Shown: one piece after another, positions 1-64,000 of the stretch
How positions within the stretch are numbered: position 1 is the stretch's first letter
How the letters are laid out: the number at the start of each line of letters is the position of its first letter
NCBI GenBank assembly: GCA_036172245.1
Contig: JAYWIR010000053.1
Span: 310,001-374,000 of the forward strand
Direction: 5' to 3'
DNA length: 64,000 nt
DNA from: Raillietiella orientalis
Lineage: Eukaryota
The notes under the pieces: generated by a model
The model's database searches: none
What the model was told of the DNA's origin: nothing
Seen by the model: only the letters and a program-made list of their open reading frames with translations
Translations under genes and position numbers: made by a program

Positions 1-743
1 AGATGAAGTGGCCCCCGGCGTCCTGGAACAGTGGATCATCCCCCTGAAATGGCAGGATGTGGCGTTGCTTGTGGTCCTCTGGGGACTTCCATTCAAAGCA
101 CGCCTTCATCACACAACCCGTGGGGCTGTGGATCCTTATTGTGACCGGTGCGGGGAAAAAGAGACCTTCCCCCACCTTCTCATCGAGTGCAGTGCCATTC
201 GCCCTTTATGGGATCGCCTTACGGCGATCCTGGACTTGCGCGGATGCGGCCCTAAGGACGTTTTTAGGCTCCTCTTCCGTAGTGACGCCTTGTCCCCCCC
301 CTCTTCTGTAGCAGTGTAGCAGTCCTCTGTTGCATTCGAGGATGTGCGGCTTTCTGGAACGCCAATGCCTAGTACGCCGCCAACCGGCAACGCCTTACGG
401 TTCACCCGCCTATTCTGTCGAGACGTCTGCAAGTGGCGCCACTTGGGCGCAGAGAGGACTCAGCTTGTACGGATCCTAAATAGGATCTAGAGGACCTATC
501 CGCCCGCACGGTGATCTTCTCCCTGCCCTCCCATTCCCGAAACATTTGCTCCCTCCCATACTTCAACTATTTGTTTGTTTTTTGTTTTGTTCTTTCCCAA
601 CCCCCGCGGATCGGATGGACCTCTACGGCATAGCGCCCGTAAATACCAAGCTGTTTTGTAGTGGTGGACCTTTGGGTTCATCACGCGACAATCCATTGTG
701 ATTTTATTCTTTTGAATAAATTCCCCGGCATATCCGGGTGAAA
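1..743 (+). mobile_element. 3' fragment of L1/Tx1-type LINE (family C): degenerate ORF2 C-terminal zinc-finger region and 3' UTR
   Basis: CDRCGEKETFPHLLIEC motif; C-rich then T-rich UTR; AATAAA 715-720 followed by CCCGG-catat-CCGGG hairpin; paralogous to 60343-61075. Confidence 0.85.
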
Positions 744-1414
744 ACGCGGTTCCGGCTTCGTGCGGCGAAATCGCTACGGTCGCGATCGATAGCGCGGCAC
801 ACGTTGCTGCGATCGACACTGTTGTTCCAGTCCAGTCCACTGGAAGCATTGTAGCGGCGTGCGAAAGCTCAGCCGCTGCGGTTCGGAACAATAGCGCGCC
901 AGTTGCCGCAATCGAATCGCTTGTTACGTCACCCAAATCGCAACAGGCGGAGAAATCCGTGATGACGTGGAACGCATCCCTGTTGCAAACTTCGCGCAAG
1001 CCGCGGAAGAGTTGGCTGCCTTCCTGAGGCAGCGACCTCCACTTCGTCTTTCTCGCCAATGGAGAGGAGTTTTGCTGACGTTGCTGCCACAGAGCCGTCA
1101 AAGGGAAACCACTCGAGGAGTCGCAGTTGCGGGCATACGTAGCCCAAGGCTATAGACCTGCTCTCCGATATAAGGTGAGTGGTATTCTTTCTGCGCGCGA
1201 CGGGAATTCGTTCAACGATGAACTGACCCGTGTTGGCGTGCGGGAGGAGGACCTTCTCGCCATTATGCCCGTAAATAATATGAACTATTTCAAGGTGCGT
1301 TGCAAAGACGCTGCACTTGTGCAACGCTTGCTGCGCACCCCGTTGTCGATCCGTGGCCAGAAGGTTTTCCCGGCCGCCATGGGCGACTCATTTGTGGCGG
1401 AGATTTTTGACATC
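744..1414 (+). pseudogene. Frameshifted ORF1 fragment of a D-like LINE
   Basis: LRAYVAQGYRPALRYKVSG...FVAEIFDI aligns with FQAYVSSGYMPALRYKISG...FVVQLCDI of the ORF1 at 40765-42010; also contains FAQAAEELAA found in other ORF1s here. Confidence 0.7.
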
Positions 1415-3478
1415 AGATTTTCCGACGTCAGACGTTCATTGAAGTTCGATAGCACTTGTCCTTACTGACCCGGAGGCGGATAAGATCCTTCACTGGCGCC
1501 GGGACGGCAAAAATAAAAGAAAACAAAAACAAAAAGAGAAAAACGTCTGGAGGGCAATGTTTCTGAGGTGGGGGAGGGAAGGAGGGGATCACGGTGCGCC
1601 GTGAGCAGGCCTTTGCATCCGGTTTCGGATGCGAACAAGTGCCGGCAAATGTTTTTGAAGTCGGCGCCAACGGCACGCTTTCTCAAAGGAGAACGCTGCC
1701 CAGTGGATGGCATTCCGGCTGGTCCTACCTCTCCTAGACGCCGTCCACTTCTCCAGGATACCGCGTATGCAGCAGAGCACTGCTACGCTTCCGAAGGCTG
1801 GCAAGCCGTCTCGCGTCACGAGGCGTCTGAATAAGGTTTTCGGGTCACCCTCCGGAATGTTGAGGATCGTCCAGAGTCTGTCCCACATTCCGCGGAGGGC
1901 AACACACTCCAGAATCAAGTGAGAGAAGGTCTCCCTTTCCCCGCACTCTGCACAACTAGCATCCACATTCTCCGTTGTCCAGCGAGACAGGCGTGCTCTG
2001 CTTAAAAGTCGCCACTGGAGGAGAAGCAACGCCGTCTCCTGCCACTGCAGGGGAAGGGTGCCGTTGTTCCATGAGGCTGGGGGCCACCTCACCTCCTCCG
2101 GAGGTATACCGAGCAGCGCGCTTCAGCGTAAAAGTCCGTTCCACGGGACAGTCGGGGTACTAGCGTCCGCTAGTTCCCTCGGCGTCCACGCCTTCAGCAA
2201 ATTTTTCCTGCCTCCGTTGAGGCAGGACACTTCCCACGATGCCTGTTGGTGGCTTTTTTGAAGTTCCCTAAGGAAGGGCAGCACTAAGGCAAGGGGGGTG
2301 AAGGAAGCCCACAGAAGATTCCGTGGGTTGGAAACGATCAACAGGAGTGGCTGACCAGCGTGCCTCCCTCTGCGGAGGCAGGAGAAGTCCTCATCGCTGG
2401 TGTCATTGATCTTCGCCCATGCAGAAACGTACCCCTGAAGCCAAGTAGTGCAATCCGCTGGGATTCAGGAGATCCAAGGGTTGTGTCTCATCAGGGCAAC
2501 CAAGTCCCGCAGCTGATGACCACAATGTTTCAGGCTGCGTTCGTTGGCTACCAAAATTGAAGTCAGTCCGAAGCAGCCGGTTGCCCTGTGAGCAAGGAGT
2601 CTTGCCGATGCATACCAGGGTGCTGTCCAAAAGTTTGCCACAAGAGCAAGTTTTCTGAATTGGTGCTGTCGCTCCATGCGCTCCAACGTCAGGAGACCAA
2701 GTCCAGCGTCCCTGCGTTTAGCGCACAAGTCTTTGAGCGGGACGCGGGGCCTCCAATTGCCCCAGAGGGCTTTTCGTATCAGGCTCCTAGTCCGTGTCCT
2801 AATTTGGTAAGGAGTAGCGCGCACAAAAAGTAGGGGGCGAAGGAGGGGGGCCGCGAAAGCGTTCCATACCGTGGCCCGTTCCTGCAAATGAAACTTGCCG
2901 TCCCGGAACGGGCCGATCGCCAGCTCCACCTTTTGTAGACGGTCGGACCAGGCTTCTGCAGAGCAGAAGTCCCCCAACGGAACGCCAAGGTACTTGATGT
3001 ACCTGCCCGTGGGGATCCCCAAGCGGATCCAGTCCGACCGTCCGGCCCTCGTCGAGTCGGTGAAAAGCAACGACGATTTCGTCCTGTTTACCTGGAGGCC
3101 TGTTCCACGGTATAGCAACTCGAAGAAATCTTCGAGCGCCGATGCCTGGGTTGACCCGGGATGCAGGAGCAGAAGATCGTCGGCATAGGTCGACACGGCA
3201 GGCGTGCCGGGACACGAGCTCGACAGGGTTGCCAAAGTCTCCCTGTATGCTCTTAGCACCAACTCAAAGTAGATGCTGAAGAGCAGGGGGCTGAGGCTGT
3301 AACCCTGCCGGATGCCACGACGAACCGGCACGCCGAAGACGTTGCGGTCGCTGAAATTGATATTGATGAGCGCGAAGCGCCAGCAGGAGCGCAGGAAGGC
3401 CATTAAGACGGCCGGAAATCCCAAGCGTTCCAGGAGTTCCAGAAGGAGTTCCTCGTCGACGCAATCGAAAGCTTTACG
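1415..3478 (-). mobile_element. 3' half of a LINE ORF2 (RT from RKAFD to zinc finger) plus part of the 3' UTR
   Basis: RGIRQGYSLSPLLF, YADD, KYLG in ORF 2465-3424; CAECGERETFSHLILEC in 1589-2092; begins at RKAFDC next to the 5' end of a B element. Confidence 0.85.
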
Positions 3479-3482
3479 TCAG

Positions 3483-5454
3483 CTAGAGCGGACGTGTTTC
3501 CTCGGTGCTCCTCGTGCCGAAAACCGTCCCTAGGTGTAGGCTTCGTGTGTGGTGGTGGTCGATCAGGCAGCAATGCCTGACACGACCACCAGTGCGTGTC
3601 AGGGGGCTGTGGCAACGTCGCCTCCTGAAGGAATGGAGTGCCAGGTGGCGGCGGCAACGTCGCCTCTAAAGAAGGTGGAGTGCTAGGAGGAGGCGGCAAC
3701 GTCGCCTACACTGGCGAAGGAGGTGGGGGCGTCCGCATCTACAAAATCGGTCCCCGCTGCAGCGCGGGCGTGGAGCGATGTCGTGTCGGCGCCATCGCCT
3801 GCAGACGCGGCGGAATTGTCGGCCTATGTGGAGGAGGGGTACAACCCCTCATTGTTCTACAAGGTAGGCAAATTATATTCTTCTGAGAGTGCACGCGCCT
3901 TTTCGAAGGGGATGCGCGCTCTCGATGTTAAAGAGGAGTAGCTCTGCGCTATGACCATTCGTAGCGGGGGGCAGTACGTAGAGGTGATCTGCAACCATGC
4001 AGATCTGGCCCAAAGTCTGCTTAAAATCCTTGTGGTAATGAAAGCATGCAGGCTTCTTCCTGTTACGGCGGACCACAGTATGGTGGTCTACCATTTAGGA
4101 GTTACCGCGCGGATGCGGAAAGAACAGATACGCTTCGCGTTGGGAAAAGAAGGCACGGTCCATGCAGTATGGACCAAGCCTAGTCCTTTCGAGGACTATA
4201 CCACAGTTCAGTGCGGCCTCACGGTTGTCCGTGTAACCGTTTGGGAGGGCTCTACCCTTCCCCACAAACTGGTGGTCGGCGGAGTAAGCGTCGACCTCTG
4301 GTACGTGGGTAAGCCCAAATACTGTGGCTTCTGCAACACGTCGGGACACCTCAAAAGGAGGTGCCCCAACGTACAGTGCCAGGTATGCGGGACAATGGGC
4401 CACACGAAGGAAGTGTGTCCACAATCCGCTGTGCCCGTGGTTTCCGCGAGGAACCTAAAAAAACGCGCGCGGCTGCTACAGAAAAGGCTGGGGGCGAAGG
4501 CTGCCGCTCAAGCTGTGCCACCCACACCCGTGATCCAGGCCGAAGCCGACACCCCGGCAACGAATGCCGAAAAGATCGACAAACGCGGACAGGTGTCGGA
4601 ATGCCAAGAAGTCACAGCGAAAAAGAAGAAAAATTCGAAGAAAGAACGACGAATCGAAAAAAAGCTCGCCTACCAAAATAAAAAACAGCAGGTTAGCGAG
4701 AATTCAAAAGAGAGCAACGTCGTCGTGGAACGCGTCCCCGCCGAACGCCGCAAGGTAGAAATCGCTGCTACCGACGAGCAACCCACTGTTGAAGATGTCA
4801 ACAGCGTGGGGAGCGAACCGGCAGAAGCGTCCTTCATCGAGACCGTGATAGATGACGCCGCCTTCGAGCGTGCGGCGGAAGAGCTGGCTGCATAGTTGCA
4901 GCCAGACCCCTCCAAGGCTGGAAAAAAGGCAGTGAGGCGTCCGGACTCCACCGAGGAGTCGGTAACTTCCGACCTTGAAGCGCAGGACGGAAACCAAGTT
5001 TCCATCTCCGCGGCACCCCGCCGGAAGGCTGGAAGGAATTCCAGCAAACCCCGGAAAGCCCCTCTCCAGGTCGAAGACGTGGAGATGACTTCCGACAGCT
5101 AGGGTGCCATGAGCGTGTGAGAATCCCGGGAATCGTTACTCGAGAGACCATTACGCACAGACACGAAACAGATGGAGGGGGTTGAAGCCGGAAAGGTACC
5201 CAAGGTGCCTGAGGAGGCTGAAACCCTAATGTTCATCTCACCCGCCTCGGAAGAGTCGGGTTCCCCCACACCGTCATCTTCCCGGAAGTAATGCCGGAAA
5301 TCTCCTCCCGCCGTCGTCTGCGCATCGCCGTTTGGAACGTGAACGGAATGACAGACGCCGGCAGGAGACGATACATGGCCGCCATTCTAGGATCGTTCGA
5401 CCTTGTGCTGCTGCAGGAGATCCATGTGATCTCTGCAGAACAAGCGCAGGAGAT
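3483..5454 (+). mobile_element. 5' part of family B LINE: 5' UTR, disrupted ORF1 (ATG 3573, stop 5289-5291), ORF2 start
   Basis: CTAGAGCGGACGTG 5' motif; knuckles CGFCNTSGHLKRRC and CQVCGTMGHTKEVC; TAATG overlap; IAVWNVNG...QEIH; in-frame stops present. Confidence 0.88.
3605..3710 (+). repeat. Three degenerate ~40-nt tandem units (core GGCAACGTCGCCT) in the B ORF1 N-terminus
   Basis: Core seen at about 3611, 3653 and 3695; the B copy near 52600-52670 has two related units (AATPPPEAME / AATSPPEAME). Confidence 0.7.
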
Positions 5455-8400
5455 TTCTCACCCGGTCACGCCTGGGCGTTTATTCCATATAACATAACCA
5501 AAAAAAGCAATTTTACAAAATAAACCAGTTAAGAACCAAACTCCCAACCGACGACTGAACAAGAATAAAGAGAATATTGCTGCCACGCAGGGCAGAGTAA
5601 CAGTTTTGTGAACGATGTGGGGGAGCCGGGAACGCAAAGAAACCAAAATAAAATAAAAACAATGAATAAGGAGGACGGGATAAGGGTCTTTGGGATCGCT
5701 TTGGAAGACACAAAAATAAAAGCATGGGCACCGGAAGTTTTACCGAAAGAACGAGGACGCGGTATATGTGGGCGAGAGGTCGCAGGGGTCAACGGATTAC
5801 GCAGTTCTCAGAGGTGTGTAAACCGGCGATGTTTGCCGGTGATGTCCTAATTCACCTTGTCACGAAGATGAGACCACCTGGAAGCCTTCTTCATGAATTG
5901 AGCTGCAAGCAGGTGAGCCTCCCTTTGCTGCGATGACAACTCCAGGGCGTAGCGGGACTTTACGATGGCGCGAATGCAACACATGGTTGCGACAATCGCG
6001 CCAACCGAAAGTCCATTTCTGCTGAAGAAGCGCCGCAGCACATCATTGGCAGTGCCTCCTTGTGGCATGATGGCCGAAGTGAGCCTTCGCCACAGTTCCC
6101 GGAGGTCACCGCAGTCCAGCAAAACGTGCGGAAAAGACTCGATCTCTCCGCACCTTAAACAGTTTGCAAAGCAGCTCCCCCGGAAGCGAGGCTTGGCTGC
6201 CTTTTTCAGTCTAATGCACAATGTAAAAAGAGCAGCACATCTTGTTTCCACTTAAGGGGGAACACAGAGCTGTCCAAACAAACGGGGGTACCACTACCTC
6301 TCCGGGGGGCACACTTAAATGTTCGCTCCACCGAAGCAGTCCCTTCGCCCGATTCCGAGGTGTGGCGGCTTGCACCAGCTCCTTTGTGGTCCAGCTACGG
6401 AGGAGCTTACTGACTACCGCTATTCTGCAGGAGAGCTCCCATTCCGCCGGTAGGCAACCGTCGTTGCTTTCCCTGAGGGCACACAGCGCTGCGGCGATTG
6501 GTGTGACGGCCAGACGATCAGACAACTTCTTGTCCTGCATGACTTCGTCCATTTGATGACTGAGGAGAAGTCGCAGGCGTCGAAGATCTTCCGGGCGCGT
6601 TCCTTCGGAAGCTGGCCACGATGAAAAAGATTCCTGCCGCCATGCACTAATGTTCATGGGGCGGCAGGAGATCCAACTTTGGGCTTCCAGCAGAGAGGAC
6701 AGCTGCCTCAGCGGGAAGCCAAACCCTATTCTGGTGTGCCGAAAGTGGGGTAGCAACGAAAGCAGTCCCTCGCTTCCCGTGCAGCGCCTCAGTATAAGGC
6801 GTGCGGGTAAGCACCACGGCGTACACCACAGCTTGGCACAGAGCCGCAGCATGCGGAACTGAACCTGCAGTTCGATGCTGTTTAAGTCGAGGATGCCCAA
6901 GCCTGCATCCTGACGCGCCGCCACCAAGTCTTTAAGTCTAACACGGGATCTTGCAGCGCCCCACAACGCTTTGCGTAGAAGGCGCTGCGCCCAGACTTTG
7001 ACTTCCTGGGGGGGTGGACAAACAAAAAACAGGGGGCGGAGGAGGGGAACAACCAAGGTGTTCCAGATGCAGGCCCGTTCCTGCAAGACGAACTCGCCTT
7101 CTGAAAACGTACCAAGTGCAAGCTCTGCCTTCCGAAGGCAGTCCGACCACGCTTCTGAGATGCAGAAGTCGCCCAACGGCACGCCAAGGTACCTGAGCTA
7201 CCTGTCGGTGGGGATCCCCAGGTCGATCCAGTCAGACTGCCCCTCCCACGTCGCACCCACCGGAACAACCATACACTTACTGCTGTTAACGCTCACGCCC
7301 GCACCGCGACGAATCAACTCAAAGAAGTCTTCAAGCGATGTCGCCGGGGTGGACATGGGCAACAGGAGAAGCAGGTCGTCGGCATAGTCTGCCACGGCCG
7401 GCGTACCTGGACAGGAGCTCGGCAGGTTGGCTAGCGTCACCCTGCCTAATTCCTCGTCTTACCGGCACGCCGTAAACGCGACAGCCACAGATAACAATGG
7501 ATGTAATCGCGTGGCGCCAGCAGGAGCGCAAGTACGCCAACAGCGATGCCGGAAGACCCAGACGTTCCGAAAGCTCAAGAAGAAGCTTTTGGTTCACGCA
7601 ATCGAAAGCTTTGTGCAGATCGACTGCAACCGCCAAGGCTCCCGGTGTCTCCCTTTGCGTCCCGCGCCTCCGTCGGTAAGAGATCGGAAGCGTCGCTTCC
7701 GCACGACGATCCACCGCCACACGATGCTGCAATTGCAGTCATGTGCAGATGAACAAGAGATTCGCGTCCATGGACCGCCCAGGAACAGCGTACGTCTGCT
7801 CCGGTCTTACCAAGGATTCCGCGATCCTACCCATCCGCGCCACCTAAAGTGTCGAGAACAACTTGACGTCCGAATTCACTAATGTGATCGGACGCCAGTT
7901 GTTCAGTTGGCGCAAATCTCCGCCTTTCGGCAGTAGACGCACCTTCGCTGAGCGAAACGAGGCGGGGACATCGCCCGAGTCTCGCATCAGCGACGAGAGT
8001 TGGAGCACAAGGCGGATGAGCTCCGCCGCAGAACACTGAAAGAATTCCGCAGGGAGCCCATCTTCGCCTGGCGCTTTTCGTCTCTTGAGCAATGAGATGG
8101 CCGAGGAAATTTCCTCTGCCGTGTAGGGCTCATCAAGACGCGCCCGTTCCTCCTCGTCTACAACAGGTGCATCAATCGGCAGAAGCAGCCGGGAGAGGCT
8201 GCGTTTCGTCTGTGCCTCTGCATACAGAGAAGAGTGATAGCGCCTGACTATCACTCGCACGTCGGCTGGAGCCGAGCATTCCTGGTCCTGGTCGTCGAGC
8301 AGAACTGTCGCCCCTGACTGCCACACCTGGCGCTCGGCCTTGGCCTTGTACTCGGATAATCGACCAACGTCCGCGCGCCTGGAAAAGGAGCGGGCCTGCA

Positions 8401-10005
8401 GAAAATCTCTGCTGTTGGCTACGCCCTCTCCGAAGCCGCGCGGAAGCTGGTGCAAGGGAAACCGGCACCATAACTCGCGGACCGATCTTTACAGATCGTC
8501 CCAGTCCTCCAGCTCACTTATGGCAAAGTCGAGGAGGTACTGGCGAATATACTCAGCCGCCTCCAGGTTGCTTAGCCAGTCTGCCGACATCCTTCAAAAA
8601 CAGTTTGGAGGCCCCTTGCCTGGCGGGAGCAACTCGAACTCGAGCCTGTTGTGGTCTGAAAGCACGGACGGCATGGCACCTCTCCGACACACTCGACAGA
8701 GCAAGTGTTCATCAAGGTATACGTGGTCCGGCGTTGCTGCCATAACAGGGTCGCTAGCGAACAAGTTGCAGGCGTGCACGGACGCGCACATCTCTTCCGC
8801 TAGCAACTTTTCCCTTTTCTGGGATCTATTCTCGGAAAGCAGGTGGACGTTAAAGTTCCCCGCAATGAGATGGGCCACAGTAGGGTGAGATCGAGTGAGT
8901 TACTGGCTTTGAAGGGTACCGAAGAACTCAATCCTTTCGGTCCATCGTCCAGCACCGCTCGGCGCGTACTCGTTGGTTACGACAAGGTCGATCGAGTCGG
9001 ACCACTTGAGTACAAGCTGTCCCACTCGGCCTTCCGTGTCGAAACGAACGCTGCGCACCGCTCCCGCCAAAGTTCCTTGCACGAGGAAAGCGACGCCGCA
9101 CGTACGTGCAACGCCGCACCTATAAAGTAGCGTTCCGCCCGCGCGCCGTACGATTTCGGCAGCCTGCTCTCCGGAGATGCTGTGAATCTCCTGCAGGAAC
9201 GTCAAGTCGAAGGCGGGCAGAGCGTCAGCCAATAGTCGCCTCTTCTCCTCGTGTTGGAGCCCGTTGACGTTCCAAGAGGTTAAGGCAACACGACGAGAAG
9301 ACGCAATTACCCTCATGACGGCTGGGAAAGCGAGGCCGTGGTGCTCGCCTCACCCGGCGAGCGGGCAGTAAGCAGCACGACGGGCTGGAGGGCGCACTCG
9401 CCACCGGCCTCAACTGTGCTGCACGTAATCGGGTGCTCCTCCCCGGGTGCAGAACCTGTGGGTTCCGGGGTGAGCACTCGCCGTTTCGCGGCGAGTGTGT
9501 CACGCCTCTGGGCTTGAGCCCTGCGTGCGCTCGCTCTTGCGCGAGTGACGCGTCGTTCAGCGGCGCTATCGGACTCCTTTGTGGAGTCAGATGCTCGCAC
9601 GATCGACGTGCGCTTGCATCCATCCGATTGCACCGGGATAGCCTTCCCGGCGGTCACAGAAGCGGACTTGCACGCGTTGAAGGCGCAGGCTTTTTCCTTG
9701 GAAGAGGCACAAGCAGCGCGTGTTTTCGAATTCCCGCGACTGCGTTTTCCTTTGGAAGAGCTCAGGGATTTATGTTGCGTAGCTTTTTTTGGAGATTTTT
9801 CTTTCCTCCTGTCCACAACCTGCTATTCGCCTCCGCGATTTTCGGAAGCTTCCGCGACAGAAGTTGCGGAAACCTCCAGGATTTTGGCTGCGTTCTCTGG
9901 GGTCGTTGCTTTCGCTACGCCTTTAAATGGCGGCAACGGAGTCATATTGTTGAAAGTTGTTCGCTGACTCGGCAGGAGATTCCTCCTCTCCTGCCGAGAC
10001 AGCGA
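5455..10005 (-). mobile_element. Family D LINE copy D1: ORF1 C-terminal half, disrupted ORF2, 3' UTR
   Basis: Colinear with the intact copy at 24941-29558; has stops, frameshifts and a 62-nt RT deletion near 7439; terminal hairpin 5461-5476. Confidence 0.9.
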
Positions 10006-13000
10006 ACTTGCTCCGCGGCTCAAAGTATTGTGCTCTTGACAAAGTAATTAGTTAATTGTGCTCGTGTGTGCCCGGAGAGGGGAAGTTTTTAAGACGAAAC
10101 TAAAAAAAAGAAGCGGCGAGGAGATCGCGGCAAAAGACCTGCAGTGGTCCCGTGCAGCAAGACGAGCTGCCAGGATGCAGGCACCTAGAAGAGGAGTGGA
10201 GAGACCGTCGTCCCCCATGGAAGCCATGGAGGTAACGTGCGGCAACGGCGAGGCGGTGGCAGGCATGCCGAGGATCGCGCCCGCGGCGGGCTTTGCTGCG
10301 CCGGCGGCGGCGATGCCAAGGGTCGTGCCCGCGGCGACGACGGCGGAGGTCGTGCCCGCGGCGGCGACGCCGAGGATCGTGCCCGCGGCGGGGAAGGTCG
10401 CGCCTGCGGCGGCGATGCCGAGGGTGCCGCCCGCGGCGGTAACGGCGGCAACGTCGAGGTTTGCGCCCGCGGCGGTGGCGACCCAAGCGGGACCCGCGGG
10501 CGTCCACGCGGTGCAGGGAGCGACGCCATCTTGTTCGGCTGCGGCGTCGCAGCCCTTTTCTTATGCGTCATTGGCGGCTGGACAGGCGAGTGACCACCCA
10601 CCTCGGAAATTCGGTAAGCCGCTTAGCGGAAAAGTACTAAAAGTGGACCGACCAATAGTCGAAATAGGCCCCAACGTGAAGCCCATTATCTTCAAGACGT
10701 GGCTAATAAAATTAAATAACATCAGGGAGGTCTATTTGTCCCTCGACAAGACGGACATAGACTTTGATCGCATTCAGGCGATCATTCCATCGAACAACGG
10801 ATTCACAGTCTTTAAAGACTGTGAAAACATTAGAGAGCGATTGATCCAGAAGGGGATCCATATACAAGGACGGATGGTTTGTGGTATTGGCGAAATGCCA
10901 TACACAACCGTCTTTTTAAACGGCATCTCCATCCTCACACCGCAACTAGCGGTGTGGAATTCCTTGGAGCAGTTTGGGGAAGTTCTGGACCTTGAATTCC
11001 AGAACTTCTCTGGAAACATATTTTCTGGCGACATGATCCCAAGATGAAGTTGAGGGAGGGAGCGGTGATCCCTGGATTGGCCGTTATTGACGAACAATCC
11101 CAGGGAGTGAATGTGCGTTACCGGCAACAACCGGTATTCTGCACCGGGTGCAAGCAGTTCGGCCACAGGGCCGGCTCTTGCCCAACGTGTCGTTGTTTCC
11201 GCTGCGGCAAAGTAGGACATCAAGTCCGAAACTGCCCGCAGCCGGAGGTGTGCTCCTTCTGCAAGAAACACGGACATGCGAAATGGAGCTGTGCGGAGTT
11301 TGCAAACTGCAGGAGGATTCGAGGTCTCTCTCCCGTGAGAGAGAGAAACACCGAGGAGGCGGAACAGCCTCAGAAGGCAGGAAGGCCGAAGAAGGTGAAA
11401 GAAGCCGTTGCGGTATCGGAAAACGGCTTCATACAGGTAGGGAAGAAAGGAAAGAGGAGGATGCTCGTCAAGGAGCAAGAAACCCCTTTTATCCTGGAAC
11501 GTGAAGAGCAAGAAGGCGAGAGGATGGAGGTAGCGCAGGAAGGCGCGGAAGAAGAAATAGCCAAAGCCACTTCGGTGTCGCAGGAGGCCCTGCAATCTAC
11601 GGAGGAGTTCGCATCACTGGCTAATGAAGTCCTAGAAGTGCAGAGCGGTCACCAGCAAGAGAAAATCTTGCAGAAGATCTGCAATGCACAGGAGAACATC
11701 AACCAGGTGGTGGAGGTCGCTGAACGCGAGAAGTTAGAGGAACAGCTTCTCGACGTGAAGGCGAACTTCTGCGCCAAGGTCGAGATAGAGGCGCTATCTC
11801 GAAAATTGATCGCGCAGGCGGAACACTCTTCGGAGGAGGCGGAAATTACCGACCTCACAGGTACCGAGAGTGACGCCGGCAGCGAGAAGCCCGCTGCTTC
11901 TTCATTGTCTGGAAGAGCACGCTCTCTCAGACAGAAGAAGCTCAGGAAGGTTAAAAAATAGGTCTTCCTTTTTTATGGTCTCTTCCCTATCGACCGCCAT
12001 CAGGATGACCATCGCCTCCTGGAACGTAAACGGTGTGGTCGACCAGGGAAAAAGAAAAAGGATTGTGCAGACCGTCGCACAACAAGACATCGTGTGCCTG
12101 CAGGAGAACCACAGGATGGGTCTGGAGATAAGCCAGCGAATGGAACGACGATTCAACGGGCAGATGTTCGTCAACGAAGGAGAACGGTACACGAAGGGTG
12201 TGGCGGTGCTAATAAAGAACCACTTAGCCCCCACAATTCTGGAAGTGTTCTGTCCCCAACCCGTACGAATCATCGGCGTGCGACTGGCCTGGTCCGCGAC
12301 TGTTCACCTTATCCTGGTGAACGTGTACGGGCCGCACAGGCTAAAACATCGTTGCGCGGAGGCGCTGCATGCAACACTCCGGCAAAAGGTCGCCCCTAAG
12401 GACGTCGTGATTGTTGCTGTCGATCTCAAGTTCTTGGATGTGATCATTCATTCGGAAGACGCCAGAGGAAGGACGGCGTATCGACGGCTATCCGAGGAGT
12501 TCGGACTGGTCTGGCGAACAGCAAGCCAAAAGCCAATCGATCACGTCCTGCACAGCACCGAACTTGGGAACCGCATCCAGGGGTTTCGCGACACTATGAC
12601 TACGGTGTCCGATCACCCCCTGGTGCGGTTTTCCCTAAGAACGGAGAATCCTCAGCGGAGGCAAGGCACCAGGGCGGCGCTCGTCAGCATGCCCGTCTGG
12701 TTCGAAACCAGTCCCGGAAATCAGGCTGTCCTGGAGACGATTCTGAAGGCAACAACCATCCGAAAAGTCGCCGACTGGGACAGCCTGAAACACAGAATGC
12801 ACCTGTTATCAAACATCCAGTTCGGAGATAGGCGTTTGAGGCAGGAGGCGTACCGGGAGCTGAACATCCAAGATCGCTCACTCTCGAAGTACTTCGTTCA
12901 GTACGAGAGTCGGTACGTCTTTAAGAACATAAAAGGGTAAGTCGACGTGCTGGAGAAGAGAAATCTGGCAACAGATATCTTCTGCATTCAGAACGACGGT

Positions 13001-15627
13001 CAAAAGCGACAGTCGTCTGAGGACATCGTGGATGTTTTTCAAAGGCATTACACGAAACACTTTAGGCGACAACATCTCTGTCGCTCTAGTCAACAGGCCT
13101 TTCTGAGCTACCTCGAGAAGAGGACCGACGACCTCCAGCGGAACAGACTGGAGGAGGAGATCTCCGAAGAAGAGGTGAAGACTGCGTTTGGGCAACTTCG
13201 CAAGGACGTGACAGCGGGCCCCGACAGTGTACCCATCACGCACTATCAGCGGTACCTGCACGCCTACCTGCGCTTGTTCCACCAATTGACCCTCTGCATC
13301 CGGGAAGAAGGCAGACTACCTCAGTCCTTCTACGAGAGTCATATGAGATTGCTGCCGAAAGGAGGCGACTCTACCCAGATCGCCCAATGGAGGCCAATCT
13401 CGATTCTAAACTCCGATGCCAAGTGGTTGGCGAAGATCTGGTCCAACCGCTTAGGCAAGGTCATGTCAAGACTGATCTCTCTCGTCCAGACATGTACAGT
13501 CCCAGGACGACACATGTCGGACAATGTCAAGTGTGCCCAGGCCACTGTTGGACTCAGTCGATACGTCGGCGAGAACCTGGTGCTGGTGTTCACTGACATG
13601 GAGAAAGCCTTCGACTCCATCGACCACGGGATGCTGCTGAAGGTTCTGGAGAAGCTAGGGCTCCCGGAACACTTCAGCAGCTTCGTGAGGGCGGTACTCC
13701 AGAACCAGTACTGCCGAATCAAGATCAACTGCCAGGAGACGGCAGCAATCAGGATGGAACGAGTAGTCCGACAGGGCGACTCGCTAAGTCCGATGCTGTT
13801 CGTCATCTATATGGAGGCGTTGTCGTCCTTTATCGAGAAGAGCGGACGACTAAGCGGGATTGCCATCGATAGCCAGCGTCTTACCCATCTGGCATACGCC
13901 GATGATCTACTTTTCTTCATCAAGGGAGAGAAAAATCAGCGTGCGTTTCTGGATGTGGTGGACCTGATCGAACAGGGCTTGTGCTTAAAAATCAATTCCC
14001 AGAAGAGCCAGCTTTTGCCCGTCGGAATACTGGATCTCTCCACTCTAACGGGTAGTGGATTCCGTACGGTGGACACGTCCAAGTACCTGGGAGTCTACAT
14101 CGGCGACGGCTCTGCGTCGAAGATGCTGTGGAAGGAATTCCTGGGGAAAACGGCCAAGGAAACAGCCAAGTACACCCGAACGGACCTTGGGATGAAGCGA
14201 AAGGCCAACATATGGAACGAAGTACTTCTTACGAAAGTGCTTTTCGGGGCGGCCTTCGCGAGGATGAACAAGGACTCTACTAGGGAGTTCGACAAGCTGC
14301 AAAGAAAAACACTCTGGGGTCACTATCGCCCAAGAGTAAGACCGAAACCCCTGTGTCCTCCCAGGGAAGAAGGCGGTTCCGGGATGAAGTCGCTTGCACA
14401 TCCCATGGAAATCATGGATACGCGACACATCCTGGACATTGCCACTCACTGGGATGACTGGCCGTATGCGGCGCACAGGGCCTACGCGTTGTTGCTTAAC
14501 AACTCGAAAGGCCTGATGACTGCGCTGCTAGGCAAAGTAGGGAAATCGATAACAATCGACACGACCTGGAGGAAGAAGCAACGGCTGGTGCGGAAGCACC
14601 AAATCAAGATCGTGCCGCGCAGCAGGGTACTCTGGCAGCACGAGTCCATCCTGGTGATCCCTTGGTTGCTTCCTGTCCAGCCGGACACAAGAAGCTGGAT
14701 CTACCAGCGGTACAGAGTTACCCTACTGCAAATCCAGGAGTGGAGGCGAGGAGGCTACCTACATCAAACACGTATACTTCGGTATACAGAGATGATGTTA
14801 GGAAGGTTTACCCACAGGACCCGCGAAGTCTGGTTCAACCACAACGACTTCGCATGGTCGAGGGTAACCAGAACAAACCTCGGAAGGCTTATCCAAGAAA
14901 ACGCCCGTGACACCAGTGCCCTCCAGGAAGCCTGCGAACGCTACGGGAGAGAACGGTTAAACCTGTTAGCGATCGGCACGACGCTCTGGAGGAGTGGCCT
15001 TCCACCGGGCACCCAGGATGACCTCCTGAAGTTTTATCACGGAGGAATCCAGAGTGGGTCCCGATTGCAGCACTTCACAGGAAGACGGGAAGACCGAGAC
15101 TGCGCAGCATGTGGAGACGACGACACGAGACTTCACGTCTTGACGTGTCCCACACTCCTGCATGAATGGCTGATCCTGAAAAGGATCATAGGACTTACCA
15201 ACAAGTCCGTTATGGAGATCCTCGCCGGGATGTTTCATGGGGATGGTAATGTTCCCTGTTACAATCCCATGGTGAGGACGACCATAGCCCTCTTCATCAC
15301 CGCCATACTTGTGCGGTGGTGGAAAATGAGGAAAGCCAGGAGAGCCGCACCACCGATGGAGATCCTACAAGGGCTCTTGAAGAGGTAAATCGGCATCAGG
15401 AACTGCGGAAAGATCCACGCCTGGACCTACCGATTGATCCTGAAGAGAATCCAGGACGACGCCCGGGACCATCCTGCTGGAATTCCCCCTTGAAAAGCAG
15501 AACTCTAGTGCAACCCAAGGACCCCCAAGTGCAAAATGTTTGTATTGAGTGAGTGAGAGTGCGAATGTAAATTTTGTATTTTTATAGAAAAATAAACTTA
15601 CCCCACCCCTTGTGGGACTTGGGGAAA
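10006..15627 (+). mobile_element. Full-length family A LINE copy A1 (~5.6 kb), inactivated
   Basis: ORF1 with three CCHC knuckles, frameshifted near 11040; ORF2 EN and RT split by TAA 12938-12940; flanked by CCTGCCGAGxCxGxGA 16-mers. Confidence 0.92.
10263..10500 (+). repeat. GC-rich coding minisatellite (PRIVPAA / PRVVPAA-like units) in the A ORF1 N-terminus
   Basis: Recurrent GCCCGCGGCG core; also at about 15900-16110, 29816-30050 and 35452-35640, the last with 17 fewer codons. Confidence 0.8.
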
Positions 15628-15643
15628 CCTGCCGAGTCGGTGA

Positions 15644-18600
15644 ACTTGCTTCGCGGCTCAAAGTATTGTGCGCTCGACAACATAATCAGTTAATTGTGCT
15701 CGTGTGTGCCCGGAGAGGGGAAGTTTTCCAGACGAAACTACAAAAGAAGCGGCGAGGAGATCGCGGCAAAAGACCTGCAGTGGTCCCGTGCAGCAAGAGC
15801 AGCTGCCAGGATGCAGGCACCTAGAAGAGGAGTGGAGAGACCGTCGTCCCCCATGGAAGCCATGGAGGTAACGTGCGGCAACGGCGAGGCGGTGGCAGGC
15901 ATGCCGAGGATCGCGCCCGCGGCGGGCTTTGCTGCGCCGACGGCGGCGATGCCAAGGGTCGTGCCCGCGGCGTCGACGGCGGAGGTCGTGCCCGCGGCAG
16001 CGACGCCGCGGATCGTGCCCGCGGCGGGGAAGGTCGCGCCTGCGGCGGCGATGCCGAGGGTGCCGCCCGCGGCGGCAACGGTGGCGACGTCGAGAATTGC
16101 GCTTGCGGCGGCGTCGTCCAGGGAGGACCCGCGGGCGTCCACGCGGTTGAGGGCGAGACGCCATCTTCTTCGGCTGCGGCAGCGCAGCGCTTTTCCTATG
16201 CGTCGGTGGCAACTGGACAAGCGAGTGTCCACCCCCCAAGAAAATTCGGGAAGCCGCTATGCGGTAAAGTCCAAAAGCTGTATCGAACGATCGTGAAGTT
16301 AGGGATCGAATGTGCAGCCCATCATTTTCAAGATTGGGCTGATCAAGTTCAGTAATATCAGGGAGGTGTATCTGTCCCTCGATAAGACGGATATCAATTT
16401 TGATCGCATACAGGCGATCATACCGGCAAATAACGGGTTCACAGTCTTCACAAACTGTGAAAAGATTAGAAAGCGATTGGTCCAGAAGGGGTTCAATATA
16501 CAAGCGAGGATGGTTTGTGGTATTGGCGAAATGCCATACACAACCGTTTTTCTGAACATCATCCCTATCCTCACACCGCAAGTAACGGTGTGGAACTTTA
16601 TGGAGCAGAATGGGGAAGTTCTGGACCTTTAATTCCAGAACTTCTCTGGAAATATATTTTCTGGCGACATGATTGCGAAAATGAAGTTGAAAGAGGGAGC
16701 TCTGATACCTGGATTAGCCGTTCTTGACAAACAATCCCAGGGAGTGAACGTGCGTTACCGGCAACAGCCGATATTCTTCACCGGGTGCAAGCAGTTCGGC
16801 CACAAAGCCGGCGCTTGCCCAACGTGTCGTGGTTTCCGCTGCGGCTAAGTAGGACAACAAGTCCGAAACTGCCTGAAGCCGCAGGTGTGCTTTTTCTGCG
16901 ATTAACACAGACATGCCAAATGGAGCTGTGCGGAGTTTGCAAACTGCAGGAGGATTCGAGGACTCTCTCCCGTGAGAGAGAGAAACACCAAGGAGGCGGA
17001 ACAGCCTCAGAAGGCAGGAAGGCCGAAGAAGGTGAAAGAAGCCGTTGCGGTATCGGAAAACGGCTTCATACAGGTAGGCAAGAAAGGAAAGAGGAGGATG
17101 CTCGTCCAAGAGCAAGAAACCCCTTTTATCCTGGAACGTGAATAGCAAGAAGGCGAGAGGATGGAGGTAGCGCAGGAAGGCGCGGAAGAAGAAATAGCCA
17201 AAGCCACTTCGGTGTCGCAGGAGGCCCTGTAATCTACGGAGGAGTTCGCATCACTGGCTAATGAAGTCCTAGAAGTGCAGAGCGGTCACCAGCAAGAGAA
17301 AATCTTGCAGAAGATCTGCAATGCACAGGAGAAAGTCAACCAGGTTGTGAAGGTCACAGAGCGCGAAAAGCTAGAGGAACAGCTCCTCGACGTAAAGGCG
17401 AACTTCTGCGCCAAGGTCCAGATAGAGATGCTATCTCGAAAACCGATCGCGCGGGCCGAACACTCGACGGAGGAGGCGGAAGTAACCGACCTCACCGAAA
17501 CAGAGAGTGACGCCGGCAGTGAGAAGCGCGCTGCTTCTTCATTGTGTGGAAGAGCACGCTCTCTCAGAGATAACAAGCTCAGGAAGGCCGAGAAATAGGT
17601 CTTCCCCTTTTATGGCCTCTTCCCTATCGACCGCCAGGAGGCTGAACATCGCCTCCTGGAATGTAAACGGTATGGTCGACCAGGAAAAAAGAAAAAGGAT
17701 TGTGCGAACCATCGCACAACAAGACATAGTGTGCCTGCAGGAGACCCACAAGATGGGTCTCGAGATTAGTCAGCAAATGGAACGGCGTTTCAACGGGCAG
17801 ATTTTCGTCAGCGAGGGAGAACGGAACACGCAGCGTGTGGCGGTCCTAATCAAGAACAACTTGGCCCCCACTATTCTGGAAGTGTTCTGTCCCCAACCCG
17901 GACGAATCATCGTCGTGCGACTCGCCTGGTCCGCTACTGTTCACCTCATCCTGGTGAACGTGTATGGGCCGCACAGGCTAAAACATCGTTGTGCGGAGGC
18001 GCTGCATGCAGCACTCCGTGAAAAAATTGCTTCCAAGGACGTCGTGATTGTTGCTGGCGATCTCAACATATTGGATGAGATTACTCACTCCGAAGACGCC
18101 GGAGGAACGACGGCGTTTCGGCGGTTATCCGACGAGTTCGGACTGGTGTGGCGAACTGCAAGTCACAAGCCGATCGATCACGTCCTGCACAGCACCGAAC
18201 TTGAAAATCGCATCTAGGGTTTTCGAGACATTATGACCACGGTGTCCGATCACCCCCTGGTGCGGTTTTCCCTAATAACGGAGAATCCTTGGCGGAGTCA
18301 AGGCACCAGGGCAGCGCTCGTCAGCATGCCCGTCTGGTTCGAAACCAGTCCCGGACATCAGGCTGTCCTGGAGACGATTCTGAAGGCAACAACCATCCGA
18401 AAAGTCGCCGACTGGGACAGCCTGAAACACAGAATGCACCTGTTATCAAACATGCAGTTCGGAGATAGGCGTTTGAGGCAGGAGGCGTACCGGGAGCTGA
18501 ACATCCAAGATCGCTCACTCTCAAAGTACTTCGTTCAGTACGAGAGTCGGTACGTCTTTAAGAACATAAAAGGGTAAGTCGACGTGCTGGAGAAGAGAAA

Positions 18601-20967
18601 TCTGGCAACAGATATCTTCTGCATTCAGAACGACGGTCAAAAGCGACAGTCGTCTGAGGACATCGTGGATGTTTTTCAAAGGCATTACACGAAACACTTT
18701 AGGCGACAACATCTCTGTCGCTCTAGTCAACAGGCCTTTCTGAGCTACCTCGAGAAGAGGACCGACGATCTCCAGCGGAACAGACTGGAGGAGGTATTCT
18801 TCGAAGACGAGGTGAAGACTGCATTTGGTCAACTACGCAAGGACGTGGCAGCGGGCCCTGTCAGCGTACTTATCACTCACTATCAGCGGTACTTGCATGC
18901 CTACTTGCCTTTGTTTCACCAGTTGACCCTCTGCATCCGCGAAGAAGGAAAACTACCTTAGTCCTTCTACGAAAGCCGGATGAGAGTGTTGTCAAAAGGA
19001 GGCGACCTCACGCAGCTCGCTCAATGGAGGCCAATCTCGATCCTGAACTCCGATTCCAAGTGGTTGGCGAAAATCTGGTCCAACCGCTTAGGCAAGGTCA
19101 TGTCGAGGCTCATCTCTCCGGTCCAAACGTGTGCAGTCCCTGGACGTCACATGTCGGACAATGTCAAGTGTGCCCAGGCCACCGTCGGACTCAGGCAATA
19201 CGTCGGCGAGAATCTGGCGCTGGTGTTCACTGACATGGAGAACGCTTTTGACTCCATCGACCATGGGATACTGCTGAAGGTTCTGGAGAAGCTAGGCCTT
19301 CCCGAACACTTCAGCAACTTCCTGAGGGTTGTACTCCTGAAACAGTACTGCCGAATCAAGATCAACGGCTTGGAGACGGCAGCAATGCGGATGGAACGGG
19401 GAGTCCGGCAGGGCGATTCGCTAAGTCCGATGCTGTTCGTCATCTACATGGAGGCGTTGTCATCCTTTATCGAGAAGAGCGGACGACTGCAAGGCATAAC
19501 AATCGATGGTCAGCGTCTTACCCATCTTGCATACGCTGATGATCTACTCTTCTTTATCAAGGGAGAGAGAAATCAACGAGCGTTTCTGGATGTGGTAGAC
19601 CTGATGGATCAAGGCCTGGATCTAAAGATCAACGCCCAGAAAAGCCATCTTTTGCCCGTTGGAATCTTCGATCTCTCCACTCTAGCGGGGAGAGGATTTC
19701 GAACGGTGGACAAGGCCAAGTACCTGGGTGTCTACATTGGCGACGTCTCAGCGTCGAAGCTATTGTGCACCGAGATCCTAGGGAAAACGGCAAAGGAAGC
19801 AGCCAAGTACACCCGAACGGACCTTGGAATGAAGCGAAAGGCCAACATATGGAACGGAGTACTCCTTTTAAAAGTGCTCATCGGGGCGGCCTTCGCGAGG
19901 ATTTACAAGGAAACCACGATGGAGTTCGACAATCTGCAGAGAAAAACACTGTGGGGATACTATCGCCCAAGAGTCCGACTAAAACCCCAGTGTCGTCCCA
20001 GGGAAGAAGGCGGTTCCGGGATGAAGTCGCTTGCACACTCCATGGAAATCATGGATACGCGAAACATCCTGGACATTGCCACTCACTGGGATGACTGGCC
20101 GTATGCGGCGAACAGGGCCTACGCGTTGCTGTTGAACAACTCGAAAGGCCTGATGACTGCGCTGCTAGGCCGAGCAGGCGTATGGAAAAAAATCGACCCA
20201 ACCTGGACGAGGAAGTAACGGCTGGTGCGAAAGCACAAAATCAAGATCGTGCCGAGAAGTAGGGAACTCTGGCAGGACGAGTCCATCCTGGTGATCCCTT
20301 GGTTGCTTCCTGTCCCGCCGGACACGAGAAGCTGGATCTACAAGCGGTCCAGGTTTACCCTTCAACGAATCCAGGAGTGGAAACGAGGAGGGTACCTTTA
20401 TCACACTCGTATACTTAGGTATATAGAGAAGATGTTAGGAAGGTTTACCCACATGACTCGCGAAGTGTGGTTCAACCACAACGACTTTGCGTGGTCCAGG
20501 GTAACCATAACAAACCTCCGAAGACTAATTCAAGAAGAACACAGTGATATCAGTGCCCTCCAGGAAGCCGCCGATCGCTACAACAGTGAGCGGATGAACC
20601 TGTTAGCGATTGGCAGGACGCTCTGGAGGAGTGACGTTCAACCGGGCACCCAGGATGACCTCCTGATGTTTAAACATGAAGGAATCCAGAGTGGGTCCCG
20701 ATTGCAGCACTACACCGGAAGAAGGGAAGATCGAGACTGCACAGCATGTGGAGACATCGACTCGAGAGTTCACGTCTTCAGGTGTCCCACATTGCTGCAT
20801 GACTGGCTTATCCTGAAAAAGATCATCGGACTTACGAAGAGATGCGTAATGGAGATCCTCGCTAGGATGTTTCAGGGGAATGGTAATGTTCCCTGTTACA
20901 ATCCCATGGTAAACGCGACCATCACCCTCTTCATCACCGCCATACTTGTGCGGTGGTGCAAAATGAG
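15644..20967 (+). mobile_element. Family A LINE copy A2, more degenerate, 3' truncated
   Basis: Colinear with A1; many stops; homology ends at ...GTGCAAAATGAG (20967). Confidence 0.9.
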
Positions 20968-22109
20968 TACTCCAGCTACGGAGGGTGGCTGCGCTGTATC
21001 GGAAAAACTTAGGATTGCTCACCTGTCGCCCTTTGAACGGTAGTGCCTGGTTGCAGGAAACCGTTCGAACGTGGGGACGGTTCGGCATGCAACAATCCCA
21101 ACAGGAACGAAGGTTCCTGTTTGGGGGTTACAGAAGGTGCACGCTTCGCGAGATCCCGGAGGATCCAAAGAAGGGAGCGTAGGCAGGAAGAACCCCCATC
21201 GCTGCTGTGCTGCCCGCGCTGATGGAAGATCTGGACAGCCATGTTGCGACGAAGTGGGTGGTTACAGTAACAATCTCTGGAGAGTAGAAGAAAATAGGAG
21301 AGTGGAAGACGGGCCAGCTAACTGATGCTGCGACCCCGAATACGCCTTCCAATGGAATTCTGCGCTCGGACGCGCTGGTTGATGTTCCCATTTTACATCT
21401 AAAGTGGCCCCCGGTGCTCGTTAACACTTTCGCCCTCCTCTTAAAATGGCTGGAGTGGGCTCTCCTGTTACAGCACTGGGTACTTCCCTGCAACACCCGC
21501 CGACACCACTGGCTCTTGGGAGCGGTGGACCCCAATTGCGTCAGGTGTGGGGAACAAGAGTCCCTCCCCACCTGCTAGTGGATTGTGTTGCCCTTCGGCC
21601 CCTTTGGTTTCGCTTTGCCGCGGCCATCGGAATCCCCTGCGGCAACCCCAGGGACGCACTGAAAGCCCTCTTCGTTGCCGACGCCCTTCGGCCAGCGGCC
21701 TCGTTAGCAGCTTTGTGCTGCCTACGCGGGATCGTCACCGCTTGGAGCAAAGCTACGGGAGGACAACGCGACCAGGGTGCCATCCAGCCAGCCTCCCAGT
21801 TCCTGAGGATGGCGTCCCGATGGCCTTACCTGGATCCAGGAATACAGAAGGAGATTGCCGGCATCCTGCAAAGAATGCAACGGCCCCACCAGCAACTGTG
21901 ATCCCTTCCCTTACCCTCCCAACTTTTTTTATCTTTTTTGTTTTGTTCTTTGTTTTTTCCCCTGCCGTGGTGGACCGTACCGGTCTGCGAACCGGTGACT
22001 AGGCTGGCTCTGTGTTTCTTCGTGCGTGGCTGGAGCAATGGTCTAGCCACCGCACGTTTTTCCAAAGGTTTATTTTACAAAAAAAGGCCCCGGCGAAATC
22101 CGGGGGAAA
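20968..22109 (+). mobile_element. 3' fragment of family B LINE (ORF2 C-terminus, 3' UTR, terminal hairpin)
   Basis: Highly similar to the reverse complement of 47281-48430; ends ...RMQRPHQQL; CCCGG-cgaaat-CCGGG at 22088-22104. Confidence 0.88.
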
Positions 22110-23035
22110 ATCGAACCCCTTGTGGAGATCGACTGCGAGCAATAGGGCCCCCTTCCCCGCCCGGAGGTCCCTTCCTAGCCCGACTGGCGGCCCCAATGTG
22201 GGGTTGCCGACTTTCCCTGTCCCTTTCTTTTCTCTTCTCTGCAGGTGCACCCATGTGCTTGCGAAGAAGAGGTTGGCATCCATACTTCGCGCGGGAACAG
22301 CATAAGTCTGCTCCGGGATAATTACGGATTTTGCCACCTGCCCCTGACGTGAAGCCCATAGCCCTGCTATTAACGTGGCGTTTGTATTCACGATCGTTAT
22401 CGGACGCCAGTTCTTTAAATTCCTGAGGTCTCCCCCTTTCGGAAGGAGCCTCACTCTGGCTGACCGAAACGAGGCGGGAACATCGCCTTCGTCTCGGATC
22501 AGCCTGATCAACTTAAGCAGCAGGGGTGCTAGCTCTTCCGCGAAGCTCTGAAAGAACTCCGCGGGCAAGCCGTCTTCCCCTATAGCTTTACGCCTCTTAA
22601 GCCTTTTGATACCGGCGAGAATTTCGCCCGTGGTAAAAGGCTCGTCGAGGCTTTCCAACTCCTCCTCCCCTATTGCCGGGGCGCCATCCGGAAGCAAGCG
22701 CCGAGAGGCGTTTCGATCCTGGGGCTCCCTGGCGTAAAGGGAGAGATAAAAACTCCGCACGAGATGCCGTACCGACGCCGGGGACGAACATTCATGGCCC
22801 TGGTCGTCCAGCAAGCGGGCCGACCCGGATTGCCAGGCTTGGCGTTCGGCCCCGGCGCGGTACTCGGCCAGGTGACGGACATTAGGGGTTCTCTCGTACC
22901 TACGTGCCTGTAAATAGGCCCGATGGTTGCGAGCACCCTCGCCGAATCCGATGGGCAGGCGATGCAGAGGGAACTGCTCACAGAACTTGCGGACCGATTC
23001 CTTAAAAAGATCCCAGTCCTGGAGATTCCGGAGCG
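22110..23035 (-). pseudogene. Internal ORF2 fragment (EN-RT linker to AVDLHKGFD)
   Basis: KAIGEDGLPAEFF, WRPITIVN, EQTYAVP in ORF 21999-22814. Confidence 0.85.
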
Positions 23036-23037
23036 TC

Positions 23038-24940
23038 GAGCGGACGTGTCTTTTCGTTGCTCCTGAGTTCCATTTCCGTTGGTGCTTGTGCGTGGTGTGG
23101 GTGGAGGATTAGGCAGAAATGCCTGATACCACCACCGGTGAGGATCCGGGGGCGATGACCTCATTGCCCCCGGAGCAGATGGAGGTGGGAGCTCCCGCAT
23201 CAGTGGAGGCTCCCACCAGCACGGATGCGCCCCCGGCCCTACCCAGGGCTTGGAACGCCGGGGCTGCGACACCTACGCCAGCGGCTATGGCGGAAATGCG
23301 CGCTTACCTGGAGGAGGGGTATAACCCACCCCTTCTATATAAGGTAGGCGGTCTAAATTCTCCCGAGAACGCGCGCGCCTTCTCACAGGCGATGCGCGTT
23401 CTCGGCGTACAAAAAGAGGAGCTTCTGGCTATGTCCGTCAGAAGCGGGGGTCAATTTGTGGAAGTTATCTGCAAGGAGGCAACTCTTGCGCAGAGACTTC
23501 TGCGAACCCCCGTAAGTATGGGCAGCCGGAGGCTTCTCCCAATAACTGAAGACCGGTCGGTGATCATTCACCTGACCGGTATCACGTTCCGGATGACGAA
23601 GGAGGCCGTCCGGAACGAATTTGGAAAATTCGCAACTGTCCACGCGCTGTGGGGCAAGCCTACTCCTTTTGTCGATTACGACGGGTTGCTTGGCGGCCTG
23701 GGTGCAGCGCGAGTGACGGTTCGCGAGGGATGTGAGATTCCCCACAAACTCACCGTCAACGGTGAATCCGTTGACGTGTGGTACGTGGGGAAACCCAAGT
23801 TTTGCGGCTGCTGCATCAGCTTTGGTCACCTTAAAATGAGGTGTCCGAGCGTGCAGTGCCAGCAATGCAAACAAGCGGGGCACACCCGTCTGGTGTGCCC
23901 CCAAAACACAGTCCGCGTCGTGTCCACGAAAAACGCGAGAAAGCGCGCGGCAAAAAAGAGTAAGAAGCTGGCAGCTCGTGCTGCTGCTAAGGAGGTCACC
24001 TCCGCCACCAAGGCGAAGGCCAGCCCCGAGACTTCGGCGAAAGACGTCGAAAAGGTCGAGGGCGAGGGTCAAGAGCCAGGGTGGCAGAAGGTCGACCCCA
24101 AGAAAAACTCCCATAAGAAGGGAAAGAACGTGGCGAAACGGAGGGAAACCGCTCTGCGCCGCGATAAAATTAAAAGCTGCTGCGTCGTTGTAGAGCGGAT
24201 TCCCGCCATCGACGAATGCGGCGCTAAAGAACTCGCTGCGGCCCCTGCTCAACCCTCCGTTGACAAAGTCAACAAGGAGGGGAGCGAGGCGGCGGCGTCC
24301 GTCATCGAGCCCACGCTCGATGACGTCGCCTTCGAGCGCGCCGCGGAGGAGCTGGCTGCCTCGTTGCAGCCGGTTGCCCCCAAGGCTGGCAAGAAGGCCG
24401 TCAGGCGTCCGGCTTCCCCTCAGGAGTCGGCCACTTCCGACCCCGAGGTGAAAACCGGAAACACAGCATCCATCTCCGCGGCACCCCGCAAAAAGGCAGG
24501 ACGAAAGTCCACAATGCCCCGGAAGATCGTCTCCCCCGACGAAAGGGAAGAGATGGCTTCCGGTAGCGAGGGTGCCATGAGCGTGGGAAACTCCCGGGAC
24601 CCGTCGCCCGAGAGAATTCCACGCTCGGACACGGAGGCGATGGTGAGGATGGAGGCCGAACAGGTACCCCAGGCGCCTGAAGAGGCCTCCGTCCTCGTTC
24701 CGATGGTCCTCGAACCGATGGACCTTTCCTACACCTGCCCCGCGGCAGGTGCCGCGACGCCACTTTCCCAGCCATAATGCCGGGAATCGCCTCTCGCCGT
24801 CGTCTTCTGATCGCCTGTTGGAACGTGAACGGGCTAAGCGACGACGGCAAGAGGCGTGACGTGGCCGCCACCCTGGCATCCTTCGACCTGGTGCTGCTGC
24901 TGGAGATCCACGTGATCTTCGCAGATCAAGCCCGAGAGAT
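23038..24940 (+). mobile_element. 5' part of a B-related LINE: 5' UTR, intact ORF1, ORF2 start
   Basis: GAGCGGACGTG 5' motif; TAATG at 24775-24779; IACWNVNG; interrupted by D2. Confidence 0.88.
23119..24777 (+). CDS. Intact LINE ORF1p, 552 aa, gag-like nucleic-acid-binding protein with two CCHC zinc knuckles
   Basis: ATG start; CGCCISFGHLKMRC and CQQCKQAGHTRLVC; basic low-complexity C-terminus; stop overlaps the ORF2 ATG. Confidence 0.88.
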   Translation: MPDTTTGEDPGAMTSLPPEQMEVGAPASVEAPTSTDAPPALPRAWNAGAATPTPAAMAEMRAYLEEGYNPPLLYKVGGLNSPENARAFSQAMRVLGVQKEELLAMSVRSGGQFVEVICKEATLAQRLLRTPVSMGSRRLLPITEDRSVIIHLTGITFRMTKEAVRNEFGKFATVHALWGKPTPFVDYDGLLGGLGAARVTVREGCEIPHKLTVNGESVDVWYVGKPKFCGCCISFGHLKMRCPSVQCQQCKQAGHTRLVCPQNTVRVVSTKNARKRAAKKSKKLAARAAAKEVTSATKAKASPETSAKDVEKVEGEGQEPGWQKVDPKKNSHKKGKNVAKRRETALRRDKIKSCCVVVERIPAIDECGAKELAAAPAQPSVDKVNKEGSEAAASVIEPTLDDVAFERAAEELAASLQPVAPKAGKKAVRRPASPQESATSDPEVKTGNTASISAAPRKKAGRKSTMPRKIVSPDEREEMASGSEGAMSVGNSRDPSPERIPRSDTEAMVRMEAEQVPQAPEEASVLVPMVLEPMDLSYTCPAAGAATPLSQP

Positions 24941-27900
24941 TTCTCACCCGGTCACGCCGGGGCGTTTATTCCATATAACATAACCAAAAAAAAAAGCAAT
25001 TATACAAAATAAATCAGTTGGGAACCAAACTCCCAACCGACGACTGAACAAGAATGAAGAGAATATTGCTAACACGCAGGCCAGAGTAACAGTTTTGTGA
25101 ACAGTGTGGGGGGGCGGGAAACACAAAGAAACCAAAATAAAATAAAAACAATGAATAAGGAGGACGGGATAAGGGTCTTTGGGATCGCTCTGGAAGACAC
25201 AAAAATAAAAGCATGGGCACCGGAAATTTTACCGAGCGAACGGGGACGGGGTATGGGTGGGCGAAAGGTCGCAGGGGTCACCGGATTACGCCGTTCTCAA
25301 AGGTGTGTAAACCGGCGATGTATGCCAGTGATGTCCTCATTCACCTTGTCACGAAGATGAGACCACCTTGAAGCCTTCTCCATGAATTGAGCTGCAAGCA
25401 GGTGAGCCTCCCTTCGCTGCGATGACAACTCCAGGGCGTAGCGGGCCTTCACGATGGCGCGAACGCAACACATGGTTGCGACAATCGCGCCAACCGAAAG
25501 TCCATTTCTGCTGAAGAAGCGCCGCAGCACATCAATGGCAGTGCCTCCTTGTGGCATGATGGCCGAAGTGAGCCTTCGCCACAGTTCCCGGAGGTCACCG
25601 CAGTCCAACAAAAGGTGCGGAAAAGACTCGATCTCTCCGCACCTTAAACAGTTTGGCAAAGCAGCTCCCCCCGAAACGATGCTTCGCTGCCTATTACAGT
25701 GAAATGCACAATGTAAAAAGAGCAGCACATCTTGTTTCCACTTAAGGGGGAACACGGAGCTGTCCAAACAAACGGGGGGAACCACTATCTCTCCGGGGGG
25801 CACACTTAAATGTTCGCTCCACCGAAGCAGTCCCTTCGCCCGATTCCGAGGTGTGGCGGCTTGCACCAGCTCCTTTGTCGTCCAGCTGCCGAGGAGCTTA
25901 CTGACTCCCGCTATTTTGCAGGAGAACTCCCATTCCGCCGGTAGGCAACCGTCGTTGCTTGCCCTGAGGGCAGACAGCGCTACGGCGAGTGGTGTGGCGG
26001 CCAGACGATCCGAAAACTTCTTGTCCTGCATGACTTCGTCCATTTGATGACTGAGGAGAAGTCGCAGGCGTCGAAGATCTTCCGGGCGCGTTCCTTCGGA
26101 AGCTGCCCACGATGAAAAAGATTCCTGCCGCCATGCATTAATGTTCATGGGGCGGCAGGAGATCCAGCTTTGGGCTTCCAGCAGTGAGAACAGCTGCCTC
26201 AGCGGGAAGCCAAACCCTATTCTGGTGTGCCGAAAGTGGGGTAGCAACGAAAGCAGTCCCTCGCGTCCCGTGCAGCGCCTCAGTATAAGGCGTGCGGGTA
26301 AGCACCACGGCGTACACCACAGCTTGGCACAGAGCCGCAGCATGCGAAACTGCACCTGCAGTTCGATGCTGTTTAAGTCGAGGATGCCCAAGCCTGCATC
26401 CTGACGCGGCGCCACCAAGTCTTTAAGTCTAACACGGGATCTTGCAGCGCCCCACAACGCTTTGCGTAGAAGGCGCTGCGCCCAGACTTTGACTTCCTGG
26501 GGGGGTGGACAAACCAAAAACAGGGGGCGGAGGAGGGGGGCAACGAAGGTGTTCCAGATGCAGGCCCGTTCCGGCAAGACGAACTCGCCTCCTGAAAACG
26601 GGCTAAGTGCACGCTCTGCCTTCCGAAGGCAGTCCGACCACGCTTTTGAGACGCAGAAGTCGCCCAACGGCACGCCAAGGTACCTGAGGTACCTGCCCGT
26701 GGGGATCCCCAGGTCGATCCAGTCGGACTGCCCCTCCCACGTCGCACCAACCGGAACAACCATACACTTACTCCTGTTAACGCTCACGCCCGCACCACGA
26801 CGGATCAACTCAAAGAAATCTTCAAGCGACGCTGTCGGGGTGGACATGGGCAACAGGAGAAGCAGGTCGTCGGCATAGGCTGCCACGGCGGGCGTACCTG
26901 GACAGGAGCTCGGCAGGTTGGCTAGCGTCAGCCTGTAAGCCTCCAGCACCAATTCAAAATAGATGCTGAAGAGCAGCGGGCTTAAGCTGTCACCCTGCCT
27001 AATTCCTCGTCGTACCGGCACGCCGTACACGCGACAGCCACTGAAAACAATGGATGTAATCGCGTGGCGCCAGCAGGAGCGCAAGTACGCCAACAGGGAT
27101 GCCGGAAGACCCAGACGTTCCAAAAGCTCAAGAAGAAGCTTTTGGTTCACGCAATCGAAAGCTTTGTGCAGATCGACTGCAACCGCCAAGGCTCCCGGTG
27201 TCTCCCCTTGCGTCCCGCGCCTCCGTCGGTGAGAGATCGAAGGCGTCGCTTCCGCACGACGATCCACCGCCACACGATGCTGCAATTGCAGCCATGTGCG
27301 GATGAACAAGAGATTCGCGTCCATGGACCGCCCAGGAACAGCGTACGTCTGCTCCGAACTTACCAAGGATTCCGCGATCCTACCCATCCGCGCCACCCAA
27401 AGTTTCGAGAACAACTTGACGTCCGAATTCACTAATGTGATCGGACGCCAGTTGTTCAGTTGGCGCAAATCTCCGCCTTTCGGCAGTAGACGCACCTTCG
27501 CTGAGCGAAACGAGGCGGGGACATCGCGTGAGTCTCGCATCAGCGACGAGAGCTGGAGCACCAGAGGGATGAGCTCCGCCGCAAAACACTGAAAGAATTC
27601 CGCGGGGAGCCCATCTTCGCCTGGCGCTTTTCGTCTCTTGAGCCCCGAGATGGCCGAGGAAATTTCCTCTGCCGTGAAGGGCTCCTCAAGACGCGCGCGT
27701 TCCTCCTCGTCTACAACAGGTGCATCAATCGGCAGAAGCAGCCGGGAGAGGCTGCGTTCCGTCGGTGCCTCTGCATACAGAGAAGAGTAATAGCGCCTGA
27801 CTATCCGTCGCACGTCGGCTGGAGCCGAGCATTCCCGGTCCTGGTCGTCGAGCAGAACTGTCGCCCCTGACTGCCAGACCTGGCGCTCGGCCTTGGCCTT

Positions 27901-29558
27901 GTACTCGGATAATCGACCAACGTCCGCGCGCCTGGAAAAGGAGCGGGCCTGCAGAAAATCTCTGCTGTTGGCTACGCCCTCTCCGAAGCCGCGCGGAAGC
28001 TGGTGCAAGGGAAACCGGCAGCAGAACTCGCGGACCGATCTTTTCAGATCGTCCCAGTCCTCGAGCTCACTTATGGCAAATTCGAGGAGGTACTGGCGAA
28101 GTTGCTCAGCCGCCTCCGGGTGGCTTAGCCAGTCTGCCGGCATCCTCCAAAAACAGTTTGGAGGCCCCTTGCCTGGCGGGAGCAACTCGAACTCGAGCCT
28201 GTTGTGGTCTGAAAGCACGGACGGCACGGGACCTCTCCGACCCACTCGACAGAGCAAGTGTTCATCAAGGTATACGTGGTCCGGCGTTGCTGCCATAACA
28301 GGGTCGCTAGCGAACAAGTTGCACGCGTGCACGGACGCGCACATCTCTTCCGCTAGCAACTTTTCCCTTTTGTGGGATCTATTCTCGGAAAGCAGGTGGA
28401 CGTTAAAGTCCCCCGCAATGAGATGGGCCACAGTAGGGTGAGATCGAGTGAGCCACTGGCCTTGAAGGGTACCGAAGAACTCAATCCTTTCGGCCCATCG
28501 TCTAGCACCGCTCGGCGCGTACACGTTGGTTACGACAAGGTCGATCGAGTCGGACCACTTGAGTACAAGCTGTCCCACTCGGCCTTCCGTGTCGAAACGA
28601 ACGCTGCGCACCGCTCCCGCCAAAGTTCCTCGCACGAAGAAAGCGACGCCGCACGTACGTGCAACGCCGCACCTATAAAGTAGCGTTCCGCCCGCGCGCC
28701 GTTCGATTTCGGCAGCCTGCTCTCCGGAGATGCTGTGAATCTCCTGCAGGAGCGTCAAGTCGAAGGCGCGCAGAGCGTCAGCCACTAGTCGCCTCTTCTC
28801 CTCGTGTTGGAGCCCGTTGACGTTCCAAGACGTTACGGCAACACGACGAGAAGACGCGATTGCCCTCATCACGGCTGGGAAAGCGAGGCCGTGGTGCTCG
28901 CCTCACCCGGCGAGCGGGCAGTAAGCAGCACGACGGGCTGGAGGGCGCGGTCGCCACCGGCCTCAACTGTGCTGCACGTAATCGGGTGCTCCTCCCCGGG
29001 TGCAGAACCTGTGGGTTCCGGGGTGAGCACTCGCCGTTCCGCGGCGATTGTGTCACGCCTCAGGGCTTCAGCCCTGCGGGCGCTCGCTCCCGCGCGAGTT
29101 ACGCGTCGTTCAGCTGCGTTATCGGACTCCTTTGCGAAGTCTGATGCTCGCACGATCGACGTGCGCTTGCATCCTTCCGATTGCACCGGAATGGTCTTCT
29201 CGGCGGTCACAGAAGCGGACTTGCACGCGTTGAAGGCGTTGGCTTTTTCCTTGGAAGAGTCACAAGATGCGCGTGTTTTCGTATTCGCGCGACTGCTTTT
29301 TCCTTTGGAAGAGCTCAGGGATGGAGGTTGCGGAGCTTTCTTTGGAGATTTTTCTTTCCTCCTCTCCACAACCTTCCATTCGCCTTCGCGATTTTCGGAA
29401 GCTTCCGCGACAGTAGTTGCGGAAACCTCCAGGATTTTGGCTGCGTTCTCTGGGGTCGTTGCTTTCGCTACGCCTTTAAAAGGCGGCAACGGAGTCATAT
29501 TGTTGAAAGTTGTTCGCTGACTCGGCAGGAGATTCCTCCTCTCCTGCCGAGACAGCGA
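24941..29558 (-). mobile_element. Family D LINE copy D2 (3' portion, intact ORF2)
   Basis: Terminal hairpin and AATAAA at 24947-24970; ORF2 open; ORF1 C-terminal half open up to the A insertion site. Confidence 0.92.
25297..28869 (-). CDS. Intact LINE ORF2p (~1190 aa): APE endonuclease, reverse transcriptase, C-terminal zinc finger
   Basis: SWNVNG, LQE, NVYAP, AGDFN, PDH, SDH; WRPITL, DLHKAFD, QGDSLSP, YADD, RYLG; CLRCGEIESFPHLLLDC; ATG overlaps the ORF1 TGA. Confidence 0.93.
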   Translation of the reverse strand: MRAIASSRRVAVTSWNVNGLQHEEKRRLVADALRAFDLTLLQEIHSISGEQAAEIERRAGGTLLYRCGVARTCGVAFFVRGTLAGAVRSVRFDTEGRVGQLVLKWSDSIDLVVTNVYAPSGARRWAERIEFFGTLQGQWLTRSHPTVAHLIAGDFNVHLLSENRSHKREKLLAEEMCASVHACNLFASDPVMAATPDHVYLDEHLLCRVGRRGPVPSVLSDHNRLEFELLPPGKGPPNCFWRMPADWLSHPEAAEQLRQYLLEFAISELEDWDDLKRSVREFCCRFPLHQLPRGFGEGVANSRDFLQARSFSRRADVGRLSEYKAKAERQVWQSGATVLLDDQDRECSAPADVRRIVRRYYSSLYAEAPTERSLSRLLLPIDAPVVDEEERARLEEPFTAEEISSAISGLKRRKAPGEDGLPAEFFQCFAAELIPLVLQLSSLMRDSRDVPASFRSAKVRLLPKGGDLRQLNNWRPITLVNSDVKLFSKLWVARMGRIAESLVSSEQTYAVPGRSMDANLLFIRTWLQLQHRVAVDRRAEATPSISHRRRRGTQGETPGALAVAVDLHKAFDCVNQKLLLELLERLGLPASLLAYLRSCWRHAITSIVFSGCRVYGVPVRRGIRQGDSLSPLLFSIYFELVLEAYRLTLANLPSSCPGTPAVAAYADDLLLLLPMSTPTASLEDFFELIRRGAGVSVNRSKCMVVPVGATWEGQSDWIDLGIPTGRYLRYLGVPLGDFCVSKAWSDCLRKAERALSPFSGGEFVLPERACIWNTFVAPLLRPLFLVCPPPQEVKVWAQRLLRKALWGAARSRVRLKDLVAPRQDAGLGILDLNSIELQVQFRMLRLCAKLWCTPWCLPARLILRRCTGREGLLSLLPHFRHTRIGFGFPLRQLFSLLEAQSWISCRPMNINAWRQESFSSWAASEGTRPEDLRRLRLLLSHQMDEVMQDKKFSDRLAATPLAVALSALRASNDGCLPAEWEFSCKIAGVSKLLGSWTTKELVQAATPRNRAKGLLRWSEHLSVPPGEIVVPPVCLDSSVFPLKWKQDVLLFLHCAFHCNRQRSIVSGGAALPNCLRCGEIESFPHLLLDCGDLRELWRRLTSAIMPQGGTAIDVLRRFFSRNGLSVGAIVATMCCVRAIVKARYALELSSQRREAHLLAAQFMEKASRWSHLRDKVNEDITGIHRRFTHL

Positions 29559-32500
29559 ACTTGCTCCGCGGCTCAAAGTATTGTGCTCTTGACAAAGTAA
29601 TTAGTTAATTGTGCTCGTGTGTGCCCGGAGAGGGGAAGTTTTTAAGACGAAACTAAAAAAAAGAAGCGGCGAGGAGATCGCGGCAAAAGACCTGCAGTGG
29701 TCCCGTGCAGCAAGACGAGCTGCCAGGATGCAGGCACCTAGAAGAGGAGTGGAGAGACCGTCGTCCCCCATGGAAGCCATGGAGGTAACGTGCGGCAACG
29801 GCGAGGCGGTGGCAGGCATGCCGAGGATCGCGCCCGCGGCGGGCTTTGCTGCGCCGGCGGCGGCGATGCCAAGGGTCGTGCCCGCGGCGACGACGGCAGA
29901 GGTCGTGCCCGCGGCGGCGACGCCGAGGATCGTGCCCGCGGCGGGGAAGGTCGCGCCTGCGGCGGCGATGCCGAGGGTGCCGCCCGCGGCGGTAACGGCG
30001 GCAACGTCGAGGTTTGCGCCCGCGGCGGGGGCGTCCCAGGCGGGACCCGCGGGCGTCCACGCGGTGCAGGGAGCGACGCCATCTTGTTCGGCTGCGGCGT
30101 CGCAGCCCTTTTCTTATGCGTCATTGGCGGCTGGACAGGCGAGTGACCACCCACCTCGGAAATTCGGTAAGCCGCTTAGCGGAAAAGTACTAAAAGTGGA
30201 CCGACCAATAGTCGAAATAGGCCCCAACGTGAAGCCCATTATCTTCAAGACGTGGCTAATAAAATTAAATAACATCAGGGAGGTCTATTTGTCCCTCGAC
30301 AAGACGGACATAGACTTTGATCGCATTCAGGCGATCATTCCATCGAACAACGGATTCACAGTCTTTAAAGACTGTGAAAACATTAGAGAGCGATTGATCC
30401 AGAAGGGGATCCATATACAAGGACGGATGGTTTGTGGTATTGGCGAAATGCCATACACAACCGTCTTTTTAAACGGCATCTCCATCCTCACACCGCAACT
30501 AGCGGTGTGGAATTCCTTGGAGCAGTTTGGGGAAGTTCTGGACCTTGAATTCCAGAACTTCTCTGGAAACATATTTTCTGGCGACATGATCCCAAGATGA
30601 AGTTGAGGGAGGGAGCGGTGATCCCTGGATTGGCCGTTATTGACGAACAATCCCAGGGAGTGAATGTGCGTTACCGGCAACAACCGGTATTCTGCACCGG
30701 GTGCAAGCAGTTCTGCCACAGGGCCGGCTCTTGCCCAACGTGTCGTTGTTTCCGCTGCGGCAAAGTAGGACATCAAGTCCGAAACTGCCCGCAGCCGGAG
30801 GTGTGCTCCTTCTGCAAGAAACACGGACATGCGAAATGGAGCTGTGCGGAGTTTGCAAACTGCAGGAGGATTCGAGGTCTCTCTCCCGTGAGAGAGAGAA
30901 ACACCGAGGAGGCGGAACAGCCTCAGAAGGCAGGAAGGCCGAAGAAGGTGAAAGAAGCCGTTGCGGTATCGGAAAACGGCTTCATACAGGTAGGGAAGAA
31001 AGGAAAGAGGAGGATGCTCGTCAAGGAGCAAGAAACCCCTTTTATCCTGGAACGTGAAGAGCAAGAAGGCGAGAGGATGGAGGTAGCGCAGGAAGGCGCG
31101 GAAGAAGAAATAGCCAAAGCCACTTCGGTGTCGCAGGAGGCCCTGCAATCTACGGAGGAGTTCGCATCACTGGCTAATGAAGTCCTAGAAGTGCAGAGCG
31201 GTCACCAGCAAGAGAAAATCTTGCAGAAGATCTGCAATGCACAGGAGAACATCAACCAGGTGGTGGAGGTCGCTGAACGCGAGAAGTTAGAGGAACAGCT
31301 TCTCGACGTGAAGGCGAACTTCTGCGCCAAGGTCGAGATAGAGGCGCTATCTCGAAAATTGATCGCGCAGGCGGAACACTCTTCGGAGGAGGCGGAAATT
31401 ACCGACCTCACAGGTACCGAGAGTGACGCCGGCAGCGAGAAGCCCGCTGCTTCTTCATTGTCTGGAAGAGCACGCTCTCTCAGACAGAAGAAGCTCAGGA
31501 AGGTTAAAAAATAGGTCTTCCTTTTTTATGGTCTCTTCCCTATCGACCGCCATCAGGATGAACATCGCCTCCTGGAACGTAAACGGTGTGGTCGACCAGG
31601 GAAAAAGAAAAAGGATTGTGCAGACCGTCGCACAACAAGACATCGTGTGCCTGCAGGAGACCCGCAGGATGGGTCTGGAGATAAGCCAGCGAATGGAACG
31701 ACGATTCAACGGGCAGATGTTCGTCAACGAAGGAGAACGGTACACGAAGGGTGTGGCGGTGCTAATAAAGAACCACTTAGCCCCCACAATTCTGGAAGTG
31801 TTCTGTCCCCAACCCGTACGAATCATCGGCGTGCGACTGGCCTGGTCCGCGACTGTTCACCTTATCCTGGTGAACGTGTACGGGCCGCACAGGCTAAAAC
31901 ATCGTTGCGCGGAGGCGCTGCATGCAACACTCCGGCAAAAGGTCGCCCCTAAGGACGTCGTGATTGTTGCTGGCGATCTCAACTTCTTGGATGTGATCAT
32001 TCATTCGGAAGACGCCAGAGGAAGGACGGCGTATCGACGGCTATCCGAGGAGTTCGGACTGGTCTGGCGAACAGCAAGCCAAAAGCCAATCGATCACGTC
32101 CTGCACAGCACCGAACTTGGGAACCGCATCCAGGGGTTTCGCGACACTATGACTACGGTGTCCGATCACCCCCTGGTGCGGTTTTCCCTAAGAACGGAGA
32201 ATCCTCAGCGGAGGCAAGGCACCAGGGCGGCGCTCGTCAGCATGCCCGTCTGGTTCGAAACCAGTCCCGGAAATCAGGCTGTCCTGGAGACGATTCTGAA
32301 GGCAACAACCATCCGAAAAGTCGCCGACTGGGACAGCCTGAAACACAGAATGCACCTGTTATCAAACATGCAGTTCGGAGATAGGCGTTTGAGGCAGGAG
32401 GCGTACCGGGAGCTGAACATCCAAGATCGCTCACTCTTAAAGTACTTCGTTCAGTACGAGAGTCGGTACGTCTTTAAGAACATAAAAGGGTAAGTCGACG

Positions 32501-35180
32501 TGCTGGAGAAGAGAAATCTGGCAACAGATATCTTCTGCATTCAGAACGACGGTCAAAAGCGACAGTCGTCTGAGGACATCGTGGATGTTTTTCAAAGGCA
32601 TTACACGAAACACTTTAGGCGACAACATCTCTGTCGCTCTAGTCAACAGGCCTTTCTGAGCTACCTCGAGAAGAGGACCGACGACCTCCAGCGGAACAGA
32701 CTGGAGGAGGAGATCTCCGAAGAAGAGGTGAAGACTGCGTTTGGGCAACTACGCAAGGACGTGACAGCGGGCCCTGACAGTGTACCCATCACGCACTATC
32801 AGCGGTACCTGCACGCCTACCTGCGCTTGTTCCACCAGTTGACCCTCTGCATCCGGGAAGAAGGCAGACTACCTCAGTCCTTCTACGAGAGTCGGATGAG
32901 ATTGCTGCCGAAAGGAGGCGACTCTACCCAGATCGCCCAATGGAGGCCAATCTCGATTCTAAACTCCGATGCCAAGTGGTTGGCGAAGATCTGGTCCAAC
33001 CGCTTAGGCAAGGTCATGTCGAGACTGATCTCTCTGGTCCAGACATGTACAGTCCCAGGACGACACATGTCGGACAATGTCAAGTGTGCCCAGGCCACTG
33101 TTGGACTCAGTCGATACGTCGGCGAGAACCTGGTGCTGGTGTTCACTGACATGGAGAAAGCCTTCGACTCCATCGACCACGGGATGCTGCTGAAGGTTCT
33201 GGAGAAGCTAGGGCTCCCGGAACACTTCAGCAGCTTCGTGAGGGCGGTACTCCAGAACCAGTACTGCCGAATCAAGATCAACTGCCAGGAGACGGCAGCA
33301 ATCAGGATGGAACGAGTAGTCCGACAGGGCGACTCGCTAAGTCCGATGCTGTTCGTCATCTATATGGAGGCGTTGTCGTCCTTTATCGAGAAGAGCGGAC
33401 GACTAAGCGGGATTGCCATCGATAGCCAGCGTCTTACCCATCTGGCATACGCCGATGATCTACTCTTCTTCATCAAGGGAGAGAAAAATCAGCGTGCGTT
33501 TCTGGATGTGGTGGACCTGATCGAACAGGGCTTGTGCTTAAAAATCAATTCCCAGAAGAGCCAGCTTTTGCCCGTCGGAATACTGGATCTCTCCACTCTA
33601 ACGGGTAGTGGATTCCGTACGGTGGACACGTCCAAGTACCTGGGAGTCTACATCGGCGACGGCTCTGCGTCGAAGATGCTGTGGAAGGAATTCCTGGGGA
33701 AAACGGCCAAGGAAACAGCCAAGTACACCCGAACGGACCTTGGGATGAAGCGAAAGGCCAACATATGGAACGAAGTACTTCTTACGAAAGTGCTCTTCGG
33801 GGCGGCCTTCGCGAGGATGAACAAGGACTCTACTAGGGAGTTCGACAAGCTGCAAAGAAAAACACTCAGGGGTCACCATCGCCCAAGAGTAAGACCGAAA
33901 CCCCTGTGTCCTCCCAGGGAAGAAGGCGGTTCCGGGATGAAGTCGCTTGCACATCCCATGGAAATCATGGATACGCGACACATCCTGGACATTGCCACTC
34001 ACTGGGATGACTGGCCGTATGCGGCGCACAGGGCCTACTCGTTGTTGCTTAACAACTCGAAAGGCCTGATGACTGCGCTGCTAGGCAAAGTAGGGAAATC
34101 GATAACAATCGACACGACCTGGAGGAGGAAGCAACGGCTGGTGCGGAAGCACCAAATCAAGATCGTGCCGCGCAGCAGGGTACTCTGGCAGCACGAGTCC
34201 ATCCTGGTGATCCCTTGGTTGCTTCCTGTCCAGCCGGACACAAGAAGCTGGATCTACCAGCGGTCCAGAGTTACCCTACTGCAAATCCAGGAGTGGAGGC
34301 GAGGAGGCTACCTACATCAAACACGTATACTTCGGTATACAGAGATGATGTTAGGAAGGTTTACCCACAGGACCCGCGAAGTCTGGTTCAACCACAACGA
34401 CTTCGCATGGTCGAGGGTAACCAGAACAAAACTCGGAAGGCTTATCCAAGAAAACGCCCGTGACACCAGTGCCCTCCAGGAAGCCTGCGAACGCTACGGG
34501 AGAGAACGGTTAAACCTGTTAGCGATCGGCACGACGCTCTGGAGGAGTGGCCTTCCACCGGGCACCCAGGATGACCTCCTGAAGTTTTATCACGGAGGAA
34601 TCCAGAGTGGGTCCCGATTGCAGCACTTCACAGGAAGACGGGAAGACCGAGACTGCGCAGCATGTGGAGACGACGACACGAGACTTCACGTCTTGACGTC
34701 TCCCACACTCCTGCATGAATGGCTGATCCTGAAAAGGATCATAGGACTTACCAACAAGTCCGTTATGGAGATCCTCGCCGGGATGTTTCATGGGGATGGT
34801 AATGTTCCCTGTTACAATCCCATGGTGAGGACGACCATAGCCCTCTTCATCACCGCCATACTTGTGCGGTGGTGGAAAATGAGGAAAGCCAGAAGAGCCG
34901 CACCACCGATGGAGATCCTACAAGGGCTCTTGAAGAGGGAAATCGGCATCAGGAACTGCGGGAAGATCCACGCCTGGACGTACCGATTCATCCTGAAGAG
35001 GATCCAGGACGACGCCCGGGACCATCCAGCTGGAATTCCCCTCTGAAAAGCAGAACTCTAGTGCAACCCAAGGACCCCCAAGTGCAAAATAATTGTATTG
35101 AGTAAATGAGAGTGCGAATGTAAATTTTGTATTTTTATAGAAAAGTAAACTTACCCCACCCCTTGTGGGACTTGGGGAAA
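29559..35180 (+). mobile_element. Full-length family A LINE copy A3, near-identical to A1
   Basis: Same ORF1 frameshift (~30593) and same EN/RT TAA (32491-32493) as A1; RT portion open 32500-35046. Confidence 0.92.
32500..35046 (+). pseudogene. RT-to-C-terminus portion of A3 ORF2 (848 aa open, separated from EN by one stop)
   Basis: DMEKAFD, QGDSLSP, YADD, KYLG; no ATG start (GTG); in frame with the upstream EN ORF. Confidence 0.85.
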
Positions 35181-35363
35181 CCTGCCGAGTCGGTGAACTT
35201 GCTCCGCGGCTAGAAGTATTGTGCGCTTGACAACTTATTCAGTTCATTGTGCTCGTGTGTGCCCGGAGAGGGGAAGTTTCCAGAAGAAACAAAAAAAAGA
35301 AGCGGCGAGGACATCGCGGCAAAAGACCTGCAGTGGTCCCGTGCAGCAAGACCAGCTGCCAGG

Positions 35364-37103
35364 ATGCAGGCACCTAGAAGAGGAGTGGAGAGACCGTCGT
35401 CCCCCATGGAAGCCATGGAGGTAACGTGCGGCAACGGCGAGGCGGTGGCAGGCATGCCGAGGATCGTGCCCGCGGCGACGACGGCGGAGGTCGTGCCCGC
35501 GGCGGCGACGCCGAGGATCGTGCCCGCGGCGGGGAAGGTCGCGCCTGCGGCGGCGATGCCGAGGGTGGCGCCCGCGGCGGTAACGGCGGCAACGTCGAGG
35601 TTTGCGCCCGCGGCGGTGGCGTCCCAGGCGGGACCCGCGGGCGTCCACGCGGTGCAGGGAGCGACGCCATCTTGTTCGGCTGCGGCGTCGCAGCCCTTTT
35701 CTTATGCGTCGGTGGCGGCTGGACAGGCGAGTGTCCACCCACCTAGGAAATTCGGTAAGCCGCTTAGCGGAAAAGTACTAAAAGTGGACCGACCAATAGT
35801 CGAAATAGGCCCCAACGTGAAGCCCATTATCTTCAAGACGGAGCTAATAAGATTTAATAACATCAGGGAGGTCTATTTGTCCCTCGACAAGACGGACATA
35901 GACTTTGATCGCATTCAGGCGATCATTCCATCAAACAACGGGTTCACAGTCTTTACAGACTGTGAAAACATTAGAGAGCGATTTATCCAGAAGGGGATTA
36001 ATATACAAGGACGGATGGTTTGTGGTATTGGCGAGATGCCATACACAACCGTCTTTTTAAACGGCATCTCCATCCTCACACCGCAACTAGCGGTGTGGAA
36101 TTTCTTGGAGCAGTTTGGGGAAGTTCTGGACCTTGATTTCCAGAACTTCTCTGGAAACATATTTTCTGGCGACATGATCGCCAAGATGAAGTTGAGGGAG
36201 GGAGCGGTGATCCCTGGATTGGCCGTTATTGACGAACAATCCCAGGGAGTGAATGTGCGTTACCGGCAACAACCGGTATTCTGCACCGGGTGCAAGCAGT
36301 TCGGTCACAGGGCCGGCTCTTGCCCAACGTGTCGTTGTTTCCGCTGCGGCAAAGTAGGACATCAAGTCCGAAACTGCCCGCAGCCGGAGGTGTGCTCCTT
36401 CTGCAAGAAACACGGATATGCGGAATGGAGCTGTCCGGAGTTTGAAAACTGCAGAAGGATTCGAGGTCTCTCTCCCGTGAGAGAGAGAAACATCAAGGAG
36501 GCCGAACTGCCTCAGAAGGCAGGAAGGCAGAAAAAAGTGAAAGAAGCTGTACCGGTGTCGGCGGACGGCTTCATAGAAGTGGGAAAGAAGGGAAAGAGGA
36601 GGATGCTCGTCAAGGAGCAAGGAACTCCTCAAATCCTGGAAGCAGCAGAGCAGGAAGGCGAGAAGATGGAGGTAGCGCAGGAAGGCGCGAAGGAAGAGAG
36701 ACAGGAAGCCACTAAAGTGTCGCAGGAGGCTCTGCAGACTACGGAGGAGTTGGCAACACTGGCGGAGGAGATCATGGAGGTGCAGAGCGGTCCTCAGGAA
36801 GAGAAAATCTTGCAGAAGATCTGCACTGCACAAGAGAACATCAACCAGGTGGTGGAGGTCGCTGAACGCGAGAAGTTAGAAAAACAGCTTCTCGACGTGA
36901 AGAAGAACTTCTGCGCCAAGGTCGAGATAGAGGCGCTATCTCGAAAATTGATCGAGCGGGCCGAACACTCGACGGAGGAGGCGGAAGTAACCGACCTCAC
37001 CGGAACAGAGAGTGACGCCGGCAGCGAGAAGCCCGCTGCTTCTTCATTGTCTGGAAGAGCACGCTCTCTCAGACAGAAGAAGCTCAGGAAGGCCAAGAAA
37101 TAG
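35364..37103 (+). CDS. Intact family A ORF1p with three CCHC zinc knuckles (first ATG 35364; frame open from 35247)
   Basis: CTGCKQFGHRAGSC, CFRCGKVGHQVRNC, CSFCKKHGYAEWSC (third has H to Y); Glu-rich C-terminus. Confidence 0.85.
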   Translation: MQAPRRGVERPSSPMEAMEVTCGNGEAVAGMPRIVPAATTAEVVPAAATPRIVPAAGKVAPAAAMPRVAPAAVTAATSRFAPAAVASQAGPAGVHAVQGATPSCSAAASQPFSYASVAAGQASVHPPRKFGKPLSGKVLKVDRPIVEIGPNVKPIIFKTELIRFNNIREVYLSLDKTDIDFDRIQAIIPSNNGFTVFTDCENIRERFIQKGINIQGRMVCGIGEMPYTTVFLNGISILTPQLAVWNFLEQFGEVLDLDFQNFSGNIFSGDMIAKMKLREGAVIPGLAVIDEQSQGVNVRYRQQPVFCTGCKQFGHRAGSCPTCRCFRCGKVGHQVRNCPQPEVCSFCKKHGYAEWSCPEFENCRRIRGLSPVRERNIKEAELPQKAGRQKKVKEAVPVSADGFIEVGKKGKRRMLVKEQGTPQILEAAEQEGEKMEVAQEGAKEERQEATKVSQEALQTTEELATLAEEIMEVQSGPQEEKILQKICTAQENINQVVEVAEREKLEKQLLDVKKNFCAKVEIEALSRKLIERAEHSTEEAEVTDLTGTESDAGSEKPAASSLSGRARSLRQKKLRKAKK

Positions 37104-37116
37104 GTCTTCCCCTTTT

Positions 37117-40026
37117 ATGGCCTCTTCCCTATCGACCGTCAGGAGGCTGAACATCGCCTCCTGGAATGTAAACGGTATGGTCGACCAGGGAAAAAGAAGA
37201 AGGATTGTGCGGACCATCGCACAACAAGACATAGTGTGCCTGCAGGAGACCCACAAGATGGGTCTCGAGATTAGCCAGCAAATGAAACGGCGATTCAACG
37301 GGCAGATTTTCGTCAGCGAGGGAGAACGGAACACGCAGGGAGTGGCGGTCCTAATCAAGAACAACTTGGCCCCCACTATTCTGGAAGTGTTCTGTCCCCA
37401 ACCCGGACGAATCATCGGCGTGCGACTCGCCTGGTCCGCTACTGTTCACCTCATCCTGGTGAACGTGTACGGACCGCACAGGCTAAAACAGCGTTGTGCG
37501 GAGGCGCTGCATGCAGCACTCCGTGAAAAGGTTGCTTCCAAGGACGTCGTCATTGTTGCTGGCGATCTCAACATATTGGATGAGATCACTCACTCCGAAG
37601 ACGCCAGAAGAAGGACGGCGTATCGGCGGTTATCCGACGAGTTCGGACTGGTGTGGCAAACTGCAAGTCAGAAGCCGATCGATCACGTCCTGCACAGCAC
37701 CGAACTTGGGAATCGCCTCCAGGGTTTTCGAGACATTATGACCACGGTGTCCGATCACCCCCTGGTGCGGTTTTCCCTAAGAACGGAAAATCCTCGGCGG
37801 AGGCAAGGCACCAGGGCGGCGCTCATCAGCATGCCCGCCTGGTTCGAAACCCATATCGGACATCAGGCTGTCCTGGAGACGATTCTGAAGGCAACAACAA
37901 TCCGAAAAGTCGCCGACTGGGACAGCCTGAAACACAGGATACACCTGTTTGCGAACATGCAGTTCGGGGATAGGCGCTTGAGGCAAGAGGCGTACCGGGA
38001 GCTGAACATCCAAGATCGCTCCCTCTCAAAGTACTTCGATCAGTACGAGAGACGGTACGTCCTCAATAACATAAAAGGGGAAGTCGGCGTGCTGGAGAAG
38101 AGAAATCTGGCAACAGATATCTTCTGCATCCAGTACGACGGCCAAAAGCGACAGTCGTCTGAGGAAATCGTGGATGCCTTTCACAGGCATTACACGAAAC
38201 ACTTCAGGCGACAACAGCTGTGTCGCTCTAGTCAACAGGCCTTCTTGAGCTATCTCGAGAAGAGGACCGACGACCTCCAGCGGAACAGACTGGAGGAGGA
38301 GTTCTTCGAAGAAGAGGTGAAGACTGCGTTTGGGCAACTTCGCAAGGACGTGGCAGCGGGCCCTGACAGTGTACCCATCACGCACTATCAGCGGTACCTG
38401 CACGCCTACCTGCGCTTGTTCCACCAGTTGACCCTCTGCATCCGGGAAGAAGGCAGACTACCTCAGTCCTTCTACGAGAGTCGGATGAGATTGCTGCCGA
38501 AAGGAGGCGACTCTACCCACATCGCCCAATGGAGGCCAATCTCGATTCTAAACTCCGATGCCAAGTGGTTGGCGAAGATCTGGTCCAACCGCTTAGGCAA
38601 GATCATGTCGAGGCTGATCTCTCCGGTCCAGACATGTGCAGTCCCAGGACGACACATGTCGGACAATGTCAAGTGTGCCCAGGCCACTGTTGGACTCAGT
38701 CGATACGTCGGCGAGAACCTGGTGCTGGTGTTCACTGACATGGAGAAGGCCTTCGACTCCATCGACCATGGGATGCTGCTGAAGGTTCTGGAGAAGCTAG
38801 GGCTTCCGGAACACTTCAGCAACTTCGTGAGGGCGGTACTCCAGAACCAGTACTGCCGGATCAAGATCAACGGCCAGGAGACGGCAGCAATCAGGATGGA
38901 ACGAGGAGTCCGACAGGGCGACTCGCTAAGTCCGATGCTGTTCGTCATCTATATGGAGGCGTTGTCGTCCTTTATCGAGAAGAGCGTACGACTAAGCGGG
39001 ATTACCATCGATAGCCAGCGTCTTACCCATCTGGCATACGCCGATGATCTACTCTTCTTCATCAAGGGAGAGAAAAATCAGCGTGCGTTTCTGGATGTGG
39101 TGGACCAGATGGAACAGGGCTTGGGCTTAAAAATCAATTCCCAGAAGAGCCAGCTTTTGCCCGTCGGTATCCTGGATCTCTCCACTCTAACATGTAGTGG
39201 ATTCCGTACGGTGGACACGGCCAAGTACCTGGGAGTCTACATCGGCGACGGCTCTGCGTCGAAGCTGCTGTGGAAAGAAATCCTGGGGAAAACGGCCAAC
39301 GAAGCAGCCAAGTACACCCGAACGGACCTTGGGATGAAGCGAAAGGCCAACATATGGAACGTAGTACTCCTTCCGAAGGTGGTCTTCGGGGCGGCCTTCG
39401 CGAGGATGAACAAGGACACTACTAGGGAGTTCGACAAGCTGCAAAGAAAAACACTCTGGGGCCACTATCGTCCAAGAGTAAGACTGAAACCCCTGTGTCG
39501 TCCCAGGGAAGAAGGCGGTTCCGGGATGAAGTCGCTTGCACATTCCATGGAAATCATGGATACGCGACACATCCTGGACATGGCCACTTACTGGGATGAC
39601 TGGCCGTATGCGGCGCACCGGGCCTACGCGTTGTTGCTTAACAACTCGAAAGGCCTGATGACTGCGCTGCTAGGCAAAGTAGGGGAATGGATAACAATCG
39701 ACCCGACCTGGAGGAGGAAGCAACGGCTGGTGCGGAAGCACCAAATCAAGATCGTGCCGCGAAGCAGGGAACTCTGGCAGGACGAGTCCATCCTGGTGAT
39801 CCCTTGGTTGCTTCCTGTCCCGCCGGACACGAGTAGCTGGATCTACCAGCGGTCCAGAGTTACCCTACTGCAAATCCAGGAGTGGAGGCGAGGAGGCTAC
39901 CTACATCAAACACGTATACTTCGGTATACAGAGATGATGTTAGGAAGGTTTACCCACAGGACCCGCGAAGTGTGGTTAAACCACAACGACTTCGCATGGT
40001 CGAGGGTAACCAGAACAAACCTTTGA
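37117..40026 (+). pseudogene. Family A ORF2 (EN and RT intact) with a premature stop before the zinc finger
   Basis: ASWNVNG, LQETH, AGDLN, IDH, SDH, KAFD, RGVRQGDSLSP, YADD; TGA where A1/A3 have GGA. Confidence 0.87.
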
Positions 40027-40764
40027 AGGCTTATCCAAGAAAACGACCGTGACACCACTGCCCTCCAGGAAGCCACCGAACGCTACGGGAGTAAACGGTT
40101 CAACCTGTTAGTGATCGGCACGACGCTCTGGAGGAGTGACCTTCCGCCGGGCACCCAGGATGACCTCCTGATGTTTTATCACGGAGGAATCCAGAGTGGG
40201 TCGCGATTGCAGCACTTCACAGGAAGACGGGAAAACCGATACTGCGCAGCATGTGGAGACGACGACACGAGACTTCACGACTTGACGTTTCCCACACTGC
40301 TGCATGACTGGCTGATCCTGAAAAGGATCATAGGACTTACCAACAAGTCCGTTATGGAGATCCTCGCCAGGATGTTTCATATGGATGGTAATGTTCCCTG
40401 TTACAATCCCATGGTGAGGACGACCATAGCCCTCTTCATCACCGCCATACTTGTGGTGGAAAATGAGGAAAGCCAGGAGAGTCGCACCACCGATGGAGAT
40501 CCTACAAGGGCTCTTGAAGATGAAAATCGGCATCAGGAACTGCGGGAAGATCCACGCCTGGACGTACCGATTCATCCTGAAGAGGATCCAAGACGACGCC
40601 CGGGACTATCCAGCTGGAATTCCCCCCTGAAAAGCAGAACTCTAGTGCAACCCAAGGACCCTCAAGTGCAAAATGTTTGTATTGAGTGAATGAGAGTGCG
40701 AATGTAAATTTTGTATTTTTATAGAAAAATAAACTTACCCCACCCCTTGTGGGACTTGGGGAAA

Positions 40765-42123
40765 CCTGCCGAGTCGGCGATGGGGCGCCTGCATGCAGCG
40801 TGCTTTTGCTCGTTGCGACGCTGCTTTTTACGGCTTTCGTAGCCTTTGCAGTGGGGCCTGCGCTGCAGTAAGGCTGTCCGGTACTCGGAAGGGACAACGG
40901 AACGAGGCAAGAAGTCTTCGCACTGTTGCGATCTTCCTGTTTTCCTACCTTTCCCTCCAGGGTGTTACGGAGATTTCCTGGTTCCAGGTTCGGAAAGGTG
41001 CCTGCGAGTTCGGCAGAGAGGGAAGGCACGGCACGCGTCAAACCCTCGCGCTCCTTTTTAATTGGCTTCCCCGCCGTGACTTTCCCCTTTCGGGGCGTTG
41101 CGGGCGGGGATGCTTTCTTTTCATCCGCGGATCGCTCGTGGTTTTTTGCGAGTTTTTGCGGACGACGTTTTTTATTTGCCGCTGCGGCTTTTCGTGCAGT
41201 GGTCTCTTGAACCCGACGAATTTCCGCTGCGGCTCTTTTTATTGCAAGTACCGGGCACTTCTTGATTTCGTGCCCGGAATCTTTGCAATAGCGGCATCTT
41301 GGAGAGGGGCACTCTTTAATTCGGTGCCCATCCTTGCCGCACTGCTCGCACGCGCGAGTCTGGCCTATGAACCACAGGTGAACGACCGTGCCGTTCACCT
41401 GCAGCTGCTCAGGGACAACACGCCTGTTCGCGACGGTGATCCTCGCGGAGGCTTGTCCAATGTGGACAGAGGGGAAATCCTTTAGAGGATTTGGCCTCCT
41501 CCACAGAGCGTGCACGGTGGCGAACTTCGCCAGCACACTTACGACATCGCGGTCGGAGATTTCCGGTTCGATGTCGCACAATTGAACGACAAAAGAGTCG
41601 TCCATCGCGGTAGGTATGACTTCCTTGCCATTGATGGTCAACGGCGTACGGAGAAGGCGCTGCACAAGTGCTGCGTTCTTGCACCGAATCTTCGTATATT
41701 CCATCCTGCCAGCAGGCATTATGGCAAGGAGTTCCTCCTCGCGAACGCCTATCCGGACGAGCTCATCATTGAGCTCACGACCGATTCTCCCGTTAAGTGG
41801 CCCACTGATTTTATAACGGAGTGCAGGCATGTATCCTGATGACACATATGCCTGGAACTCCGCATCGCAGGGTCCTGGTCTTTGGGAGGTAACGACGGCG
41901 TAACTCCTCACCGGGGGCGAGGAAACCATTACGGAGGATGCGGCCACTTCAAGTGCAGCTGAAGTGCATCCAGTGGCTTGCTGCTCCACACTATCCTGTG
42001 TACTGGCCATGTTGCACTATGCTACTTGGCAGATTGCACAGGAACACACAAGTGCGAGCAAAAACGCAGGCACAAAGTTGCCCGATCGTTGGCGCGGAAA
42101 GACGCGGAAACACGTCTGCACTG
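40765..42123 (-). mobile_element. 5' part of a family D LINE: 5' UTR and ORF1 N-terminal half (ATG 42010)
   Basis: CEQCGKDGHRIKEC and CRYCKDSGHEIKKC; ends at SPTRQ, matching SLSRQ where D1/D2 ORF1 resumes; GCAGACGTGTTTCC 5' motif. Assignment to D is inferred from the shared 16-mer. Confidence 0.8.
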
Positions 42124-42125
42124 TA

Positions 42126-43816
42126 CGAGCGCGGGAGATCGAACGGATCTCGGGTGGGCGGCTGTTGTTGCGTTGCGGCACCGCGAAATCAAACGGTGTC
42201 GCCTTCCTGCTTCGGCCAGCCATCGAGACCGCAATAAAGGACGTTCGGTTCGATGACGCAGGTCGCGTCGGTCAGCTGACTCTCAGCTGGTCCGACTCTA
42301 TCGACCTGGTCGTCACCAACCTATACGCTCCTAGCGGAAATAACGCGTTGAAGGCGAAGGCAAGAAGGGAATTCTACCTTGCCCTGAGACGCCACTGGCT
42401 GACCGATGCAGGAGTTCGCAAAGCGCACCTGATCGCAGGTGATTTCAACCTGCGCCTGCTTTCAGGTGCGCCGGATACACTGAACGACCGCGTCAACGAG
42501 TTGTGCGCAGAAATGAACACGCGCAACTTGTTGGCCGGGGACACGGCCATGGAAAGCAGCATCGATCACGTGTACCTTGATCAGCACCTATGCTCTCGGG
42601 TGGGCAGGCGCGGCAAGGTACCATCCGAGCTGTCGGACCATGGTCGGATCATGTTCGAAGTGTGTCCGCGCGACAGGGGCCCCCCCTCGTCAGCGTGGCG
42701 TCTGCCAGGGGACTGGCTGAAGTTTCCCGACGCGGCGGAGCACCTCCGCGCGTTTATTCGGAGCTTCAGGATGCAGACACTTGAGGACTGGGACCGCTTC
42801 AAGCGGTCGGTCCAGGAGTTCTGCGATCAGTTCCCCCTGCATCGCCTACCTGCGAGTTTTGGGGAGGGGCCGCGTAACGAAAGGTGCTATCTTCAGGCCC
42901 GACGTTACGCGAGAACCCCCGACATGCGCAGGTTAGCAGAGTACCGAGCGGGAGCCGAGAGGCAAGCCTGGCAATCCGGATCGGCCAGCTTGCTGGACGA
43001 CCAGGGCCGGGAGCACTCGGTTCCCGCTCAGAAACGCGGGATAGTGAGGAAATTTTACTGCTCCCTGTACGCCAGGGCGCCTCCGGAGCGAGACGTCTCA
43101 CGACTTCTGCTTCCGGAAGGTGCTTCAGCGATCGGGGAGGAGGAGAAAAGAAGCCTCGACGAGCCTTTCACGATGGACGAGATCCTCTCGGCCATCGGAA
43201 AGCTCAGGAGGTGGAAGGCTCCAGGGGAGGACGGCCTGCCTGTAAAGTTTTACCAAACTTTCGCGGCTGAGCTTACTCCCCTGGTACATCAGCTCACCTT
43301 GCTGATCCGTGAAACAGGTGACGTTCCCACCTCGTTTCGTTCAGCAAAGGTGCGGCTCCTCCCGAAGGGAGGAGACCTAAGGAGCATGAACAACTGGCGT
43401 CCCATCACAATAGTGAATGCGGACGCCAAGTTGATACCCAAGATGTGGGCAGAGCGTCTGGGACGGGTTGCCAACATCTTCATCAGCCCGGAACAGACTT
43501 ATGCTGTTCCCGGGCGGAGCATGGAGGCGAACCTGTTCCACGCTTCCACATGGTTAGAGCTCCAACAAGGAAGGGGCTTATTGAGCAGCCGGAATTCCGG
43601 TGCGTCCGTTGGCGGGAGACGGAACGGTCGGGTGGGGAAGGGAGCCCTTGCGGTCGCTGTCGACTTGCGTAAAGCATTCGACAGCGTCGACCAGAATCTC
43701 CTGCTGGAGCTTCTGGAACGCTTGGGATTCCCGGCCTCTTTGTTGGCCTACCTGCGCTCCAGCTGGCGCGACGCGCTCATTAATGTTCTTTTCAGCGGGC
43801 AAACCGTGCACGGAGT
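42126..43816 (+). pseudogene. Family B ORF2 fragment (EN from AREIER to RT just before QGD), open frame
   Basis: NLYAP, AGDFN, SDH, WRPITIVN, DLRKAFD; most similar to 49240-50920. Confidence 0.85.
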
Positions 43817-44140
43817 ACCCGACCGTCGTCATCGAAGCGCACGCCCTTCACGGCAGCGTCGATGGCCGGCTTCACGAAGAACGCGACCCCGCAGGTGTTG
43901 CGGAGGCCCCACCGCCAATACAACCGACCCCCCGCGATCGTCTCGATCTCCTGGAAGTCTGCCGCGGTGATCACGTGTATCTCCTGCAGCAGGGCCAGGT
44001 CGAGCTCACGCAGGGTGTCGGCCGTATCTCGCCTGTTACCGTCGTCGCGCAGCCCGTTGACGTTCCAAGAGGCGGCGCGAATGCAATGGCGACTGGCGAG
44101 CCCAGGTGTTACTCCTGGGAAGATGGCGATGCGGCGTCCG
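43817..44140 (-). mobile_element. Inverted segment: ORF1 end and EN N-terminus
   Basis: Minus strand reads ...ASPSSQE* then ASWNVNGLRDDGNRR...LQEIH; overlaps the next segment by an 82-bp inverted repeat. Confidence 0.8.
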
Positions 44141-44700
44141 CCACACCTGCGGGGTCGCGTTTTTCGTGAAGCCGGCCATCGACGCTGCCGTGAAGGGCGT
44201 GCGCTTCGATGACGACGGTCGGGTCGGTCAGCTGATTCTCAGCTGGTCCGACTCGATCGAACTGATCGTCACGAATGTGTACGCCCCAACCGGTCAAAAG
44301 GGATACAGCAATTGTACCAGGCTGCTGGAATCCCTGAAGCGCGACTGGCTGGCGGACACGAACGTGCGGAAGGCTCACCTGATAGCGGGAGATTTCAATC
44401 TCCGTCTGCTAACAGGTGAGCCAGAAACACAAGAGAACGCGATGAACGAGTTGTGCGCCACCATGCGTGCACGCAACTTGTTCGCGGGTGAGAGGGGAAT
44501 GGTCCGCAGCATCGACCACGTCTTCCTCGACGCTGACCTGTGTTCACGGGTCGAGAAACGGGGGAGGGTTGCATCGACGTTGTCGGACCATTCCCGGTTA
44601 ATTTTCGAGATGCGGCCTCGTGACAAGGGACCGCCATCCAGGGATTGGCGTCTGCCAAGGGACTGGACGCGATTCTCAGGTGCGAAGGAACACCTTCGCG
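44141..44700 (+). pseudogene. EN fragment of LINE ORF2
   Basis: TCGVAFFV, NVYAP, AGDFN, IDH, SDH up to AKEHLR. Confidence 0.85.
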
Positions 44701-46433
44701 AACACCCGCGCGTCGAGGGGGTCACCCTCAGGTGGGGTCGCGCCAACCTGTTAGCCCTGCTCCATGGGGGCGGGCTGTTCAGGCTCGGCAACTGCAGGGA
44801 GGACTTGGCCCCCCTACTCACCCTCCTCCATGGGGGTGGCCGGTTCGACGGCTTCCGAGCGTGGGAGTTCCTCCTCCGGGATTCCCACGCTACCGCTAGC
44901 TTCCTGCTTCTCCTCCTCGCTGGTGGAGGGGAGGCGCCTCCTGGGTTTCTGGGACTTGCGTCCCGACTTCCTGGGGGGTGCCTCCGAGGAGGAGGATGCA
45001 CTTCCGGCCCCCAGGTCCGACTCACCTGTGGGGGCCTTTTTCGCGGGAGCCGGCCTTTGCACGGCCTTGCGTGAGGGGTTCTCACGCTCCGCCAGCGTGG
45101 CCGCGAGCTCCTCCGCCGCCTTTGCGAACGCGGCGTCCTCGGTGTCGACCGGCGCGTCGCGCGGCTCACCCTCTGTTTGCACAGAGGGTTCGCCGTCGCG
45201 AACTTCGGGCGCGACGGAAACGGCGAGGGGAGGCTCGTCACCCCGGTTGGCATCTTCCGGAACGACGACACGTTCCAGTGCCACCGTGCACTCGCCTAAG
45301 GTTTTCAAACGCGGCCCGGGTTTTTTTGCCTTCCCGTCCGGCTTCTCTTTCTTCTCCTTTAAAGGAGATTTTTTCTCTTTTCTGGCTGCTACAAGTTGTT
45401 AGCACTCTTCACCTTCCGCCTCTTGGGAAGGTTTACCCTTCGTTTTTTCTTTTGGAGCTTGAGGATCTCGTAGCTTCAGCCGGCCAGCGTCCGCCTTAGT
45501 TCTTGCGACCTTTAGTGAGCGTTTCCTCTGCGCCTTTTTCGCGGCAGGAGGAACCGTGGTGGGGCGTTTTGGGCACACACGTCGAACGTGGCTTTTCTCC
45601 CCGCACATGTGGCATTGGATGTTAGGACACCTCTTGCGAAGGTGTCCTACGGTATCGCAGTAGCCGCAATTCCGGGGCTTTCCCACGTACCAGAAATCCA
45701 CGCTCTCTTGCGCGACCTCCAGCTTGTGGGGAAGCCCACAATCCTTACTCACGGTTACCCGCGCTGTAGCATGGCCTCCGAAATGGCTATTGAAGCCTTC
45801 AAAGATTGTTGGCTTAGGCCACAGCGCGTGCACCTCGCCGATCTTCCGAAGTTTTTGTGCTACCGCAGAGCGAGTCATACGGCTCGTTATTCCAGTGAGA
45901 TGGACCATCACGGAGCGGTCCATCGTCACCGGCAAGATCTTGCGGCCGTCGACGTTTAACGGGTTGGTGATCAGAGTCTGAGCCAAGGTGATCTCCTTGC
46001 ACATAACCTCGACTCGCTTACCTCCGCTGAGGACGGACAAACCGTCAAGATCTTGTTCTCTCACTCCGGCGTTTTGCAGCGCTTTCGAAAACGCGCGTGC
46101 CGTTTTTCCATCAAATAAGGGGCCTACCTGGTATACCATGCTGGGCTTGTACCCAGCTGCCCGGTAGGCCGCCATCTGGGCCACGGTTTCCGCGCTCGGC
46201 GCGGCCACCATGGCGCTCCAGCTCCTCGCCTTGGGCGGCGAGGGCGATTCAGGGGCGGACGCCCCTGATTGTGTAGGCTGTGGGGGTGGGCAAGCCTCCC
46301 CCACACCTACCTCCATCGTGGTGTCCACAGGCATCGCTGCCATCGGACACCAACGATGTTCCACACCAAACAACACAAGAAAAAACCGCTTCCTCTCGAC
46401 TCACTGAAGAGCGAAGGAAAAACACGTCCACTC
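44701..46433 (-). mobile_element. 5' UTR and nearly complete ORF1 (one stop) of another LINE family; ORF2 absent
   Basis: GAGTGGACGTG 5' motif; CGYCDTVGHLRKRC, CHMCGEKSHVRRVC; FAKAAEELAA. Confidence 0.85.
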
Positions 46434-47280
46434 GCCAAGAGATTTGGCGAAGGGGCTCGCAACGAACGCGCGTATTTGCACGTGCTTCGTCACGAGAGGA
46501 ACCCCAATGTCCCTCGCCTGGTCGAATACCGCGCCGGAGCCGAGCGACAAGCCGGTCAATCCGGGTCAGCCAGCATGCTGGATGACTTGGAACGGGAACG
46601 TTCGTCCCCGTCTGCGGTACGGAATCTCGTGAGGTGTTTTCATTCCTCCCTTTACGCCGAAACACCACCCGAACAAGACGGCTCGCGGCGATTGGTCATG
46701 AGCGGTTCCGTGGCGATAGGGGAGAAGGAGACAGAAAGCATCGATGAGCCTTTCACGTCCGGTGAAATTCTCTCCGGTATCAAAAGGCTCCAGAAACGTG
46801 AGGCTCCAGGTGAGGACGGCTTGTTTGCGGAGTTCTTCCAGAGTGTCGCGAAAGAGCTGGCCCCCCTGGTGCTCGAGTTGACAAGGCAAATCCGAGACGA
46901 AGGCGATGTTCCCGCCTCGTTTCGGTCAGCCAGGGTGAGGCTTCTCCCGAAGGGAGGAGACCTCAGGAAACTCAGCAACTGGCGTCCGATCACGATTGTG
47001 AACACGGACGCCAAGTTGATTGCCGGGCTGTGGGCGTCGCGACTGGGGAAGGTGTCTAATTCCATAATTAGCCCTGAGCAGAATTACGCTGTACCCGGGC
47101 GAAGTATGGAGGACAACCTCTTCTTCGCGAGCACATGGATGCACGCGCAGCGGAGTAAGAAAGAAGGGAAACGGAAAATTTGCAATTGTACTTTGGGGCC
47201 GCCAGTGGGACAGGGTTTGGGACTTTCATGCGAGAAAGAAGGCCTTAGCGATCGCAGTCGACCTCCATAAGGCATTCGAT
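46434..47280 (+). pseudogene. ORF2 fragment (linker KRFGEG to DLHKAFD)
   Basis: APGEDGLFAEFF, WRPITIVN; similar to 22110-23035. Confidence 0.85.
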
Positions 47281-50200
47281 TTTCACCCGGATTTCGCCGG
47301 GGCGTTTATTGTAAAATAAACATTTACAAATACGTGCGGAGGCTGGACCATTGCTCCAGCCACGCACGAAGAAACACAGAGCCTGCCGGGTCACCGGTTC
47401 GCAGACCGGTACGGTCCACCACGGCAGCAGGGGGAAGGGGGAAATACAAAAAACAAAACAAAAAAGAAAATAAAGGTGGGAGGGTAAGGGAAGGGATCAC
47501 AGTTGCTGGTGGGGCCGTTGCATTCTTTGCAGGATGCCGGCAATCTCCTTCTGTATTCCTGGATCCAGGTAAGGCCATCGGGACGCCATCCTCAGGAACT
47601 GGGAGGCTGGCTGGATGGCACCCTGGTCGCGTTGTCCTCCCGTAGCCTTGCTCCAAGCGGTGACGATCCCGCGTAGGCAGCACAAAGCTGCTAACGAGGC
47701 CGCTGGCCGAAGGGCGTCGGCAACGAAGAGGGCTTTCAGTGCGTCCCTGGGGTTGCCGCAGGGGATTCCGATGGCCGCGGCAAAGCGAAACCAAAGGGGC
47801 CGAAGGGCAACACAATCCACTAGCAGGTGGGGAGGGACTCCCGTTCCCCACACCTGACGCAATTGGGGTCCACCGCTCCCCAGAGCCAGTGGTGTCGGCG
47901 GGTGTTGCAGGGAAGTACCCAGTGCTGTAACAGGAGAGCCCACTCCTGCCATTTTAAGAGGAGGGCGAAAGTGTTCATGAGCACCGGTGGCCACTTCAGA
48001 TGTTCAATGGGAACATCCAGCAGCGCGCCCCAGCGCAGAAGTCCATTAGGAGGCGTACTCGGGGTCGCAGCATCAGTTAGCTGGCCCGTCTTCCACTCTC
48101 TCTGCTTCTTCTCTTTCCCGGAGATTGTTACTGTAACCACCCACTTCGCCGCAACATCGCTGTCCAGATCTTCCACAAGGGAGGGCAGGGCAGCAGCGAG
48201 GGGGGTTCTTCCTGCCCACGCTCTCTTCTTTGGATCCTCCAGGATCTCGCGGAGCGTGCAACTTCTGTAACCCCCTAACAGGAACCTTCGATCCTGTTGG
48301 GAGCGTTGCATGCCGAGCTGTCCCCACGTTCGAACGGTTTCCTGCAACCAGGCACTACCGTTCAACGAGCGACAGGTGAGCAATCCTGGGTTTTTCCGAT
48401 ACAGCGCAGCCACCCTCCGTAGTTGTAGTCAGCATCGGTTGACGCGGCGACGGAGTGCAAGAAACGACGTCAGTCCCGTCTTGCCGGTGGCTTGCTGGAG
48501 AAGGAGACGTGCAGGGACGCACCAACAGGTGCACCACAACTCTGGAACGAGAGCCGACTAGCGGAACTGGAGCTGAAGCTCCAGCCGCTCCAGCGTCAGG
48601 AGGCCCAGAACACCATCCCGCCGAGGAGCGCACAAGTCCTTTAAGCGGACTCGGGCCCTCCCGTTGCCCCAAGGGGCGATCCGGAGGAGGTCCCTTGTCC
48701 GCTTTTCAATCCTCTCTGTAAAGGGGGGCAAACAAAAAGCAGGGGGAGAAGGAGAGGAGCCGCGAACGTGTTCCAAACCGCGGCCCGTTCAGGCAGGATA
48801 AACCTGCCGCCTCGGAACGTGCCGATTGCCGTCTCTACTTTTTGAAGGCAGCCGGACCACGCTTCCGCATTGGAGTAGTCCCTCAACGGCACACCAAGGT
48901 ACTTGAAGTACTTCACCGTAAGGATCCCCATAGGGACCCAGTCCTGCTGCCCTGCTCACGCCGCACCAACAGGCATCACGGACGACTTCGTACTGTTCAC
49001 CGTAAGTCCAGTTCCCCGATGCAGCAGGTCGAAGAACTCCTCGACCGCTGCAGCCGTGGTGGACATAGGGAGCAGCAGCAGAAGGTCGCCCGCGTATGCT
49101 GAAACCGCCGGCGTACCGGCACAGTCGTGCGGCAGGTGCGCCAGAGTTCCCCTGTACGCTCTCAGTACCAGAAAGTAGGTACTGAAGAGCAAGGGGCTCA
49201 GTCTGTCTCCCTGCCGGATCCCACGCCGCACCGGCACGCCGTGCACGGTCTGCCCGCTGAAAGTAACATTGATAAGCGCGCCGCGCCAGCAGGAGCGCAG
49301 ATAGGCCACTAATGAAGCCGGGAAGCCTAAGCGTTCCAGAAGCTCCAGAAGGAGATTCTGGTCGACGCAATCCAATGCTTTTCGCAAGACGATTGCGACC
49401 GCAAGGGCTCCCTCCCCCTCCCGACCATCAAACCCCTTGCCGGCGCACGCACCGGAATTCCGGCTGCGCACCAAGCTCCTTTCATGTTGGAGCTCTAGCC
49501 AGGTGGAAGCGTGGAACAGGTTCGCCTCCATGCTTCGCCCGGGAACAGCATATGTCTGTTCCGGGCTGATGAAGATGTTGGCAACCCGTCCCAGACGCTC
49601 TGCCCACATCTTGGCTGTCAACTTGGCGTCCGCATTCACTATTGTGATGGGACGCCAGTTGTTCATGCTCCTCAGATCTCCTCCCTTAGGGAGGAGCCGC
49701 ACCTTTGCGGAACGAAACGAGGCGGGAACGTCACCTGTTTCGCGTATCAGCAAGGTGAGTTGCTGTACCAGGGGAGTAAGCTCAGCCGCGAAAGTTTTAT
49801 AAAACTCCGCGGGCAGGCCGTCCTCCCCTGGAGCCTTTGGCCTCTTGAGCTTTCCGATGGCGGAGAGGGTCTCGTCCATCGTGAAAGGCTCGTCGAGGGT
49901 CTTTCTCTGCTCCTCCCCGATCGCTGGAGCGCCTTCCGGAAACAGGAGTCGTAAGACGTTCCTCTCCGGAGGTGCCCTGGCATACAAGGAGGAGTAGTCA
50001 CTCCGCAGAAGGCCGCGGATTTAAGCAGGTGCCGAGTGCTCCTGGCCCTGTTCGTCCAGTAAGCTGGCTGATCCGGACTGCTAGGTTTGCCTCTCGGCTT
50101 CTGCTTTGTATTCCGCCAGTCTGCGGATATCAGGGGTCCTGGCGTAACGACGGGCCTGCAGGTAGGCTCGTTCGTTACGGACCCCGGACCCAAAACCCGT

Positions 50201-52794
50201 GGGTAGGGGGTGCAGAGGGGACTGGTCGCAGAACTCCTGGACCCACCGCTTGAAGCGGTTCCAATCCTGGAGTGTCCGCAGCCTGAAGCTCCGTATGAAC
50301 GTGCGGAGATGTTCCGTCACGTCCGGGAGCTTCAGCCAGTACCCTGGGAGGAGCCACGCTGACGAGGGGAGGCCCCTGTCGCGCGGATCGATCTCGAGGA
50401 CTAGCGGGCGATGGTCGGACAGCTCGCACGGTAACTTGCCGCGCCTGCCTACGCGAGGGCACAGGTGCTCGTCAAGAAACACGTGATCAATGCTGTCTTC
50501 CATCCCCGGTGCACTGGCCAACAGATTACAGGTTTGCATCGCCATGCACACCTCGTTGACCAGGTCACGCTCGGGATTCTGCTCATTTGGTTTCAGGCGA
50601 ACGTTGAAATCGCCTGCAACCAGATGGACATTCCGCACGTTTGCTTCGGTCAGCCAGTCTTGCCTGAGGGCAAGGAAAAACTCTTTCCTCGCCCTTCTGT
50701 TTATCAGGTCCTTGCCGCTCGGTGCGTACACGTTCGTGACGATCAGATCGATCGAGTCGGACCACCTAAGAGCCAGCTGGCCGACACGACCGTGATCGTT
50801 GAACCGCACGCCCCGAGCCGCGGCCTCGAAGGCTGGCCGAAGCAGGTAGGCGACACCGCAACTTTTCGCTCTCCCACATCTGTACCATAGCCGCCCTCCG
50901 GAGATCCGTTCGATCTCTTGCGTAGGATTCCAGAAGGGCGGCCATGTCTCGTCTCCTGCCGGCGTCTGTCATGCCGTTCACGTTCCAAACGGCGATGCGC
51001 AGACGACGGCGGGAGGAGATTCCCGGCATTACTGCTGGGAAGATTAAGGTGTGGGGGAGCCCTCCTCTAGCGAGGCGGGCGGGATGTCCATGGAAGTTTC
51101 GGCCTTCTCAGGCACCTGAGGCACCTGTTCGGCCTCCACCCCCTTCATCCCCTCCGTGTCCGTGCGTGGGAGTCTCTCGGGTGACGGGTCCCGAGAGTTT
51201 CCCACGCTCATGGCACCCTCGCTTGAGGAAGCCATCTCTTCCCCTTCGATGGGGGAGACGAGCTTCCTTGGCTTTGTGGACTTACGTCCAGCCTTCTTGC
51301 GCGGTGCCGTGGAAACGGAGGCTGCGCTTCCGGCCTCCACCTCGGGGTCGGAAGTGGGGGACTCCTGAGGGGAGGCCGGACGCCTTACGGCCTTCTTGCC
51401 AGCCTTGGGGGGCTCTGGCAGCAACAAGGCTGCCAGCTCCTCCGCGGCTCGCGCGAAGGCTACATCATCGATGGTGGTGCTGAAGACGGACGCCGCCGCC
51501 GGCTCGCTCCCCTCGCTGTTCACTGTGTCAACAGAGGGAGGTCGTCGGTAGCGGCGAGTTCTTTCCGGCAGCGTTCGGCAACATCGAGAACGCGTTCGAC
51601 AACGACGCTGCACTCTTTAATAATCGCGCTACCCTGCTCTTTCTTCTTCTGTTGGTAGGCGATTTTCTTTTCCATCCTCCTCTCCTTCTTTGATTTTTTG
51701 GCCGTTTCCACTTGCCATTCAGTATCCTGGCCGGCTCTCTCAACTTTTTCGGCGTTGGTCGCCAAGCTCTCGGGTGCGGCCTGGGTCTTGGGCGCGGGTG
51801 GCGCAGCCTTCGCGGCAGCTTTCGCCGTAGGTCTTTTCTGCAGAAGCCGGGCGCGTTTTTTAAGGTTTCTCTTGGAAACCACCCGCACTGCTGCTTTTGG
51901 GCACACCTCCCTCGTGTGACCCATTGTGCCGCATACTTGGCACTGCACATTGGGACACCTCTTTTTGAGGTGGCCCGACGTATTGCAGAAGCTACAGTAT
52001 TTCGGCTTCCCCACATACCAGAGGTCGACGGTTTCGCCTTCGACCACCAGATTGTGGGGAAGAGTGCAGCCCTCCCGAACGGTCACGCGCGCAGCAGTGA
52101 GGCCGTCTTGCAGCCTTGTGTAGTCCCCGAAAGGACTAACTTTCGTCCACTGCGCGTGGACCGTTCCAAACTGTTCCAAAGCGGCGCGAACCTGTTCTTT
52201 GCGCATTCGCGCGGTCACGCCTAACAGGTGGACCACCATGCTGCGGTCCGCCGTAGTGGAGAGAAGCCTGCGCGTTTTCATCACAACGGGGATTTTAAGC
52301 AGTCGTTAAGCCAGCTTTGCATGTTTGCAGATGACCTCAACGTACTGACCCCCGCTGCGGATGGTCATAGCGCTAAGCTCCTCCTCTTTCACATCGAGAG
52401 CGCGCATGCCCTTCGAGAAGGCGCGCGCGCTCTCTAAAGAATATAAATTGCCTACCTTGTGGAACAATGAGGGGTTGTACCCCTCCTCCACATAGGCCGA
52501 CAATTCCGCCGCGGCTGCAGGCGATTGCGCCGAGGCAACGGCGCTCCACGCCCGCGCTGCAGCGGGGACCGATTCTGTGGGGGCGGATGCATCCACCTCC
52601 ATCGCCTCTGGGGGCGAAGTTGCCGCCGCCCCCTGGCTCTCCATCGCCTCTGGGGGCGGCGTTGCCGCTGCGCACTGGCCATCCCTGTTGGTCGCGTCAG
52701 GCATCGCTGCCTGATCGACCACCGAACCACACGACGCTTGCACTGGTGGAAACTTCCTGGCACAAGGAGCACCAAGAAAACACGTACTCCCTAG
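47281..52794 (-). mobile_element. Full-length (~5.5 kb) degenerate family B LINE inserted antisense at KAFD
   Basis: CTAG...ACGTG 5' end, ORF1 from ATG 52704, TAATG at 51031-51027, ORF2 to 47497, AATAAA plus hairpin; flanked by CATAAGGCATTCGA and CACAAGGCGTTCGA. Confidence 0.9.
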
Positions 52795-52798
52795 AGCG

Positions 52799-54912
52799 CA
52801 CAAGGCGTTCGACTGTGTAAACCAGGAACTCCTCTTGGAGCTCCTGGGCCGCATGGGCATTCCACCCTCCCTGATTTCCTATCTGCGCTCTTGCTTGCGG
52901 AACTCGATAATCTCGATTACTTTCAGTGGACAACAGGTGTATGGCGTGCCGGTGCGGCGGGGCATAATGCAGGGCGACAGCCTCAGCCCCCTGCTTTTTA
53001 GCACCTACGCTGAGTTTGTGCTGAGAGCGTAAAGGGTGACTTTGGTCCCCTTGCCGAGCTCGTGCCCCGGCACGCCAGCCGTAGCGGCGTATGCCGACGA
53101 TTTTTGCTCCTCTTACCTATGTCCACCCCGGCGGAGGCGGTCCGAGATTACTTCGACCTGCTTAGCCGTGGGGCCAGATTACAGGTTAACAAGGCGTAGT
53201 CGTCACTGTTGCCAGTTGGAGCGACGTGGGCAGGGCAGCAGGACTGAGTTCGTCTGGGGATCCCCACGGTGAGGTGCATCAAGTACCTCGGTGTGCCGTT
53301 CGGGGAATTCTACCCTGCGGAAGCGTGGTCCAGCTGCCTCCAAAAAGTCGAGGCGGCGATCGCCCCGTTCCTGGAAGGCAAGTTTCACTTGCCGGAACGG
53401 GCCGCGGCGCGGAACGCCTTTGCGGCCCCCATCCTCCGTGCCTTGCTTTTTGTTTGCCCCGCTTCCGTGGAATCTAAAAAGCGGACGAAGGACCTCCTCC
53501 GCATAGCTCTTTGGGGCAAGGGGAGGCCCCGAGTCCCTTCGAAGGACTTGTGCGCTCCGCGTCGGGATGGCGGTGTCAGCATCATGACGCTGGAGCGCGT
53601 GGAAATCCAGCTGCGATGGCGGACCCTCGCCATCGAAGCGAAGATGTGGAGCACCGCTTGGTGCACTCCAACCCTCCTTTTGGCCAGGCGTGTGTCCCGC
53701 TGCGAAGGACTCGCATCCTTTCTTCTGTGCCCTGGCCGAAAGATTCGAAGATGCGGTCTACTGCTCGGCCGCATGACAACCCTGGCAAAGGAGAACGAGT
53801 GGATGGTTTGTGGCCCTGCCAACTCCTCCGCTTGGCTGGAAGAGACTGCTGGCACCTGGGCCAAGCAGAACCAGAGGTGCGAAGAACGGATGAACTGCCT
53901 GCGAGTCGGCTTTTACGCCCGCCGAACTCTCTGTGAAATTCTTGAATTTCCATCGAGTTGCACTTGGGCGGAAGGCACACCCCTTGTTACGGCGATGCCC
54001 TTCCTCCAAAGGGCGCTTCACGGAAGCCGCAAGCCAAGGTGGCAAGTCTGCTGCCGTATCGCAGGCAGAGAGAAGATGATCAGCGGCTGGACCATGGGAG
54101 AGTTGACAGATGCAACGACCCCTAGTCTCCAGGCGCGTGGATTAAGAAGATGAAACGAGCTGCTCGGCATTCGATTGGATGACCTGAAGTGGCCCCCGGT
54201 TCTTCTTGGATCCAGGATTCATCTTCTGAAGTGGCAAGAATCGGTGCTTCTGTGGCTGCATTGTTGTCTACCCTGCAACGCGCGCCGCTTCCACCGGACG
54301 CGGGGAAGAGTAAATCCTGCGTGTGCCAGGTGTGGGGAGCGGGAGTCGCTCCCCACCTTATAGTTGAATGCCCTGCCGTCCAGTTTCTTTAGTATCGTTT
54401 GAAAACGGCCCTCCGGATACCGGATGGTGGCAATGTTGGATGTGTCTTCAGTCTTGTCTTCGTGCGGGACGCCCTCAGTCCAGCCGCAGCCCTGGCAGCA
54501 CTTTGCAGCATTCGTGGTATCCTTGCCTCCTTGAGTGATGCCAAAGATGAAGACTACATCGTGAGGGACGTCAACGAGTATGCTTCTCGCTTCCTGCAGA
54601 GAGCTACCCGATGTCCCCACCTAGGAAAACTGAAAATGGAACTAGAAGGCATCCTGCAAAGGATGGGCGCTCCCAGCAGTTTTCTGTGATCCCTTCCCGG
54701 CCCTCCAAACTTTTTTTTGTGGTTTGTTTTTCTTTTTTATTTTTTTTTTGTTTTCTTCCCCATCACCCTTTACTGCCGAGGAGAGCCACACCAAGCTGCG
54801 TCCCGGTGTCCCGGCAGTTCCAAAATTGCGTGGCCGTCAGGAAAGCCTTGTACCACGTTCTGTATTGACCGTCGAAATGTTTTTAATAAACGTCCCGGCG
54901 TATCCGGGTGGC
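52799..54912 (+). mobile_element. 3' half of a LINE ORF2 (from HKAFD) plus 3' UTR and terminal hairpin
   Basis: GIMQGDSLSP, YADD, KYLG, CARCGERES; AATAAA 54885-54890 then CCCGG-cgtat-CCGGG. Confidence 0.87.
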
Positions 54913-57512
54913 ATCGCCGAAACCTTGAGGAAGTTGATGGAGGGGAAACTGTTCACAGAACTCTCAGACTAAGCGTTTTATTTTGTCCCAGTCAGCGAGA
55001 GTCTGCAGTTCGCAACTACGCAGGAATGCGCCCAGATGTTCGCGCGTTCCAGCGAGTCGCAACCAGTCCCCCGGCAGGCGCCACGCTTTGGAGGGTGGAC
55101 CTCTGTCGCGCGGATGAATGTTGATCACTAGCCGAAGGTGATCGGACAGCTCCGACGCAATTGCTCCTCGAGTCCCCTTCCGCGTACACAAGTGGTTATC
55201 GAGGAACACGTGGTCGATTCTGCTTCTCGCCCCGGCTTCATCGGCCAACAAGCTGCGTGTGTGCATAGCCGCACACAACTCGTTGATCAATTGTGCTCGT
55301 ATGTCGGGCGCTTCCGACAGCAGGCGGACGTTAAAGTCTGCCGCTATCAGATGCGCCCGCAGCACGCCTGCTTCGGCCAGCCAGTCTCGCCTCAGGGCTT
55401 CGAAGAACGCAGTGCGTTCTGAGCGCCTGTGGCTGGTGCAGGGCGCGTACAGGTTCGTGACTACGAGGTCGATCGATTCGGAACACTTAAGGACAAGTTG
55501 TAAGACTCGACCTTCCTCGTCGAACTGTGCACTGCGCACCGCATTGGGGACGGTTGGCTTCAGCAGGAAGGCCACTCCGCGGGAGTGGTCTCCTCCACCA
55601 CGCCAAAGTAGCCTCCCCCTTTGAGCCTGTGTATTTCCTGGGCGTCCTCTGCTCTGAGGGCATGCACCTCTTGAAGAAGTGCCAGATCGAAAGGTCGCAG
55701 GGTGTCGGCCACTCTACGCCTTTTGCTTTCGCTACGCAGCCCGTTGAAATTCCAACAGGCTATACACAGCTGCCGGCAAGAGCGATTCCACGCATCATAC
55801 TTGTGATGGTGGTGGCGTGTGTATTGCCGCCTCCTGTTCGGGAGGCGGCTGGTCGTTGTCCATCTGCGGTGGTGGCGTTTCGGCAACGACCGGAACGTCT
55901 GCAGCCGGACTGAGGTCGATAGGAAAGACCGACCGGATGCTGTCGATGGAGGGATCCCGCGACCTCCCGGACATCGCCTCCTCGCTATCCGAGGGCATCT
56001 CCTCCTCCTCAGCCTGAGGGGGAGCGACGCGCATAGGGTTGCGCGACTTCCGGCCAGCCTTCCTCTTCGTAAGGGCGACAATGGGAGGGTTCCCGGGTTC
56101 CGCCTCGGACCCGGAAGTTTTCGGGCCCTTAACTACCGCCGGACGTCTGACGGACTTCTTTGCAGCCTTAGGCGGCTGTATTAAAGTGGCCGCGAGGTCC
56201 TCCGCCGCCTTCGCGAAGTTTTTCTCGTCGCTGCTGCTCGCGTGTTTGTCGCAGGATTCCTGCGGCGGTTCCGCGGCGTTCGCGACGGTTGCGGGAGTTG
56301 CGTTCGCCGATCGACGCTCGATCGACGGAACGCGCTCGATTGTAACGCGGCATTCCTTTATGGACTCTCGCGGCGAAATTTTTGGCTTCTCGAGCGCGGG
56401 TTTTTTGGGAACGCTCGCGTTCTGATTTTCGTTATTTTTTGTAGGTGTTTTTGTTTTTTTTTTTTGTGTTTCTTTTGCTTTCTGGTTTGAAACGACTTTT
56501 TAGTTTTCCTCGTCGGCAGTTGGCTCAGAAGTCTTCTTTTGAGGCTCCTGCTCCTTGTGCACGACTTCTTCTGAGGTCGGTTGTTGGTCGCTTCTTTTTT
56601 GGTTTTCTGGCTTCTTCCCCTCATTTGTCGAAGGGGCTGAAGGCGTTGTCGCGGCGTTTTTCGGGCACACAGCACTAGTGTGGCCCTTCGCGCCGCATGC
56701 TGGGCATGTGGCATCCGGGCATCTCTTTTTAAGATGCCCGAATGTGTTGCACAGCCCACAGTATTTTTCCTTCCCCACGTACCAGAGGTCGACGAGCTCG
56801 TCGTTGACTTCATGGTTGTGGGGAAGTTCTGTGTTTTCGCGGATAGTTACGCGCGCGGCCACTCGCCCACTGAATGCGCCTCGATAAGTAAAGGCGTTGG
56901 GCTTTGACCACATCGCGTATATCTCCGCGAATTTGTTGATTTCAGTGCGGATGGCTTCATCGGTCATCCGCACCGTTGTACCCGTGAGGTGGATCACCAT
57001 AGAGTGATCCACCGTGTGTGGGAGGAGATTCCGCCCTTCGAACGGAACGGGCGTGCAGTGCAGTTTGTGTGTGAGCGCTGCATCTTTGCAGATCAGCTCC
57101 GCGAACTGCCCGCCGCTCCGAATCGAGAAGCAAAGAATCTCCTCGTCAGAGATTCCCATCCTACGGATGGCGTTTATAAATTTCCGCGTTGTGAGCGGTG
57201 AATAAAGATTTCCTACCTTGTAAAGAAGGGCTGGGTTGTAGCCCTCCTTTATGTAGGCCTGCACTTCGGCGGCCACGTCCGGCGGAGCCGCCGCGGCCAC
57301 CTTGTTCCACGCCCTCGCCGGGTTGGCGGGGGCTGATTTTTTGGTGGGGCATGACCTTACCTCCGTAGGTTGGGGAGACGTGGGCCTCACGTCTCCCGTC
57401 GCAGATACTGCGGCGTCTTCAGGCATTTCTGCCTTCCAACGGCCGCACTTCCAATTCACACAACACCTAGTTTTGGCTTCGCTCGCGGGAGCTGACCAAA
57501 AACGCGTGCTGA
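54913..57512 (-). mobile_element. 5' part of a LINE: 5' UTR, frameshifted ORF1, EN to LPQGFGD
   Basis: CGLCNTFGHLKKRC, CPACGAKGHTSAVC; TGATG overlap near 55793-55797; IACWNFNG, NLYAP, SDH. Confidence 0.87.
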
Positions 57513-57513
57513 A

Positions 57514-58182
57514 CCGGCGCAGGTTTGCCGCATCGTGCGAAGATTCTATTCCTTCTTGTACGCGCCGTTAACACCGGAGCGCCATTTCGCGCAGCGCCTG
57601 CTGCCGGATGGTGCTCCCGCGCTTAAAAAGCAGGATCGTTTCCGGATGGCGGAACCGTTCACGATGGTGCAGGTCGTCTCCGCCATCGAACAGCTAATGA
57701 AACGGAAGGCACCAGGATAGTACGGCCTGCTTGCGGAGTTTTACTACCGCTTCGAACCAGAGCTGGCCCCCCTGGTGCTCAGGTTACGTACGCTGATCGG
57801 CGAACACGGCGAAGTTCCCGCCTCGTTGCGGTCAGCAAAAGTACGTCTCCTGCCGATGTCAGGAGACTTAGGCAACATTGGCAACTGGCGTCCCAACACA
57901 GTGGTGGATGCGCACGCAAAGTTGCATGCCAAGTTGTGGGCTGAGCGTTTAGGGCGGGTGGCCGCTTCCGTGATCATTCCGGAGCAGACCTACGCTGTTC
58001 CCGGACAAAGCATCGAGACAAACCTGCTCCTCGCCAGCACATGGTGGCAGTTGCGACAACGCGTTTCCCAGGAAGGTCAAGAGTGTCTTGCGCTCTTTTC
58101 TGACCAGGAACATCGGATAGAGGGTGGGAGGGACTCGGCGGGAGCCTTTGCAGTCGCGGTCGACTTGCGCAAAGCATTCGAT
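57514..58182 (+). pseudogene. ORF2 fragment (PAQVCRIV to DLRKAFD)
   Basis: KRKAPG, SAKVRLLP, WRP, EQTYAVPG. Confidence 0.83.
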
Positions 58183-59527
58183 TTTCACCCGGATTTCTCC
58201 GGGTCGTTTATTAAAAATAAACTTTATAAAGAAATTATTTATGGCTGTGGCAATGCTCCAGCCGGAAGGGAAGAACCACGGAGCCTGCCAATTCACCGGT
58301 TTCTAGACCGGTACGGTCCACCAAGGCAGCAGGAAAAAGGGGAAAAACGAAAAAACTAAACAAAAAGAAACAAAGGGTGGGAGGGAACGGGAAGGGATCA
58401 CTGTTGCTGCTGGGGCCGCATCATCCCTCTCAGGATGCTGGCATGCTCTTGTTTGTTCTGAACATCCAGGTGGGGCCATCGCGACGCCCTTCTCAGGAAT
58501 TCGGAGGCGCACTGCATGGCTCCCTGATCGCTAGGTCCTCCCGTCGCCGTGCTCCAGGCGGCGACGATCCCACGAAGGCAGCACAAGGCTGCTATCGAGG
58601 ACGCTGGCCGCAGGGCGTCGGCAACGAACAAGGCTTTTAGTGCGTCCCTGGGGTTGCTGCAAGGGATACCGATGGCCGCAGCAAAGCGGAACCAAAGGGG
58701 CCCAAGGGCAACACAATCAACTAGGAGGTGGGGGAGGGAATCCCGTTCCCCGCACCTTACACAATTGGGATCCACCGCTCCCCAGGTCCAGTGGTGTCGA
58801 CGGGCGTTGCAGCGGAGTCCCCAGTGCTGCAACAGAAATGCCGACTATTGCCATTTTAGGGGGAGGATGGAAATGTTCATAAGAATCGGGGGCCACTTCA
58901 GATGTTCAATGGGAACATCCAGCAGCGCTCCCCAGCGCAGAAGTCCATTAGGAGGCGTACTCGGGGTCGCAGCATCAGTTAGCTGGCCCGTCTTCCACTC
59001 TCTCTGCTTCTTCTCCTTCCCGGAGATTTTTATTGTAACCTCCCACTTCGCCGCAGCATCGCTGTCCTGATGTTCCACTAGGGAGTCCAGCGCAGCAGCG
59101 AGGGGGGTTGTTCCTGACCACGCTCTCTTCTTAGGATCCTCCAGGATCTCACGGACCGTGCAACTTCTGTAACATTCAAACAGGAACCTTCGTTCCTGAT
59201 GGGAGGGTTGCATGCCGAACTGTCCCCACGTACGAACGGTTTCCTGCAACCAGGCACTACCGTTCGCAGGGAGACAGGTGATCCATCCTTGATTTTTCCT
59301 TGCCAGCGCACCCACCCTCCGTAGCTGAAACCCACATCGGTTGATGCGGCTTCGATGGAGTGCAAGAAACGATGTAATTCCCGTCTTGGCGGTGGCTTGC
59401 TGAAGGAGGAGACGTGCAGGGACGCACCAACAAGTGCACCACAACTCCGGCACAAGTGCCAAAATCCGGAACTGGAGCTGCAGCTCCAGCCGCTCCAATG
59501 TCAGGAGGCCGAGACCACCGACCCGAC
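58183..59527 (-). mobile_element. 5'-truncated B-subfamily LINE (ORF2 C-terminus, 3' UTR, hairpin)
   Basis: GGLGLLTLER to CVRCGERDSLPHLLVDC; similar to 47281-48620; hairpin 58188-58204. Confidence 0.86.
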
Positions 59528-61075
59528 GCAAGTTCCAAGAAGGCAAGTTCTACTTGCAGGAACGAGTCGCAATGTGTAACGGGTTTGCGGCCCCCCTCCT
59601 TCACTCCCTACTTTTTGACTGCCCCGCCCCTTATTTTATTCGGAAACGAGCAGCGGGCCTCCTGAGGACAGTTTTTTGGGGCAAAGGAAGGTCCCGTGTG
59701 AGGCTCAAAGACTTGTGCGCTCCACGTAAGGACGGTGGACTTGGCGTACTTACGCTGGAGCGCATGGAATTGCAACTTTGATTCAGGAATCTCGCCCTCG
59801 CGGCAGAACTGTGGGACACGCCCTGGTGCATCTCAGCACGCCTCCTGGCCCAACGAGCCTGCGATTCCGGCGGACTTTTGTCGTTTCTGTATGCGCGCTT
59901 CGGTAGAAGAGCACATTGTGGCTCTCACCTGCTACGCATGGCCGTTGCAGTTCGGGAAAACGTCTGGATTTCCTGCCTCCCAGAAAACTACTCTACCTGG
60001 TTGCACGAGTCAGTGTCCATCTGGAAGAAGATCCACGTTCCGGCGGGCACAAGGAAAAATTGCCTGAAAAGGCACGCACGCTGGACGCTGCAGGAGATCA
60101 TGCAGTCATACGACAAGCTTCTGTGGGCCTTGATAACCCCCCTCGCCCCAGTGCTACCCCTCCTTATGAATGCCAGAGACAGTAGCGAGCAGGGGAAATA
60201 CACCGTGTTTTGCACCATACCCGGCAGGACACAATCGATAAAGGCGTGGACATCTCGACAGTTAGCTGACGCTGCGACGCAGAGTGTCTCGCCCAACGGA
60301 CTTCGACGCTGGGGAGAGCTACTCGGACTATCTCCGTAGGAGATGAAGTGGCCCAAAGAGTCCTGGAACATTGCATCCCTCCCCCTGAAATGACAGGATG
60401 TGGCGTTGCTTGTGGTACTCTGGGGATTACCATGTAAAGCAAGCCTGCACCACACCACCCGGGGGGCTGTGGATTCTAATTGTGACCGGTGTGAGGAAAA
60501 AGAAACATTCCCCCACCTTCTTCTTGAGTGCAGAGCCCTCCGCCCTTTGTGGGATCGTCTCGCGGCGATCCTGGACTTGCGCGGATGCGGCTCAAAGGAC
60601 GTCTCAAGGCGCCTCTTCTGTAGTGACGCCTGGTCCCTGCCCGATAGGATAGCAGTCCTCTGCTGTATCAGAGGAATAGTGGCAGCTTGGAACGCCACCA
60701 GAAGAAGGTGTCTGCCAACCGGCAACGCCTGACACTGGACTCGCCTTTTCGCGCGCAGTGTCTGCAAGTGGCGCCACTTAGGCGCTGAAAGAATTCAGCT
60801 TGTTCGGATCCTGAATAGGATCTAGAGCACTTGTCAACGCGCACCGTGATCCCTACCCTGCCCTCCCACCCTTACAACATTTGTTCCCCCCCACAATTGA
60901 ACTTTGTGTTTCATTTTGTTTGTTACTTTCCATCCCCGCGCATCGAGAGGACCTCTCAGGCATGCAGTCGGTAACCAGCAAGCTGTTTTAAAGTGGTGAA
61001 CCTTGAGGTTTGCTACGCGAAATTTCCTGTATTTTTATTTCACTGAAATAAATGCCTCGGCACATCCGGAAGTGA
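59528..61075 (+). mobile_element. 3' fragment of family C LINE
   Basis: KFQEGKFYLQER to CDRCEEKETFPHLLLEC; AATAAA 61047-61052 and degenerate hairpin; paralog of 1-743. Confidence 0.86.
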
Positions 61076-63787
61076 ATCGCGACGGCGCGCGTCACCATGG
61101 ACGACCGAATGCTCATGCCTTCGCAGATCCTAGTTGGTGACGTCGTCGTCTATCTCCGGTTTTTTGGGCAATCCCCCGCTTGCGGGAAAAGCGGGAAAGA
61201 GTGCCACCGTCCGCGGAAGTGTCCAACACGCAGTTGCCGATACTGTAAGCTGCTCGGCCACTCGATTAACGAGTGCGCCTATCTAGAACGGAAGAGGAGG
61301 GCGAGAAACCCCCCCGTCACATCGCCGTCCGTGCCGAATCCATCCGCTTCGTCGTCGGGAAGAAATCCGGCGCGAACAAAGCTTCGCAGTTGAGAAGTGA
61401 TAAGTTTTCTCGCGCAAGCGATTCTCGGAGCAATGCTCCACAAATACCCGCGCGAAAGGACAAGAAGCTTTAGAATGCTGCTTTGGAAAATCCTCGAGCG
61501 ACCCAGCCCGACGATATCATCGGGCCGGCTGAAAAATCTCCGCTTCCGACCGCTCTCGCTCCGGATCCAAATAGCGGTAACACGCAAGGGAAAATCACCA
61601 AAGCTACAAAAAAAAAGTCGCGCGCCCCTTTGCTTGCGAAAGGCAAGGCGGCCACGGCGGGCCGAACGTCAGCAAAGGCTGAAAAGCCGCCTGCGAACTC
61701 CGAGAATACCACCACCCTACCCGCACCTTCCGGTAAGGAGGTGCAAAAGGCAGACGTGGCGAAGGAGACACTGGCCTCCATCGCCGTATCCGAGGCCTTG
61801 GAAAGAATGCAAAGGATTCCGGAAACCCTCTCGCTTAACCGACGTAAACCGGAAGGCGGCGAGGATGGCTGGACCTTTGTTGGGGGAAGGAAGAAGGAGC
61901 GCGAACCGCGCAATCCTTCCTACGGCGGTGGAGATCACGTCTTTCACGCCGAAGGCACGAGCAGCGAAGGCTGCAATAGCGCCTCGCGGGACGACGGCAA
62001 TGACCGCCGTTTCGCTTGCATCGGCTAAGGAGCAGGTGCAGTGCGTAACGGGAACGGAATCGTCTCCCGCCGCGAGCGCGAAAAGTGAGCCGGCATCTAT
62101 GGCCAAACAAATGAGGGGGGCGTCCGCCTCCTAGGACGGCGTCACCGACGCGGGATGGACTGGCGTCTCCAGGACGCCCAGAAAGGGGAAGAAGAAGGTT
62201 GACCCTTCAATATTCCCCATCCTTAAGGTGGGTGGGAGGCAAAAGAGAAGCATGCCGAAGAAGGTGCGTACCTAGGTACGCAATACGACTGCTTGCTGTG
62301 TCTCCGTCGCTTCGCGCGAGAAGGCGGCTGCGGAAGCCAAAGCTCAGGAAGCTGCGTTGGCGACAGCGACGACAACAGCGCGGGCAGGGCAAGCCTCCAC
62401 CTGCCGAAACAAAAAGAGACTGGCAAAACGCCAGTCTCGCGCCAGGCACTCGGACTCCGAGGTGGAGTCCGAGTGCAACCAAATAAAGCGCGCATCCTGG
62501 GGTGAGCCGGTAGCGTGCCGGGCTAAAGTGCTAAGGCACGAGCCTGTTCCCGGAGGCGGTTCCGGCTGCTGCACGGAGACCGAGGCGATGATCCTCGGCT
62601 CACAGGACTCAGCTGGGCGCGATGTGGCGGCGAACCTGAGCGATTCCGCTTCCCAATCCGCTCTCCCACCCCCAGACTTCTCGCCGAACGGGGCGAGGAG
62701 CACGCCGTCATGTCCGCAGCAGTGATGCGTGGACTCGCGTCCGCTCGTTGCGTCAGCGTAGCCTGTTGGAATGTCAACGGGCTAGTTGATGCTGACAAAA
62801 GGCGGAAGGTAGCCAACGCTTTGCGCGCGTTCAATCTGGTGCTGCTGCAGGAGATACATAGCATCTTCGAACGGCAGGCATCGCATCTGGAAGAGCGCGC
62901 GGGCGTCACGCTACACTGGCGGCAAGGCACAGCACACGTGCGGAGTCGCGTTTCTCGTCCTAGGCAGGGTGGCGGAGGCGGTGCGCAACGTTTGTTTCGT
63001 AGAGGAAGGTCGTGTGGGCCAACTTCTCCTCAAGTGGTCCGAATCGATCGACCTGGTCGTTACGAACATCAACGCGCCCAGTGGCGGCCGGCATTACGCG
63101 CAGCATCTTGCATTTCTGGGTGGCCTGCGCAGCCGCTGGCTCGCTGACTCCGGCCCTAACGTGGCGCACCTCCTTGCAGGACACTTCAACATCCACCTGC
63201 GAACAGAGGAGAGATGCCGCTTGAGGGAGAAGCAACTGGTGAGCGAGGTATGCGCGTCCGTGCGCGTACAAAACTTGCTTGCTGGTGAGCGCTGGATGGA
63301 GAGTTCGCCGGATTATGCGTTCCTCGATGAACACCTGCTCTCACGAGTAGGTCGGAAACGGCGCCTGCTGTCCGCGATTTCGCATCATCCGAGACTGGAG
63401 TTCAAGCTCCTGCCGCCTGGCAAAATTGCCTCCGATGAATGTTTGGAGGCTGCGGCCGACTGGCTTAGCAATTCGGAGGCGGCGGTGCATCTTCCCCAAC
63501 ACCTCCAGAGCTTCGCCATGCGTGTACTCGAGGACTGGGACGATCTCAAAAGATCGGTCCGCGATTTCTGTTGCCGGTTCCCCTTGCACCTGCTTCCCCA
63601 CGGCTTCGAAGAGGGTGTCGCGAACTGCAGATACTATCTGCAGGCGCGTACCTTCTCTTGATGCCCGGACGTCCGGCGTCCGGCGGAGTACAAGGCCAGA
63701 GATGAGCGCCAGGTTTGGCAGTCTGGAGCGGCTTGTCTGCTCCATGACGGTGGCCAGGAATGCTCGGCTGCAACCGAAGTTTGTCAT
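61076..63787 (+). mobile_element. D-like LINE fragment: ORF1 from the knuckles onward, EN and linker
   Basis: CRYCKLLGHSINEC; TGATG at 62723-62727; VACWNVNG, LQEIH; EN similar to D2. Confidence 0.83.
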
Positions 63788-64000
63788 TCAAATGTGCCGG
63801 GGCATTTATTTTTCTAATTTTTTACAAAAATTAGATAATAGAGTCTTTAGAAAGATGTTTTCTGTGAAGAAACACTGGGTTCTCCCACCTTGCTTGACGT
63901 GTCGGTTGCCGGTGCATAGACCGGTTAGGTCCATTCCCGAGGCGCAGGGGAAGGGAAAACTAAAACAAAAACAAACAAATAGAAAGATAACGGGGAGGGA
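63788..64000 (-). mobile_element. 3' UTR end of another LINE, running off the window
   Basis: Minus strand: C-rich, then T-rich tract, then AATAAATGCCCCGGCACAT, matching the terminal motif of other copies. Confidence 0.75.

Follow-up and report, generated by a model that had tools for sequence, protein, structure and literature searches.

The 64-kb window, by which we mean the whole stretch of DNA analysed here, is LINE sequence throughout, with no other content among the mapped pieces. A tblastn map indicates that LINE pieces encoding an APE-type endonuclease (EN) and a reverse transcriptase (RT) pack both the plus and the minus strand, and the Pfam domains recovered across the window are RVT_1, Exo_endo_phos and, in ORF1, zf-CCHC. 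Exo_endo_phos and RVT_1 both exceed the Pfam cut-offs in the ORF2 of family D (1201 aa) and of family A (1011 aa), and the motifs SWNVNG, QE(I/T)H, GD(F/L)N, SDH and YADD are readable in the translations of these two frames. The elements are APE-type non-LTR retrotransposons with the endonuclease ahead of the reverse transcriptase in ORF2. Across all mapped pieces the 3' termini take the form of AATAAA plus a hairpin while the 5' termini begin with GACGTG. The B, D, H and e1 families conserve the hairpin stem CCCGG-N5-6-CCGGG, whose loop varies, and e13 has a degenerate form of it (CCTCGG...CCGG); the hairpin was predicted in three of the four folds that held it whole (eight stretches were folded), and the tail behind it is AAAA or AAA. 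In stringent-type LINEs the RT of the element recognises a conserved stem-loop at the 3' terminus, on which retrotransposition depends. Hallmarks of target-primed reverse transcription are present as target duplications (14 nt at the full-length B copy, B-ref, and 15 nt for A), as the common AATAAA-hairpin 3' ends and as the 5' truncation of two B inserts (B#1 and B#3).

In the narrow-sense, mammalian-type L1 clade, ORF1 belongs to the Transposase_22 type and the poly(A) tail is long. Membership of that clade was rejected, since the ORF1s of A, D and e6 gave CCHC knuckles or no match (Pfam, E up to 1) and the tails consist of three to four A after the hairpin. A C-terminal zf-RVT behind the RT is a marker of the Tx1 clade or L1 superfamily. 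In the D C-terminus this domain scored E=0.043 and 14.9 bits, under the 27.5-bit cut-off, and the Pfam search of the A C-terminus for zf-RVT was without a match. The closest database relatives of the window elements are 20-32% identical, many of them carrying PF13966, and an Atlas search returned generic RVT_1/Exo_endo_phos/zf-RVT clusters only.

Four recurrent insertion sites organize the locus: S1 in the RT motif ...DL(H/R)KAFD (aa 579-583 of the intact D ORF2), S2 in the EN motif EQAxEI (aa 61-66), S3 at the 15-mer CCTGCCGAGTCGG(C/T)G in D ORF1, and S4 in the EN-RT linker LPRGFGEG (aa 302-310). The left edge of the window holds the 3' part of a G-like LINE (e1, 1..744, plus), ending in AATAAA, the CCCGG/CCGGG hairpin and AAAA, which adjoins a D-like 5' region with ORF1 on the same strand (e1b, 745..1475, plus) at a non-recurrent junction. 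A member of a separate family follows (e2, 1480..3490, minus), running from RT KAFD to the C-terminus with a truncated 3' UTR and hosting the 5' end of e3 at S1. The latter (3491..5455, plus) comprises a B-family GACGTG 5' end, ORF1 and EN as far as EQAQEI, where at S2 it hosts a D copy (D#1, 5456..10004, minus) consisting of the 3' end, ORF2 and distal ORF1 as far as the A target 15-mer. Two tandem A copies come next: a1 (10005..15627, plus) is full length and lies mostly within a conversion tract common to copy b1, and a2 (15643..20967, plus), placed after a 15-nt copy of the target, is without its final ~300 nt at the 3' end. The 5'-truncated B#1 (20969..22110, plus) has its 3' end at S1 of an H-like host (e5, 22111..23042, minus, aa ~275-583), which is cut by B#1 at that site and by the 5' end of e6 at aa ~275.

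This B2-family element (e6, 23043..24941, plus) includes a 5' end, ORF1 and EN up to DQAREI and hosts a second D copy, D#2, at S2. The 3' portion of D#2 (24942..29557, minus) retains an intact ORF2 frame of 1201 aa (25297-28902) together with the distal part of ORF1 as far as the A target. The 5' portion (40765..42116, minus) carries the target 15-mer and the proximal part of ORF1, in which a CCHC knuckle is encoded, and has its GACGTG 5' end at 42116. Between the two portions lie two full-length A copies, b1 (29558..35180, plus) and b2 (35196..40764, plus), the second of which has both ORF1 (629 aa) and ORF2 (1011 aa) open. The right flank of D#2 at S2 is a B/B2-type EN-RT segment (e7, 42117..43829, plus, aa 62-632) with its own KAFD site empty. 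It is followed by an EN fragment present as an inverted duplication with an irregular junction (e8 on the minus and e9 on the plus strand, 43816..44705) and by the GACGTG 5' end and ORF1 of another family (e10, 44706..46428, minus), whose 3' side is cut off and whose 5' junction lies in the linker (S4) of an H element, H1. The left part of H1 (46429..47279, plus, aa 302-583) terminates in the left target-duplication copy CATAAGGCATTCGA; the 5.5-kb, full-length B-ref (47280..52787, minus) then lies antisense in H1 at S1; and the right part (52788..54910, plus) resumes with 11 extra nt, the right duplication copy (52799-52812), the C-terminal part of the RT and the 3' end at 54910. That 3' end is hosted at S4 by an element of another family (e11, 54911..57508, minus; 5' end, ORF1 and EN to aa ~310), whose own 5' end is hosted by a family G piece (e12, 57509..58181, plus, RT aa 361-583). 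The same G piece hosts at S1 the 3' end of the 5'-truncated B#3 (58182..59528, minus). A G-like RT C-terminal part with a 3' end (e13, 59533..61076, plus) may represent e12 resuming beyond a deletion, and immediately after its 3' end a D-like element (e14, 61077..64000, plus) starts at D position ~665 of ORF1.

The pieces meet at 25 junctions (counted by hand within the window), and 15 of these fall on the four sites: five each on S1 and S3, three on S2 and two on S4. The first-pass annotation had proposed that LINE termini recur at the same positions of other LINEs, with B ends in DLxKAFD (five junctions), D ends in EQAxEI (three junctions) and A ends at one short D ORF1 sequence, and each of these clusters was recovered. 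At S1, the three B 3' ends (22110, 47280 and 58182) are nucleotide-identical, reading CCGGG(T/G)G-AAAA|TCGAA; they align base for base to AAAA|TCGAA and the flanks diverge only beyond that point. The two B-family 5' ends at this site are at 52787 and 3491. At S2, the D 3' ends at ~5455 and ~24941 use the same base and are joined by the D 5' end at 42116. At S3, the target, given here as a 15-mer, flanks or separates all four A copies (9990, 15628, 29543, 35181 and 40765). S4 comprises the 3' end of H1, located in e11 at 54910, and the 5' end of e10, located in H1 at 46428; it represents one of two paired linker sites proposed at first, and in place of the second pair we found two unpaired 5' ends, that of e6 at aa ~275 of e5 (23043) and that of e11 at aa ~361 of e12 (57508). 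Fidelity of 3' ends in the window is complete, with B at S1 in three of three cases, D at S2 in two of two and intact A at S3 in three of three.

Offsets resembling target-site duplications, likewise anticipated from the first reading, accompany these ends. The B-ref duplication spans 14 nt with 12 of 14 identical (47266-47279 versus 52799-52812), and the A offset is 15 nt, 13-15 of the 15 positions matching the target 15-mer at its five copies. The D#2 duplication is also 14 nt long with only 11 of 14 positions identical, whereas ~0.65 mismatches are expected from the 4.6% divergence between D#1 and D#2; recombination may have brought together flanks that stem from two different events. At the B and D 5' junctions, 9-12 extra nt lie between the duplication and GACGTG. 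An empty B-ref site was found in an independent run of short contigs (X1): among the matches listed, one contig joins 47274 to 52808 and leaves exactly one copy of the 14-mer. In the same run, flanks of another kind are rare, as only a fraction of 0.06 of 630 contig pieces continue into sequence unlike this 20-kb LINE stretch.

Orientation follows the same pattern. Inserts at all four recurrent sites are antisense to their hosts, and the strand switches at 20 of the 25 junctions, as the annotation had stated for most of them. We counted against the site and orientation rule the 3' ends at 744 and 61076, which adjoin same-strand elements at non-recurrent places (2/25); with seven family-site combinations against these two unclear same-strand cases, the antisense rule is statistically weak. 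Irregular junctions, which are truncations or an inverted duplication, make up a further 6/25 that count against our preferred explanation. The targets differ in how far they are conserved coding motifs. S1 fits this description well, with KAFD kept in 10 of the 12 RT copies seen, and S2 and S4 fit it moderately, while S3 is a family-specific ORF1 sequence. Counted against our preferred explanation, KAFD is unoccupied in 8 of the 12 RT copies, including D and e7, whose 14-mers nearly equal the occupied ones.

Copies of A are inserted in D, and D copies in turn in B and B2. Family B occurs in H, G and e2, while H is inserted in e11, e11 in G and e10 in H. These results support the earlier proposal that several sibling LINE families insert into other LINE families, each at a fixed position of its own and in a constant antisense orientation. 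The mutual targeting that had been part of that proposal was not supported: no reciprocal insertion pair and no insert in A was seen within the 64-kb window, where insertions run one way along the chain A→D→B→H/G. Insertion at such sites may benefit the inserted families, for example by providing a safe harbour, and may disable the hosts.

We consider it likely that the window is a nest of related LINEs whose families use target-primed reverse transcription to enter another LINE family at a single fixed sequence and always in one orientation; this would apply to at least three families (A, B and D) and probably to six or seven. The evidence observed for this consists of exact recurrent termini, independent events, target duplications and an empty site. 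The endonuclease would nick the coding strand of the host element at a fixed nucleotide (positions estimated to within 1-2 nt): for B after ...AAGGCNTTCGA in the RT motif KAFD, for D after ...GAGAT in EN EQAxEI, for A after ...CTCGGCAGG in D ORF1 and for H after ...TTCGGCGATGC in the EN-RT linker. The resulting 3' OH would then prime copying of an RNA ending in AATAAA, the 5-bp CCCGG/CCGGG hairpin and three to four A, a second-strand cut 14-15 nt off would generate the target duplication, and the 5' junction would gain a few extra nt. Because relatives conserve the target sequence, each host copy that arises offers a further target. Tandem arrays as in A would result when the regenerated duplication is hit again and again, and stacked layers of hits would produce a LINE-only island with broken host ORFs.

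Within this scheme, specificity would be set by the endonuclease rather than by RNA pairing. Insertion could instead be site-specific through read-through transcripts, whose downstream host sequence would anneal to the nicked target and supply the precision, so that endonuclease specificity could be loose. Annealing of read-through RNA to the nicked target is a described route for R1 and R2. Each resident copy sits in its target, and read-through past the AATAAA-hairpin would thus add target sequence to the RNA; the 3' junctions are base-exact in three hosts with differing flanks, and a target copy is kept after each 3' end in the A tandem arrays. However, the short A tail between hairpin and target suggests that the RNA ends there, and the EN N-terminal identity between families is 0.43-0.69, as expected if the endonuclease sets the site. 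We regard guidance by RNA as unlikely.

The same-site junctions could also trace back to a single nested ancestral composite, or to a few of them, multiplied in the cluster by segmental duplication, unequal crossing-over and gene conversion. In agreement with this, 7436-20967 and 26989-40467 share a D-plus-two-A layout and match at 94%, rearrangement is evident at junctions 20967, 43829, 44122, 44705 and 59530, the D#2 flanks match imperfectly, and a conversion tract spans an element boundary. This tract (9862-15340) crosses the A 5' boundary and ignores element borders, and a1 and b1, which are 99.5% identical, lie inside it and therefore are not countable as independent events. Since gene conversion is active here, a greater similarity of inserts than of hosts is no proof of independence by itself. 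Nevertheless, all B and D comparisons show an abrupt change of identity at the very base of the junction. The B junction pairs have insert-side identities of 0.945, 0.813 and 0.852 versus host-side identities of 0.777, 0.672 and 0.670, and D#1 and D#2 share 0.93-0.98 identity while their hosts e3 and e6 share 0.57-0.74, with the shift at the junction. The S1 hosts moreover belong to different families, with an identity of 0.79 between H1 and e5, of 0.58-0.66 between e12 and all others and of 0.71-0.74 between e2 and all others.

Substitution patterns separate hosts from inserts further. The S1 host pairs have dN/dS values of 0.26-0.36 (dS 0.65-1.6) and the D hosts e3 and e6 of 0.29-0.43 (dS 0.58-1.4), compared with 0.59-0.73 (dS 0.05-0.33) for the insert pairs; host dS is 2 to 20 times insert dS. 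Judged from these ratios, the host pairs diverged as live lineages under purifying selection, which argues for independent events, as copies of one broken composite would evolve neutrally and in step. The segmental-duplication test that the first-pass annotation had named was run, and the independence of same-site junctions at the B and D sites withstood it. Near the 5' end, e3 and B-ref share 0.74-0.92 identity and the hosts of these two B 5' junctions 0.73; the two cannot be separated by identity, so only the host dN/dS of 0.28 speaks for independence there. Given gene conversion, the A events are less securely independent than those of B and D. Copies a2 and b2 (identity 0.80-0.96) are more diverged than the flanking D, which argues for separate A events. 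Together with the empty site in X1, which holds a single duplication copy, these data make inheritance from ancestral composites very unlikely.

Two further explanations concern the region rather than the site. Elements might be drawn to a chromatin domain, such as a centromere-like LINE island of the sort proposed for Zepp, their junctions coinciding through micro-homology or a local nick preference. All 64 kb are LINE sequence, and the available portions of two reports describe Zepp and ZeppL clusters as nests targeting existing copies (PMC8226300, PMC3446292). Regional attraction would not yield base-identical, fixed-orientation junctions in three diverged hosts, nor family-specific sites (B only at S1, D only at S2 and A only at S3). 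A simulation excludes random insertion within elements: when 13 insertions were placed at random along the two strands of a 5.5-kb element, none of 200,000 runs had at least eight events sharing a site within 3 nt. Regional targeting is thus extremely unlikely. False junctions from repeat-induced misjoins are scarcely credible, even though the region is highly repetitive and one X1 contig joins 44144/44708 differently with 77 other letters between, because misjoins are expected inside homologous same-strand stretches rather than at complete termini with tails, target duplications and strand switches, and the inverted join 43817/44225 is present in one X1 contig too.

Beyond the preferred reading of site-specific insertion by several families, a bolder extension is possible if somewhat doubtful. 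The elements might form a hyperparasitic hierarchy in which each endonuclease evolved to home to a fixed ~14-25 bp block within another LINE family's genes, the catalytic RT motif KAFD being one such target, with the families living mainly or only inside one another, checking each other's copy number and building LINE-only chromosomal islands. If true, islands built by LINE activity would be of the kind that serves as centromeres in some algae. The arrangement is akin to known Tx1-type transposon targeting and Zepp nesting; in our literature search we found no description of layered LINE families inserting at the same nucleotide of one another's genes.

Among known systems, the Tx1 clade resembles the window in insertion behaviour. 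In the sections of one report available to us, Tx1L of Xenopus inserts into the piggyBac-type Tx1D, and in crocodilians Tx1 families target Mariner-N4_AMi, specific LTR retrotransposons or a position ~300 bp inside Harbinger elements (PMC4494074). As far as those sections go, both cases involve APE-type LINEs in which every sibling family has a sequence target of its own, the targets are other transposons and specificity is ascribed to the endonuclease. Sequence-specific insertion, a feature of this clade, was found for families B, D and A. Unlike the DNA transposons, LTR elements, snRNA genes and microsatellites that serve as Tx1 targets, the targets in the window are coding positions of related LINEs, including the RT motif KAFD, and several layers are stacked at one locus.

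Zepp elements end in long poly(A) tails, unlike the AATAAA, hairpin and A3-4 tails of the window. The available parts of the reports describe L1-type clusters for Zepp (Chlorella/Coccomyxa) and ZeppL (Chlamydomonas) (PMC8226300, PMC3446292, 10.1101/2022.06.16.496473), and in these parts ZeppL is represented by one to two families per species (one in C. reinhardtii) and self-nests, with arrays of mostly 3' ends as the outcome (PMC8226300 for the arrays). Shared with these partial accounts are LINE-only islands formed by insertion into existing copies, 5'-truncated copies and tandem stretches. The window is a LINE-only cluster of at least 64 kb in which only two inserts are 5'-truncated. In contrast to those descriptions, on which the comparison is based, the window holds at least six or seven families in pieces that are mostly full-length or long, its sites are base-exact, antisense and family-specific, and nesting occurs between different families.

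R1 and R2 insert in 28S rDNA, and TRAS and SART insert in telomeric repeats. In the partial descriptions compared, these elements, like those of the window, enter a multicopy target by target-primed insertion that is exact to the base and constant in orientation, leave target duplications or deletions of a fixed kind and reuse the site in tandem. Their targets in those descriptions are multicopy host genes or repeats, not other retrotransposons, and R2 has an endonuclease of another type. Cnl1 in Cryptococcus forms subtelomeric arrays (10.1101/2021.08.11.455996) and is likewise a non-LTR element gathering in arrays of its own copies. According to the available part of that report, it differs from the window in being a single, subtelomeric family with a G+C-rich preference in place of a fixed site and with target duplications that are often absent.

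The G+C content of the 64-kb window is 52-61%, and both strands are filled with LINE pieces that encode an ORF1 bearing CCHC knuckles and an ORF2 combining an apurinic-type endonuclease (EN) with a reverse transcriptase (RT); no non-LINE sequence was found within it. Self-comparison, protein-to-DNA maps and a reading of every break resolved about 25 pieces with 25 junctions. Two copies in the window retain long open frames, namely D#2 (one of two copies of family D; ORF2 of 1201 aa) and b2 (a copy of family A; ORF1 of 629 aa, ORF2 of 1011 aa). The 3' ends commonly consist of AATAAA, a 5-bp stem (CCCGG/CCGGG) whose loop varies, and 3-4 A, the hairpin being different in family A; most 5' ends start with G(A/T)ACGTG. 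The window elements have neither a mammalian-type L1 ORF1 nor a long poly(A) tail. The N-terminal part of A ORF1 contains tandem repeats of 27, 36 and 48 nt (10265-10476, 15941-16075, 29818-30028 and 35456-35617), and B-type elements carry 42-nt repeats in their 5' region (3596-3707 and 52597-52679).

Families were assigned by nucleotide identity over shared segments. Family A has four copies, a1 and a2 within the D#1 locus and b1 and b2 within the D#2 locus, and its identity to all other families is 43-50%. Family D comprises D#1 and D#2, with the pieces e14 and e1b being D-like (55-68%). Family B comprises the full-length B-ref, the pieces e3 and e7, and the 5'-truncated B#1 and B#3, while B2 is represented by e6. 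Family H contains H1 (the host of B-ref) and e5, which are 79% identical to each other; family G contains e12 and probably e13 and e1 as well; and e2, e10 and e11 are three separate lineages. A protein homologue search with D ORF2 found no close relative, the closest database proteins being 44 matches of 18-32% identity whose few named sources span several kingdoms, and an Atlas search returned generic LINE clusters only. D#1 lacks 54 nt of RT that are present in D#2 (7436-7444 versus 26936-26988); apart from this gap their ORF2 products share 91% protein identity.

The first-pass annotation had reported that element termini recur at the same sites of other elements, and our analysis agrees with it in the main points. 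Five B-family termini lie at the RT motif DLHKAFD (S1), three D termini lie at the EN motif EQAxEI (S2), and a 15-mer in D ORF1 (S3) flanks or separates all four A copies. The three B 3' junctions are base-identical. Two paired sites had also been proposed in the linker: one was recovered at LPRGFGEG (S4), where the H1 3' end and the e10 5' end lie, but in place of the second pair we found two single 5' ends (aa ~275 and ~361). Under a random model of thirteen insertions, comparable site sharing arose in 0 of 200,000 simulations. Six of the 25 junctions are irregular. The KAFD site is unoccupied in eight of the twelve RT copies, D and e7 included, and site occupancy is therefore far from saturated. 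A common site for the e1 and e13 3' flanks was rejected because these do not align beyond the hairpin. Six metagenome loci matching a 20-nt B junction were attributed to chance, their G+C being 40-47% and BLAST showing no similarity to the window.

Every insert at S1-S4 is antisense to its host, and strand switches at 20 of the 25 junctions, as had been described for most of them. The antisense claim does not, however, extend to the 3' ends at 744 and 61076, which adjoin same-strand elements at unrelated places. With about seven family-site combinations set against these two unclear cases, the antisense rule is suggestive but not secure. D ORF1 carries an inverted repeat (9955-10004 and 29508-29557; arms of about 18 nt, 7-nt spacer) whose right arm is the 15-mer targeted by A. 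In the left arm this 15-mer recurs on the opposite strand with a single mismatch (9962-9976 and 29515-29529), a copy that A does not use in the window.

The explanation that we favor, and consider likely, is sequence-specific, orientation-fixed, target-primed insertion of LINE families into LINEs. Judging from the junctions, the first nick would cut the coding strand of the host behind a different sequence in each family (B, TTCGA; D, GAGAT; A, CGGCAGG; H, GCGATGC). Priming would then take place on an RNA ending in a short A run, the second strand would be cut 14-15 nt from the first, and 9-12 extra nucleotides would be added at the B and D 5' junctions. Regeneration of the target would account for the head-to-tail A arrays. 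Alternatively, read-through RNA carrying target sequence might guide priming, instead of the endonuclease alone setting the site; we regard this variant as improbable.

An explanation of target-primed insertion has to be weighed against duplication of a single interrupted composite, since self-comparison revealed large internal duplications in the window. Three results favor separate insertion events at S1 and S2 in this comparison, which the first-pass annotation had named as its own refutation test. In alignments of the B junctions identity shifts at the junction base, the three pairs being 94.5%, 81.3% and 85.2% identical on the insert side and 77.7%, 67.2% and 67.0% on the host side; the junction coordinates were taken 5-28 nt inside the insert, so the host-side identities can only be overestimates. 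Likewise, D#1 shares 93-98% identity with D#2, against 57-74% between their hosts e3 and e6. Hosts at the same B and D sites belong to different families. Host pairs gave dN/dS of 0.26-0.43 at dS of 0.58-1.6, whereas insert pairs gave dN/dS of 0.59-0.73 at dS of 0.05-0.33. These ratios indicate that the hosts diverged under purifying selection, which argues for independent events because copies of an already interrupted composite would be expected to diverge neutrally and in step. Furthermore, the full-length B-ref is flanked by a 14-nt duplication (12 of 14 identical), and among the listed matches of X1, an independent sequencing run of short contigs with a 0.12 share of words, one contig joins 47274 to 52808, leaving an H-type host that lacks B and has one copy of the 14-mer. 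From these results we conclude that B inserted independently at S1 at least three and probably four times, and D at S2 at least twice. About 17 codons (aa 48-64, D numbering) are missing from B-ref at 50917-50922, just upstream of the D insertion position in other B-type elements; the gap may have been left by repair or may be coincidental.

The A copies present a more mixed history. A 5.5-kb tract of 99.5% identity links the two D/A loci (9862-15340 and 29415-34893, edges approximate), and a1 and b1 are 99.5% identical. Beginning in the D flank, the tract breaks off some 290 nt short of the A 3' end, and we rejected a1 and b1 as separate insertions on account of this disregard for element boundaries. 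Its passage from D flank into A points to gene conversion or recombination within the cluster. The older pair, a2 and b2, is 80-96% identical and more diverged than the surrounding D flanks, a pattern consistent with separate A events. The D#2 target duplication matches at only 11 of 14 positions. CpG decay was rejected as the cause (mismatch rate 0.068 in CpG context versus 0.041 elsewhere), and recombination inside the A array may have brought the two halves of D#2 together. Observed/expected CpG is 0.99 for the whole window, and just 48% of the differences between D#1 and D#2 are transitions; neither methylation-driven nor RIP-like decay is evident in this repeat island.

The insertion relations run in one direction. 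A sits in D, D in B and B2, and B in H, G and e2; B2 sits in an H-like element, H in e11, e11 in G, and e10 in H. No insert was seen within any A copy in the window. The mutual targeting envisaged in the first-pass annotation is thus unsupported, since no family pair in the window is reciprocal and successive waves of younger families would give the same pattern. Within the window, the support for family-specific, orientation-fixed homing of LINEs into LINEs is good for B and D and reasonable for A and H.

Tx1-clade families are described as targeting other transposons, as with Tx1L into Tx1D, and crocodilian Tx1 families as using a Mariner, LTR elements and a fixed place in Harbingers (PMC4494074). 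The window families resemble this clade in having transposons as targets. Zepp and ZeppL are described as nesting into existing copies, with one cluster per chromosome (PMC8226300, PMC3446292), and Cnl1 forms subtelomeric arrays of a single family (10.1101/2021.08.11.455996). In the full-text literature searched, we found no account of sibling LINE families that each home to one coding site in a different LINE family; supplementary figs. S3-S5 of PMC4494074 detail Tx1 targets, among which a LINE could appear. If the proposed homing is real, the window would offer a natural panel of closely related APE-type endonucleases with one scaffold and different long targets, which could help to identify what determines LINE target specificity and to develop programmable RNA-templated insertion. 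Homing would be self-reinforcing, as each insertion supplies new targets for the next family, and this would explain at the sequence level how Zepp-type LINE-only islands arise. Relatives parasitised and inactivated at a catalytic motif would also represent transposon competition that needs no host defence.

Several irregular stretches were also observed. An inverted duplication of an EN fragment with near-perfect arms lies at 43816-44225 (e8 on the minus and e9 on the plus strand). Among the listed X1 matches, one contig has the same opposite-strand join (43817/44225) and a second connects 44144 with 44708 through 77 letters of other sequence. The T-rich, low-complexity tract in the H1 3' UTR (54700-54760) reaches an X1 depth of 678 with many unrelated loose ends, a peak that is an artefact of contigs from other organisms. 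In one X1 contig the match ends exactly at the H1 3' end (54910) and continues with ATAA and then 43920, an antisense position in EN at about aa 75; the shorter side of this match is just 32 nt, and the join may reflect an additional homing site used by an H-like family in the X1 sample.

Follow-up and report, generated by a model that had tools for sequence, protein, structure and literature searches.

An L1-like LINE subfamily found repeatedly, in antisense, at the RT K-A-F-D codons of related elements: probable target-specific insertion within a nested 64-kb locus

Site-specific LINEs target cellular multicopy genes and simple repeats, and self-nesting LINEs such as Zepp are known for building centromere-like clusters, one per chromosome at the putative centromere. 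Human L1 inserts at loose TTTT/A sites, and Tx1L of Xenopus inserts specifically into the Tx1D DNA transposon. Zepp (Chlorella/Coccomyxa) and ZeppL (Chlamydomonas) are described as L1-type LINEs that insert into their own copies and form nested clusters (PMC8226300), and the majority of target-specific LINE families are placed in the early-branched, Tx1 and R1 groups (PMC4640811).

The window analysed here, a continuous stretch of 64 kb, is a eukaryotic nest of L1-like LINEs with an ORF1 containing putative zinc knuckles and an ORF2 containing an APE endonuclease and an RT; all counts of ends, sites and junctions given below refer to this one window. The intact ORF2 at 25297-28902 matches the Pfam families Exo_endo_phos (E 3e-11) and RVT_1 (E 1e-19), corresponding to an N-terminal APE endonuclease and a central RT, and among solved structures its best match is human L1 ORF2p (8uw3, 8sxt; E 7e-45), with R2 reaching only E 1e-13. 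The protein-level relatives found are at most 32% identical and mostly unnamed (44 matches), no Coccomyxa, Chlorella or Chlamydomonas protein appears among those 44, and the protein atlas returned generic LINE clusters only, without an informative taxon. Translated ORF1 shows two CX2CX4HX4C patterns; it gave neither a Pfam match nor a solved structural relative.

The 3' end of the subfamily labelled B consists of AATAAA, a 5-bp CCCGG/CCGGG hairpin and then GAAA, with no poly(A), and every 3' end examined in the window stops at a hairpin followed by GA(G)AAA, with three to four A. Tails of this kind are known in stringent-type LINEs and are compatible with LINE status. The terminal hairpin was predicted in 4/5 of the BC-type ends folded, and was thermodynamically exceptional (z-score < -2) in only 1/6 folds. 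Marks of TPRT are present in the form of a 15-nt duplication at the complete B copy, a 13-nt duplication at family A and the truncation of copy B' at residue 833. Judged by sequence, B and its hosts belong to one LINE clade as subfamilies and are not unrelated families. Within an L1-like, APE-type LINE, B probably forms a young subfamily, and its hosts older copies of B's own clade; this is part of the joint best explanation set out below. The layout of the locus is given in Table 1.

Table 1. Elements, host parts and target copies in the 64-kb window (residues refer to ORF2 unless stated).
Feature	Position	Strand	Basis
Host downstream half at J1: residues 580-1187, old BC-clade LINE; KAFD target copy in its first 15 nt (3464-3478)	1646..3478	-	tblastn, RVT_1, sequence
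Four filler nt between target copy and B 5' end	3479..3482	.	sequence
B copy 1, 5' part: 5' end CTAGAGCGGACGTG, ORF1 3567-5243, ORF2 residues 1-66; cut at site 2 by C' 3' end	3483..5458	+	
C': 3'UTR, complete ORF2, ORF1 C-terminal part; antisense at site 2 (E-I-E) of B copy 1	5459..9989	-	
Family A tandem pair A1 (10003-15627) and A2 (15641-20967, 3'-truncated), antisense in C' ORF1	9990..20967	+	
13-nt target copies of the A1/A2 pair	9990-10002, 15628-15640		
B 3' part: residues 914-1198, 3'UTR, terminal hairpin, GAAA; 3' end is J3	21018..22109	+	
J3 host, upstream part: residues 277-583, ending ...AAGGGGTTCGAT; target copy 22110-22124	22110..23033	-	
B2 (B-like), 5' part: 5' end, ORF1, ORF2 residues 1-67; cut at site 2 by C 3' end	23037..24944	+	
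B2 5' end, adjoining J3 host at residue 277	23037	+	
C, 3' part: 3'UTR, intact 1201-aa ORF2 25297-28902 (KAFD uninterrupted), ORF1 C-terminus	24945..29542	-	
Family A tandem pair A3 (29556-35180) and A4 (35194-40764)	29543..40777	+	
13-nt target copies of the A3/A4 pair	29543-29555, 35181-35193, 40765-40777		
C, 5' part: ORF1 N-terminus, 5' end at 42119	40778..42119	-	
B2 right part: B-like residues 62-632, restart at site 2; KAFD intact (TTCGAC)	42126..43829	+	
Host H upstream part: residues ~299-583; target copy CATAAGGCATTCGAT 47266-47280 (J4)	46431..47280	+	
Host H left end, adjoining element X 5' end (46429, minus strand) at site 3	46431	+	
Complete B, 5514 nt: 3' hairpin + GAAA at 47281, ORF2, ORF1, 5' end 52794	47281..52794	-	
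Four filler nt at J2	52795..52798	.	
Host H downstream part: residue 579 to end, 3'UTR; target copy CACAAGGCGTTCGAC 52799-52813	52799..54910	+	
Host H 3' end, antisense in element G at site 3	54910	+	
Element G: 5' end, ORF1, ORF2 residues 1 to ~308; 5' end adjoins host Z at site 4	54911..57510	-	
Host Z upstream part at J5: residues ~357-583, ending CGCAAAGCATTCGAT	57511..58182	+	
B copy 3 (B'), 5'-truncated: residues 833-1196, 3'UTR; 3' end is J5	58183..59528	-	
Residue 769 to end and 3'UTR; probably host Z downstream part, with ~185 host codons deleted	59533..61076	+	

All B ends located in the window (5/5, junctions J1 to J5) lie at the K-A-F-D codons of a host ORF2. At J1 the plus strand reads ATCGAA AGCTTT ACG at 3464-3478, the reverse complement of CGT AAA GCT TTC GAT (R-K-A-F-D), and after the 4 nt at 3479-3482 the B 5' end follows at 3483-3496; the minus-strand host ORF (2465-3478) begins RKAFDCVDEELL and matches RVT_1 (E 3e-14). 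This head-to-head arrangement of RKAFD codons and B 5' end, proposed in the first-pass annotation, was confirmed in the sequence, as was its mirror image at J2, where the B 5' end at 52794 (minus strand) is followed by filler and then by the host codons CAC AAG GCG TTC GAC at 52799-52813. TTCGAT directly adjoins the three B 3' ends, at 22109/22110 (J3), 47280/47281 (J4) and 58182/58183 (J5), again as first reported (22110, 47280 and 58182), and the upstream host peptides VHLQRREKKG, MHAQRSKKEG and WQLRQRVSQE were all found as quoted. Measured against the intact ORF2, the last host residue before a 3' junction is 583, and the host resumes at 579/580 after each of the two 5' junctions; B lies antisense in the host ORF2, with its 3' end at ...TTCGAT and the K-A-F-D codons repeated over 15 nt at its 5' end.

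Counted over both strands, the window contains 36 TTCGAT hexamers (17 plus, 19 minus). Four occurrences adjoin B ends, all four being KAFD codons, and the fifth B end, J2, adjoins the variant TTCGAC. Outside KAFD, 0/30 TTCGAT hexamers in the window carry a B end, and the coincidence with KAFD is therefore not due to chance. Sorted by hairpin loop, 3/3 of the 3' ends with the B-type loop (CGAAAT/AGAAAT) lie at KAFD and 2/2 with the C-type loop at a second site (site 2). The 3' junctions are precise and the hits independent, with B 3/3 at the KAFD TTCGAT in hosts 65-77% alike and C 2/2 at site 2 in hosts 68% alike. The 5' filler, read in insert sense, is TCAG at one 5' junction and CGCT at the other, with 0/4 nt in common. 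The first-pass annotation proposed that hosts cannot easily mutate the motif; KAFD codons do vary within the window, both synonymously (TTCGAC, TTTGAC) and non-synonymously (TTGGAT). C and C' each carry a perfect TTCGATTGCG at an intact, unoccupied KAFD, which counts against a fixed-site reading.

The complete B copy is accompanied by 4 filler nt and a 15-nt target duplication, and is flanked by two halves of one host ORF2 that overlap by residues 579-583. Removal of B, the filler and one target copy leaves a continuous host. One contig of the public run X1 passes directly from 47274 to 52808 and so lacks 5533 nt, which equals 5514+4+15; this bridging contig has 41 letters on its shorter side, was accepted at a likeness threshold of 80%, and comes from a run that may be the window's own source. 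X1 was the one DNA run (searched as contigs) found among sequencing runs, holding a fraction of 0.16 of the window's sampled words; no RNA run sharing those words was listed, and the other X1 contigs placed on the window gave paralogue-to-paralogue joints only. The target copies around the complete B are identical at 12/15 nt. The copies thus differ at 3/15 nt here and at 3/14 around C, with less than one difference expected according to our own estimate from the 4-6% divergence of the inserts. This excess may reflect flanks shuffled by recombination between inserts, or an incomplete duplication model.

Comparison of hosts with inserts indicates that the KAFD insertions are independent, with at least three events in distinct hosts that had diverged beforehand; the five junctions correspond to three insertions, or four at most, and not the five reuses of the site first claimed. 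Identity among the 3' junction pairs was 93.9 / 82.3 / 85.9% for inserts against 77.1 / 64.6 / 66.4% for hosts; at the two 5' junctions the inserts are 78.9% and the hosts 64.7% identical. Inserts exceeded hosts in 5/5 pairs. Between J3 and J4 the identity step sits at the junction itself, with 71% over the final 100 nt of host and 91% over the initial 100 nt of insert. A tree of the matching ORF2 region groups the three B copies in a tight clade (end branches 0.008-0.07), with three hosts on branches of 0.34-0.49. The independence that the first-pass annotation had argued for is therefore supported by the identity gap, the step at the junction, the tight B clade against long host branches and the differing fillers. 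The host and insert trees themselves cut both ways: their topologies do mirror each other, which speaks against independence, and this is outweighed by a 2-4-fold difference in distance, agreement between three-taxon topologies being expected by chance 1 time in 3.

An explanation that we consider unlikely holds that B inserted once, long ago, at KAFD, that segmental duplication then multiplied host and insert as a unit, and that gene conversion against other B copies later homogenised the B parts. Host and insert distances share the topology (J3,J4),J5, which conversion of the inserts would also give, the region does rearrange (a deletion joins 20967 to 21018, and inverted fragments lie at 43816-44705), and the divergence of the target copies exceeds expectation. 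However, in every copy conversion would have to halt precisely where B ends, and in the other layers where C and A end. Moreover, the 5' fillers share 0/4 nt within a context that is 65-79% identical, the intact-KAFD copies C and C' and the interrupted hosts group together without resolution, and the contig without the insert is at least 80% like host H, while likeness between the J3 and J4 hosts reaches only 77%.

The host halves at J1 and J3 might belong to a single host; their target copies match at only 10/15 nt, and the two B parts are separated by a deletion. A 3' transduction, in which read-through would have carried old flank along, was considered and rejected: the 100 nt of host beside the B 3' end are the least conserved (71%, 49%, 50%), and the 15 nt beside B differ as the hosts do (10-12/15).

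Recurrent sites in ORF2 number at least four, including KAFD, initially singled out as the target; at each, the 5' restart lies 4-7 codons upstream of the 3' stop. Site 2 (E-I-E, residues 62-67, in the APE domain of B-like copies) is used by subfamily C, and site 3 (G-F-G-E-G, ~residues 299-308) and site 4 (~residues 357-367) by other subfamilies. The family A site is a 13-nt sequence in C's ORF1, hit twice at each of two loci; at both, the younger A is positioned 5' of the older, as predicted by repeated hits on one site. Identity by layer is 93-97% for C'/C, 99.4% for A1/A3 and ~88% for A2/A4, and the nested steps fall at element ends. The 5' end of the B-like element B2 lies at residue 277, away from KAFD, and counts against strict KAFD use, and the insertion whose 3' end is at 61076 lies in sense orientation inside an ORF1, an exception to the antisense rule.

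It seems likely, on sequence grounds, that B integrates by TPRT at one fixed place, the K-A-F-D codons (RT motif A) of older copies of its clade, always in antisense. In this model, the endonuclease would nick the host sense strand after GA(T), and the freed 3'-OH would prime cDNA synthesis right at the hairpin-GAAA tail through stringent recognition of the 3' end, with a second nick on the opposite strand 15 nt away. Target specificity would be a property of the endonuclease or ORF2 protein of the subfamily. The same pattern recurs from layer to layer, C entering B-like copies, A entering C's ORF1 and B entering older copies, each at its own fixed site.

We attach a low probability to RNA-guided self-homing, in which the sense RNA of an inserting element would pair with the homologous DNA of related copies. 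Only where a motif is conserved between subfamilies, as K-A-F-D is, would the resulting R-loop be stable, and the exposed host sense strand would be nicked at the nearest GA/T and prime reverse transcription. RNA guidance would automatically place a new copy antisense and inside relatives, and the antisense rule and the choice of conserved motifs would not then be due to the endonuclease alone. If true, such a nest would consist of subfamilies disabling each other's RT, in a chain of parasites from A to C to B to older copies.

Target-specific TPRT, the reading that we prefer, must also be weighed against purely regional targeting, for example to a centromere-like cluster, combined with a short GA/T preference; the shared positions would then be coincidental, which we regard as quite improbable. 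The primer strand ends in GA and then T at 7/9 3' junctions, a short motif, several sites are used, and Zepp-type LINEs are known to cluster through nesting (PMC8226300). Against this, each element offers 38-40 CGAT and more than 100 GAT sites over both strands, yet the same position is used by 3/3 B 3' ends, 2/2 C 3' ends and 4/4 A copies; the chance for B alone is ~(1/38)^2, and the TTCGAT hexamers outside KAFD without a B end weigh in the same direction. Twin-priming inversions, or inversion breakpoints of single elements, were rejected as a highly implausible source of the head-to-head junctions and are contradicted at J2/J4, for although head-to-head 5' ends resemble twin-priming products, and G (residues 1 to ~308, minus) beside ~357-583 (plus) could be such a pair, the B between the host halves is complete from 5' end to 3' end, its flanks overlap by the 15-nt duplication and are bridged by the contig, and host and B differ by 25-35% where they overlap and so do not derive from one RNA.

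No description of a LINE targeting the RT motif of other LINEs was found in the literature searched, supplements aside. Metagenome contigs scanned with the B 3' hairpin pattern gave 15 loci, all chance matches in bacterial coding sequence and none with an AATAAA context or a KAFD flank. The locus would combine site specificity and self-nesting in one system, at nucleotide resolution, and with the B site being the catalytic motif A of the RT, each hit would be harmless for B and inactivate a competitor. Confirmation across the genome would provide a mechanism by which LINE-only clusters could grow without gene damage, a natural series of related APE endonucleases of differing specificity in which to follow the evolution of target choice, and a case of transposon-on-transposon parasitism datable layer by layer.

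The window LINEs resemble human L1 in their APE + RT architecture, target-site duplication and 5' truncation, but differ in the hairpin + GAAA end without poly(A) and in their fixed insertion sites. With Tx1L they share a specific target inside another transposable element; however, the Tx1L target is an unrelated DNA transposon, whereas here related LINEs are hit, in antisense, at a conserved catalytic motif. The likeness to the Tx1 and R1 clades lies in the APE endonuclease, the precise 3' junction at one sequence, the multicopy target and repeated independent hits on one site that lead to tandem copies. The Tx1/R1 targets are rDNA, snRNA genes and telomeric or microsatellite repeats, whereas the targets in the window are coding sequence of sibling LINEs (RT motif A, APE domain, ORF1) and, unlike in Tx1/R1, several subfamilies are chained. 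The portion of the Zepp/ZeppL source available (PMC8226300) describes nested insertion into LINE copies of the same family, the pattern on which we base the likeness and which is found in the window. It describes tandem arrays of mostly 5'-truncated 3' ends, whereas the window elements are largely full length, antisense and without poly(A); and it was not found to describe a fixed site or an RT-motif target, while the window has fixed codons and a different site for each subfamily. Taken together, target-specific TPRT by subfamily-specific endonucleases is, in our judgement with good probability, the best reading of the B/C/A nest, and the closest known parallel is Zepp-type self-nesting.

Stop-to-stop ORFs and Pfam assignments indicate that non-LTR retrotransposons make up almost all of the 64 kb, with ORF2 proteins in which RVT_1 comes after an Exo_endo_phos (APE) domain, and ORF1 proteins, encoded upstream of ORF2, whose translations show two CX2CX4HX4C knuckle-like patterns. 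One ORF2 of 1201 aa, on the minus strand at 25297-28902, is intact. No other solved structure matches nearly as well as human L1 ORF2p (E 7e-45 versus ~1e-13 for R2 proteins), and identity to database relatives, most of them without a name, does not exceed 32%. An element map built by tblastn, with queries drawn from the window itself (the ORF1 and ORF2 of its elements), yielded two groups, family A and a BC clade. In run X1, contigs pile up to a depth of 776 over the T-rich, low-complexity 3'UTR at 54440-55066, versus 2-47 elsewhere, which we reject as a copy-number signal as it reflects unrelated low-complexity contigs.

Table. Junctions, recurrent sites and element groups (the slash within a sequence marks the host/insert boundary)
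Feature	Position	Sequence or ends	Remarks
3' junction J3, host-sense	22110	...CACAAGGGGTTCGAT / TTTCCCCCGG	host on minus
3' junction J4, host-sense	47280	...CATAAGGCATTCGAT / TTTCACCCGG	
3' junction J5, host-sense	58182	...CGCAAAGCATTCGAT / TTTCACCCGG	
5' junction J1, host after filler	3478-3464	CGTAAAGCTTTCGAT	
5' junction J2, host after filler	52799-52813	CACAAGGCGTTCGAC	
Second recurrent site, E-I-E	5454-5459, 24940-24945, 42119-42139		used by subfamily C
G-F-G-E-G, residues ~299-308	54910/54911; 46429/46431	3' junction (3' end of H, the plus-strand host of complete B); 5' junction (5' end of X, a BC-clade element)	
Residues ~357-367	63791/63792; 57510/57511	3' junction (3' end); 5' junction (5' end of G, a BC-clade element)	
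Family A, four copies	10003-20967 and 29556-40764		plus; tblastn
BC clade			family B, its hosts and further subfamilies; mutual identity 62-95%

Within the window, all five ends of the young subfamily B lie at the K-A-F-D codons of older copies of the same clade, and checking the sequence placed every junction exactly where the first-pass annotation had put it. B is antisense to its host in every case. To the right of the boundary at the three 3' junctions stands the B 3' end (...AATAAACGCCCCGGCGAAATCCGGGTGAAA) in reverse complement. Both 5' junctions run from the B 5' end (CTAG(A/G)G...ACGTGTTT), in complement, through four filler nucleotides into the host sequence given in the table. When aligned to the intact ORF2, host ORF2 ends at residue 583 and resumes at 579/580.

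The complete B copy (47281-52794, 5514 nt, comprising 3'UTR, ORF2, ORF1 and 5' end) is an insertion flanked by a 15-bp target duplication; its plus-strand host continues on either side, with ORF2 residues ~299-583 before it and 579 to the end after it. A single contig from run X1, which may be the window's own source, connects 47274 directly to 52808 (shorter side 41 letters, likeness threshold 80%); the absent 5533 nt are exactly B (5514), filler (4) and one 15-nt copy, and a related host copy lacking the insert therefore exists. The motif of the complete copy itself, at 49370-49381, reads K-A-L-D (TTGGAT, not TTCGAT). As the rest of this copy is decayed, with ORF2 broken into several frames, the change is probably decay rather than self-immunity.

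TTCGAT occurs 36 times in the window, 30 of them outside KAFD, and B ends at none of these; an element holds 38-40 CGAT sites over both strands together, so chance does not account for three B hits on one of them. Seven BC-clade copies keep the upstream side of the motif, three interrupted and four intact. All three copies with an occupied 3' side have TTCGAT, intact BC copies have TTCGAT (both copies of subfamily C, C and C'), TTCGAC or TTGGAT, and the four family A copies have TTCGAC (three) or TTTGAC (one). It has been hypothesised that KAFD is used because hosts are unable to mutate it; synonymous variants of its codons are present in the window.

For INDEPENDENCE, the premise tested was that a duplicated host-plus-B composite would give equal host and insert divergence. 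Identities of inserts and hosts were 93.9% and 77.1% for J3-J4, 82.3% and 64.6% for J3-J5, 85.9% and 66.4% for J4-J5, and 78.9% and 64.7% for the 5' junctions J1-J2, an inequality that argues against simple duplication of the composite. Moving from host to insert in 100-nt steps, J3/J4 identity rises from 71% in the last host window to 91% in the first insert window and 96-100% deeper in. In a tree of ORF2 residues ~914-1187 the three B copies form one clade (support 93/100, end branches 0.008-0.07) and the three host copies lie on unresolved branches of 0.34-0.49; over residues ~359-583, complete B and the right part of B2, a B-like element cut by C, neither of them interrupted at its KAFD codons, are close together, with the interrupted hosts apart. 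The 5' fillers (TCAG and CGCT, insert sense) share 0/4 nt. Against independence, the three-taxon topology is the same whether host or insert distances are used, and the target copies around complete B mismatch at 3/15 nt, where we estimate, without formal computation, fewer than one from insert divergence; flank exchange through recombination between more similar inserts could be the cause. The earlier claim of independent insertions is supported by the more similar inserts, the step at the junction, the trees and the differing fillers; the agreeing topologies and the target-copy mismatches count against it. The site reported as reused five times has five junctions, which amount to three events if the 5' part at 3483 and the 3' part at 22109 belong to one element, and to four if they do not.

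The use of KAFD belongs to a wider, layered pattern. The two copies of C (95.6% identical; 3' end ...GAGAT / TTCTCACCCGG) have their 3' ends at E-I-E (residues 62-67), within the APE domain of two B-like copies whose mutual identity is 67.8%; the C 5' end (42119) adjoins host resuming at residue 62, the flanking 14-nt copies match at 11/14 nt, and the C tail is GGGTGAGAAA in place of GGGTGAAA. At each of two further sites, residues ~299-308 and ~357-367, one host shows a 3' junction and a different host a 5' junction, with a common offset of 4-7 codons. The primer strand ends in GA, with T as the next base, in 7/9 BC-type 3' junctions. Each C copy carries an antisense tandem pair of family A in its ORF1 (9990-20967 and 29543-40777), the two members separated by a 13-nt target copy, CCTGCCGAG(T/A)C(G/A)G. 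Along the two loci identity steps sharply at element ends (C'/C 93-97%, A1/A3 99.4%, A2/A4 ~88%), and at both the younger A is on the 5' side of the older one, an order expected if each hit leaves the recognised upstream half of the target in place. This identity pattern indicates that the pairs arose by repeated site-specific hits, not one segmental duplication. The A target lies within a 13-nt inverted repeat (CTGACTCGGCAGG ... CCTGCCGAGACAG) in ORF1 of C, at 9964-10002 and 29517-29555.

Several joints depart from these arrangements. The B2 5' end, at residue 277, is an exception. Nesting in sense orientation was seen just once in the window, at 61076/61077, where a LINE 3' end (tail ...CCGGAAGTGAA) meets the ORF1 of an element on the plus strand. 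At 744/745 the 3' end of a plus-strand element (hairpin loop CATAT, GAAAA) abuts another head-to-tail, with no target copy and a downstream side resembling a 5' region (ORF1 from ~1118), and may be a template jump or tandem insertion. At 20967-21018 the near-3' end of A2 meets ORF2 residue 914 of a B copy; this is a deletion or recombination joint, missing the rest of A2, the 5' part of C' and most of the B ORF2. Between truncated elements, 43816-44705 holds short ORF2 fragments of alternating orientation (residues 8-109 minus, 76-271 plus), which do not fit simple nesting and are probably inversions or deletions.

The structure of the junctions is consistent with target-primed reverse transcription. 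A nick in the host sense strand after ...TTCGA(T) would supply a 3'-OH that primes cDNA synthesis right at the hairpin-GAAA tail, a second nick would fall 15 nt away, and the 5' junction would gain a few untemplated nucleotides. Tails end in a uniform 3-4 A without poly(A), which points to stringent 3'-end recognition. That tails and sites differ from one subfamily to another points to specificity that may reside in the subfamily's own protein, by analogy with R1- and Tx1-type LINEs (PMC4640811). Read-through carrying the old flank along is unsupported by the flank identity and target-copy comparisons.

Full-text literature searches returned no description of a LINE aimed at the RT motif of other LINEs, although the print record may still have one. 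Self-nesting by Zepp and ZeppL comes closest among known behaviours; these LINEs are described in passages of PMC8226300, PMC3446292 and PMC9940879 as nesting in their own copies, and passages of 10.1101/2025.03.28.645958, on the same elements, do not mention target sites. As far as these excerpts go, Zepp/ZeppL form truncated-3'-end arrays, whereas the LINEs of the window sit antisense at fixed positions within coding motifs. Site-specific APE LINEs are well known for cellular multicopy targets, whereas B uses the RT motif of other LINEs. Site-specific LINE insertion and LINE self-nesting are both already known, and we regard fixed antisense landing at an RT motif as a new variant.

Follow-up and report, generated by a model that had tools for sequence, protein, structure and literature searches.

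Does a LINE family select one particular nucleotide within the coding region of another LINE? LINEs with a specific target are already on record at rDNA, small RNA genes, telomeres and simple repeats, and are under development as tools for gene insertion at safe sites. The question is raised here by a 64-kb stretch of DNA (the window), which is built throughout of LINE within LINE, that is, of nested L1-group elements with an APE endonuclease and a reverse transcriptase, and in which the nestings are antisense in all 10 of the 10 resolved cases, as read from protein-level matches across the window. A preliminary description had proposed that one of these families, called D, inserts at the same EN nucleotide in two different host subfamilies.

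Make-up of the locus and termini of family D

The features needed for the argument are listed below with their coordinates in the window, their strand and their content; locus 1 contains D1 within the host H1, and locus 2 contains D2 within the host H2.

3480..5454, plus strand: host LINE H1 (family A-like), 5' end and ORF1 to EN codon ~56, interrupted by D1 (5' motif at 3480-3500; tblastn matches of ORF1 and EN; EN-start alignment)
5441..5454, plus strand: upstream half of the D target in H1 (CAAGCGCAGGAGAT), with a putative nick after T5454 on the host sense strand; empty sites read GGAGAT/CGA
5455..9989, minus strand: D1, the 3' 4.5 kb of family D, with 3' UTR and degenerate, frameshifted ORF2; terminus ...AATAAACGCCCAGGCGTGACCGGGTGAGAA at 5455
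9990..20967, plus strand: T1a and T1b, two head-to-tail copies of the family T LINE in ORF1 of D1, each preceded by a 13-mer GCCGAGwCrGyGA; T1b is without its final ~230 nt
20969..22108, plus strand: 3' part of a family-A LINE, probably the 3' part of H1 itself; its 3' end adjoins the RT motif-A site of a minus-strand host
23037..24940, plus strand: left part of host LINE H2, with 5' end, intact 552-aa ORF1 (23119-24777) and EN codons 1-56, terminating ...CAAGCCCGAGAGAT
24941..29542, minus strand: 3' part of D2, with 3' UTR, intact 1191-aa EN+RT ORF2 (25297-28872) and the ORF1 portion downstream of the T insertion
29543..40790, plus strand: T2a and T2b array within ORF1 of D2, with three 13-mers (29543-29555, ~35181-35193, 40778-40790); the ORFs of T2b are intact (ORF1 618 aa, ORF2 1004 aa)
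40791..42122, minus strand: 5' part of D2, with 5' UTR (5' end TACAGTGCAGACGTGTTTCC...) and most of ORF1
42123..43819, plus strand: right part of H2, restarting with a TSD-like copy CGAGCGCGGGAGAT (42123-42136), then EN and RT codons ~52-622
43939..43953, minus strand: empty D target in host copy H6 (CAGGAGATCGAGACG)
47282..52798, minus strand: H3, a full-length family-A LINE, antisense at the RT motif-A site of the plus-strand host G1 (46431-47281 and 52799-54369)
50906..50920, minus strand: empty D target in host copy H3 (CAAGAGATCGAACGG), with an adjoining deletion of ~50-56 nt
58184..59528, minus strand: 5'-truncated family-A LINE, whose 3' end adjoins the same RT motif-A nucleotide of a third host (57508-58183)

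Family D is about 5.9 kb long and encodes ORF1 and ORF2, the latter with an APE endonuclease and a reverse transcriptase. The intact ORF2 of D2 matches Pfam Exo_endo_phos at residues 15-223 (E 3e-11) and RVT_1 at residues 464-734 (E 1e-19), which is the N-terminal APE-like endonuclease and central reverse transcriptase of an L1-group element of the APE type, and the nearest solved protein is human L1 (LINE-1) ORF2p (E 7e-45). With the T array left out, D2 has a 426-aa ORF upstream of ORF2, in which zf-CCHC scores 19.4 bits, under the cut-off of 20.8. The best protein-database matches of the D and T ORF2 products are 28-29% identical, and a search of a protein atlas returned generic EN+RT clusters only.

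Both ends of D appear to be element termini rather than breakpoints, because the 3' motif AATAAA-N-CCCGG-loop-CCGGG-TGA(GA)A occurs at eight LINE 3' ends (the D terminus has it in common with seven others) and the 5' motif ..GACGTGTyT at five LINE 5' ends, in addition to one internal site, 50484. The 5' end of D, which had been placed provisionally at about 42123, is supported at 42122/42123 by the 5'-terminal motif ..GACGTGTTTCC, common to four other LINE 5' ends. The 3' motif is reported as sequence only, and not as a conserved hairpin, since RNAalifold on the shared 3' end gave four pairs with zero compensatory changes.

The D junctions and the uninterrupted targets

At both loci the 3' end of D (...CCGGGTGAGAA), on the minus strand, adjoins host ...GAGAT, and the letters on which the preliminary description relied, at 5454/5455 and 24940/24941, were confirmed. 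The H1/D1 junction reads ...GAACAAGCGCAGGAGAT|TTCTCACCCGG at 5438-5454|5455, and the H2/D2 junction reads ...GATCAAGCCCGAGAGAT|TTCTCACCCGG at 24924-24940|24941. The 18-nt D terminus has two matches in the window with up to 3 mismatches tolerated (0.09 expected), and the D 20-mer next to it likewise has two (0.00 expected). As had been claimed, the D sides are highly similar, with 277 mismatches in 4602 columns (94.0% identity; D 5455-9989 against D2), and the host flanks differ up to the junction, with 33 mismatches in 166 columns (80.1%; host 5289-5454), the step between the two being significant by Fisher's test (p=3.5e-9). The last host mismatches lie at 5440, 5446, 5448 and 5449, which is 14, 8, 6 and 5 nt from the junction, and the first D mismatch lies at 5473, so that the step falls within 5449-5473, i.e., at the junction itself and not upstream of it. 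Moreover, the two hosts do carry different ORF1s, the H2 ORF1 being 49.9% identical to the H1 region over 561 aa; their nucleotide identity is 54-79% per 150-nt window in the 5' 2 kb, and the host subfamilies are mosaic. The insertion of D at one EN nucleotide in two distinct host subfamilies is thus an observation that the two junctions bear out. For a 5.5-kb host, we calculate that chance would bring two random insertions to one base and one strand in about 1 of 11,000 cases. The sample is small, but in it the two D copies of the window, in hosts 80% alike, occupy one nucleotide of a repeated target with matching orientation, and further junctions in contigs fall in that region.

The 14-nt TSD-like overlap of the preliminary description exists, CGAGCGCGGGAGAT at 42123-42136 being followed by CGAACGG, but it is imperfect, as CAAGCCCGAGAGAT and CGAGCGCGGGAGAT agree at 11 of 14 positions. 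This exceeds the mismatch predicted by the 6% divergence of D, and the two halves of H2 could therefore come from different elements.

Within the window, H6 and H3 carry the target uninterrupted, reading GGAGAT|CGA, as do two contigs of the public run X1; these two, among the contigs listed, depart from H2 at 24917 and continue ...CCCAGGAGATCGAAACG, which is the uninterrupted target. X1 is the only public run listed as containing DNA of the window (share 0.65), with no RNA run among those listed, and since it may be the window's own sample, its contigs do not count as independent support; the D ends given are those among the contig ends and differences listed. One X1 contig spans 24911-25292 with no break at 24940/24941; it departs from D2 at 14 letters and also from D1 at the few listed positions that were compared by eye. 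One X1 contig has a D 3' end preceded by AGCAGGCGGAGATTGAA+AT, the same short EN stretch in a third host variant, where the end may lie 6 nt further on, after GAAAT| instead of GAGAT| (hand alignment of 17 letters). D copies that end elsewhere had been named as an observation against a fixed site: among the ends listed, all D ends fall in this one part of the host, but one is maybe 6 nt off, and with two ends placed to the base, the same nucleotide is shown for those two and not for all. In the public runs X2 and X3 only short low-complexity pieces matched. A metagenome scan with the exact D 3' end gave 0 matches, and one with a profile of four ORF2 sequences gave 37 loci, all distant (21-50% identity over the best segment, and 23-29% in the long matches).

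Probable target-specific insertion and its alternatives

We consider it likely that D is a target-specific LINE whose insertion, antisense and by target-primed reverse transcription, begins with a nick in the sense strand of the host at GAGAT^CGAAC. What is directly seen at the locus is the two identical junctions, the identity step, the empty sites and the coding capacity of D. D, an L1-group non-LTR retrotransposon, would then have one fixed site on the sense strand of the host EN, 5'-..GGAGAT^CGAAC..-3', at codons ~55-56, the proposed target across the nick being GCGCAGGAGAT^CGAACGG. The nicked host strand would serve as primer for copying the D RNA into cDNA from its 3' end (...CCGGGUGAGAA, without poly(A)), so that D would always lie antisense to its host and the host ORF2 would be broken, and a second cut ~14 nt upstream would give the TSD-like overlap. 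D1 and D2 would represent two separate integrations, into the diverged hosts H1 and H2 respectively. The position and strand of the nick and the second cut are inferred, as is the setting of the specificity by D's own endonuclease, and pairing of the 3' tail of a read-through RNA with the target is possible as a helper. The core motif alone is insufficient to define the site, because a second GCAGGAGATC ~45 nt upstream in H1, an unused copy (GCAGGAGATCCATG), carries no D.

Sequence has passed between the two loci. A block of 99.5% identity over T1a/T2a runs from 60-130 nt inside D (1/128 vs 36/376 mismatches at its start, p=3e-4) to ~250 nt short of the T 3' end (13/242 vs 29/5337 mismatches at its end, p=1e-8), and D1 and D2 may therefore be more alike than their ages warrant. 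By layer, identity between locus 1 and locus 2 is 80% in the host, 94.0% in D, 99.2% in T-a and 87.7% in T-b. The block, lying off the T boundaries, shows that conversion or exchange took place between the loci, which are separated by 19.5 kb and agree in orientation and in the host-D-T-T order, and one D with its T array might have been copied into the second host at the DNA level, either by gene conversion or double-strand-break repair (homing-like) between homologous host sequences or by segmental duplication, with the host part later overwritten. Conversion over heterology, however, should co-convert the flanks, whereas host mismatches stand as close as 5, 6, 8 and 14 nt to the junction, with no co-conversion tract entering the host, and the hosts diverge by 20-46% over 2 kb; an identity of 78-80% is a poor substrate, the sequence left of H1 is unrelated to that left of H2, and the unequal divergence of the layers (host 20%, D 6%, T-a 0.8%, T-b 12%) is not expected from one duplication, all of which makes this course improbable in our judgement.

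The same inequality bears on a copying through RNA, in which a D already holding its T array entered the second host and only one T-in-D event was original. The identical D/T junction at both loci and the colinearity of locus 1 with locus 2 from 5455 to ~16027 would follow readily, and D would stay site-specific, just the independence of the inner layers being changed; but a single copying should leave uniform divergence instead of the three values found for D, T-a and T-b, and the break at 20968 joins T1b to the family-A 3' part and not to the host target, as an internal deletion would explain more readily than a 5' truncation. We regard such a composite movement as unlikely. An older history, in which the D insertion predates the split of H1 and H2, the D-bearing host spread, and D was later homogenised by conversion as the hosts diverged, could draw on the conversion evident in the T part and on the mosaic host subfamilies. 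Nevertheless, hosts free of D exist in both subfamily backgrounds (H3 and H6; two contigs), an antisense 6-kb insert in ORF2 would abolish the host's own movement, and it is hard to see homogenisation stopping precisely at both D ends, so we give this history very little credence.

Sister families and known systems

The behaviour proposed for D has parallels in the other families, and target use follows family within the window. Three 3' ends of family A adjoin ..TTCGATT| (TTCGATT^GCG) in the RT motif-A codons of three hosts, with host flanks 72, 53 and 53% alike and elements 92, 78 and 83% alike. Another family, of the G1 type, has a GGCGAT^ site in the 'GFGEG' stretch, and family T lies as tandem copies in the ORF1 of D at the 13-mer, the T-flanking 13-mers differing mutually at 1-3 of 13 positions. 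Five elements retain their 5' ends, and the tandem arrangement occurs only in family T. That related L1-group families each own one nucleotide-precise target, invariably on the sense strand of another LINE family's coding sequence, with each layer antisense in the one below, is a proposition for which we see the chances as evenly divided. It is known that the R1 clade switched targets; the sister families would have switched targets onto each other, giving a hyperparasitic chain and a self-growing LINE cluster.

Three further ideas were considered. It is less likely that the 'duplications', which are consistently imperfect, are 5'-side copies brought by the leader of a donor-locus transcript annealing to the new target, and the comparison of the H1 and H3 5'-side copies, no more alike than chance (5 of 15 positions differ), lends this no support. 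That the targets are the most conserved ORF2 stretches, or that homology between RNA and host guides the nick, was rejected as a general rule on percentile ranks, the conservation of the 15 nt upstream of the nick standing at the 18th (EN), 80th (RT) and 23rd (GFGEG) percentile among 3067 windows. The elements' own sites are altered, D reading GCCGAAAT|CGAAC and the RT site of H3 reading TTGGATT, which is suggestive of self-immunity, but the contig D end after GAAAT| and counts that are too small led us to set it aside.

If it is true that these families hold different base-precise targets, they would form a natural series for studying how an APE endonuclease or its RNA changes target. Furthermore, the locus would offer a concrete growth mechanism for LINE-only clusters, every new copy supplying targets for the next family, and would present transposons as parasites of other transposons, with host genes spared. 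Zepp-type clusters have been proposed as algal centromeres, and among the known target-specific LINEs, Tx1L resides in the DNA transposon Tx1D.

Kojima and Jurka 2015 (PMC4640811) include 'transposons' among the targets and give Tx1 and R1 as the APE-type specific clades. Like the members of the R1 and Tx1 clades (R1, TRAS/SART, Tx1L, Keno), D combines APE and RT, is without poly(A), and takes a fixed nucleotide and orientation in a multicopy target. The difference is that the target of D is the coding sequence of sister LINEs (EN codons ~55-56), and not rDNA, snRNA genes, telomeres, microsatellites or a DNA transposon; in addition, as compared by description only, several related families occur at one locus in the window, each with its own site. 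The closest database relatives are 28% identical, and proteins of Coccomyxa, Chlorella and Chlamydomonas are not among the named protein-search matches to the D and T ORF2. Clusters of nested elements of the Zepp type are described in green algae (PMC3446292), and Zepp/ZeppL clusters of nested copies, mostly 3' ends in tandem, in a further paper (PMC8226300), both as far as the accessible text goes. There, as in the window, L1-group LINEs accumulate in clusters by insertion into existing copies; those portions of the descriptions give tandem arrays mainly of 3' ends and name no fixed nucleotide, strand rule or multi-family hierarchy, whereas the window, again compared by description only, has many copies with a full 5' end and without poly(A), antisense at fixed bases. 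In case of the T copies, the nearest parallel is the R1 tandems, which have a duplicated rDNA target between them (McGurk and Barbash 2018, PMC5932611): by that description both are head-to-tail, with a 13-nt target copy between the T copies, but the target of T is a LINE ORF1 and its 13-mers vary at 1-3 of 13 positions. Among the texts covered by our literature search, none describes LINE families whose base-precise targets lie in sister-LINE coding sequence, which is not proof of absence. Taken together, D is best placed as a variant of the known R1/Tx1-like specificity combined with Zepp-like nesting, with a target that lies in the coding sequence of sister LINEs.

D junctions in the window and in run X1

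It is quite probable that D is a target-specific LINE of the L1 group, whose target is the APE endonuclease (EN) gene of other LINEs, within a set of LINEs that target one another. All 64 kb of the window consist of nested non-LTR retrotransposons, with long ORFs carrying Exo_endo_phos and RVT_1 domains and a CCHC knuckle in some of the ORF1s. Among solved structures, human LINE-1 ORF2p is the closest match of D ORF2 (E 7e-45), while the best database relatives, mostly unnamed, share only 28% identity with it. Minus the array of family-T copies, D measures 5947 nt and comprises ORFs of 426 aa (ORF1), 209 aa and 1190 aa (ORF2). Its two copies, D1 and D2, lie in the EN genes of the host LINEs H1 and H2.

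Features of the two loci
3480-5454, plus strand: H1, host (locus 1)
5455-9989, minus strand: D1
9990-20967, plus strand: family-T copies T1a and T1b
20969-22108, plus strand: family-A LINE, 3' part
23037-24940, plus strand: H2 left part, host (locus 2)
24941-29542, minus strand: D2 3' part, with an intact 1191-aa ORF2
29543-40790, plus strand: family-T copies T2a and T2b
40791-42122, minus strand: D2 5' part
42123-43819, plus strand: H2 resumption

In D2 the ORF1 is interrupted by the T array and ORF2 is intact; compared with it, D1 ORF2 lacks about 50 nt (7433-7444 vs 26935-26985) and has several frameshifts. Chance would give 0.09 occurrences of the terminal 18-mer of D and 0.00 of the 20-mer adjoining it; the window has exactly two of each. 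The junction letters quoted in the preliminary description are correct on re-reading.

Locus 1 versus locus 2 (T-a and T-b, pairwise comparisons of the T copies)
Host, 5289-5454: 33/166 mismatches, 80.1% identity
D, 5455-9989: 277/4602 mismatches, 94.0% identity
T-a: 43/5638 mismatches, 99.2% identity
T-b: 659/5356 mismatches, 87.7% identity

The mismatch rates of host and D differ between the loci (Fisher p=3.5e-9). The host mismatches nearest the junction are at 5440, 5446, 5448 and 5449 and the first one inside D is at 5473, so the identity step lies at the D/host junction. The description had also held that the D sides are alike and that the hosts belong to different subfamilies, and both points stand: the ORF1 proteins of H1 and H2, which are partly mosaic, are 49.9% identical, and their nucleotide identity per 150-nt window is 54-79%.

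Further D ends were found in X1, the sole public sequencing run containing this DNA, which is possibly from the same sample as the window and therefore is not independent evidence. Among the contigs listed, one of 383 nt spans 24911-25292; measured against D2 it has one gap and 14 differences, and it also departs from D1 at those listed positions that were compared by eye. Being distinct from both, it represents a further D copy joined to its host at the same place. Among the contig ends listed, another reads AGCAGGCGGAGATTGAA and then D from 24939; this flank, read in frame, corresponds to that same stretch of EN in another host variant, and in a hand alignment D ends there after GAAAT, 6 nt past the usual GAGAT. 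The claim that D shares one EN nucleotide thus holds for the two D ends of the window, and the bridging contig has no break there, but one X1 end is maybe 6 nt further on. In the sample of the two window junctions plus the X1 contig ends listed, the same short EN site is supported for every end.

Insertion versus copying of DNA

Two D-bearing loci could also be products of DNA copying. The sequences left of H1 and H2 are unrelated to each other, there is no co-converted flank because host mismatches come as close as 5 nt to the junction, and the separate divergence of each layer rules out a single duplication as the source. Judged from the sequence, D1 and D2 are insertions into H1 and H2 and not copies of DNA, and D is bounded on either side by element termini. 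Its 3' terminal motif, AATAAA-N-CCCGG-loop-CCGGG-TGA(GA)A, is common to 8 LINE 3' ends of the window, and its 5' motif, ..GACGTGTyT, is found at 5 LINE 5' ends (H1, H2, H3, H6 and D2) and one internal site (50484). Moreover, empty D targets occur in the LINE copies H6 (CAGGAGAT/CGAGACG, the slash marking the junction position) and H3 (CAAGAGAT/CGAACGG), and two X1 contigs depart from H2 at 24917 and continue into ...CCCAGGAGATCGAAACG, an empty D target. Since the host reads ...GAGAT-3' followed by the complement of the D RNA 3' end, the first nick would be on the host sense strand at GAGAT^CGAAC, which would make D necessarily antisense. The core GCAGGAGATC is also present about 45 nt upstream in H1 (LLQEIH codons) and is unused there, so recognition would extend beyond the core.

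As a separate observation, about 50-56 nt of EN coding sequence are gone from H3 (minus strand, 50920-50935), and this deletion ends beside the empty D target (TCCTAC/GCAAGAGATCGAACGG). It is possibly repeat-mediated, because the flanks in other hosts carry two GCAGGAGATC copies.

The 14-nt overlap resembling a target-site duplication (TSD), described at the 5' end of D2, is present but matches at only 11 positions. In all four such overlaps the mismatch exceeds that predicted from the inserted elements' own divergence. A donor-locus transcript leader that supplies the 5'-side copy and anneals to the new target found no support in two family-A cases.

TSD-like overlaps, matching positions
D2, 42123-42136: 11/14
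H3, 52799-52813: 12/15
H1, 3461-3475: ~10/13
T, 29543-29555 and 40778-40790: 11/13

Recurrent sites in other LINE families

The recurrence of fixed sites in other families is the strongest support for the target specificity of D, and the sites of family A, of the G1 type and of T bear out and widen the earlier reading. Family A comprises H3 and the pieces 20969-22108 and 58184-59528, which are 80-94% alike over the last 900 nt. All three of its 3' ends (22108/22109, 47281/47282 and 58183/58184) adjoin ...TTCGATT, and the site, ..TTCGATT^GCGTCGAC, is at the motif-A codons (K-A-F-D) of the reverse transcriptase (RT) in three diverged hosts, with the elements antisense.

Family-A pairs, identity of host flanks and of elements
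22108 / 47282: flanks 72%, elements 92%
22108 / 58184: flanks 53%, elements 78%
47282 / 58184: flanks 53%, elements 83%

At their 5' ends, H1 (3480) and H3 (52798) meet the resuming host sequence (3475 and 52799, respectively). In addition, the 3' end of the LINE copy G1 (~54911/54912) adjoins ...GGTTTCGGCGAT of the minus-strand copy H4, and the H6 5' end (46430/46431) adjoins G1 resuming at AAGAGATTTGGCGAAGG, the same site as GGTTTCGGCGAT; this third recurrent site falls on 'GFGEG' codons. The H2 5' end (23037) is at yet another site in its host. Six of the eight hairpin-type 3' ends lie against the coding sequence of an antisense LINE, each at one of the three recurrent bases, and the only 3' ends outside this antisense rule are those of family E (742/743 and 61076/61077, 77% alike). 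There, ORF1-like sequence in sense orientation follows, at differing ORF1 positions, and the two ends may be head-to-tail joins. On a reading of the protein matches across the window, all resolved nestings are antisense (10/10). The idea that the targets are the best-conserved ORF2 stretches is not general (18th, 80th and 23rd percentile).

Elsewhere, inverted EN fragments stand side by side at 43816-44705 (codons 99-1, minus strand; codons 66-261, plus strand), between the H2 break (codon ~622) and H6 ORF1; this is a rearrangement rather than a simple insertion.

Family-T arrays and known systems

Family T lies within D ORF1 after ..CTCTCCT/GCCGAG, in head-to-tail copies (9990-20967 and 29543-40790) with the 13-mer GCCGAGwCrGyGA at each junction. 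The ORFs of T2b are intact (618 and 1004 aa), and this copy may be active. A 5.5-kb block of T1a/T2a (9862-15386 vs 29415-34939) is 99.5% identical and offset from the T ends: it starts 60-130 nt inside D (1/128 vs 36/376 mismatches, p=3e-4), and its other end falls about 250 nt short of the T 3' end (13/242 vs 29/5337 mismatches, p=1e-8). Its appearance is that of a tract converted or exchanged between the arrays; with boundaries other than the T ends, the arrays have exchanged sequence, and therefore the T-in-D events cannot be counted as independent. At 20967/20969, T1b without its last ~230 nt is directly joined to the family-A 3' part. Locus 1 is best read as a single plus-strand family-A element, H1, that entered one host, on the minus strand, at its RT site; the halves of this host would be 22109-23036 and 1646-3475, and a 4.1-kb internal deletion at 20968 within the H1-D1-T composite would have taken the T1b end, the D1 5' part and H1 codons ~52-904.

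In the literature covered, which excludes the original Zepp papers, we found no report of a rule of strictly antisense insertion, of targets within sister-LINE coding sequence or of a distinct fixed site for each of several related families. APE-type LINEs without poly(A) that insert base-precisely and in one orientation are those of the R1 and Tx1 clades. D would resemble them in its base-precise, single-orientation insertion, a likeness of behaviour only. The targets listed for sequence-specific LINEs include transposons (PMC4640811). Zepp and ZeppL are described as accumulating through insertion into existing copies (PMC8226300, PMC3446292), and the present nest would be similar, again in behaviour only, in piling up in existing copies. 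Furthermore, R1 tandems are described as products of double insertion (PMC5932611), and the tandem T units with a copy of the 13-mer between them match this description.

Follow-up and report, generated by a model that had tools for sequence, protein, structure and literature searches.

The window, i.e. the whole 64-kb stretch of DNA that was analysed, is a nest of LINEs of the APE plus reverse transcriptase (RT) type, in which copies of a family denoted A lie within copies of a family denoted D, and these in turn within copies of a family denoted C. The elements, in window coordinates, are as follows.

3687–5454: LINE C1, split by D1 at a codon identical to the D2 site in C2
5455–10005, minus strand: D1, with 3′ UTR, ORF2 and the C-terminal part of ORF1; its 5′ part lies outside the window
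10006–15627, plus strand: A1, full-length, with one frameshift and one stop
15644–20967, plus strand: A2, the most decayed A copy, with nine in-frame stops and two frameshifts; its last ~300 bp are replaced from 20968 by a fragment of another LINE
23113–24940, resuming at 42126–43829, plus strand: LINE C2, host of D2, with ORF1 and the first ~67 codons of ORF2, split by D2
24941–29558, minus strand: 3′ portion of D2, with ORF2 (25297–28902; APE and RT, 1201 codons) and the C-terminal part of ORF1 (28903–29558)
29559–35180, plus strand: A3, 99.2% identical to A1
35197–40764, plus strand: A4, intact, with ORF1 (35214–37103; CCHC knuckle) and ORF2 (36991–40026; APE endonuclease and reverse transcriptase)
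40781–42125, minus strand: 5′ portion of D2, with the N-terminal part of ORF1 (412 codons, CCHC knuckle) and the 5′ UTR

D occupies one common site in both C copies, which are only about 75% alike.

Family A is a 5.6-kb L1-like retrotransposon. Its ORF2 (36991–40026 in A4) contains an Exo_endo_phos domain (PF03372, residues 56–256; 2e-17) followed by an RVT_1 domain (PF00078, residues 504–750; 7.7e-36). In a comparison among solved structures only, the best chain was human L1 ORF2p (9.9e-56, vs 7.3e-28 for the best R2 protein). A search against 1.84 billion representatives yielded 77,964 matches, the best three of which were 27–34% identical to A ORF2; a word-index search returned 39 distant L1/Tx1-type matches with 21–32% identity, and an atlas search returned generic RT clusters of mixed taxa. 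No close family for A ORF2 was found in these protein searches, the best database relatives being only 24–34% identical. The ORF2 products of A and D are ~28% identical.

The termini of A are uniform. All four copies begin at the identical base immediately after a 16-bp sequence (hereafter the 16-mer), and each of the three preserved 3′ termini reads ...GGGGAAA immediately before a 16-mer. The 3′ end of A4 has an AATAAA ~30 nt before the terminus and a small stem-loop; the tail of A consists of AAA only, with no long poly(A), and 5′ truncation was found in none of the four copies. Of the traits of the L1 superfamily, A thus displays the order of endonuclease and reverse transcriptase in ORF2 and the target-site duplication; the A-rich tail and frequent 5′ truncation are absent. 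Such a short tail together with complete 5′ ends is typical of stringent, target-specific LINEs and not of mammalian L1. Searches against Rfam gave no hit at gathering score in the whole window and none at E ≤1 near the 3′ junction; near the 5′ junction three chance-level rows (E 0.2–0.6) corresponded to no known ribozyme or RNA family. When metagenomes were scanned with 20 nt from the 3′ end of A, four loci were retrieved, all with unrelated surrounding sequence.

The A copies are arranged as two arrays, [16]A1[16]A2(truncated) and [16]A3[16]A4[16], where [16] stands for the 16-mer. The junction features are:

9990–10005, plus strand: 16-mer, 5′ copy of array 1, variant ...GAGACAGCGA
15628–15643, plus strand: 16-mer between A1 and A2, variant ...GAGTCGGTGA
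29543–29558, plus strand: 16-mer, 5′ copy of array 2
35181–35196, plus strand: 16-mer between A3 and A4
40765–40780, plus strand: 16-mer, 3′ copy of array 2, variant ...GAGTCGGCGA; D ORF1 continues immediately beyond
9961–10005: D-native inverted repeat in D1, with arms 9961–9979 and 9987–10005 (19 bp) and loop 9980–9986; a 21-bp form (9959–10007) includes the first two bases of A1
29514–29558: inverted repeat in D2 (21-bp form 29512–29560), within the tract of near-identity discussed below

The initial annotation had placed the 16-mer at the five intact A boundaries, and all five were recovered. The degenerate 16-mer has seven matches in the window and none in each of 100 shuffles: the five on the plus strand listed above, and two on the minus strand (9961 and 29514), which are the left arms of the inverted repeats. 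Allowing up to three mismatches added a single site (47382), which is chance level. The three variants of the 16-mer differ at 1–3 of 16 positions; CpG decay as their source was considered and dropped (CpG observed/expected is 0.94–1.0 across the A copies).

Deletion in silico of the A array together with one 16-mer generates a D ORF1 of 641 codons. Keeping none or two of the 16-mers at the join gives frames of 427 and 444 codons, respectively, and deleting the left arm plus loop leaves 429–430 codons; in the window, stop-free runs of at least 600 codons account for 6 of 3041. Because the frame is restored by exactly one 16-mer, both the 16-mer and the inverted repeat are native to D. The left arm, which was never touched by A, is complementary to the 16-mer. 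The 16-mer is thus a true 16-bp target-site duplication of D ORF1 sequence and no part of A, as the initial annotation had proposed.

The number of insertion events is smaller than the number of boundaries, owing to one further feature:

9834–15400, partner about 29387–34953: tract of near-identity between the two loci, beginning ~170 bp inside D and ending ~230 bp before the A 3′ end

Judged from its extent, this tract is a product of gene conversion between the two loci. As the near-identity does not respect the A boundaries, conversion was preferred and independent insertion of A1 and A3 rejected. The five boundaries therefore belong to two arrays of which A1 and A3 are linked, and the repeat at 29512, sitting in the same tract, cannot be counted as a second independent copy. 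Accordingly, the inverted repeat is identical in the two D copies (the only ones in the window) on account of the conversion tract.

The remaining A copies differ in a manner expected of retrotransposition products. Adjacent copies within the arrays are 89% and 94% identical, and dN/dS is 0.24–0.26 for A1–A2, 0.23–0.29 for A2–A4 and 0.37–0.39 for A1–A4. The ORF2 differences between A2 and A4 are distributed over the codon positions as 58/51/158 (p 3e-18); the control pair D1–D2 gave 50/37/58 (p 0.10) and a dN/dS of 0.73–0.98. Since A1/A3, A2 and A4 differ from one another with dN/dS values of 0.23–0.39 and a strong excess of third-position changes, retrotransposition into one site has to be assumed on at least three occasions. 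Within this one window, the substitution patterns thus establish that A inserted no fewer than three times, separately, at an identical nucleotide, in one orientation and with uniform full-length 5′ ends, and the claim that A re-uses the 16-mer sequence held in substance. Insertion of at least three lineages (A1/A3, A2 and A4) at the same nucleotide in the same orientation is a trait of stringent LINEs, seen here in one window. The counts of disabling changes (none in A4, 2 in A1/A3 and 11 in A2) are unequal, which indicates that the copies are of different ages; the order of A3 and A4 depends on few such changes (2 vs 0).

An account without any target specificity would have a non-specific LINE insert once, by chance; unequal crossing-over between the two 16-mers, locus duplication and gene conversion would then have produced the rest. 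Sequence exchange between the two loci is indeed observed, the A copies are mosaic, and only one or two loci are seen; moreover, L1-type elements usually produce duplications of 7–20 bp at loosely defined sites. Copies made in place would diverge neutrally, however, and the A copies do not: their dN/dS and third-position excess stand against the near-neutral D1–D2 pair, and A4 is free of disabling changes next to neighbours with 2 and 11. Furthermore, the C1 and C2 flanks outside D are far less alike (about 63–77% identity) than D1 and D2 (about 90–98%), so that the two loci are not a simple segmental duplicate. We therefore consider this history unlikely. All of the evidence derives from a single 64-kb window, in which the two loci are related; since these exchange sequence, and since identity among the A copies is uneven (76% to 100% across 200-bp windows), part of the apparent independence could stem from conversion by A copies outside our view.

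In our preferred reading, A is probably an APE-type LINE from the L1 superfamily, autonomous and target-specific, whose insertions, always antisense to D, go to a single 16-bp sequence of D ORF1, within its poorly conserved C-terminal half. Both D copies that retain the target region are occupied by A. A scheme modelled on standard target-primed reverse transcription would account for the junctions. The A endonuclease would place a nick in the bottom strand at the ...TCT/CCTGCC... step, which is the left edge of the 16-mer, and the A RNA, ending in ...GGGGAAA, would be reverse-transcribed starting at this nick. A second cut would fall on the top strand 16 bp further on, after ...GCGA, and fill-in would then create the 16-bp duplication. 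In such a scheme the 16-mer is rebuilt whole at both sides rather than consumed, and later A copies could enter one of the duplicates to form head-to-tail arrays of the type [16]A[16]A[16]; because the duplication regenerates the target of A itself, the arrays can grow. Reading of the sequence by the A endonuclease, the nick positions and the order of events are what we infer from the junctions.

A variant compatible with the preferred reading would shift the specificity largely from the endonuclease to base pairing: A transcripts would read into the downstream 16-mer, and the resulting RNA tail would pair with the nicked bottom strand, which at the presumed nick has a 3′ end complementary to the 16-mer. 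In the arrays, each A copy is indeed followed by a 16-mer, A ends in AAA with no long poly(A), and R1-type elements do use read-through target sequence. Two considerations make us regard this variant as rather unlikely: the AATAAA, ~30 nt ahead of the A terminus, agrees with cleavage where A is seen to end, and a correctly placed nick would still be required.

The most conspicuous feature of the target is the inverted repeat whose right arm holds the 16-mer. As the initial annotation had noticed, a near-perfect 21-bp hairpin lies at 9959–10007 and again at 29512–29560; the 21-nt arms (9959–9979/9987–10007 and 29512–29532/29540–29560) are 95% complementary and separated by a 7-nt loop. The two rank at the top of 16 short-range inverted repeats in the window, the next best being 88% complementary over 16–17 nt. 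Folded as single-stranded DNA, the 67-nt stretch gave −24.9 kcal/mol (shuffle mean −8.0, z −7.85, none of 200 shuffles equal); the opposite strand gave a z of −7.54. The last two nucleotides of the right arm come from A, as had been noted, and the D-native repeat therefore comprises 19 bp, with the duplicated 16-mer terminating exactly at its outer edge. On the other strand, the left arm contains the same 16-mer plus 3 bp. For the repeat, an origin in snap-back synthesis from the A nick was rejected, as D ORF1 breaks without the left arm and loop and the repeat reaches 3 bp past the nick. One possible compensatory pair, between position 12 of the 16-mer and the left arm, allows no assignment of polarity and was hence left unused.

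These properties raise the question of whether A might, as the initial annotation suggested, recognise an extruded cruciform or hairpin, or whether a displaced top-strand hairpin might set the second nick at the base of the stem, with D keeping the repeat as a cis element. In addition to the exceptional rank of the repeat in the window, the duplication starts 3 bp from the loop and its other end coincides exactly with the outer end of the native 19-bp stem; moreover, A1 is younger than the far more decayed A2 and precedes it in the array, which suggests that A1 entered a 16-mer still accompanied by its hairpin. A hairpin or cruciform also takes part in target recognition by a bacterial retroelement (PMC3240598). 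The second array points the other way. Here, the intact A4 lies downstream of A3, and the flanking 16-mers differ at 1/16 positions for A4 vs 3/16 for A3, so that A4 probably entered the 3′ copy. Only the 5′-junction 16-mer has a hairpin context: the copies in the middle and at the 3′ end show no such fold (z −1.2 and −0.3), the partner arm of the 3′ copy being 5.6 kb away, and the duplication is still exactly 16 bp. The presumed nicks are asymmetric about the repeat, and A has made no use of the left-arm mirror site (neither of the two left arms in the window carries an A). Matches to the C-terminal part of D ORF1, including the inverted repeat, are limited to the two D copies within the window, with no covarying copies among them; the N-terminal part has matches at seven other places in the window. 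A literature search on LINEs and cruciforms gave, among the papers listed and judged by title and abstract, no LINE with a cruciform target. Recognition by structure is thus a decidedly unlikely reading, and the 19-bp inverted repeat, on the pattern of the junctions, is most likely not needed for insertion. As the left arm carries the same 16-mer yet is empty in both D copies, the 16-mer alone may not suffice. A protein collection searched with the N-terminal part of D ORF1 gave no match at E ≤0.001 in the ‘longer’ and ‘near’ length classes (the ‘longer’ class would miss a 641-residue protein, and the ‘near’ class was searched as well); an uninterrupted D ORF1 was not found there, which is weak evidence.

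Several known systems, compared here on the basis of excerpts of the cited articles, resemble the arrangement of A in D. Tx1L of Xenopus is described as integrating at a specific sequence inside the transposon Tx1D by means of a highly specific endonuclease (PMC1950540). Like A, it is a LINE found at one specific sequence in another transposon in fixed orientation and has an APE-type endonuclease; A likewise combines APE and RT, its nearest solved relative being L1 ORF2p. Tx1D is a DNA transposon, however, whereas the host of A is the ORF1 of another LINE; the duplication made by A is 16 bp long, and its endonuclease is a predicted one. Neighbouring copies in R1 arrays have duplicated rDNA target between them, and where a preferred site is hit twice, dimers split by the duplication arise (10.1101/158386). 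Head-to-tail copies with duplicated target between them, and a preferred site that is regenerated, are common to these tandem dimers and to A, in which the 16-mers at 15628 and 35181 separate A neighbours that are not duplicates of each other (dN/dS <0.4). In contrast to R1, the target of A is a transposon gene rather than rDNA, and the members of its arrays belong to different lineages rather than to one expanded dimer. Zepp and ZeppL of green algae are L1-type LINEs that insert into existing LINE copies and form dense nests and arrays (PMC8226300), and share with A the accumulation of an L1-type LINE within LINE copies. By description, Zepp targets its own copies and leaves mostly 5′-truncated 3′ ends, whereas A targets another family at one nucleotide position with full-length 5′ ends in all four copies; insertion into its own family and 5′-truncated arrays were not seen in A. 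Diversity-generating retroelements retrohome beside an inverted repeat (PMC3240598), but are bacterial and have proteins unrelated to those of A, and serve as an analogue for recognition by structure only. Taken together, the underlying logic of a target regenerated by duplication, with arrays as the outcome, is already familiar from R1 and Tx1L, and A is best read, by analogy, as another such LINE.

A combination of target-specific LINE-on-LINE parasitism at three levels (A at a fixed site of D ORF1 and D at a fixed codon of the C endonuclease gene) with a hairpin or cruciform in D coding sequence through which A would read its target or place the second nick appears highly improbable to us; if true, it would represent a eukaryotic LINE that chooses its target by structure. 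The locus also lends itself to experiment. Programmable, RNA-templated insertion is naturally modelled on target-specific LINEs, of which few are known with another retrotransposon as safe harbour; for A, one copy (A4) is intact, and the 16-bp target is defined, with predicted nick positions. In addition, the 16-mer with and without its hairpin partner, in both orientations, provides a built-in comparison that makes reading of sequence versus structure by an APE endonuclease directly testable. The nest of A in D and D in C implies that LINE-only regions can grow via mutual landing pads, which bears on LINE-built, centromere-like clusters.

Contigs aligned to 35150–42300 showed no joint or loose end at 40765/40780 among the matches listed, a result uninformative on empty sites or other flanks. 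One 595-bp contig (X1) spans 40478–41072; it shows 15 differences and connects the 3′ terminus of A, across the 16-mer, with D. Over the same interval (35150–42300), the summed contig depth, which is not equivalent to copy number, is greater for A than for D ORF1.

LINE retrotransposons are densely nested throughout the window, where long frames on both strands encode an APE-type endonuclease and a reverse transcriptase, with CCHC knuckles in the ORFs upstream. Self-comparison of the window yielded four copies of family A, a 5.6-kb element on the + strand, and two copies of D, the LINE that it targets:

10006-15627, +: A1, with one frameshift and one stop
15644-20967, +: A2, with nine in-frame stops and two frameshifts, the final ~300 bp swapped for a fragment of another LINE
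29559-35180, +: A3, with the same two disabling changes as A1
35197-40764, +: A4, intact
24941-29558 and 40781-42125, -: D2, its two parts split by the A3-A4 array
5455-10005, -: D1, adjoined by A1-A2, its 5' part absent from the window

Both A4 ORFs are intact (ORF1, 629 codons; ORF2, 1011 codons). The closest solved structure to A ORF2 is human L1 ORF2p (9.9e-56), and R2 proteins scored 7e-28. Among 1.84 billion representative proteins, the best three matches were just 27-34% identical, and the 39 matches from a word-index search were remote L1/Tx1-type proteins from plants, animals and metagenomes. A metagenome scan with 20 nt of the A 3' end returned four matches, all at chance level and in unrelated sequence. 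A is new and isolated as a family, and of a kind already known: a target-specific APE LINE with its own target-site duplication standing between the members of its arrays. The choice of another LINE's ORF1 as target is unusual.

The inverted repeat in D ORF1 (9959-10007, second copy at 29512-29560) and the degenerate 16-mer in its right arm are present exactly as the initial annotation described them. The repeat is the window's best short-range inverted repeat and folds far better than shuffled sequences (z of -7.9 on one strand and -7.5 on the other; 0 of 200 shuffles as good). In the window the 16-mer has five matches on the + strand, one per A boundary, and two on the - strand, which are the left arms of the inverted repeat; 100 shuffles contained no match. 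The stem native to D is 19 bp, which the first two bases of A lengthen to 21, and the duplicated 16-mer lies within it, beginning 3 bp away from the loop and reaching exactly to the stem's outer edge. Known RNA families gave no match in the window or at the 5' and 3' junctions.

The 16-mer might belong to A rather than to its target. The A3-A4 array was therefore excised in silico and the number of retained 16-mers varied; the longest frames across the join were:

one 16-mer, either variant: 641 codons
no 16-mer: 427 codons
two 16-mers: 444 codons
left arm and loop removed: 429-430 codons

Of the 3041 stop-free runs in the window, only 6 are 600 codons or longer. With one 16-mer kept, the CCHC-bearing N-terminal part of D ORF1 (42016-40781) is in frame with its C-terminal part (29558-28903). 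Since the 641-codon frame appears only with a single copy, the 16-mer is D sequence, and the proposed 16-bp target-site duplication is genuine. The left arm, never touched by A, is complementary to the 16-mer, so the whole inverted repeat is older than A; this complementarity, and the break in frame without left arm and loop, rule out the repeat as a product of A insertion. The junction of A 3' end, 16-mer and D was confirmed in one DNA run by a 595-bp contig with 15 differences, among the matches listed.

The 16-mer does stand at every A boundary, as claimed, but the five boundaries are not independent. D1 and D2 are 90-98% identical (150-bp windows) and A1 and A3 99.2%. The loci, otherwise about 5% diverged, share a 5.5-kb tract (9834-15400 versus about 29387-34953) in which identity is about 99.4%. 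The loci differ at 35 positions in 9486-9833, at only 2 in the final 172 bp of D before A, at almost none through A to about 15400, and at 12 in the final 227 bp of A. The tract thus ends inside D and inside A without following the A boundaries, which points to gene conversion between both nests, so that neither the second hairpin copy nor the A1/A3 pair is independent.

A1/A3, A2 and A4 differ mutually by 6-11%, with dN/dS of 0.23-0.39 in both ORFs. Differences between A2 and A4 in ORF2 are dominated by third codon positions (58/51/158, p 3e-18), whereas the control pair D1-D2 is near-neutral (dN/dS 0.73-0.98; 50/37/58, p 0.10). Disabling changes number 0 in A4, 2 in A1/A3 and 11 in A2. The three have thus diverged as active lineages do. 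Copying in place by unequal exchange would not give this low dN/dS, third-position excess and unequal decay, so one 16-bp site holds three or more A elements that arrived by separate retrotranspositions. All copies share one orientation and an identical first base, and the three preserved 3' ends are identical, in support of target re-use. The copies are mosaic, with 76-100% pairwise identity in 200-bp windows and nearest neighbours changing along the alignment (10006-20967, 29559-40764). Such a pattern suggests that A lineages have recombined or that conversion has occurred within arrays, and conversion from unseen copies may therefore blur the count of insertions.

The suggestion that A recognises a cruciform, with the hairpin as an element that D has to keep, found no support, and a role of the hairpin in A insertion is rather unlikely. 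Intact A4, presumably the youngest copy, sits downstream of A3; the 16-mers on its two sides differ from each other at 1 of 16 positions, those around A3 at 3 of 16, which fits entry of A4 into the 3' 16-mer duplicate. That duplicate lies 5.6 kb from its partner arm and does not fold, and the duplication at A4 is again exactly 16 bp. The position of A4 and its non-folding target hint that the hairpin is dispensable. The order is reversed in the other array, the younger A1 lying upstream of the decayed A2, and A1 would thus have entered the hairpin-bearing copy of the 16-mer. Should both readings hold, the 16-mer is the sole feature common to all used targets. Neither D copy has an A in its left arm, where the opposite strand carries the 16-mer and 3 bp more; this counts against a pure 16-mer model, not significantly, the events being too few. 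In the window, the C-terminal part of D ORF1 containing the repeat matches just the two D copies, whose repeats are identical owing to the conversion tract, and the N-terminal part matches seven other places at 23-63% identity. A search of the protein collection with the N-terminal part as query found nothing at or below E 0.001.

The scheme known for target-specific LINEs accounts most simply for the A arrays. A sequence-reading APE endonuclease of A would nick the bottom strand at the 16-mer's left edge, and this nick would prime reverse transcription on A RNA; a second nick, placed 16 bp downstream, and fill-in would yield the 16-bp duplication. As the duplication holds the whole target, the site would be regenerated twice and later copies could enter it, extending head-to-tail arrays. 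A read-through RNA tail that pairs with the target might assist. R1 arrays and transposon dimers formed by double insertion are described as arising like this, head to tail through a duplicated target that regenerates the site (10.1101/158386). Tx1L, a LINE with a fixed address inside another transposon, offers a precedent for A (PMC1950540).

D itself interrupts a third LINE, C: in two C copies it lies antisense at one shared codon of the ORF2 start that encodes the APE domain (after ...QEIH.I...Q.(Q/R)EI; junction regions 5405-5500, 24891-24986 and 42060-42160). Before the junction these C copies are about 63-77% identical (150-bp windows), versus about 90-98% for D1 and D2; identity jumps at about 5449, a few bases from the D 3' end. 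An imperfect ~13-bp duplication flanks D2. Four further C-type copies were compared at the D target:

43816-44133, -: C-type copy
55180-55775, -: C-type copy
62719-63346, +: C-type copy
50453-51041, -: C-type copy

Three are uninterrupted (empty sites), and a fourth, at 50880-50975, lacks about 16 codons immediately up to the target. The shared codon in two diverged C copies and the ~13-bp duplication make D, too, look target-specific. The region as a whole resembles a chain in which LINEs serve each other as landing sites. The nest is reminiscent in its layout of the nested Zepp/ZeppL clusters; Zepp is described as self-targeting with 5' truncation, whereas A has neither habit (PMC8226300).

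The A 3' end (40690-40764; also 15553-15627 and 35106-35180) comprises a 13-bp AU-rich stem, AATAAA, a small GC stem-loop and ...GGGGAAA; it has no long poly(A) and resembles that of a stringent-type LINE. At 20967/20968 a piece of another LINE (20969-22948) takes the place of the final ~300 bp of A2; it aligns inversely to 48429-46441 at about 87% identity. Neither the 3' 16-mer expected after A2 nor the remainder of D1 lies in the window. All four A copies, decayed A2 included, have a CpG observed/expected of 0.94-1.0, which gives no sign of methylation-driven CpG loss there. Five short contigs among the matches listed from a second run (X2, organism B) are 90-99% alike to 36959-37567, the A region encoding the ORF2 start and endonuclease, so A-like elements may be present in another sample or organism.

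Follow-up and report, generated by a model that had tools for sequence, protein, structure and literature searches.

The window, a stretch of 64,000 nucleotides of Raillietiella orientalis DNA (assembly GCA_036172245.1, contig JAYWIR010000053.1, positions 310,001 to 374,000), holds a real four-level nest of two-ORF endonuclease-reverse transcriptase (EN-RT) LINEs, in which a C-group element contains B2, B2 contains D, and D contains a pair of A copies. Each level lies antisense to its host and at a fixed base within host coding sequence, with the B2 host on the plus strand, D on the minus strand and two head-to-tail A copies on the plus strand. The parts of this nest and of its sister are listed below.

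3486..20967, plus strand: sister nest, B1a containing D containing A-A, cut at 20967
22111..23037, minus strand: outer host, C-group LINE, ORF2 linker-to-RT part (aa about 277-583, D numbering), 90% identical to an intact C copy
23038..24940, plus strand: B2 5' part, 96.2% identical to intact B2
23119-24777, plus strand: B2 ORF1, followed by a TAATG stop/start overlap and ORF2 up to ...DQAREI
24927..24940, plus strand: host-type 14-nt target copy at the D 3' junction
24941..29542, minus strand: D 3' part, with ORF1 end, TGATG overlap and open ORF2
29508..29562, no strand: private fold-back hairpin where D meets A, with a gain of 15 nt over empty D, z -7.5
29543..35180, plus strand: A copy 1 (A3) including its 5' target copy, 99.5% identical to A at 9990
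35181..40764, plus strand: A copy 2 (A4), preceded by a target copy, nearest genomic relative 99.3%
40765..42125, minus strand: target copy CCTGCCGAGTCGG, then D 5' part
42126..42139, minus strand: D 5' target-like 14-mer, position 7 host-type, positions 9 and 13 element-type
42140..43819, plus strand: B2 continuation, from the rest of EN to RT aa about 632, 95.6% identical to intact B2
43817..44144, minus strand: inverted C-group endonuclease piece ending the nest at a rearrangement breakpoint, 93.6% identical to intact C, reversed

The outer C-group host is cut by B2 at TLRNL-QDW (23038) and also by a B1 3' end at KAFD (22110). In D, ORF1 starts at Met 42010 and has a zinc knuckle that scores under the Pfam cut-off, and the open ORF2 runs from Met 28869 to a stop at 25297 and encodes an APE endonuclease, an RT and a C-terminal CCHC-like motif; the tail of D consists of AATAAA and a short GC-rich inverted repeat, with poly(A) absent. 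A3 has two frameshifts in ORF1 and an in-frame stop in ORF2, and the hairpin at its junction with D is common only to the junction at 9990. In A4, ORF1 is open with a zinc knuckle, and ORF2, with EN and RT, has a single in-frame stop at 40024. The B2 continuation stops at a 3-nt microhomology (43819), and the last 1.9 kb of B2 was not found in the 84 kb searched.

The initial annotation had proposed a three-level nest that could be taken apart in silico, and most of this reconstruction held. Removal of the A-A pair, as 29543-40764 or 29559-40780, rejoined D ORF1 at SPTRQ or SLSRQ and gave the expected D of about 6 kb, namely 5,965 bp, with ORF2 open and containing EN and RT. The rejoined D ORF1 has 639 aa from its Met compared with 634 aa in two intact copies among the 11 empty D loci examined, the five extra codons being due to the private 15-nt hairpin gain. 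Removal of D in turn joined ...DQAREI to ERISGGRL in a stop-free B2 ORF2 stretch of 624 aa, and both halves of D and of B2 were matched in uninterrupted genomic copies. The annotation had also staked its reading on intact D copies having an ORF1 N-terminus like 40765-42010, and the outcome does not refute it: 14 of 30 D copies in the genome run uninterrupted through the A site. The order B, D, A is retained, but the two A copies stand in tandem with a target copy between them and add no nested level. Likewise, the proposed four-level order of host, B, D and A holds, but its outer level enters through 23038, where B2 interrupts the TLRNL-QDW linker of its C-group host. The KAFD junction at 3478 marks the 5' end of B1a, a family about 70% identical to B2, and belongs to another host and nest. 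The suggested comparison of layer ages left B2, D and A unordered, with only C clearly older: nearest relatives are 98.1% identical for B2, 98.5-98.7% for D, 99.3% for A and 94.5% for C, and the medians are 96.4%, 97.9%, 96.5% and 88.2%, respectively.

Reuse of fixed sites across the genome

Each family reuses one fixed base inside the ORFs of its relatives across the genome, and the local stack described in the annotation is one case of this family-specific targeting. The genome holds 94 exact matches to the A target 16-mer and 0 to its reversed control, which excludes chance. Samples of 30 copies were taken per family as the best-scoring loci, with a bias to young, clustered copies. In these, 23 of 30 D 3' ends lay at the same EN codon of B1, B1a or B2 (five tandem, two elsewhere), 26 of 30 B2 5' ends at TLRNL-QDW (three tandem, one at a contig end) and 22 of 30 B1 3' ends at KAFD (two of the 22 short, at contig ends; two tandem, six elsewhere), while the 30 A 3' ends comprised 14 in D, 10 tandem, four in another ORF1 and two other. 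Exact D-type tails were found at 97 places in the genome, 56 with a strict junction and 41 without the strict pattern. Eighteen of the latter, hand-picked with dispersed ones favoured, comprised nine in non-element DNA, six elsewhere in elements and three at the homologous EN codon; just one of these 18 loci is at least 90% D. Off-target copies retain a 3-5-nt core at the 3' junction.

KAFD is used by B1 in at least three host lineages, the same insertion base serves 5'-truncated A and an A subfamily with a different 3' end, and sister families 50-70% alike occupy at least eight different sites. B2 and C-group copies are found within each other; D occurs in B1 and in B2, with or without A inside it, alongside empties; and tandems (A-A, D-D, B-B) recur on many contigs. 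The LINE islands are GC-rich, one measured island spanning about 140 kb, and on each of C13, C26 and C33 (contigs, not chromosomes) matches fall in two regions with more than 1.4 Mb between them. At the edges of the C13 cluster no simple outermost target was seen. Self-avoidance was also considered and rejected: in each family, the homologous site in its own sequence is unlike the target, but by no more than the family identity of 70-75% predicts.

D copies are 97.6% alike both within host clusters (82 pairs) and between them (269 pairs), and the B1 and B2 flanks that host D are only 73% alike. Such similar guests in such dissimilar hosts point to independent insertions at shared sites. Filled and empty D copies showed no significant clustering (49 of 500 shuffles were as low) on a poorly resolved D tree with good support on 2 of 24 branches.

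Endonucleases and classification

PF03372 and PF00078 score over the cut-off in D, B2 and A, with an N-terminal APE endonuclease followed by the RT. The best solved-structure match of D ORF2 is human L1 ORF2p (E 7e-45, versus 2e-13 for R2), and proteins of the type RVT_1 + Exo_endo_phos + zf-RVT make up the nearest Atlas clusters. The alignment shows the catalytic N, E, Y, D-N, D and D-H unchanged or almost unchanged. The spacing from GDFN to the next DH is 42-46 residues in seven nest endonucleases and 55-77 in 24 public relatives, and D aligns seven residues where the L1/Tx1L (LTx) chimera has 25. Judged by alignment, the nest endonucleases appear to lack about 20 residues covering the betaB6-betaB5 hairpin, a protruding loop of the Tx1L, L1, R1 and TRAS endonucleases. 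This hairpin is held to set specificity in L1/Tx1L, and its apparent absence counts against the reading preferred below; the loop after the Y-A-P motif differs between families and is a candidate protein determinant.

The families share with the L1 group an APE EN and RT in ORF2, an RT nearer to L1 than to R2 and a target duplication of about 7-20 nt. L1 proper (mammalian type) ends in a poly(A) tail, whereas the 3' ends here run from AATAAA through a short inverted repeat to 4-6 nt that abut the target directly. In an RT tree with 13 relatives, no named Tx1 reference among them, a single clade unites D, K6, B1, B2 and C (100/100), and A is its sister (96/96). Two Tx1 traits are present, an animal host (HSC70 88-91% identical to animal proteins) and a preference for fixed target sites. 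The nest families are target-specific L1/Tx1-like LINEs, whose Tx1-likeness is known from these two traits.

Target copies, leaders and alternative origins

Target copies of 13-16 nt flank both sides of the insertions, and the 5' copy is a mosaic that bears the element's own bases whatever the host. The annotation had described the duplications as imperfect, and the copies indeed differ at 3 of 14 bases for D and at 2-3 of 16 for A. The 5' 14-mer was compared in 11 B2-hosted D copies: element-type bases occupy position 7 in nine of them, position 9 in ten and position 13 in all 11, and three have a B1-type base at position 6. The change from element-type to host-type bases lies within the 14-mer. 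The D mismatches recur in simple insertions on five other contigs (C116, C136, C87, C43, C46). At A, the position-14 mismatch is A's own first base in most copies, and upstream variants occur in 8 of 12 full-length A junctions versus 0 of 14 empty D (Fisher p 3e-4); the 'A-leader' variant is present in one empty, diverged D (L028). One A in a non-D host, a single locus whose two flanks come from different families, has a 5' copy that is D-like where the empty host differs. Mismatched D target copies are the rule, and a target-like leader borne by the element accounts for them best. Off-target 5' ends were found in one of six A, none of six B1 and neither of two D stretches searched, so that the leader test there is one locus. 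Read-through priming, sought as donor-type bases at 3' junctions, had a sole candidate on C94, which is a B1 host, and gained no support. For an HDV-like ribozyme at the 5' end, as in R2 processing, there was no Rfam match near the gathering score in 20000-48000, and a crude descriptor of low sensitivity found none at five ends; 3' tail hairpins were unremarkable (z -0.4 to -1.5).

Our preferred reading, to which we assign a probability of roughly 0.8, is that the nest was built by successive sequence-specific retrotranspositions of elements bringing a short 5' target copy. Related LINEs are likely to home on one another in this way, carrying a copy of the landing site at their 5' end. The ORF2 protein of each family would nick its own site and prime reverse transcription there, the top strand would be cut about 13-16 nt further on, and the end of the cDNA would be a leader derived from an earlier target, 14 nt long in D and about 25-35 nt in A. 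Pairing of this leader with the new target would make the 5' 'duplication' part element and part host, and since insertion would rebuild the site, a second copy could follow and yield tandems (A-A, D-D, B-B). At a later stage, sequence of the sister nest, which lies 19.5 kb away, would have overwritten the first A together with about 150 nt of D, by conversion or by unequal exchange, and B2 would have been cut at 43819 by a rearrangement.

The trace of this exchange is a 5.5-kb tract, about 9835-15385, common to about 29388-34938 at 99.5% identity, which takes in the first A as well as about 150 nt of D and carries the private hairpin and the same frameshifts. About 20 differences are scattered along the tract, and its ends are sharp, one lying within D and the other within A. 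Recombination between the two nests did take place, and its mark is on the first A copy and the junction of that copy. This first A is copied sequence and no fresh insertion, and the breaks at 20967 and 43819 were produced by recombination between the sister nests. That A3 is a retrotransposed copy of A1 is unlikely, as the shared tract ends about 240-290 nt before the A 3' end.

Duplication on this local scale, together with chimeric flanks (C46, C18 and 20967) and one truncation point common to L054 and L056, raises the question of whether each junction had just one or a few origins, with segmental duplication and gene conversion copying entire nests afterwards. We consider this very unlikely and already largely refuted by near-identical D at the same codon of hosts 73% alike, by the occurrence of all host/guest combinations, by the use of one base by several A lineages and truncations, and by B1 at KAFD in several host lineages. 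It is marginally less probable still that the 99.5% tract and some tandems are assembly errors: the region consists of solid repeats in which many contigs break, but the scattered differences and sharp ends of the tract and the tandems on many contigs argue against error, and the site-reuse evidence is unaffected either way. Least probable of all is the annotation's suggestion that the imperfect duplications reflect nest halves from different sister copies joined by recombination, for which the differing target copies and the recombination visible in the window might speak. The fragment at 42126, thought to be closer to the host at 3483-5454, is in its 42140-43816 portion 95.6% identical to uninterrupted B2 and 80-81% to three B1 copies. 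Both B halves belong to one family, at 95.6-96.2% to one intact B2, which refutes the suggestion for them, and empty B2 sites (C116, L028) match both D flanks at 95-97%. The same mismatches in simple insertions, the switch inside the 14-mer and A's own base at position 14 also count against it, and insertions with matched flanks show no perfect duplications; given a mosaic 5' target copy, sister-copy recombination is not needed.

A different role for the leader is conceivable, though we rate it as improbable: target choice might be set mainly by RNA, a loose nick being used only where the element ends pair, with the leader as a heritable address. This would fit the short hairpin region of all seven aligned nest endonucleases, the many sites of otherwise similar sister families, leaders that travel with the element, and the core kept at the 3' junction of off-target copies. 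However, the leader would work at the 5' junction, once the site has already been chosen, 3' junctions show no donor-type bases, the variable loop after Y-A-P offers a protein candidate, and the ribozyme search found no match.

Known target-specific elements and significance

Known havens of target-specific LINEs are rRNA, snRNA, microsatellites, DNA transposons and LTR elements. Among Tx1-clade LINEs, Tx1L inserts in piggyBac-type Tx1D, the crocodilian Tx1-Mar in Mariner-N4_AMi, Tx1-8_Crp and Tx1-4_AMi in LTR elements and Tx1-9_AMi in Harbingers, with further targets listed in the supplements (PMC4494074). Like the nest families, these are animal APE-RT LINEs targeting mobile elements, and their tandems sandwich a target duplication (SINEU-3); in the nests, by contrast, the targets are coding motifs of close LINE relatives, hit mostly in antisense, several sister families each have their own site, and B2 and the C-group are mutually inserted (PMC4494074). 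A fixed target base is also found in R1A (Drosophila melanogaster group) and R2, and a 14-bp duplication in ancestral R1; melanogaster-type R1 transcripts bear upstream target sequence, 6-27 nt long, which anneals where the 5' junction forms (PMC2718515). The DNA junctions of the nests would fit such a carried upstream target. The target there is rRNA, whereas the copy carried in the nests overlaps the duplicated bases and derives from another LINE family, so that mismatches appear when the host family differs (PMC2718515).

Zepp clusters of Coccomyxa subellipsoidea are likewise GC-rich islands of nested LINEs, but are reported as one cluster per chromosome of one element, whereas here several contigs have at least two clusters and many families insert at fixed bases of other families (PMC3446292). 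Nested group II introns of Methanosarcina acetivorans, up to five deep and balanced by recombination, share site-specific homing into relatives and a lasting landing site; they are prokaryotic, self-splicing and rely on RNA-DNA target pairing, whereas the nests consist of eukaryotic LINEs for which splicing is not implied (PMC4424553). Compared with human L1, the nest elements differ in the missing EN hairpin and poly(A), in the ORF1 zinc knuckle and in the ORFs of D and B2 overlapping by a stop/start pentamer (PMC1950540). In the literature covered, with most subscription papers, Repbase reports and supplements outside its scope, we found no report of LINE families targeting each other's coding motifs.

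It is tempting, but doubtful, to see here a self-contained community of sister LINEs with mutual landing sites at catalytic codons, reciprocal attack (B2/C, B1/K6), a hairpin-less EN and target choice left in part to a heritable RNA address taken over from the preceding host; if true, this would be RNA-programmed retargeting in a eukaryotic LINE.

An element-borne target copy would account for imperfect duplications in such nests without recombination. A young LINE radiation here uses the conserved coding motifs of its relatives, a haven that is inexhaustible and harms no host gene, while each insertion breaks a competitor's gene. Close relatives with different targets and hundreds of young filled and empty copies may serve as a natural mutant series for changes in APE specificity, the more telling as the nest endonucleases appear to lack the loop usually credited with it.

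Reconstruction of the nest and order of its layers

Two-ORF LINE sequence fills the whole window (GC 57%), which lies in a 210-Mb assembly of an animal (its HSC70 is 88–91% identical to arthropod, mollusc and other proteins); family letters beyond A, B and D are labels coined in this analysis. The initial annotation read positions 23038–43816 as a B-type element (+), here family B2, holding D (-), which holds two A copies (+), and in-silico excision bears this out. Once the A pair is excised, the halves of D ORF1 rejoin in frame at SPTRQ/SLSRQ, leaving an element of 5,965 bp, and removal of D gives a 624-aa stop-free stretch of B ORF2 with DQAREI-ERISGGRL at the join; both frames are open. The rejoined D ORF1 measures 639 aa from its Met, and the intact D ORF1 in two of the 11 listed empty D loci (without A at the target base) has 634 aa and the same terminal residues. 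The five additional codons are due to a fold-back hairpin at 29508–29562 (z -7.5), which among 30 loci is present only there and at 9990. In the best 30 D matches, the A target base is filled in 16 and empty in 14. The nest is real, and the first reading of it needs correction in three points.

The fragment at 42126 had been thought to resemble the host at 3483–5454 more closely; instead, 42140–43816 shares 95.6% identity with an uninterrupted B2 copy and 80–81% with B1, another B-type family, while 23038–24926 is 96.2% identical to the 5' part of that same B2. Four layers do exist, but the KAFD junction at 3478 from which the outermost was derived is the start of B1a, another family in another host. 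In the window, B2 sits in an element of the LINE family group C at 22111–23037, with its junction at TLRNL|QDW, the site used by 26 of 30 B2 copies, and the layer order is therefore C > B2 > D > A-A. Contigs C136, C87 and C43 also carry the stack C[B2[D]] without A, while B2[D[A]] is present on C46. The A-A dimer does comprise two copies, arranged not as a nested layer but in tandem around a rebuilt target copy, and another A follows 10 of 30 A ends. Elsewhere, three A 5' junction motifs at 5.64-kb spacing (G000:C33:438130-449419) probably mark an A trimer. B2 breaks off at 43819, where an inverted C-group piece adjoins it; the final 1.9 kb of B2 was not found in the 84 kb of contig C53 searched. 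At this point, inverted (43817–44144) and direct (44124–44705) C-group endonuclease pieces, with a 100-nt overlap and a switch at an internal inverted similarity of ~25 nt, resemble a twin-primed 5' inversion.

Probable independent insertion and later exchange

We compared D across 27 of 30 loci, the other three being without a D 5' end. D-D identity is 97.60% within host clusters versus 97.56% between them, and B2 and B1 flanks are 73% identical. Fill state requires seven changes on the D tree, a count as low in 49 of 500 shuffles, but just 2 of the tree's 24 branches are well supported. The same target base is also used by 5'-truncated A copies and by an A lineage with a different 3' end. 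Judged from these sequence patterns taken together, such arrangements could not have been obtained by copying composites.

Some copying does appear to have followed. The A at 29543 and the A at 9990 in the first nest (the sister B1a > D > A-A, 3486–20967) are 99.5% identical with frameshifts in common; by comparison, identity between the two nests is about 96% for the D halves and 89% for the second A copies. The shared tract extends from ~150 nt inside D to 240–290 nt short of the A end. Its private D variants, together with the greater divergence of D in the first nest, suggest that the tract was copied from there into this nest; an assembly error is less likely. At 20967–20969, a deletion or exchange breakpoint, the first nest's second A is joined to the final 1.1 kb of a B1 copy unlike the B1a 5' part at 3486, and the hosts flanking that nest (1400–3478 versus 22111–23037) belong to families only about 75% alike.

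Target duplications and endonucleases

The imperfect target duplications had been taken as a possible sign of halves from sister copies, a reading at odds with the match of both B parts to one B2 (96.2% and 95.6%). The D 5' copies carry an element-type base at position 13 in 27 of 27 cases, where host-side copies differ. Of the 11 D copies hosted by B2, nine show the element-type base at position 7 of the 5' 14-mer and ten at position 9; in three, position 6 is B1-type even though B2 sequence adjoins immediately. For A, upstream variants occur in 8 of 12 full-length junctions outside the window versus 0 of 14 empty D copies with a similar background (p 3e-4; two window copies and two truncated copies left out). 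The 5' copy of a single A in a non-D host is D-like, and a diverged empty D (locus L028) carries the A upstream variant as well. We infer that D and A RNAs would begin with a target copy that anneals to the cleaved target, a leader that may be likened to that proposed for melanogaster-type R1 (PMC2718515). The hairpin at 29508–29562 would then be best read as cDNA folded back on a small palindrome during the 5' pairing step.

In alignment, the nest endonucleases retain the catalytic residues, with a GDFN-to-DH spacing of 42–46 residues in seven nest sequences versus 55–77 in 24 public relatives. Aligned with the L1/Tx1L chimera, the D endonuclease has 7 residues versus 25, and the gap appears to span the betaB6-betaB5 hairpin, described as crucial for target choice (PMC1950540). 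The loop following Y-A-P differs from family to family and may correspond to the betaB4-alphaB2 loop of R1Bm, whose extension is a predicted reader (same source). An ACGTGT(T/C)T motif lies 6–12 nt inside the 5' end of every clade member (23044, 42116, 52785, 46428, 3491), and all have a tail composed of AATAAA and CCGG...CCGGG; these features may serve as promoter and RT-binding signals.

Site specificity and reciprocal targeting

Among 30 D 3' ends, 12 lie in B2 and 11 in B1/B1a, all 23 at one endonuclease codon, with five in tandem and two elsewhere. Genome-wide there are at least 97 exact D-type tails, at least 56 of them with a strict junction, and at least 140 exact empty B sites, all lower bounds. 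Thirty B1 3' ends fall at KAFD (22), in tandem (2) or elsewhere with a TCG-like core (6), and 30 A ends in D (14), in tandem (10), in another ORF1 (4) or in unrelated DNA (2). Eighteen hand-picked non-matching D-type tails, in non-element DNA (9), elsewhere in elements (6) or at the homologous codon (3), count against strict specificity; 17 of them are sister or old copies, <90% identical to D. Across all the DNA retrieved, 3' ends fell into 96 distinct contexts that form 18 groups.

Further fixed sites
LPxGFG, aa ~307, antisense
VNxDxKL, aa ~498, antisense
ORF1 site, antisense
AGDFN, aa ~166, sense

AGDFN, the single sense-oriented site observed, is where family H (a D relative) enters C-group hosts (L181:5347; L182, 3' end near 8696). 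At window 54908 and on C136 (L186), the 3' end of another family falls at the LPQGFG codons (aa ~307) in family G. Antisense C-like tails (L259, L260, L257) stopping near aa 1070 of C-type hosts mark a further possible fixed site, and on C68 (L068, L073) two A copies stop at identical non-element sequence starting CCTTGAATTGGGG. Also in the window, a full-length B1 (47281–52798, -) occupies a KAFD motif and contains an empty D site at ~50920; a second B1-like 3' end lies at KAFD (58182). One island occupies ~140 kb (about 2.444–2.586 Mb) of the 4.5-Mb contig G000:C13, with an AT-rich right flank; further islands are located at the ends of contigs C11, C18 and C1.

B2 lies in C-group hosts at aa 277, and B2 copies on C46, C76, C74 and C26 carry C-group 3' ends at aa 307; C46 has one contiguous C-group > B2 > C-group nest. 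F8, 95.5% identical to a C46 host of B2, is inserted at aa 498 of a copy 92% identical to B2. This cycle is shown at group level because the C group spans subfamilies 80–95% alike. B1 is hosted by an element 90% identical to K6, and K6-type ends occur in B ORF1s. The RT tree gives sister lineages D+K6, B1+B2 and C, each with support of at least 96/88, and A outside; targeting is mostly between RT lineages, not within them.

By membership criteria the nest LINEs belong to the L1 group, and by analogy they would work like target-specific Tx1/R1 elements. The respective papers describe targeting of DNA transposons and LTR elements by Tx1-clade LINEs (PMC4494074), nested islands built from Zepp (PMC3446292) and mutual homing of Methanosarcina group II introns (PMC4424553). 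Our literature search of openly accessible papers turned up no account of LINE families that use one another's coding motifs as targets. The nest is one clear case of a wider habit that is apparently new to the literature.
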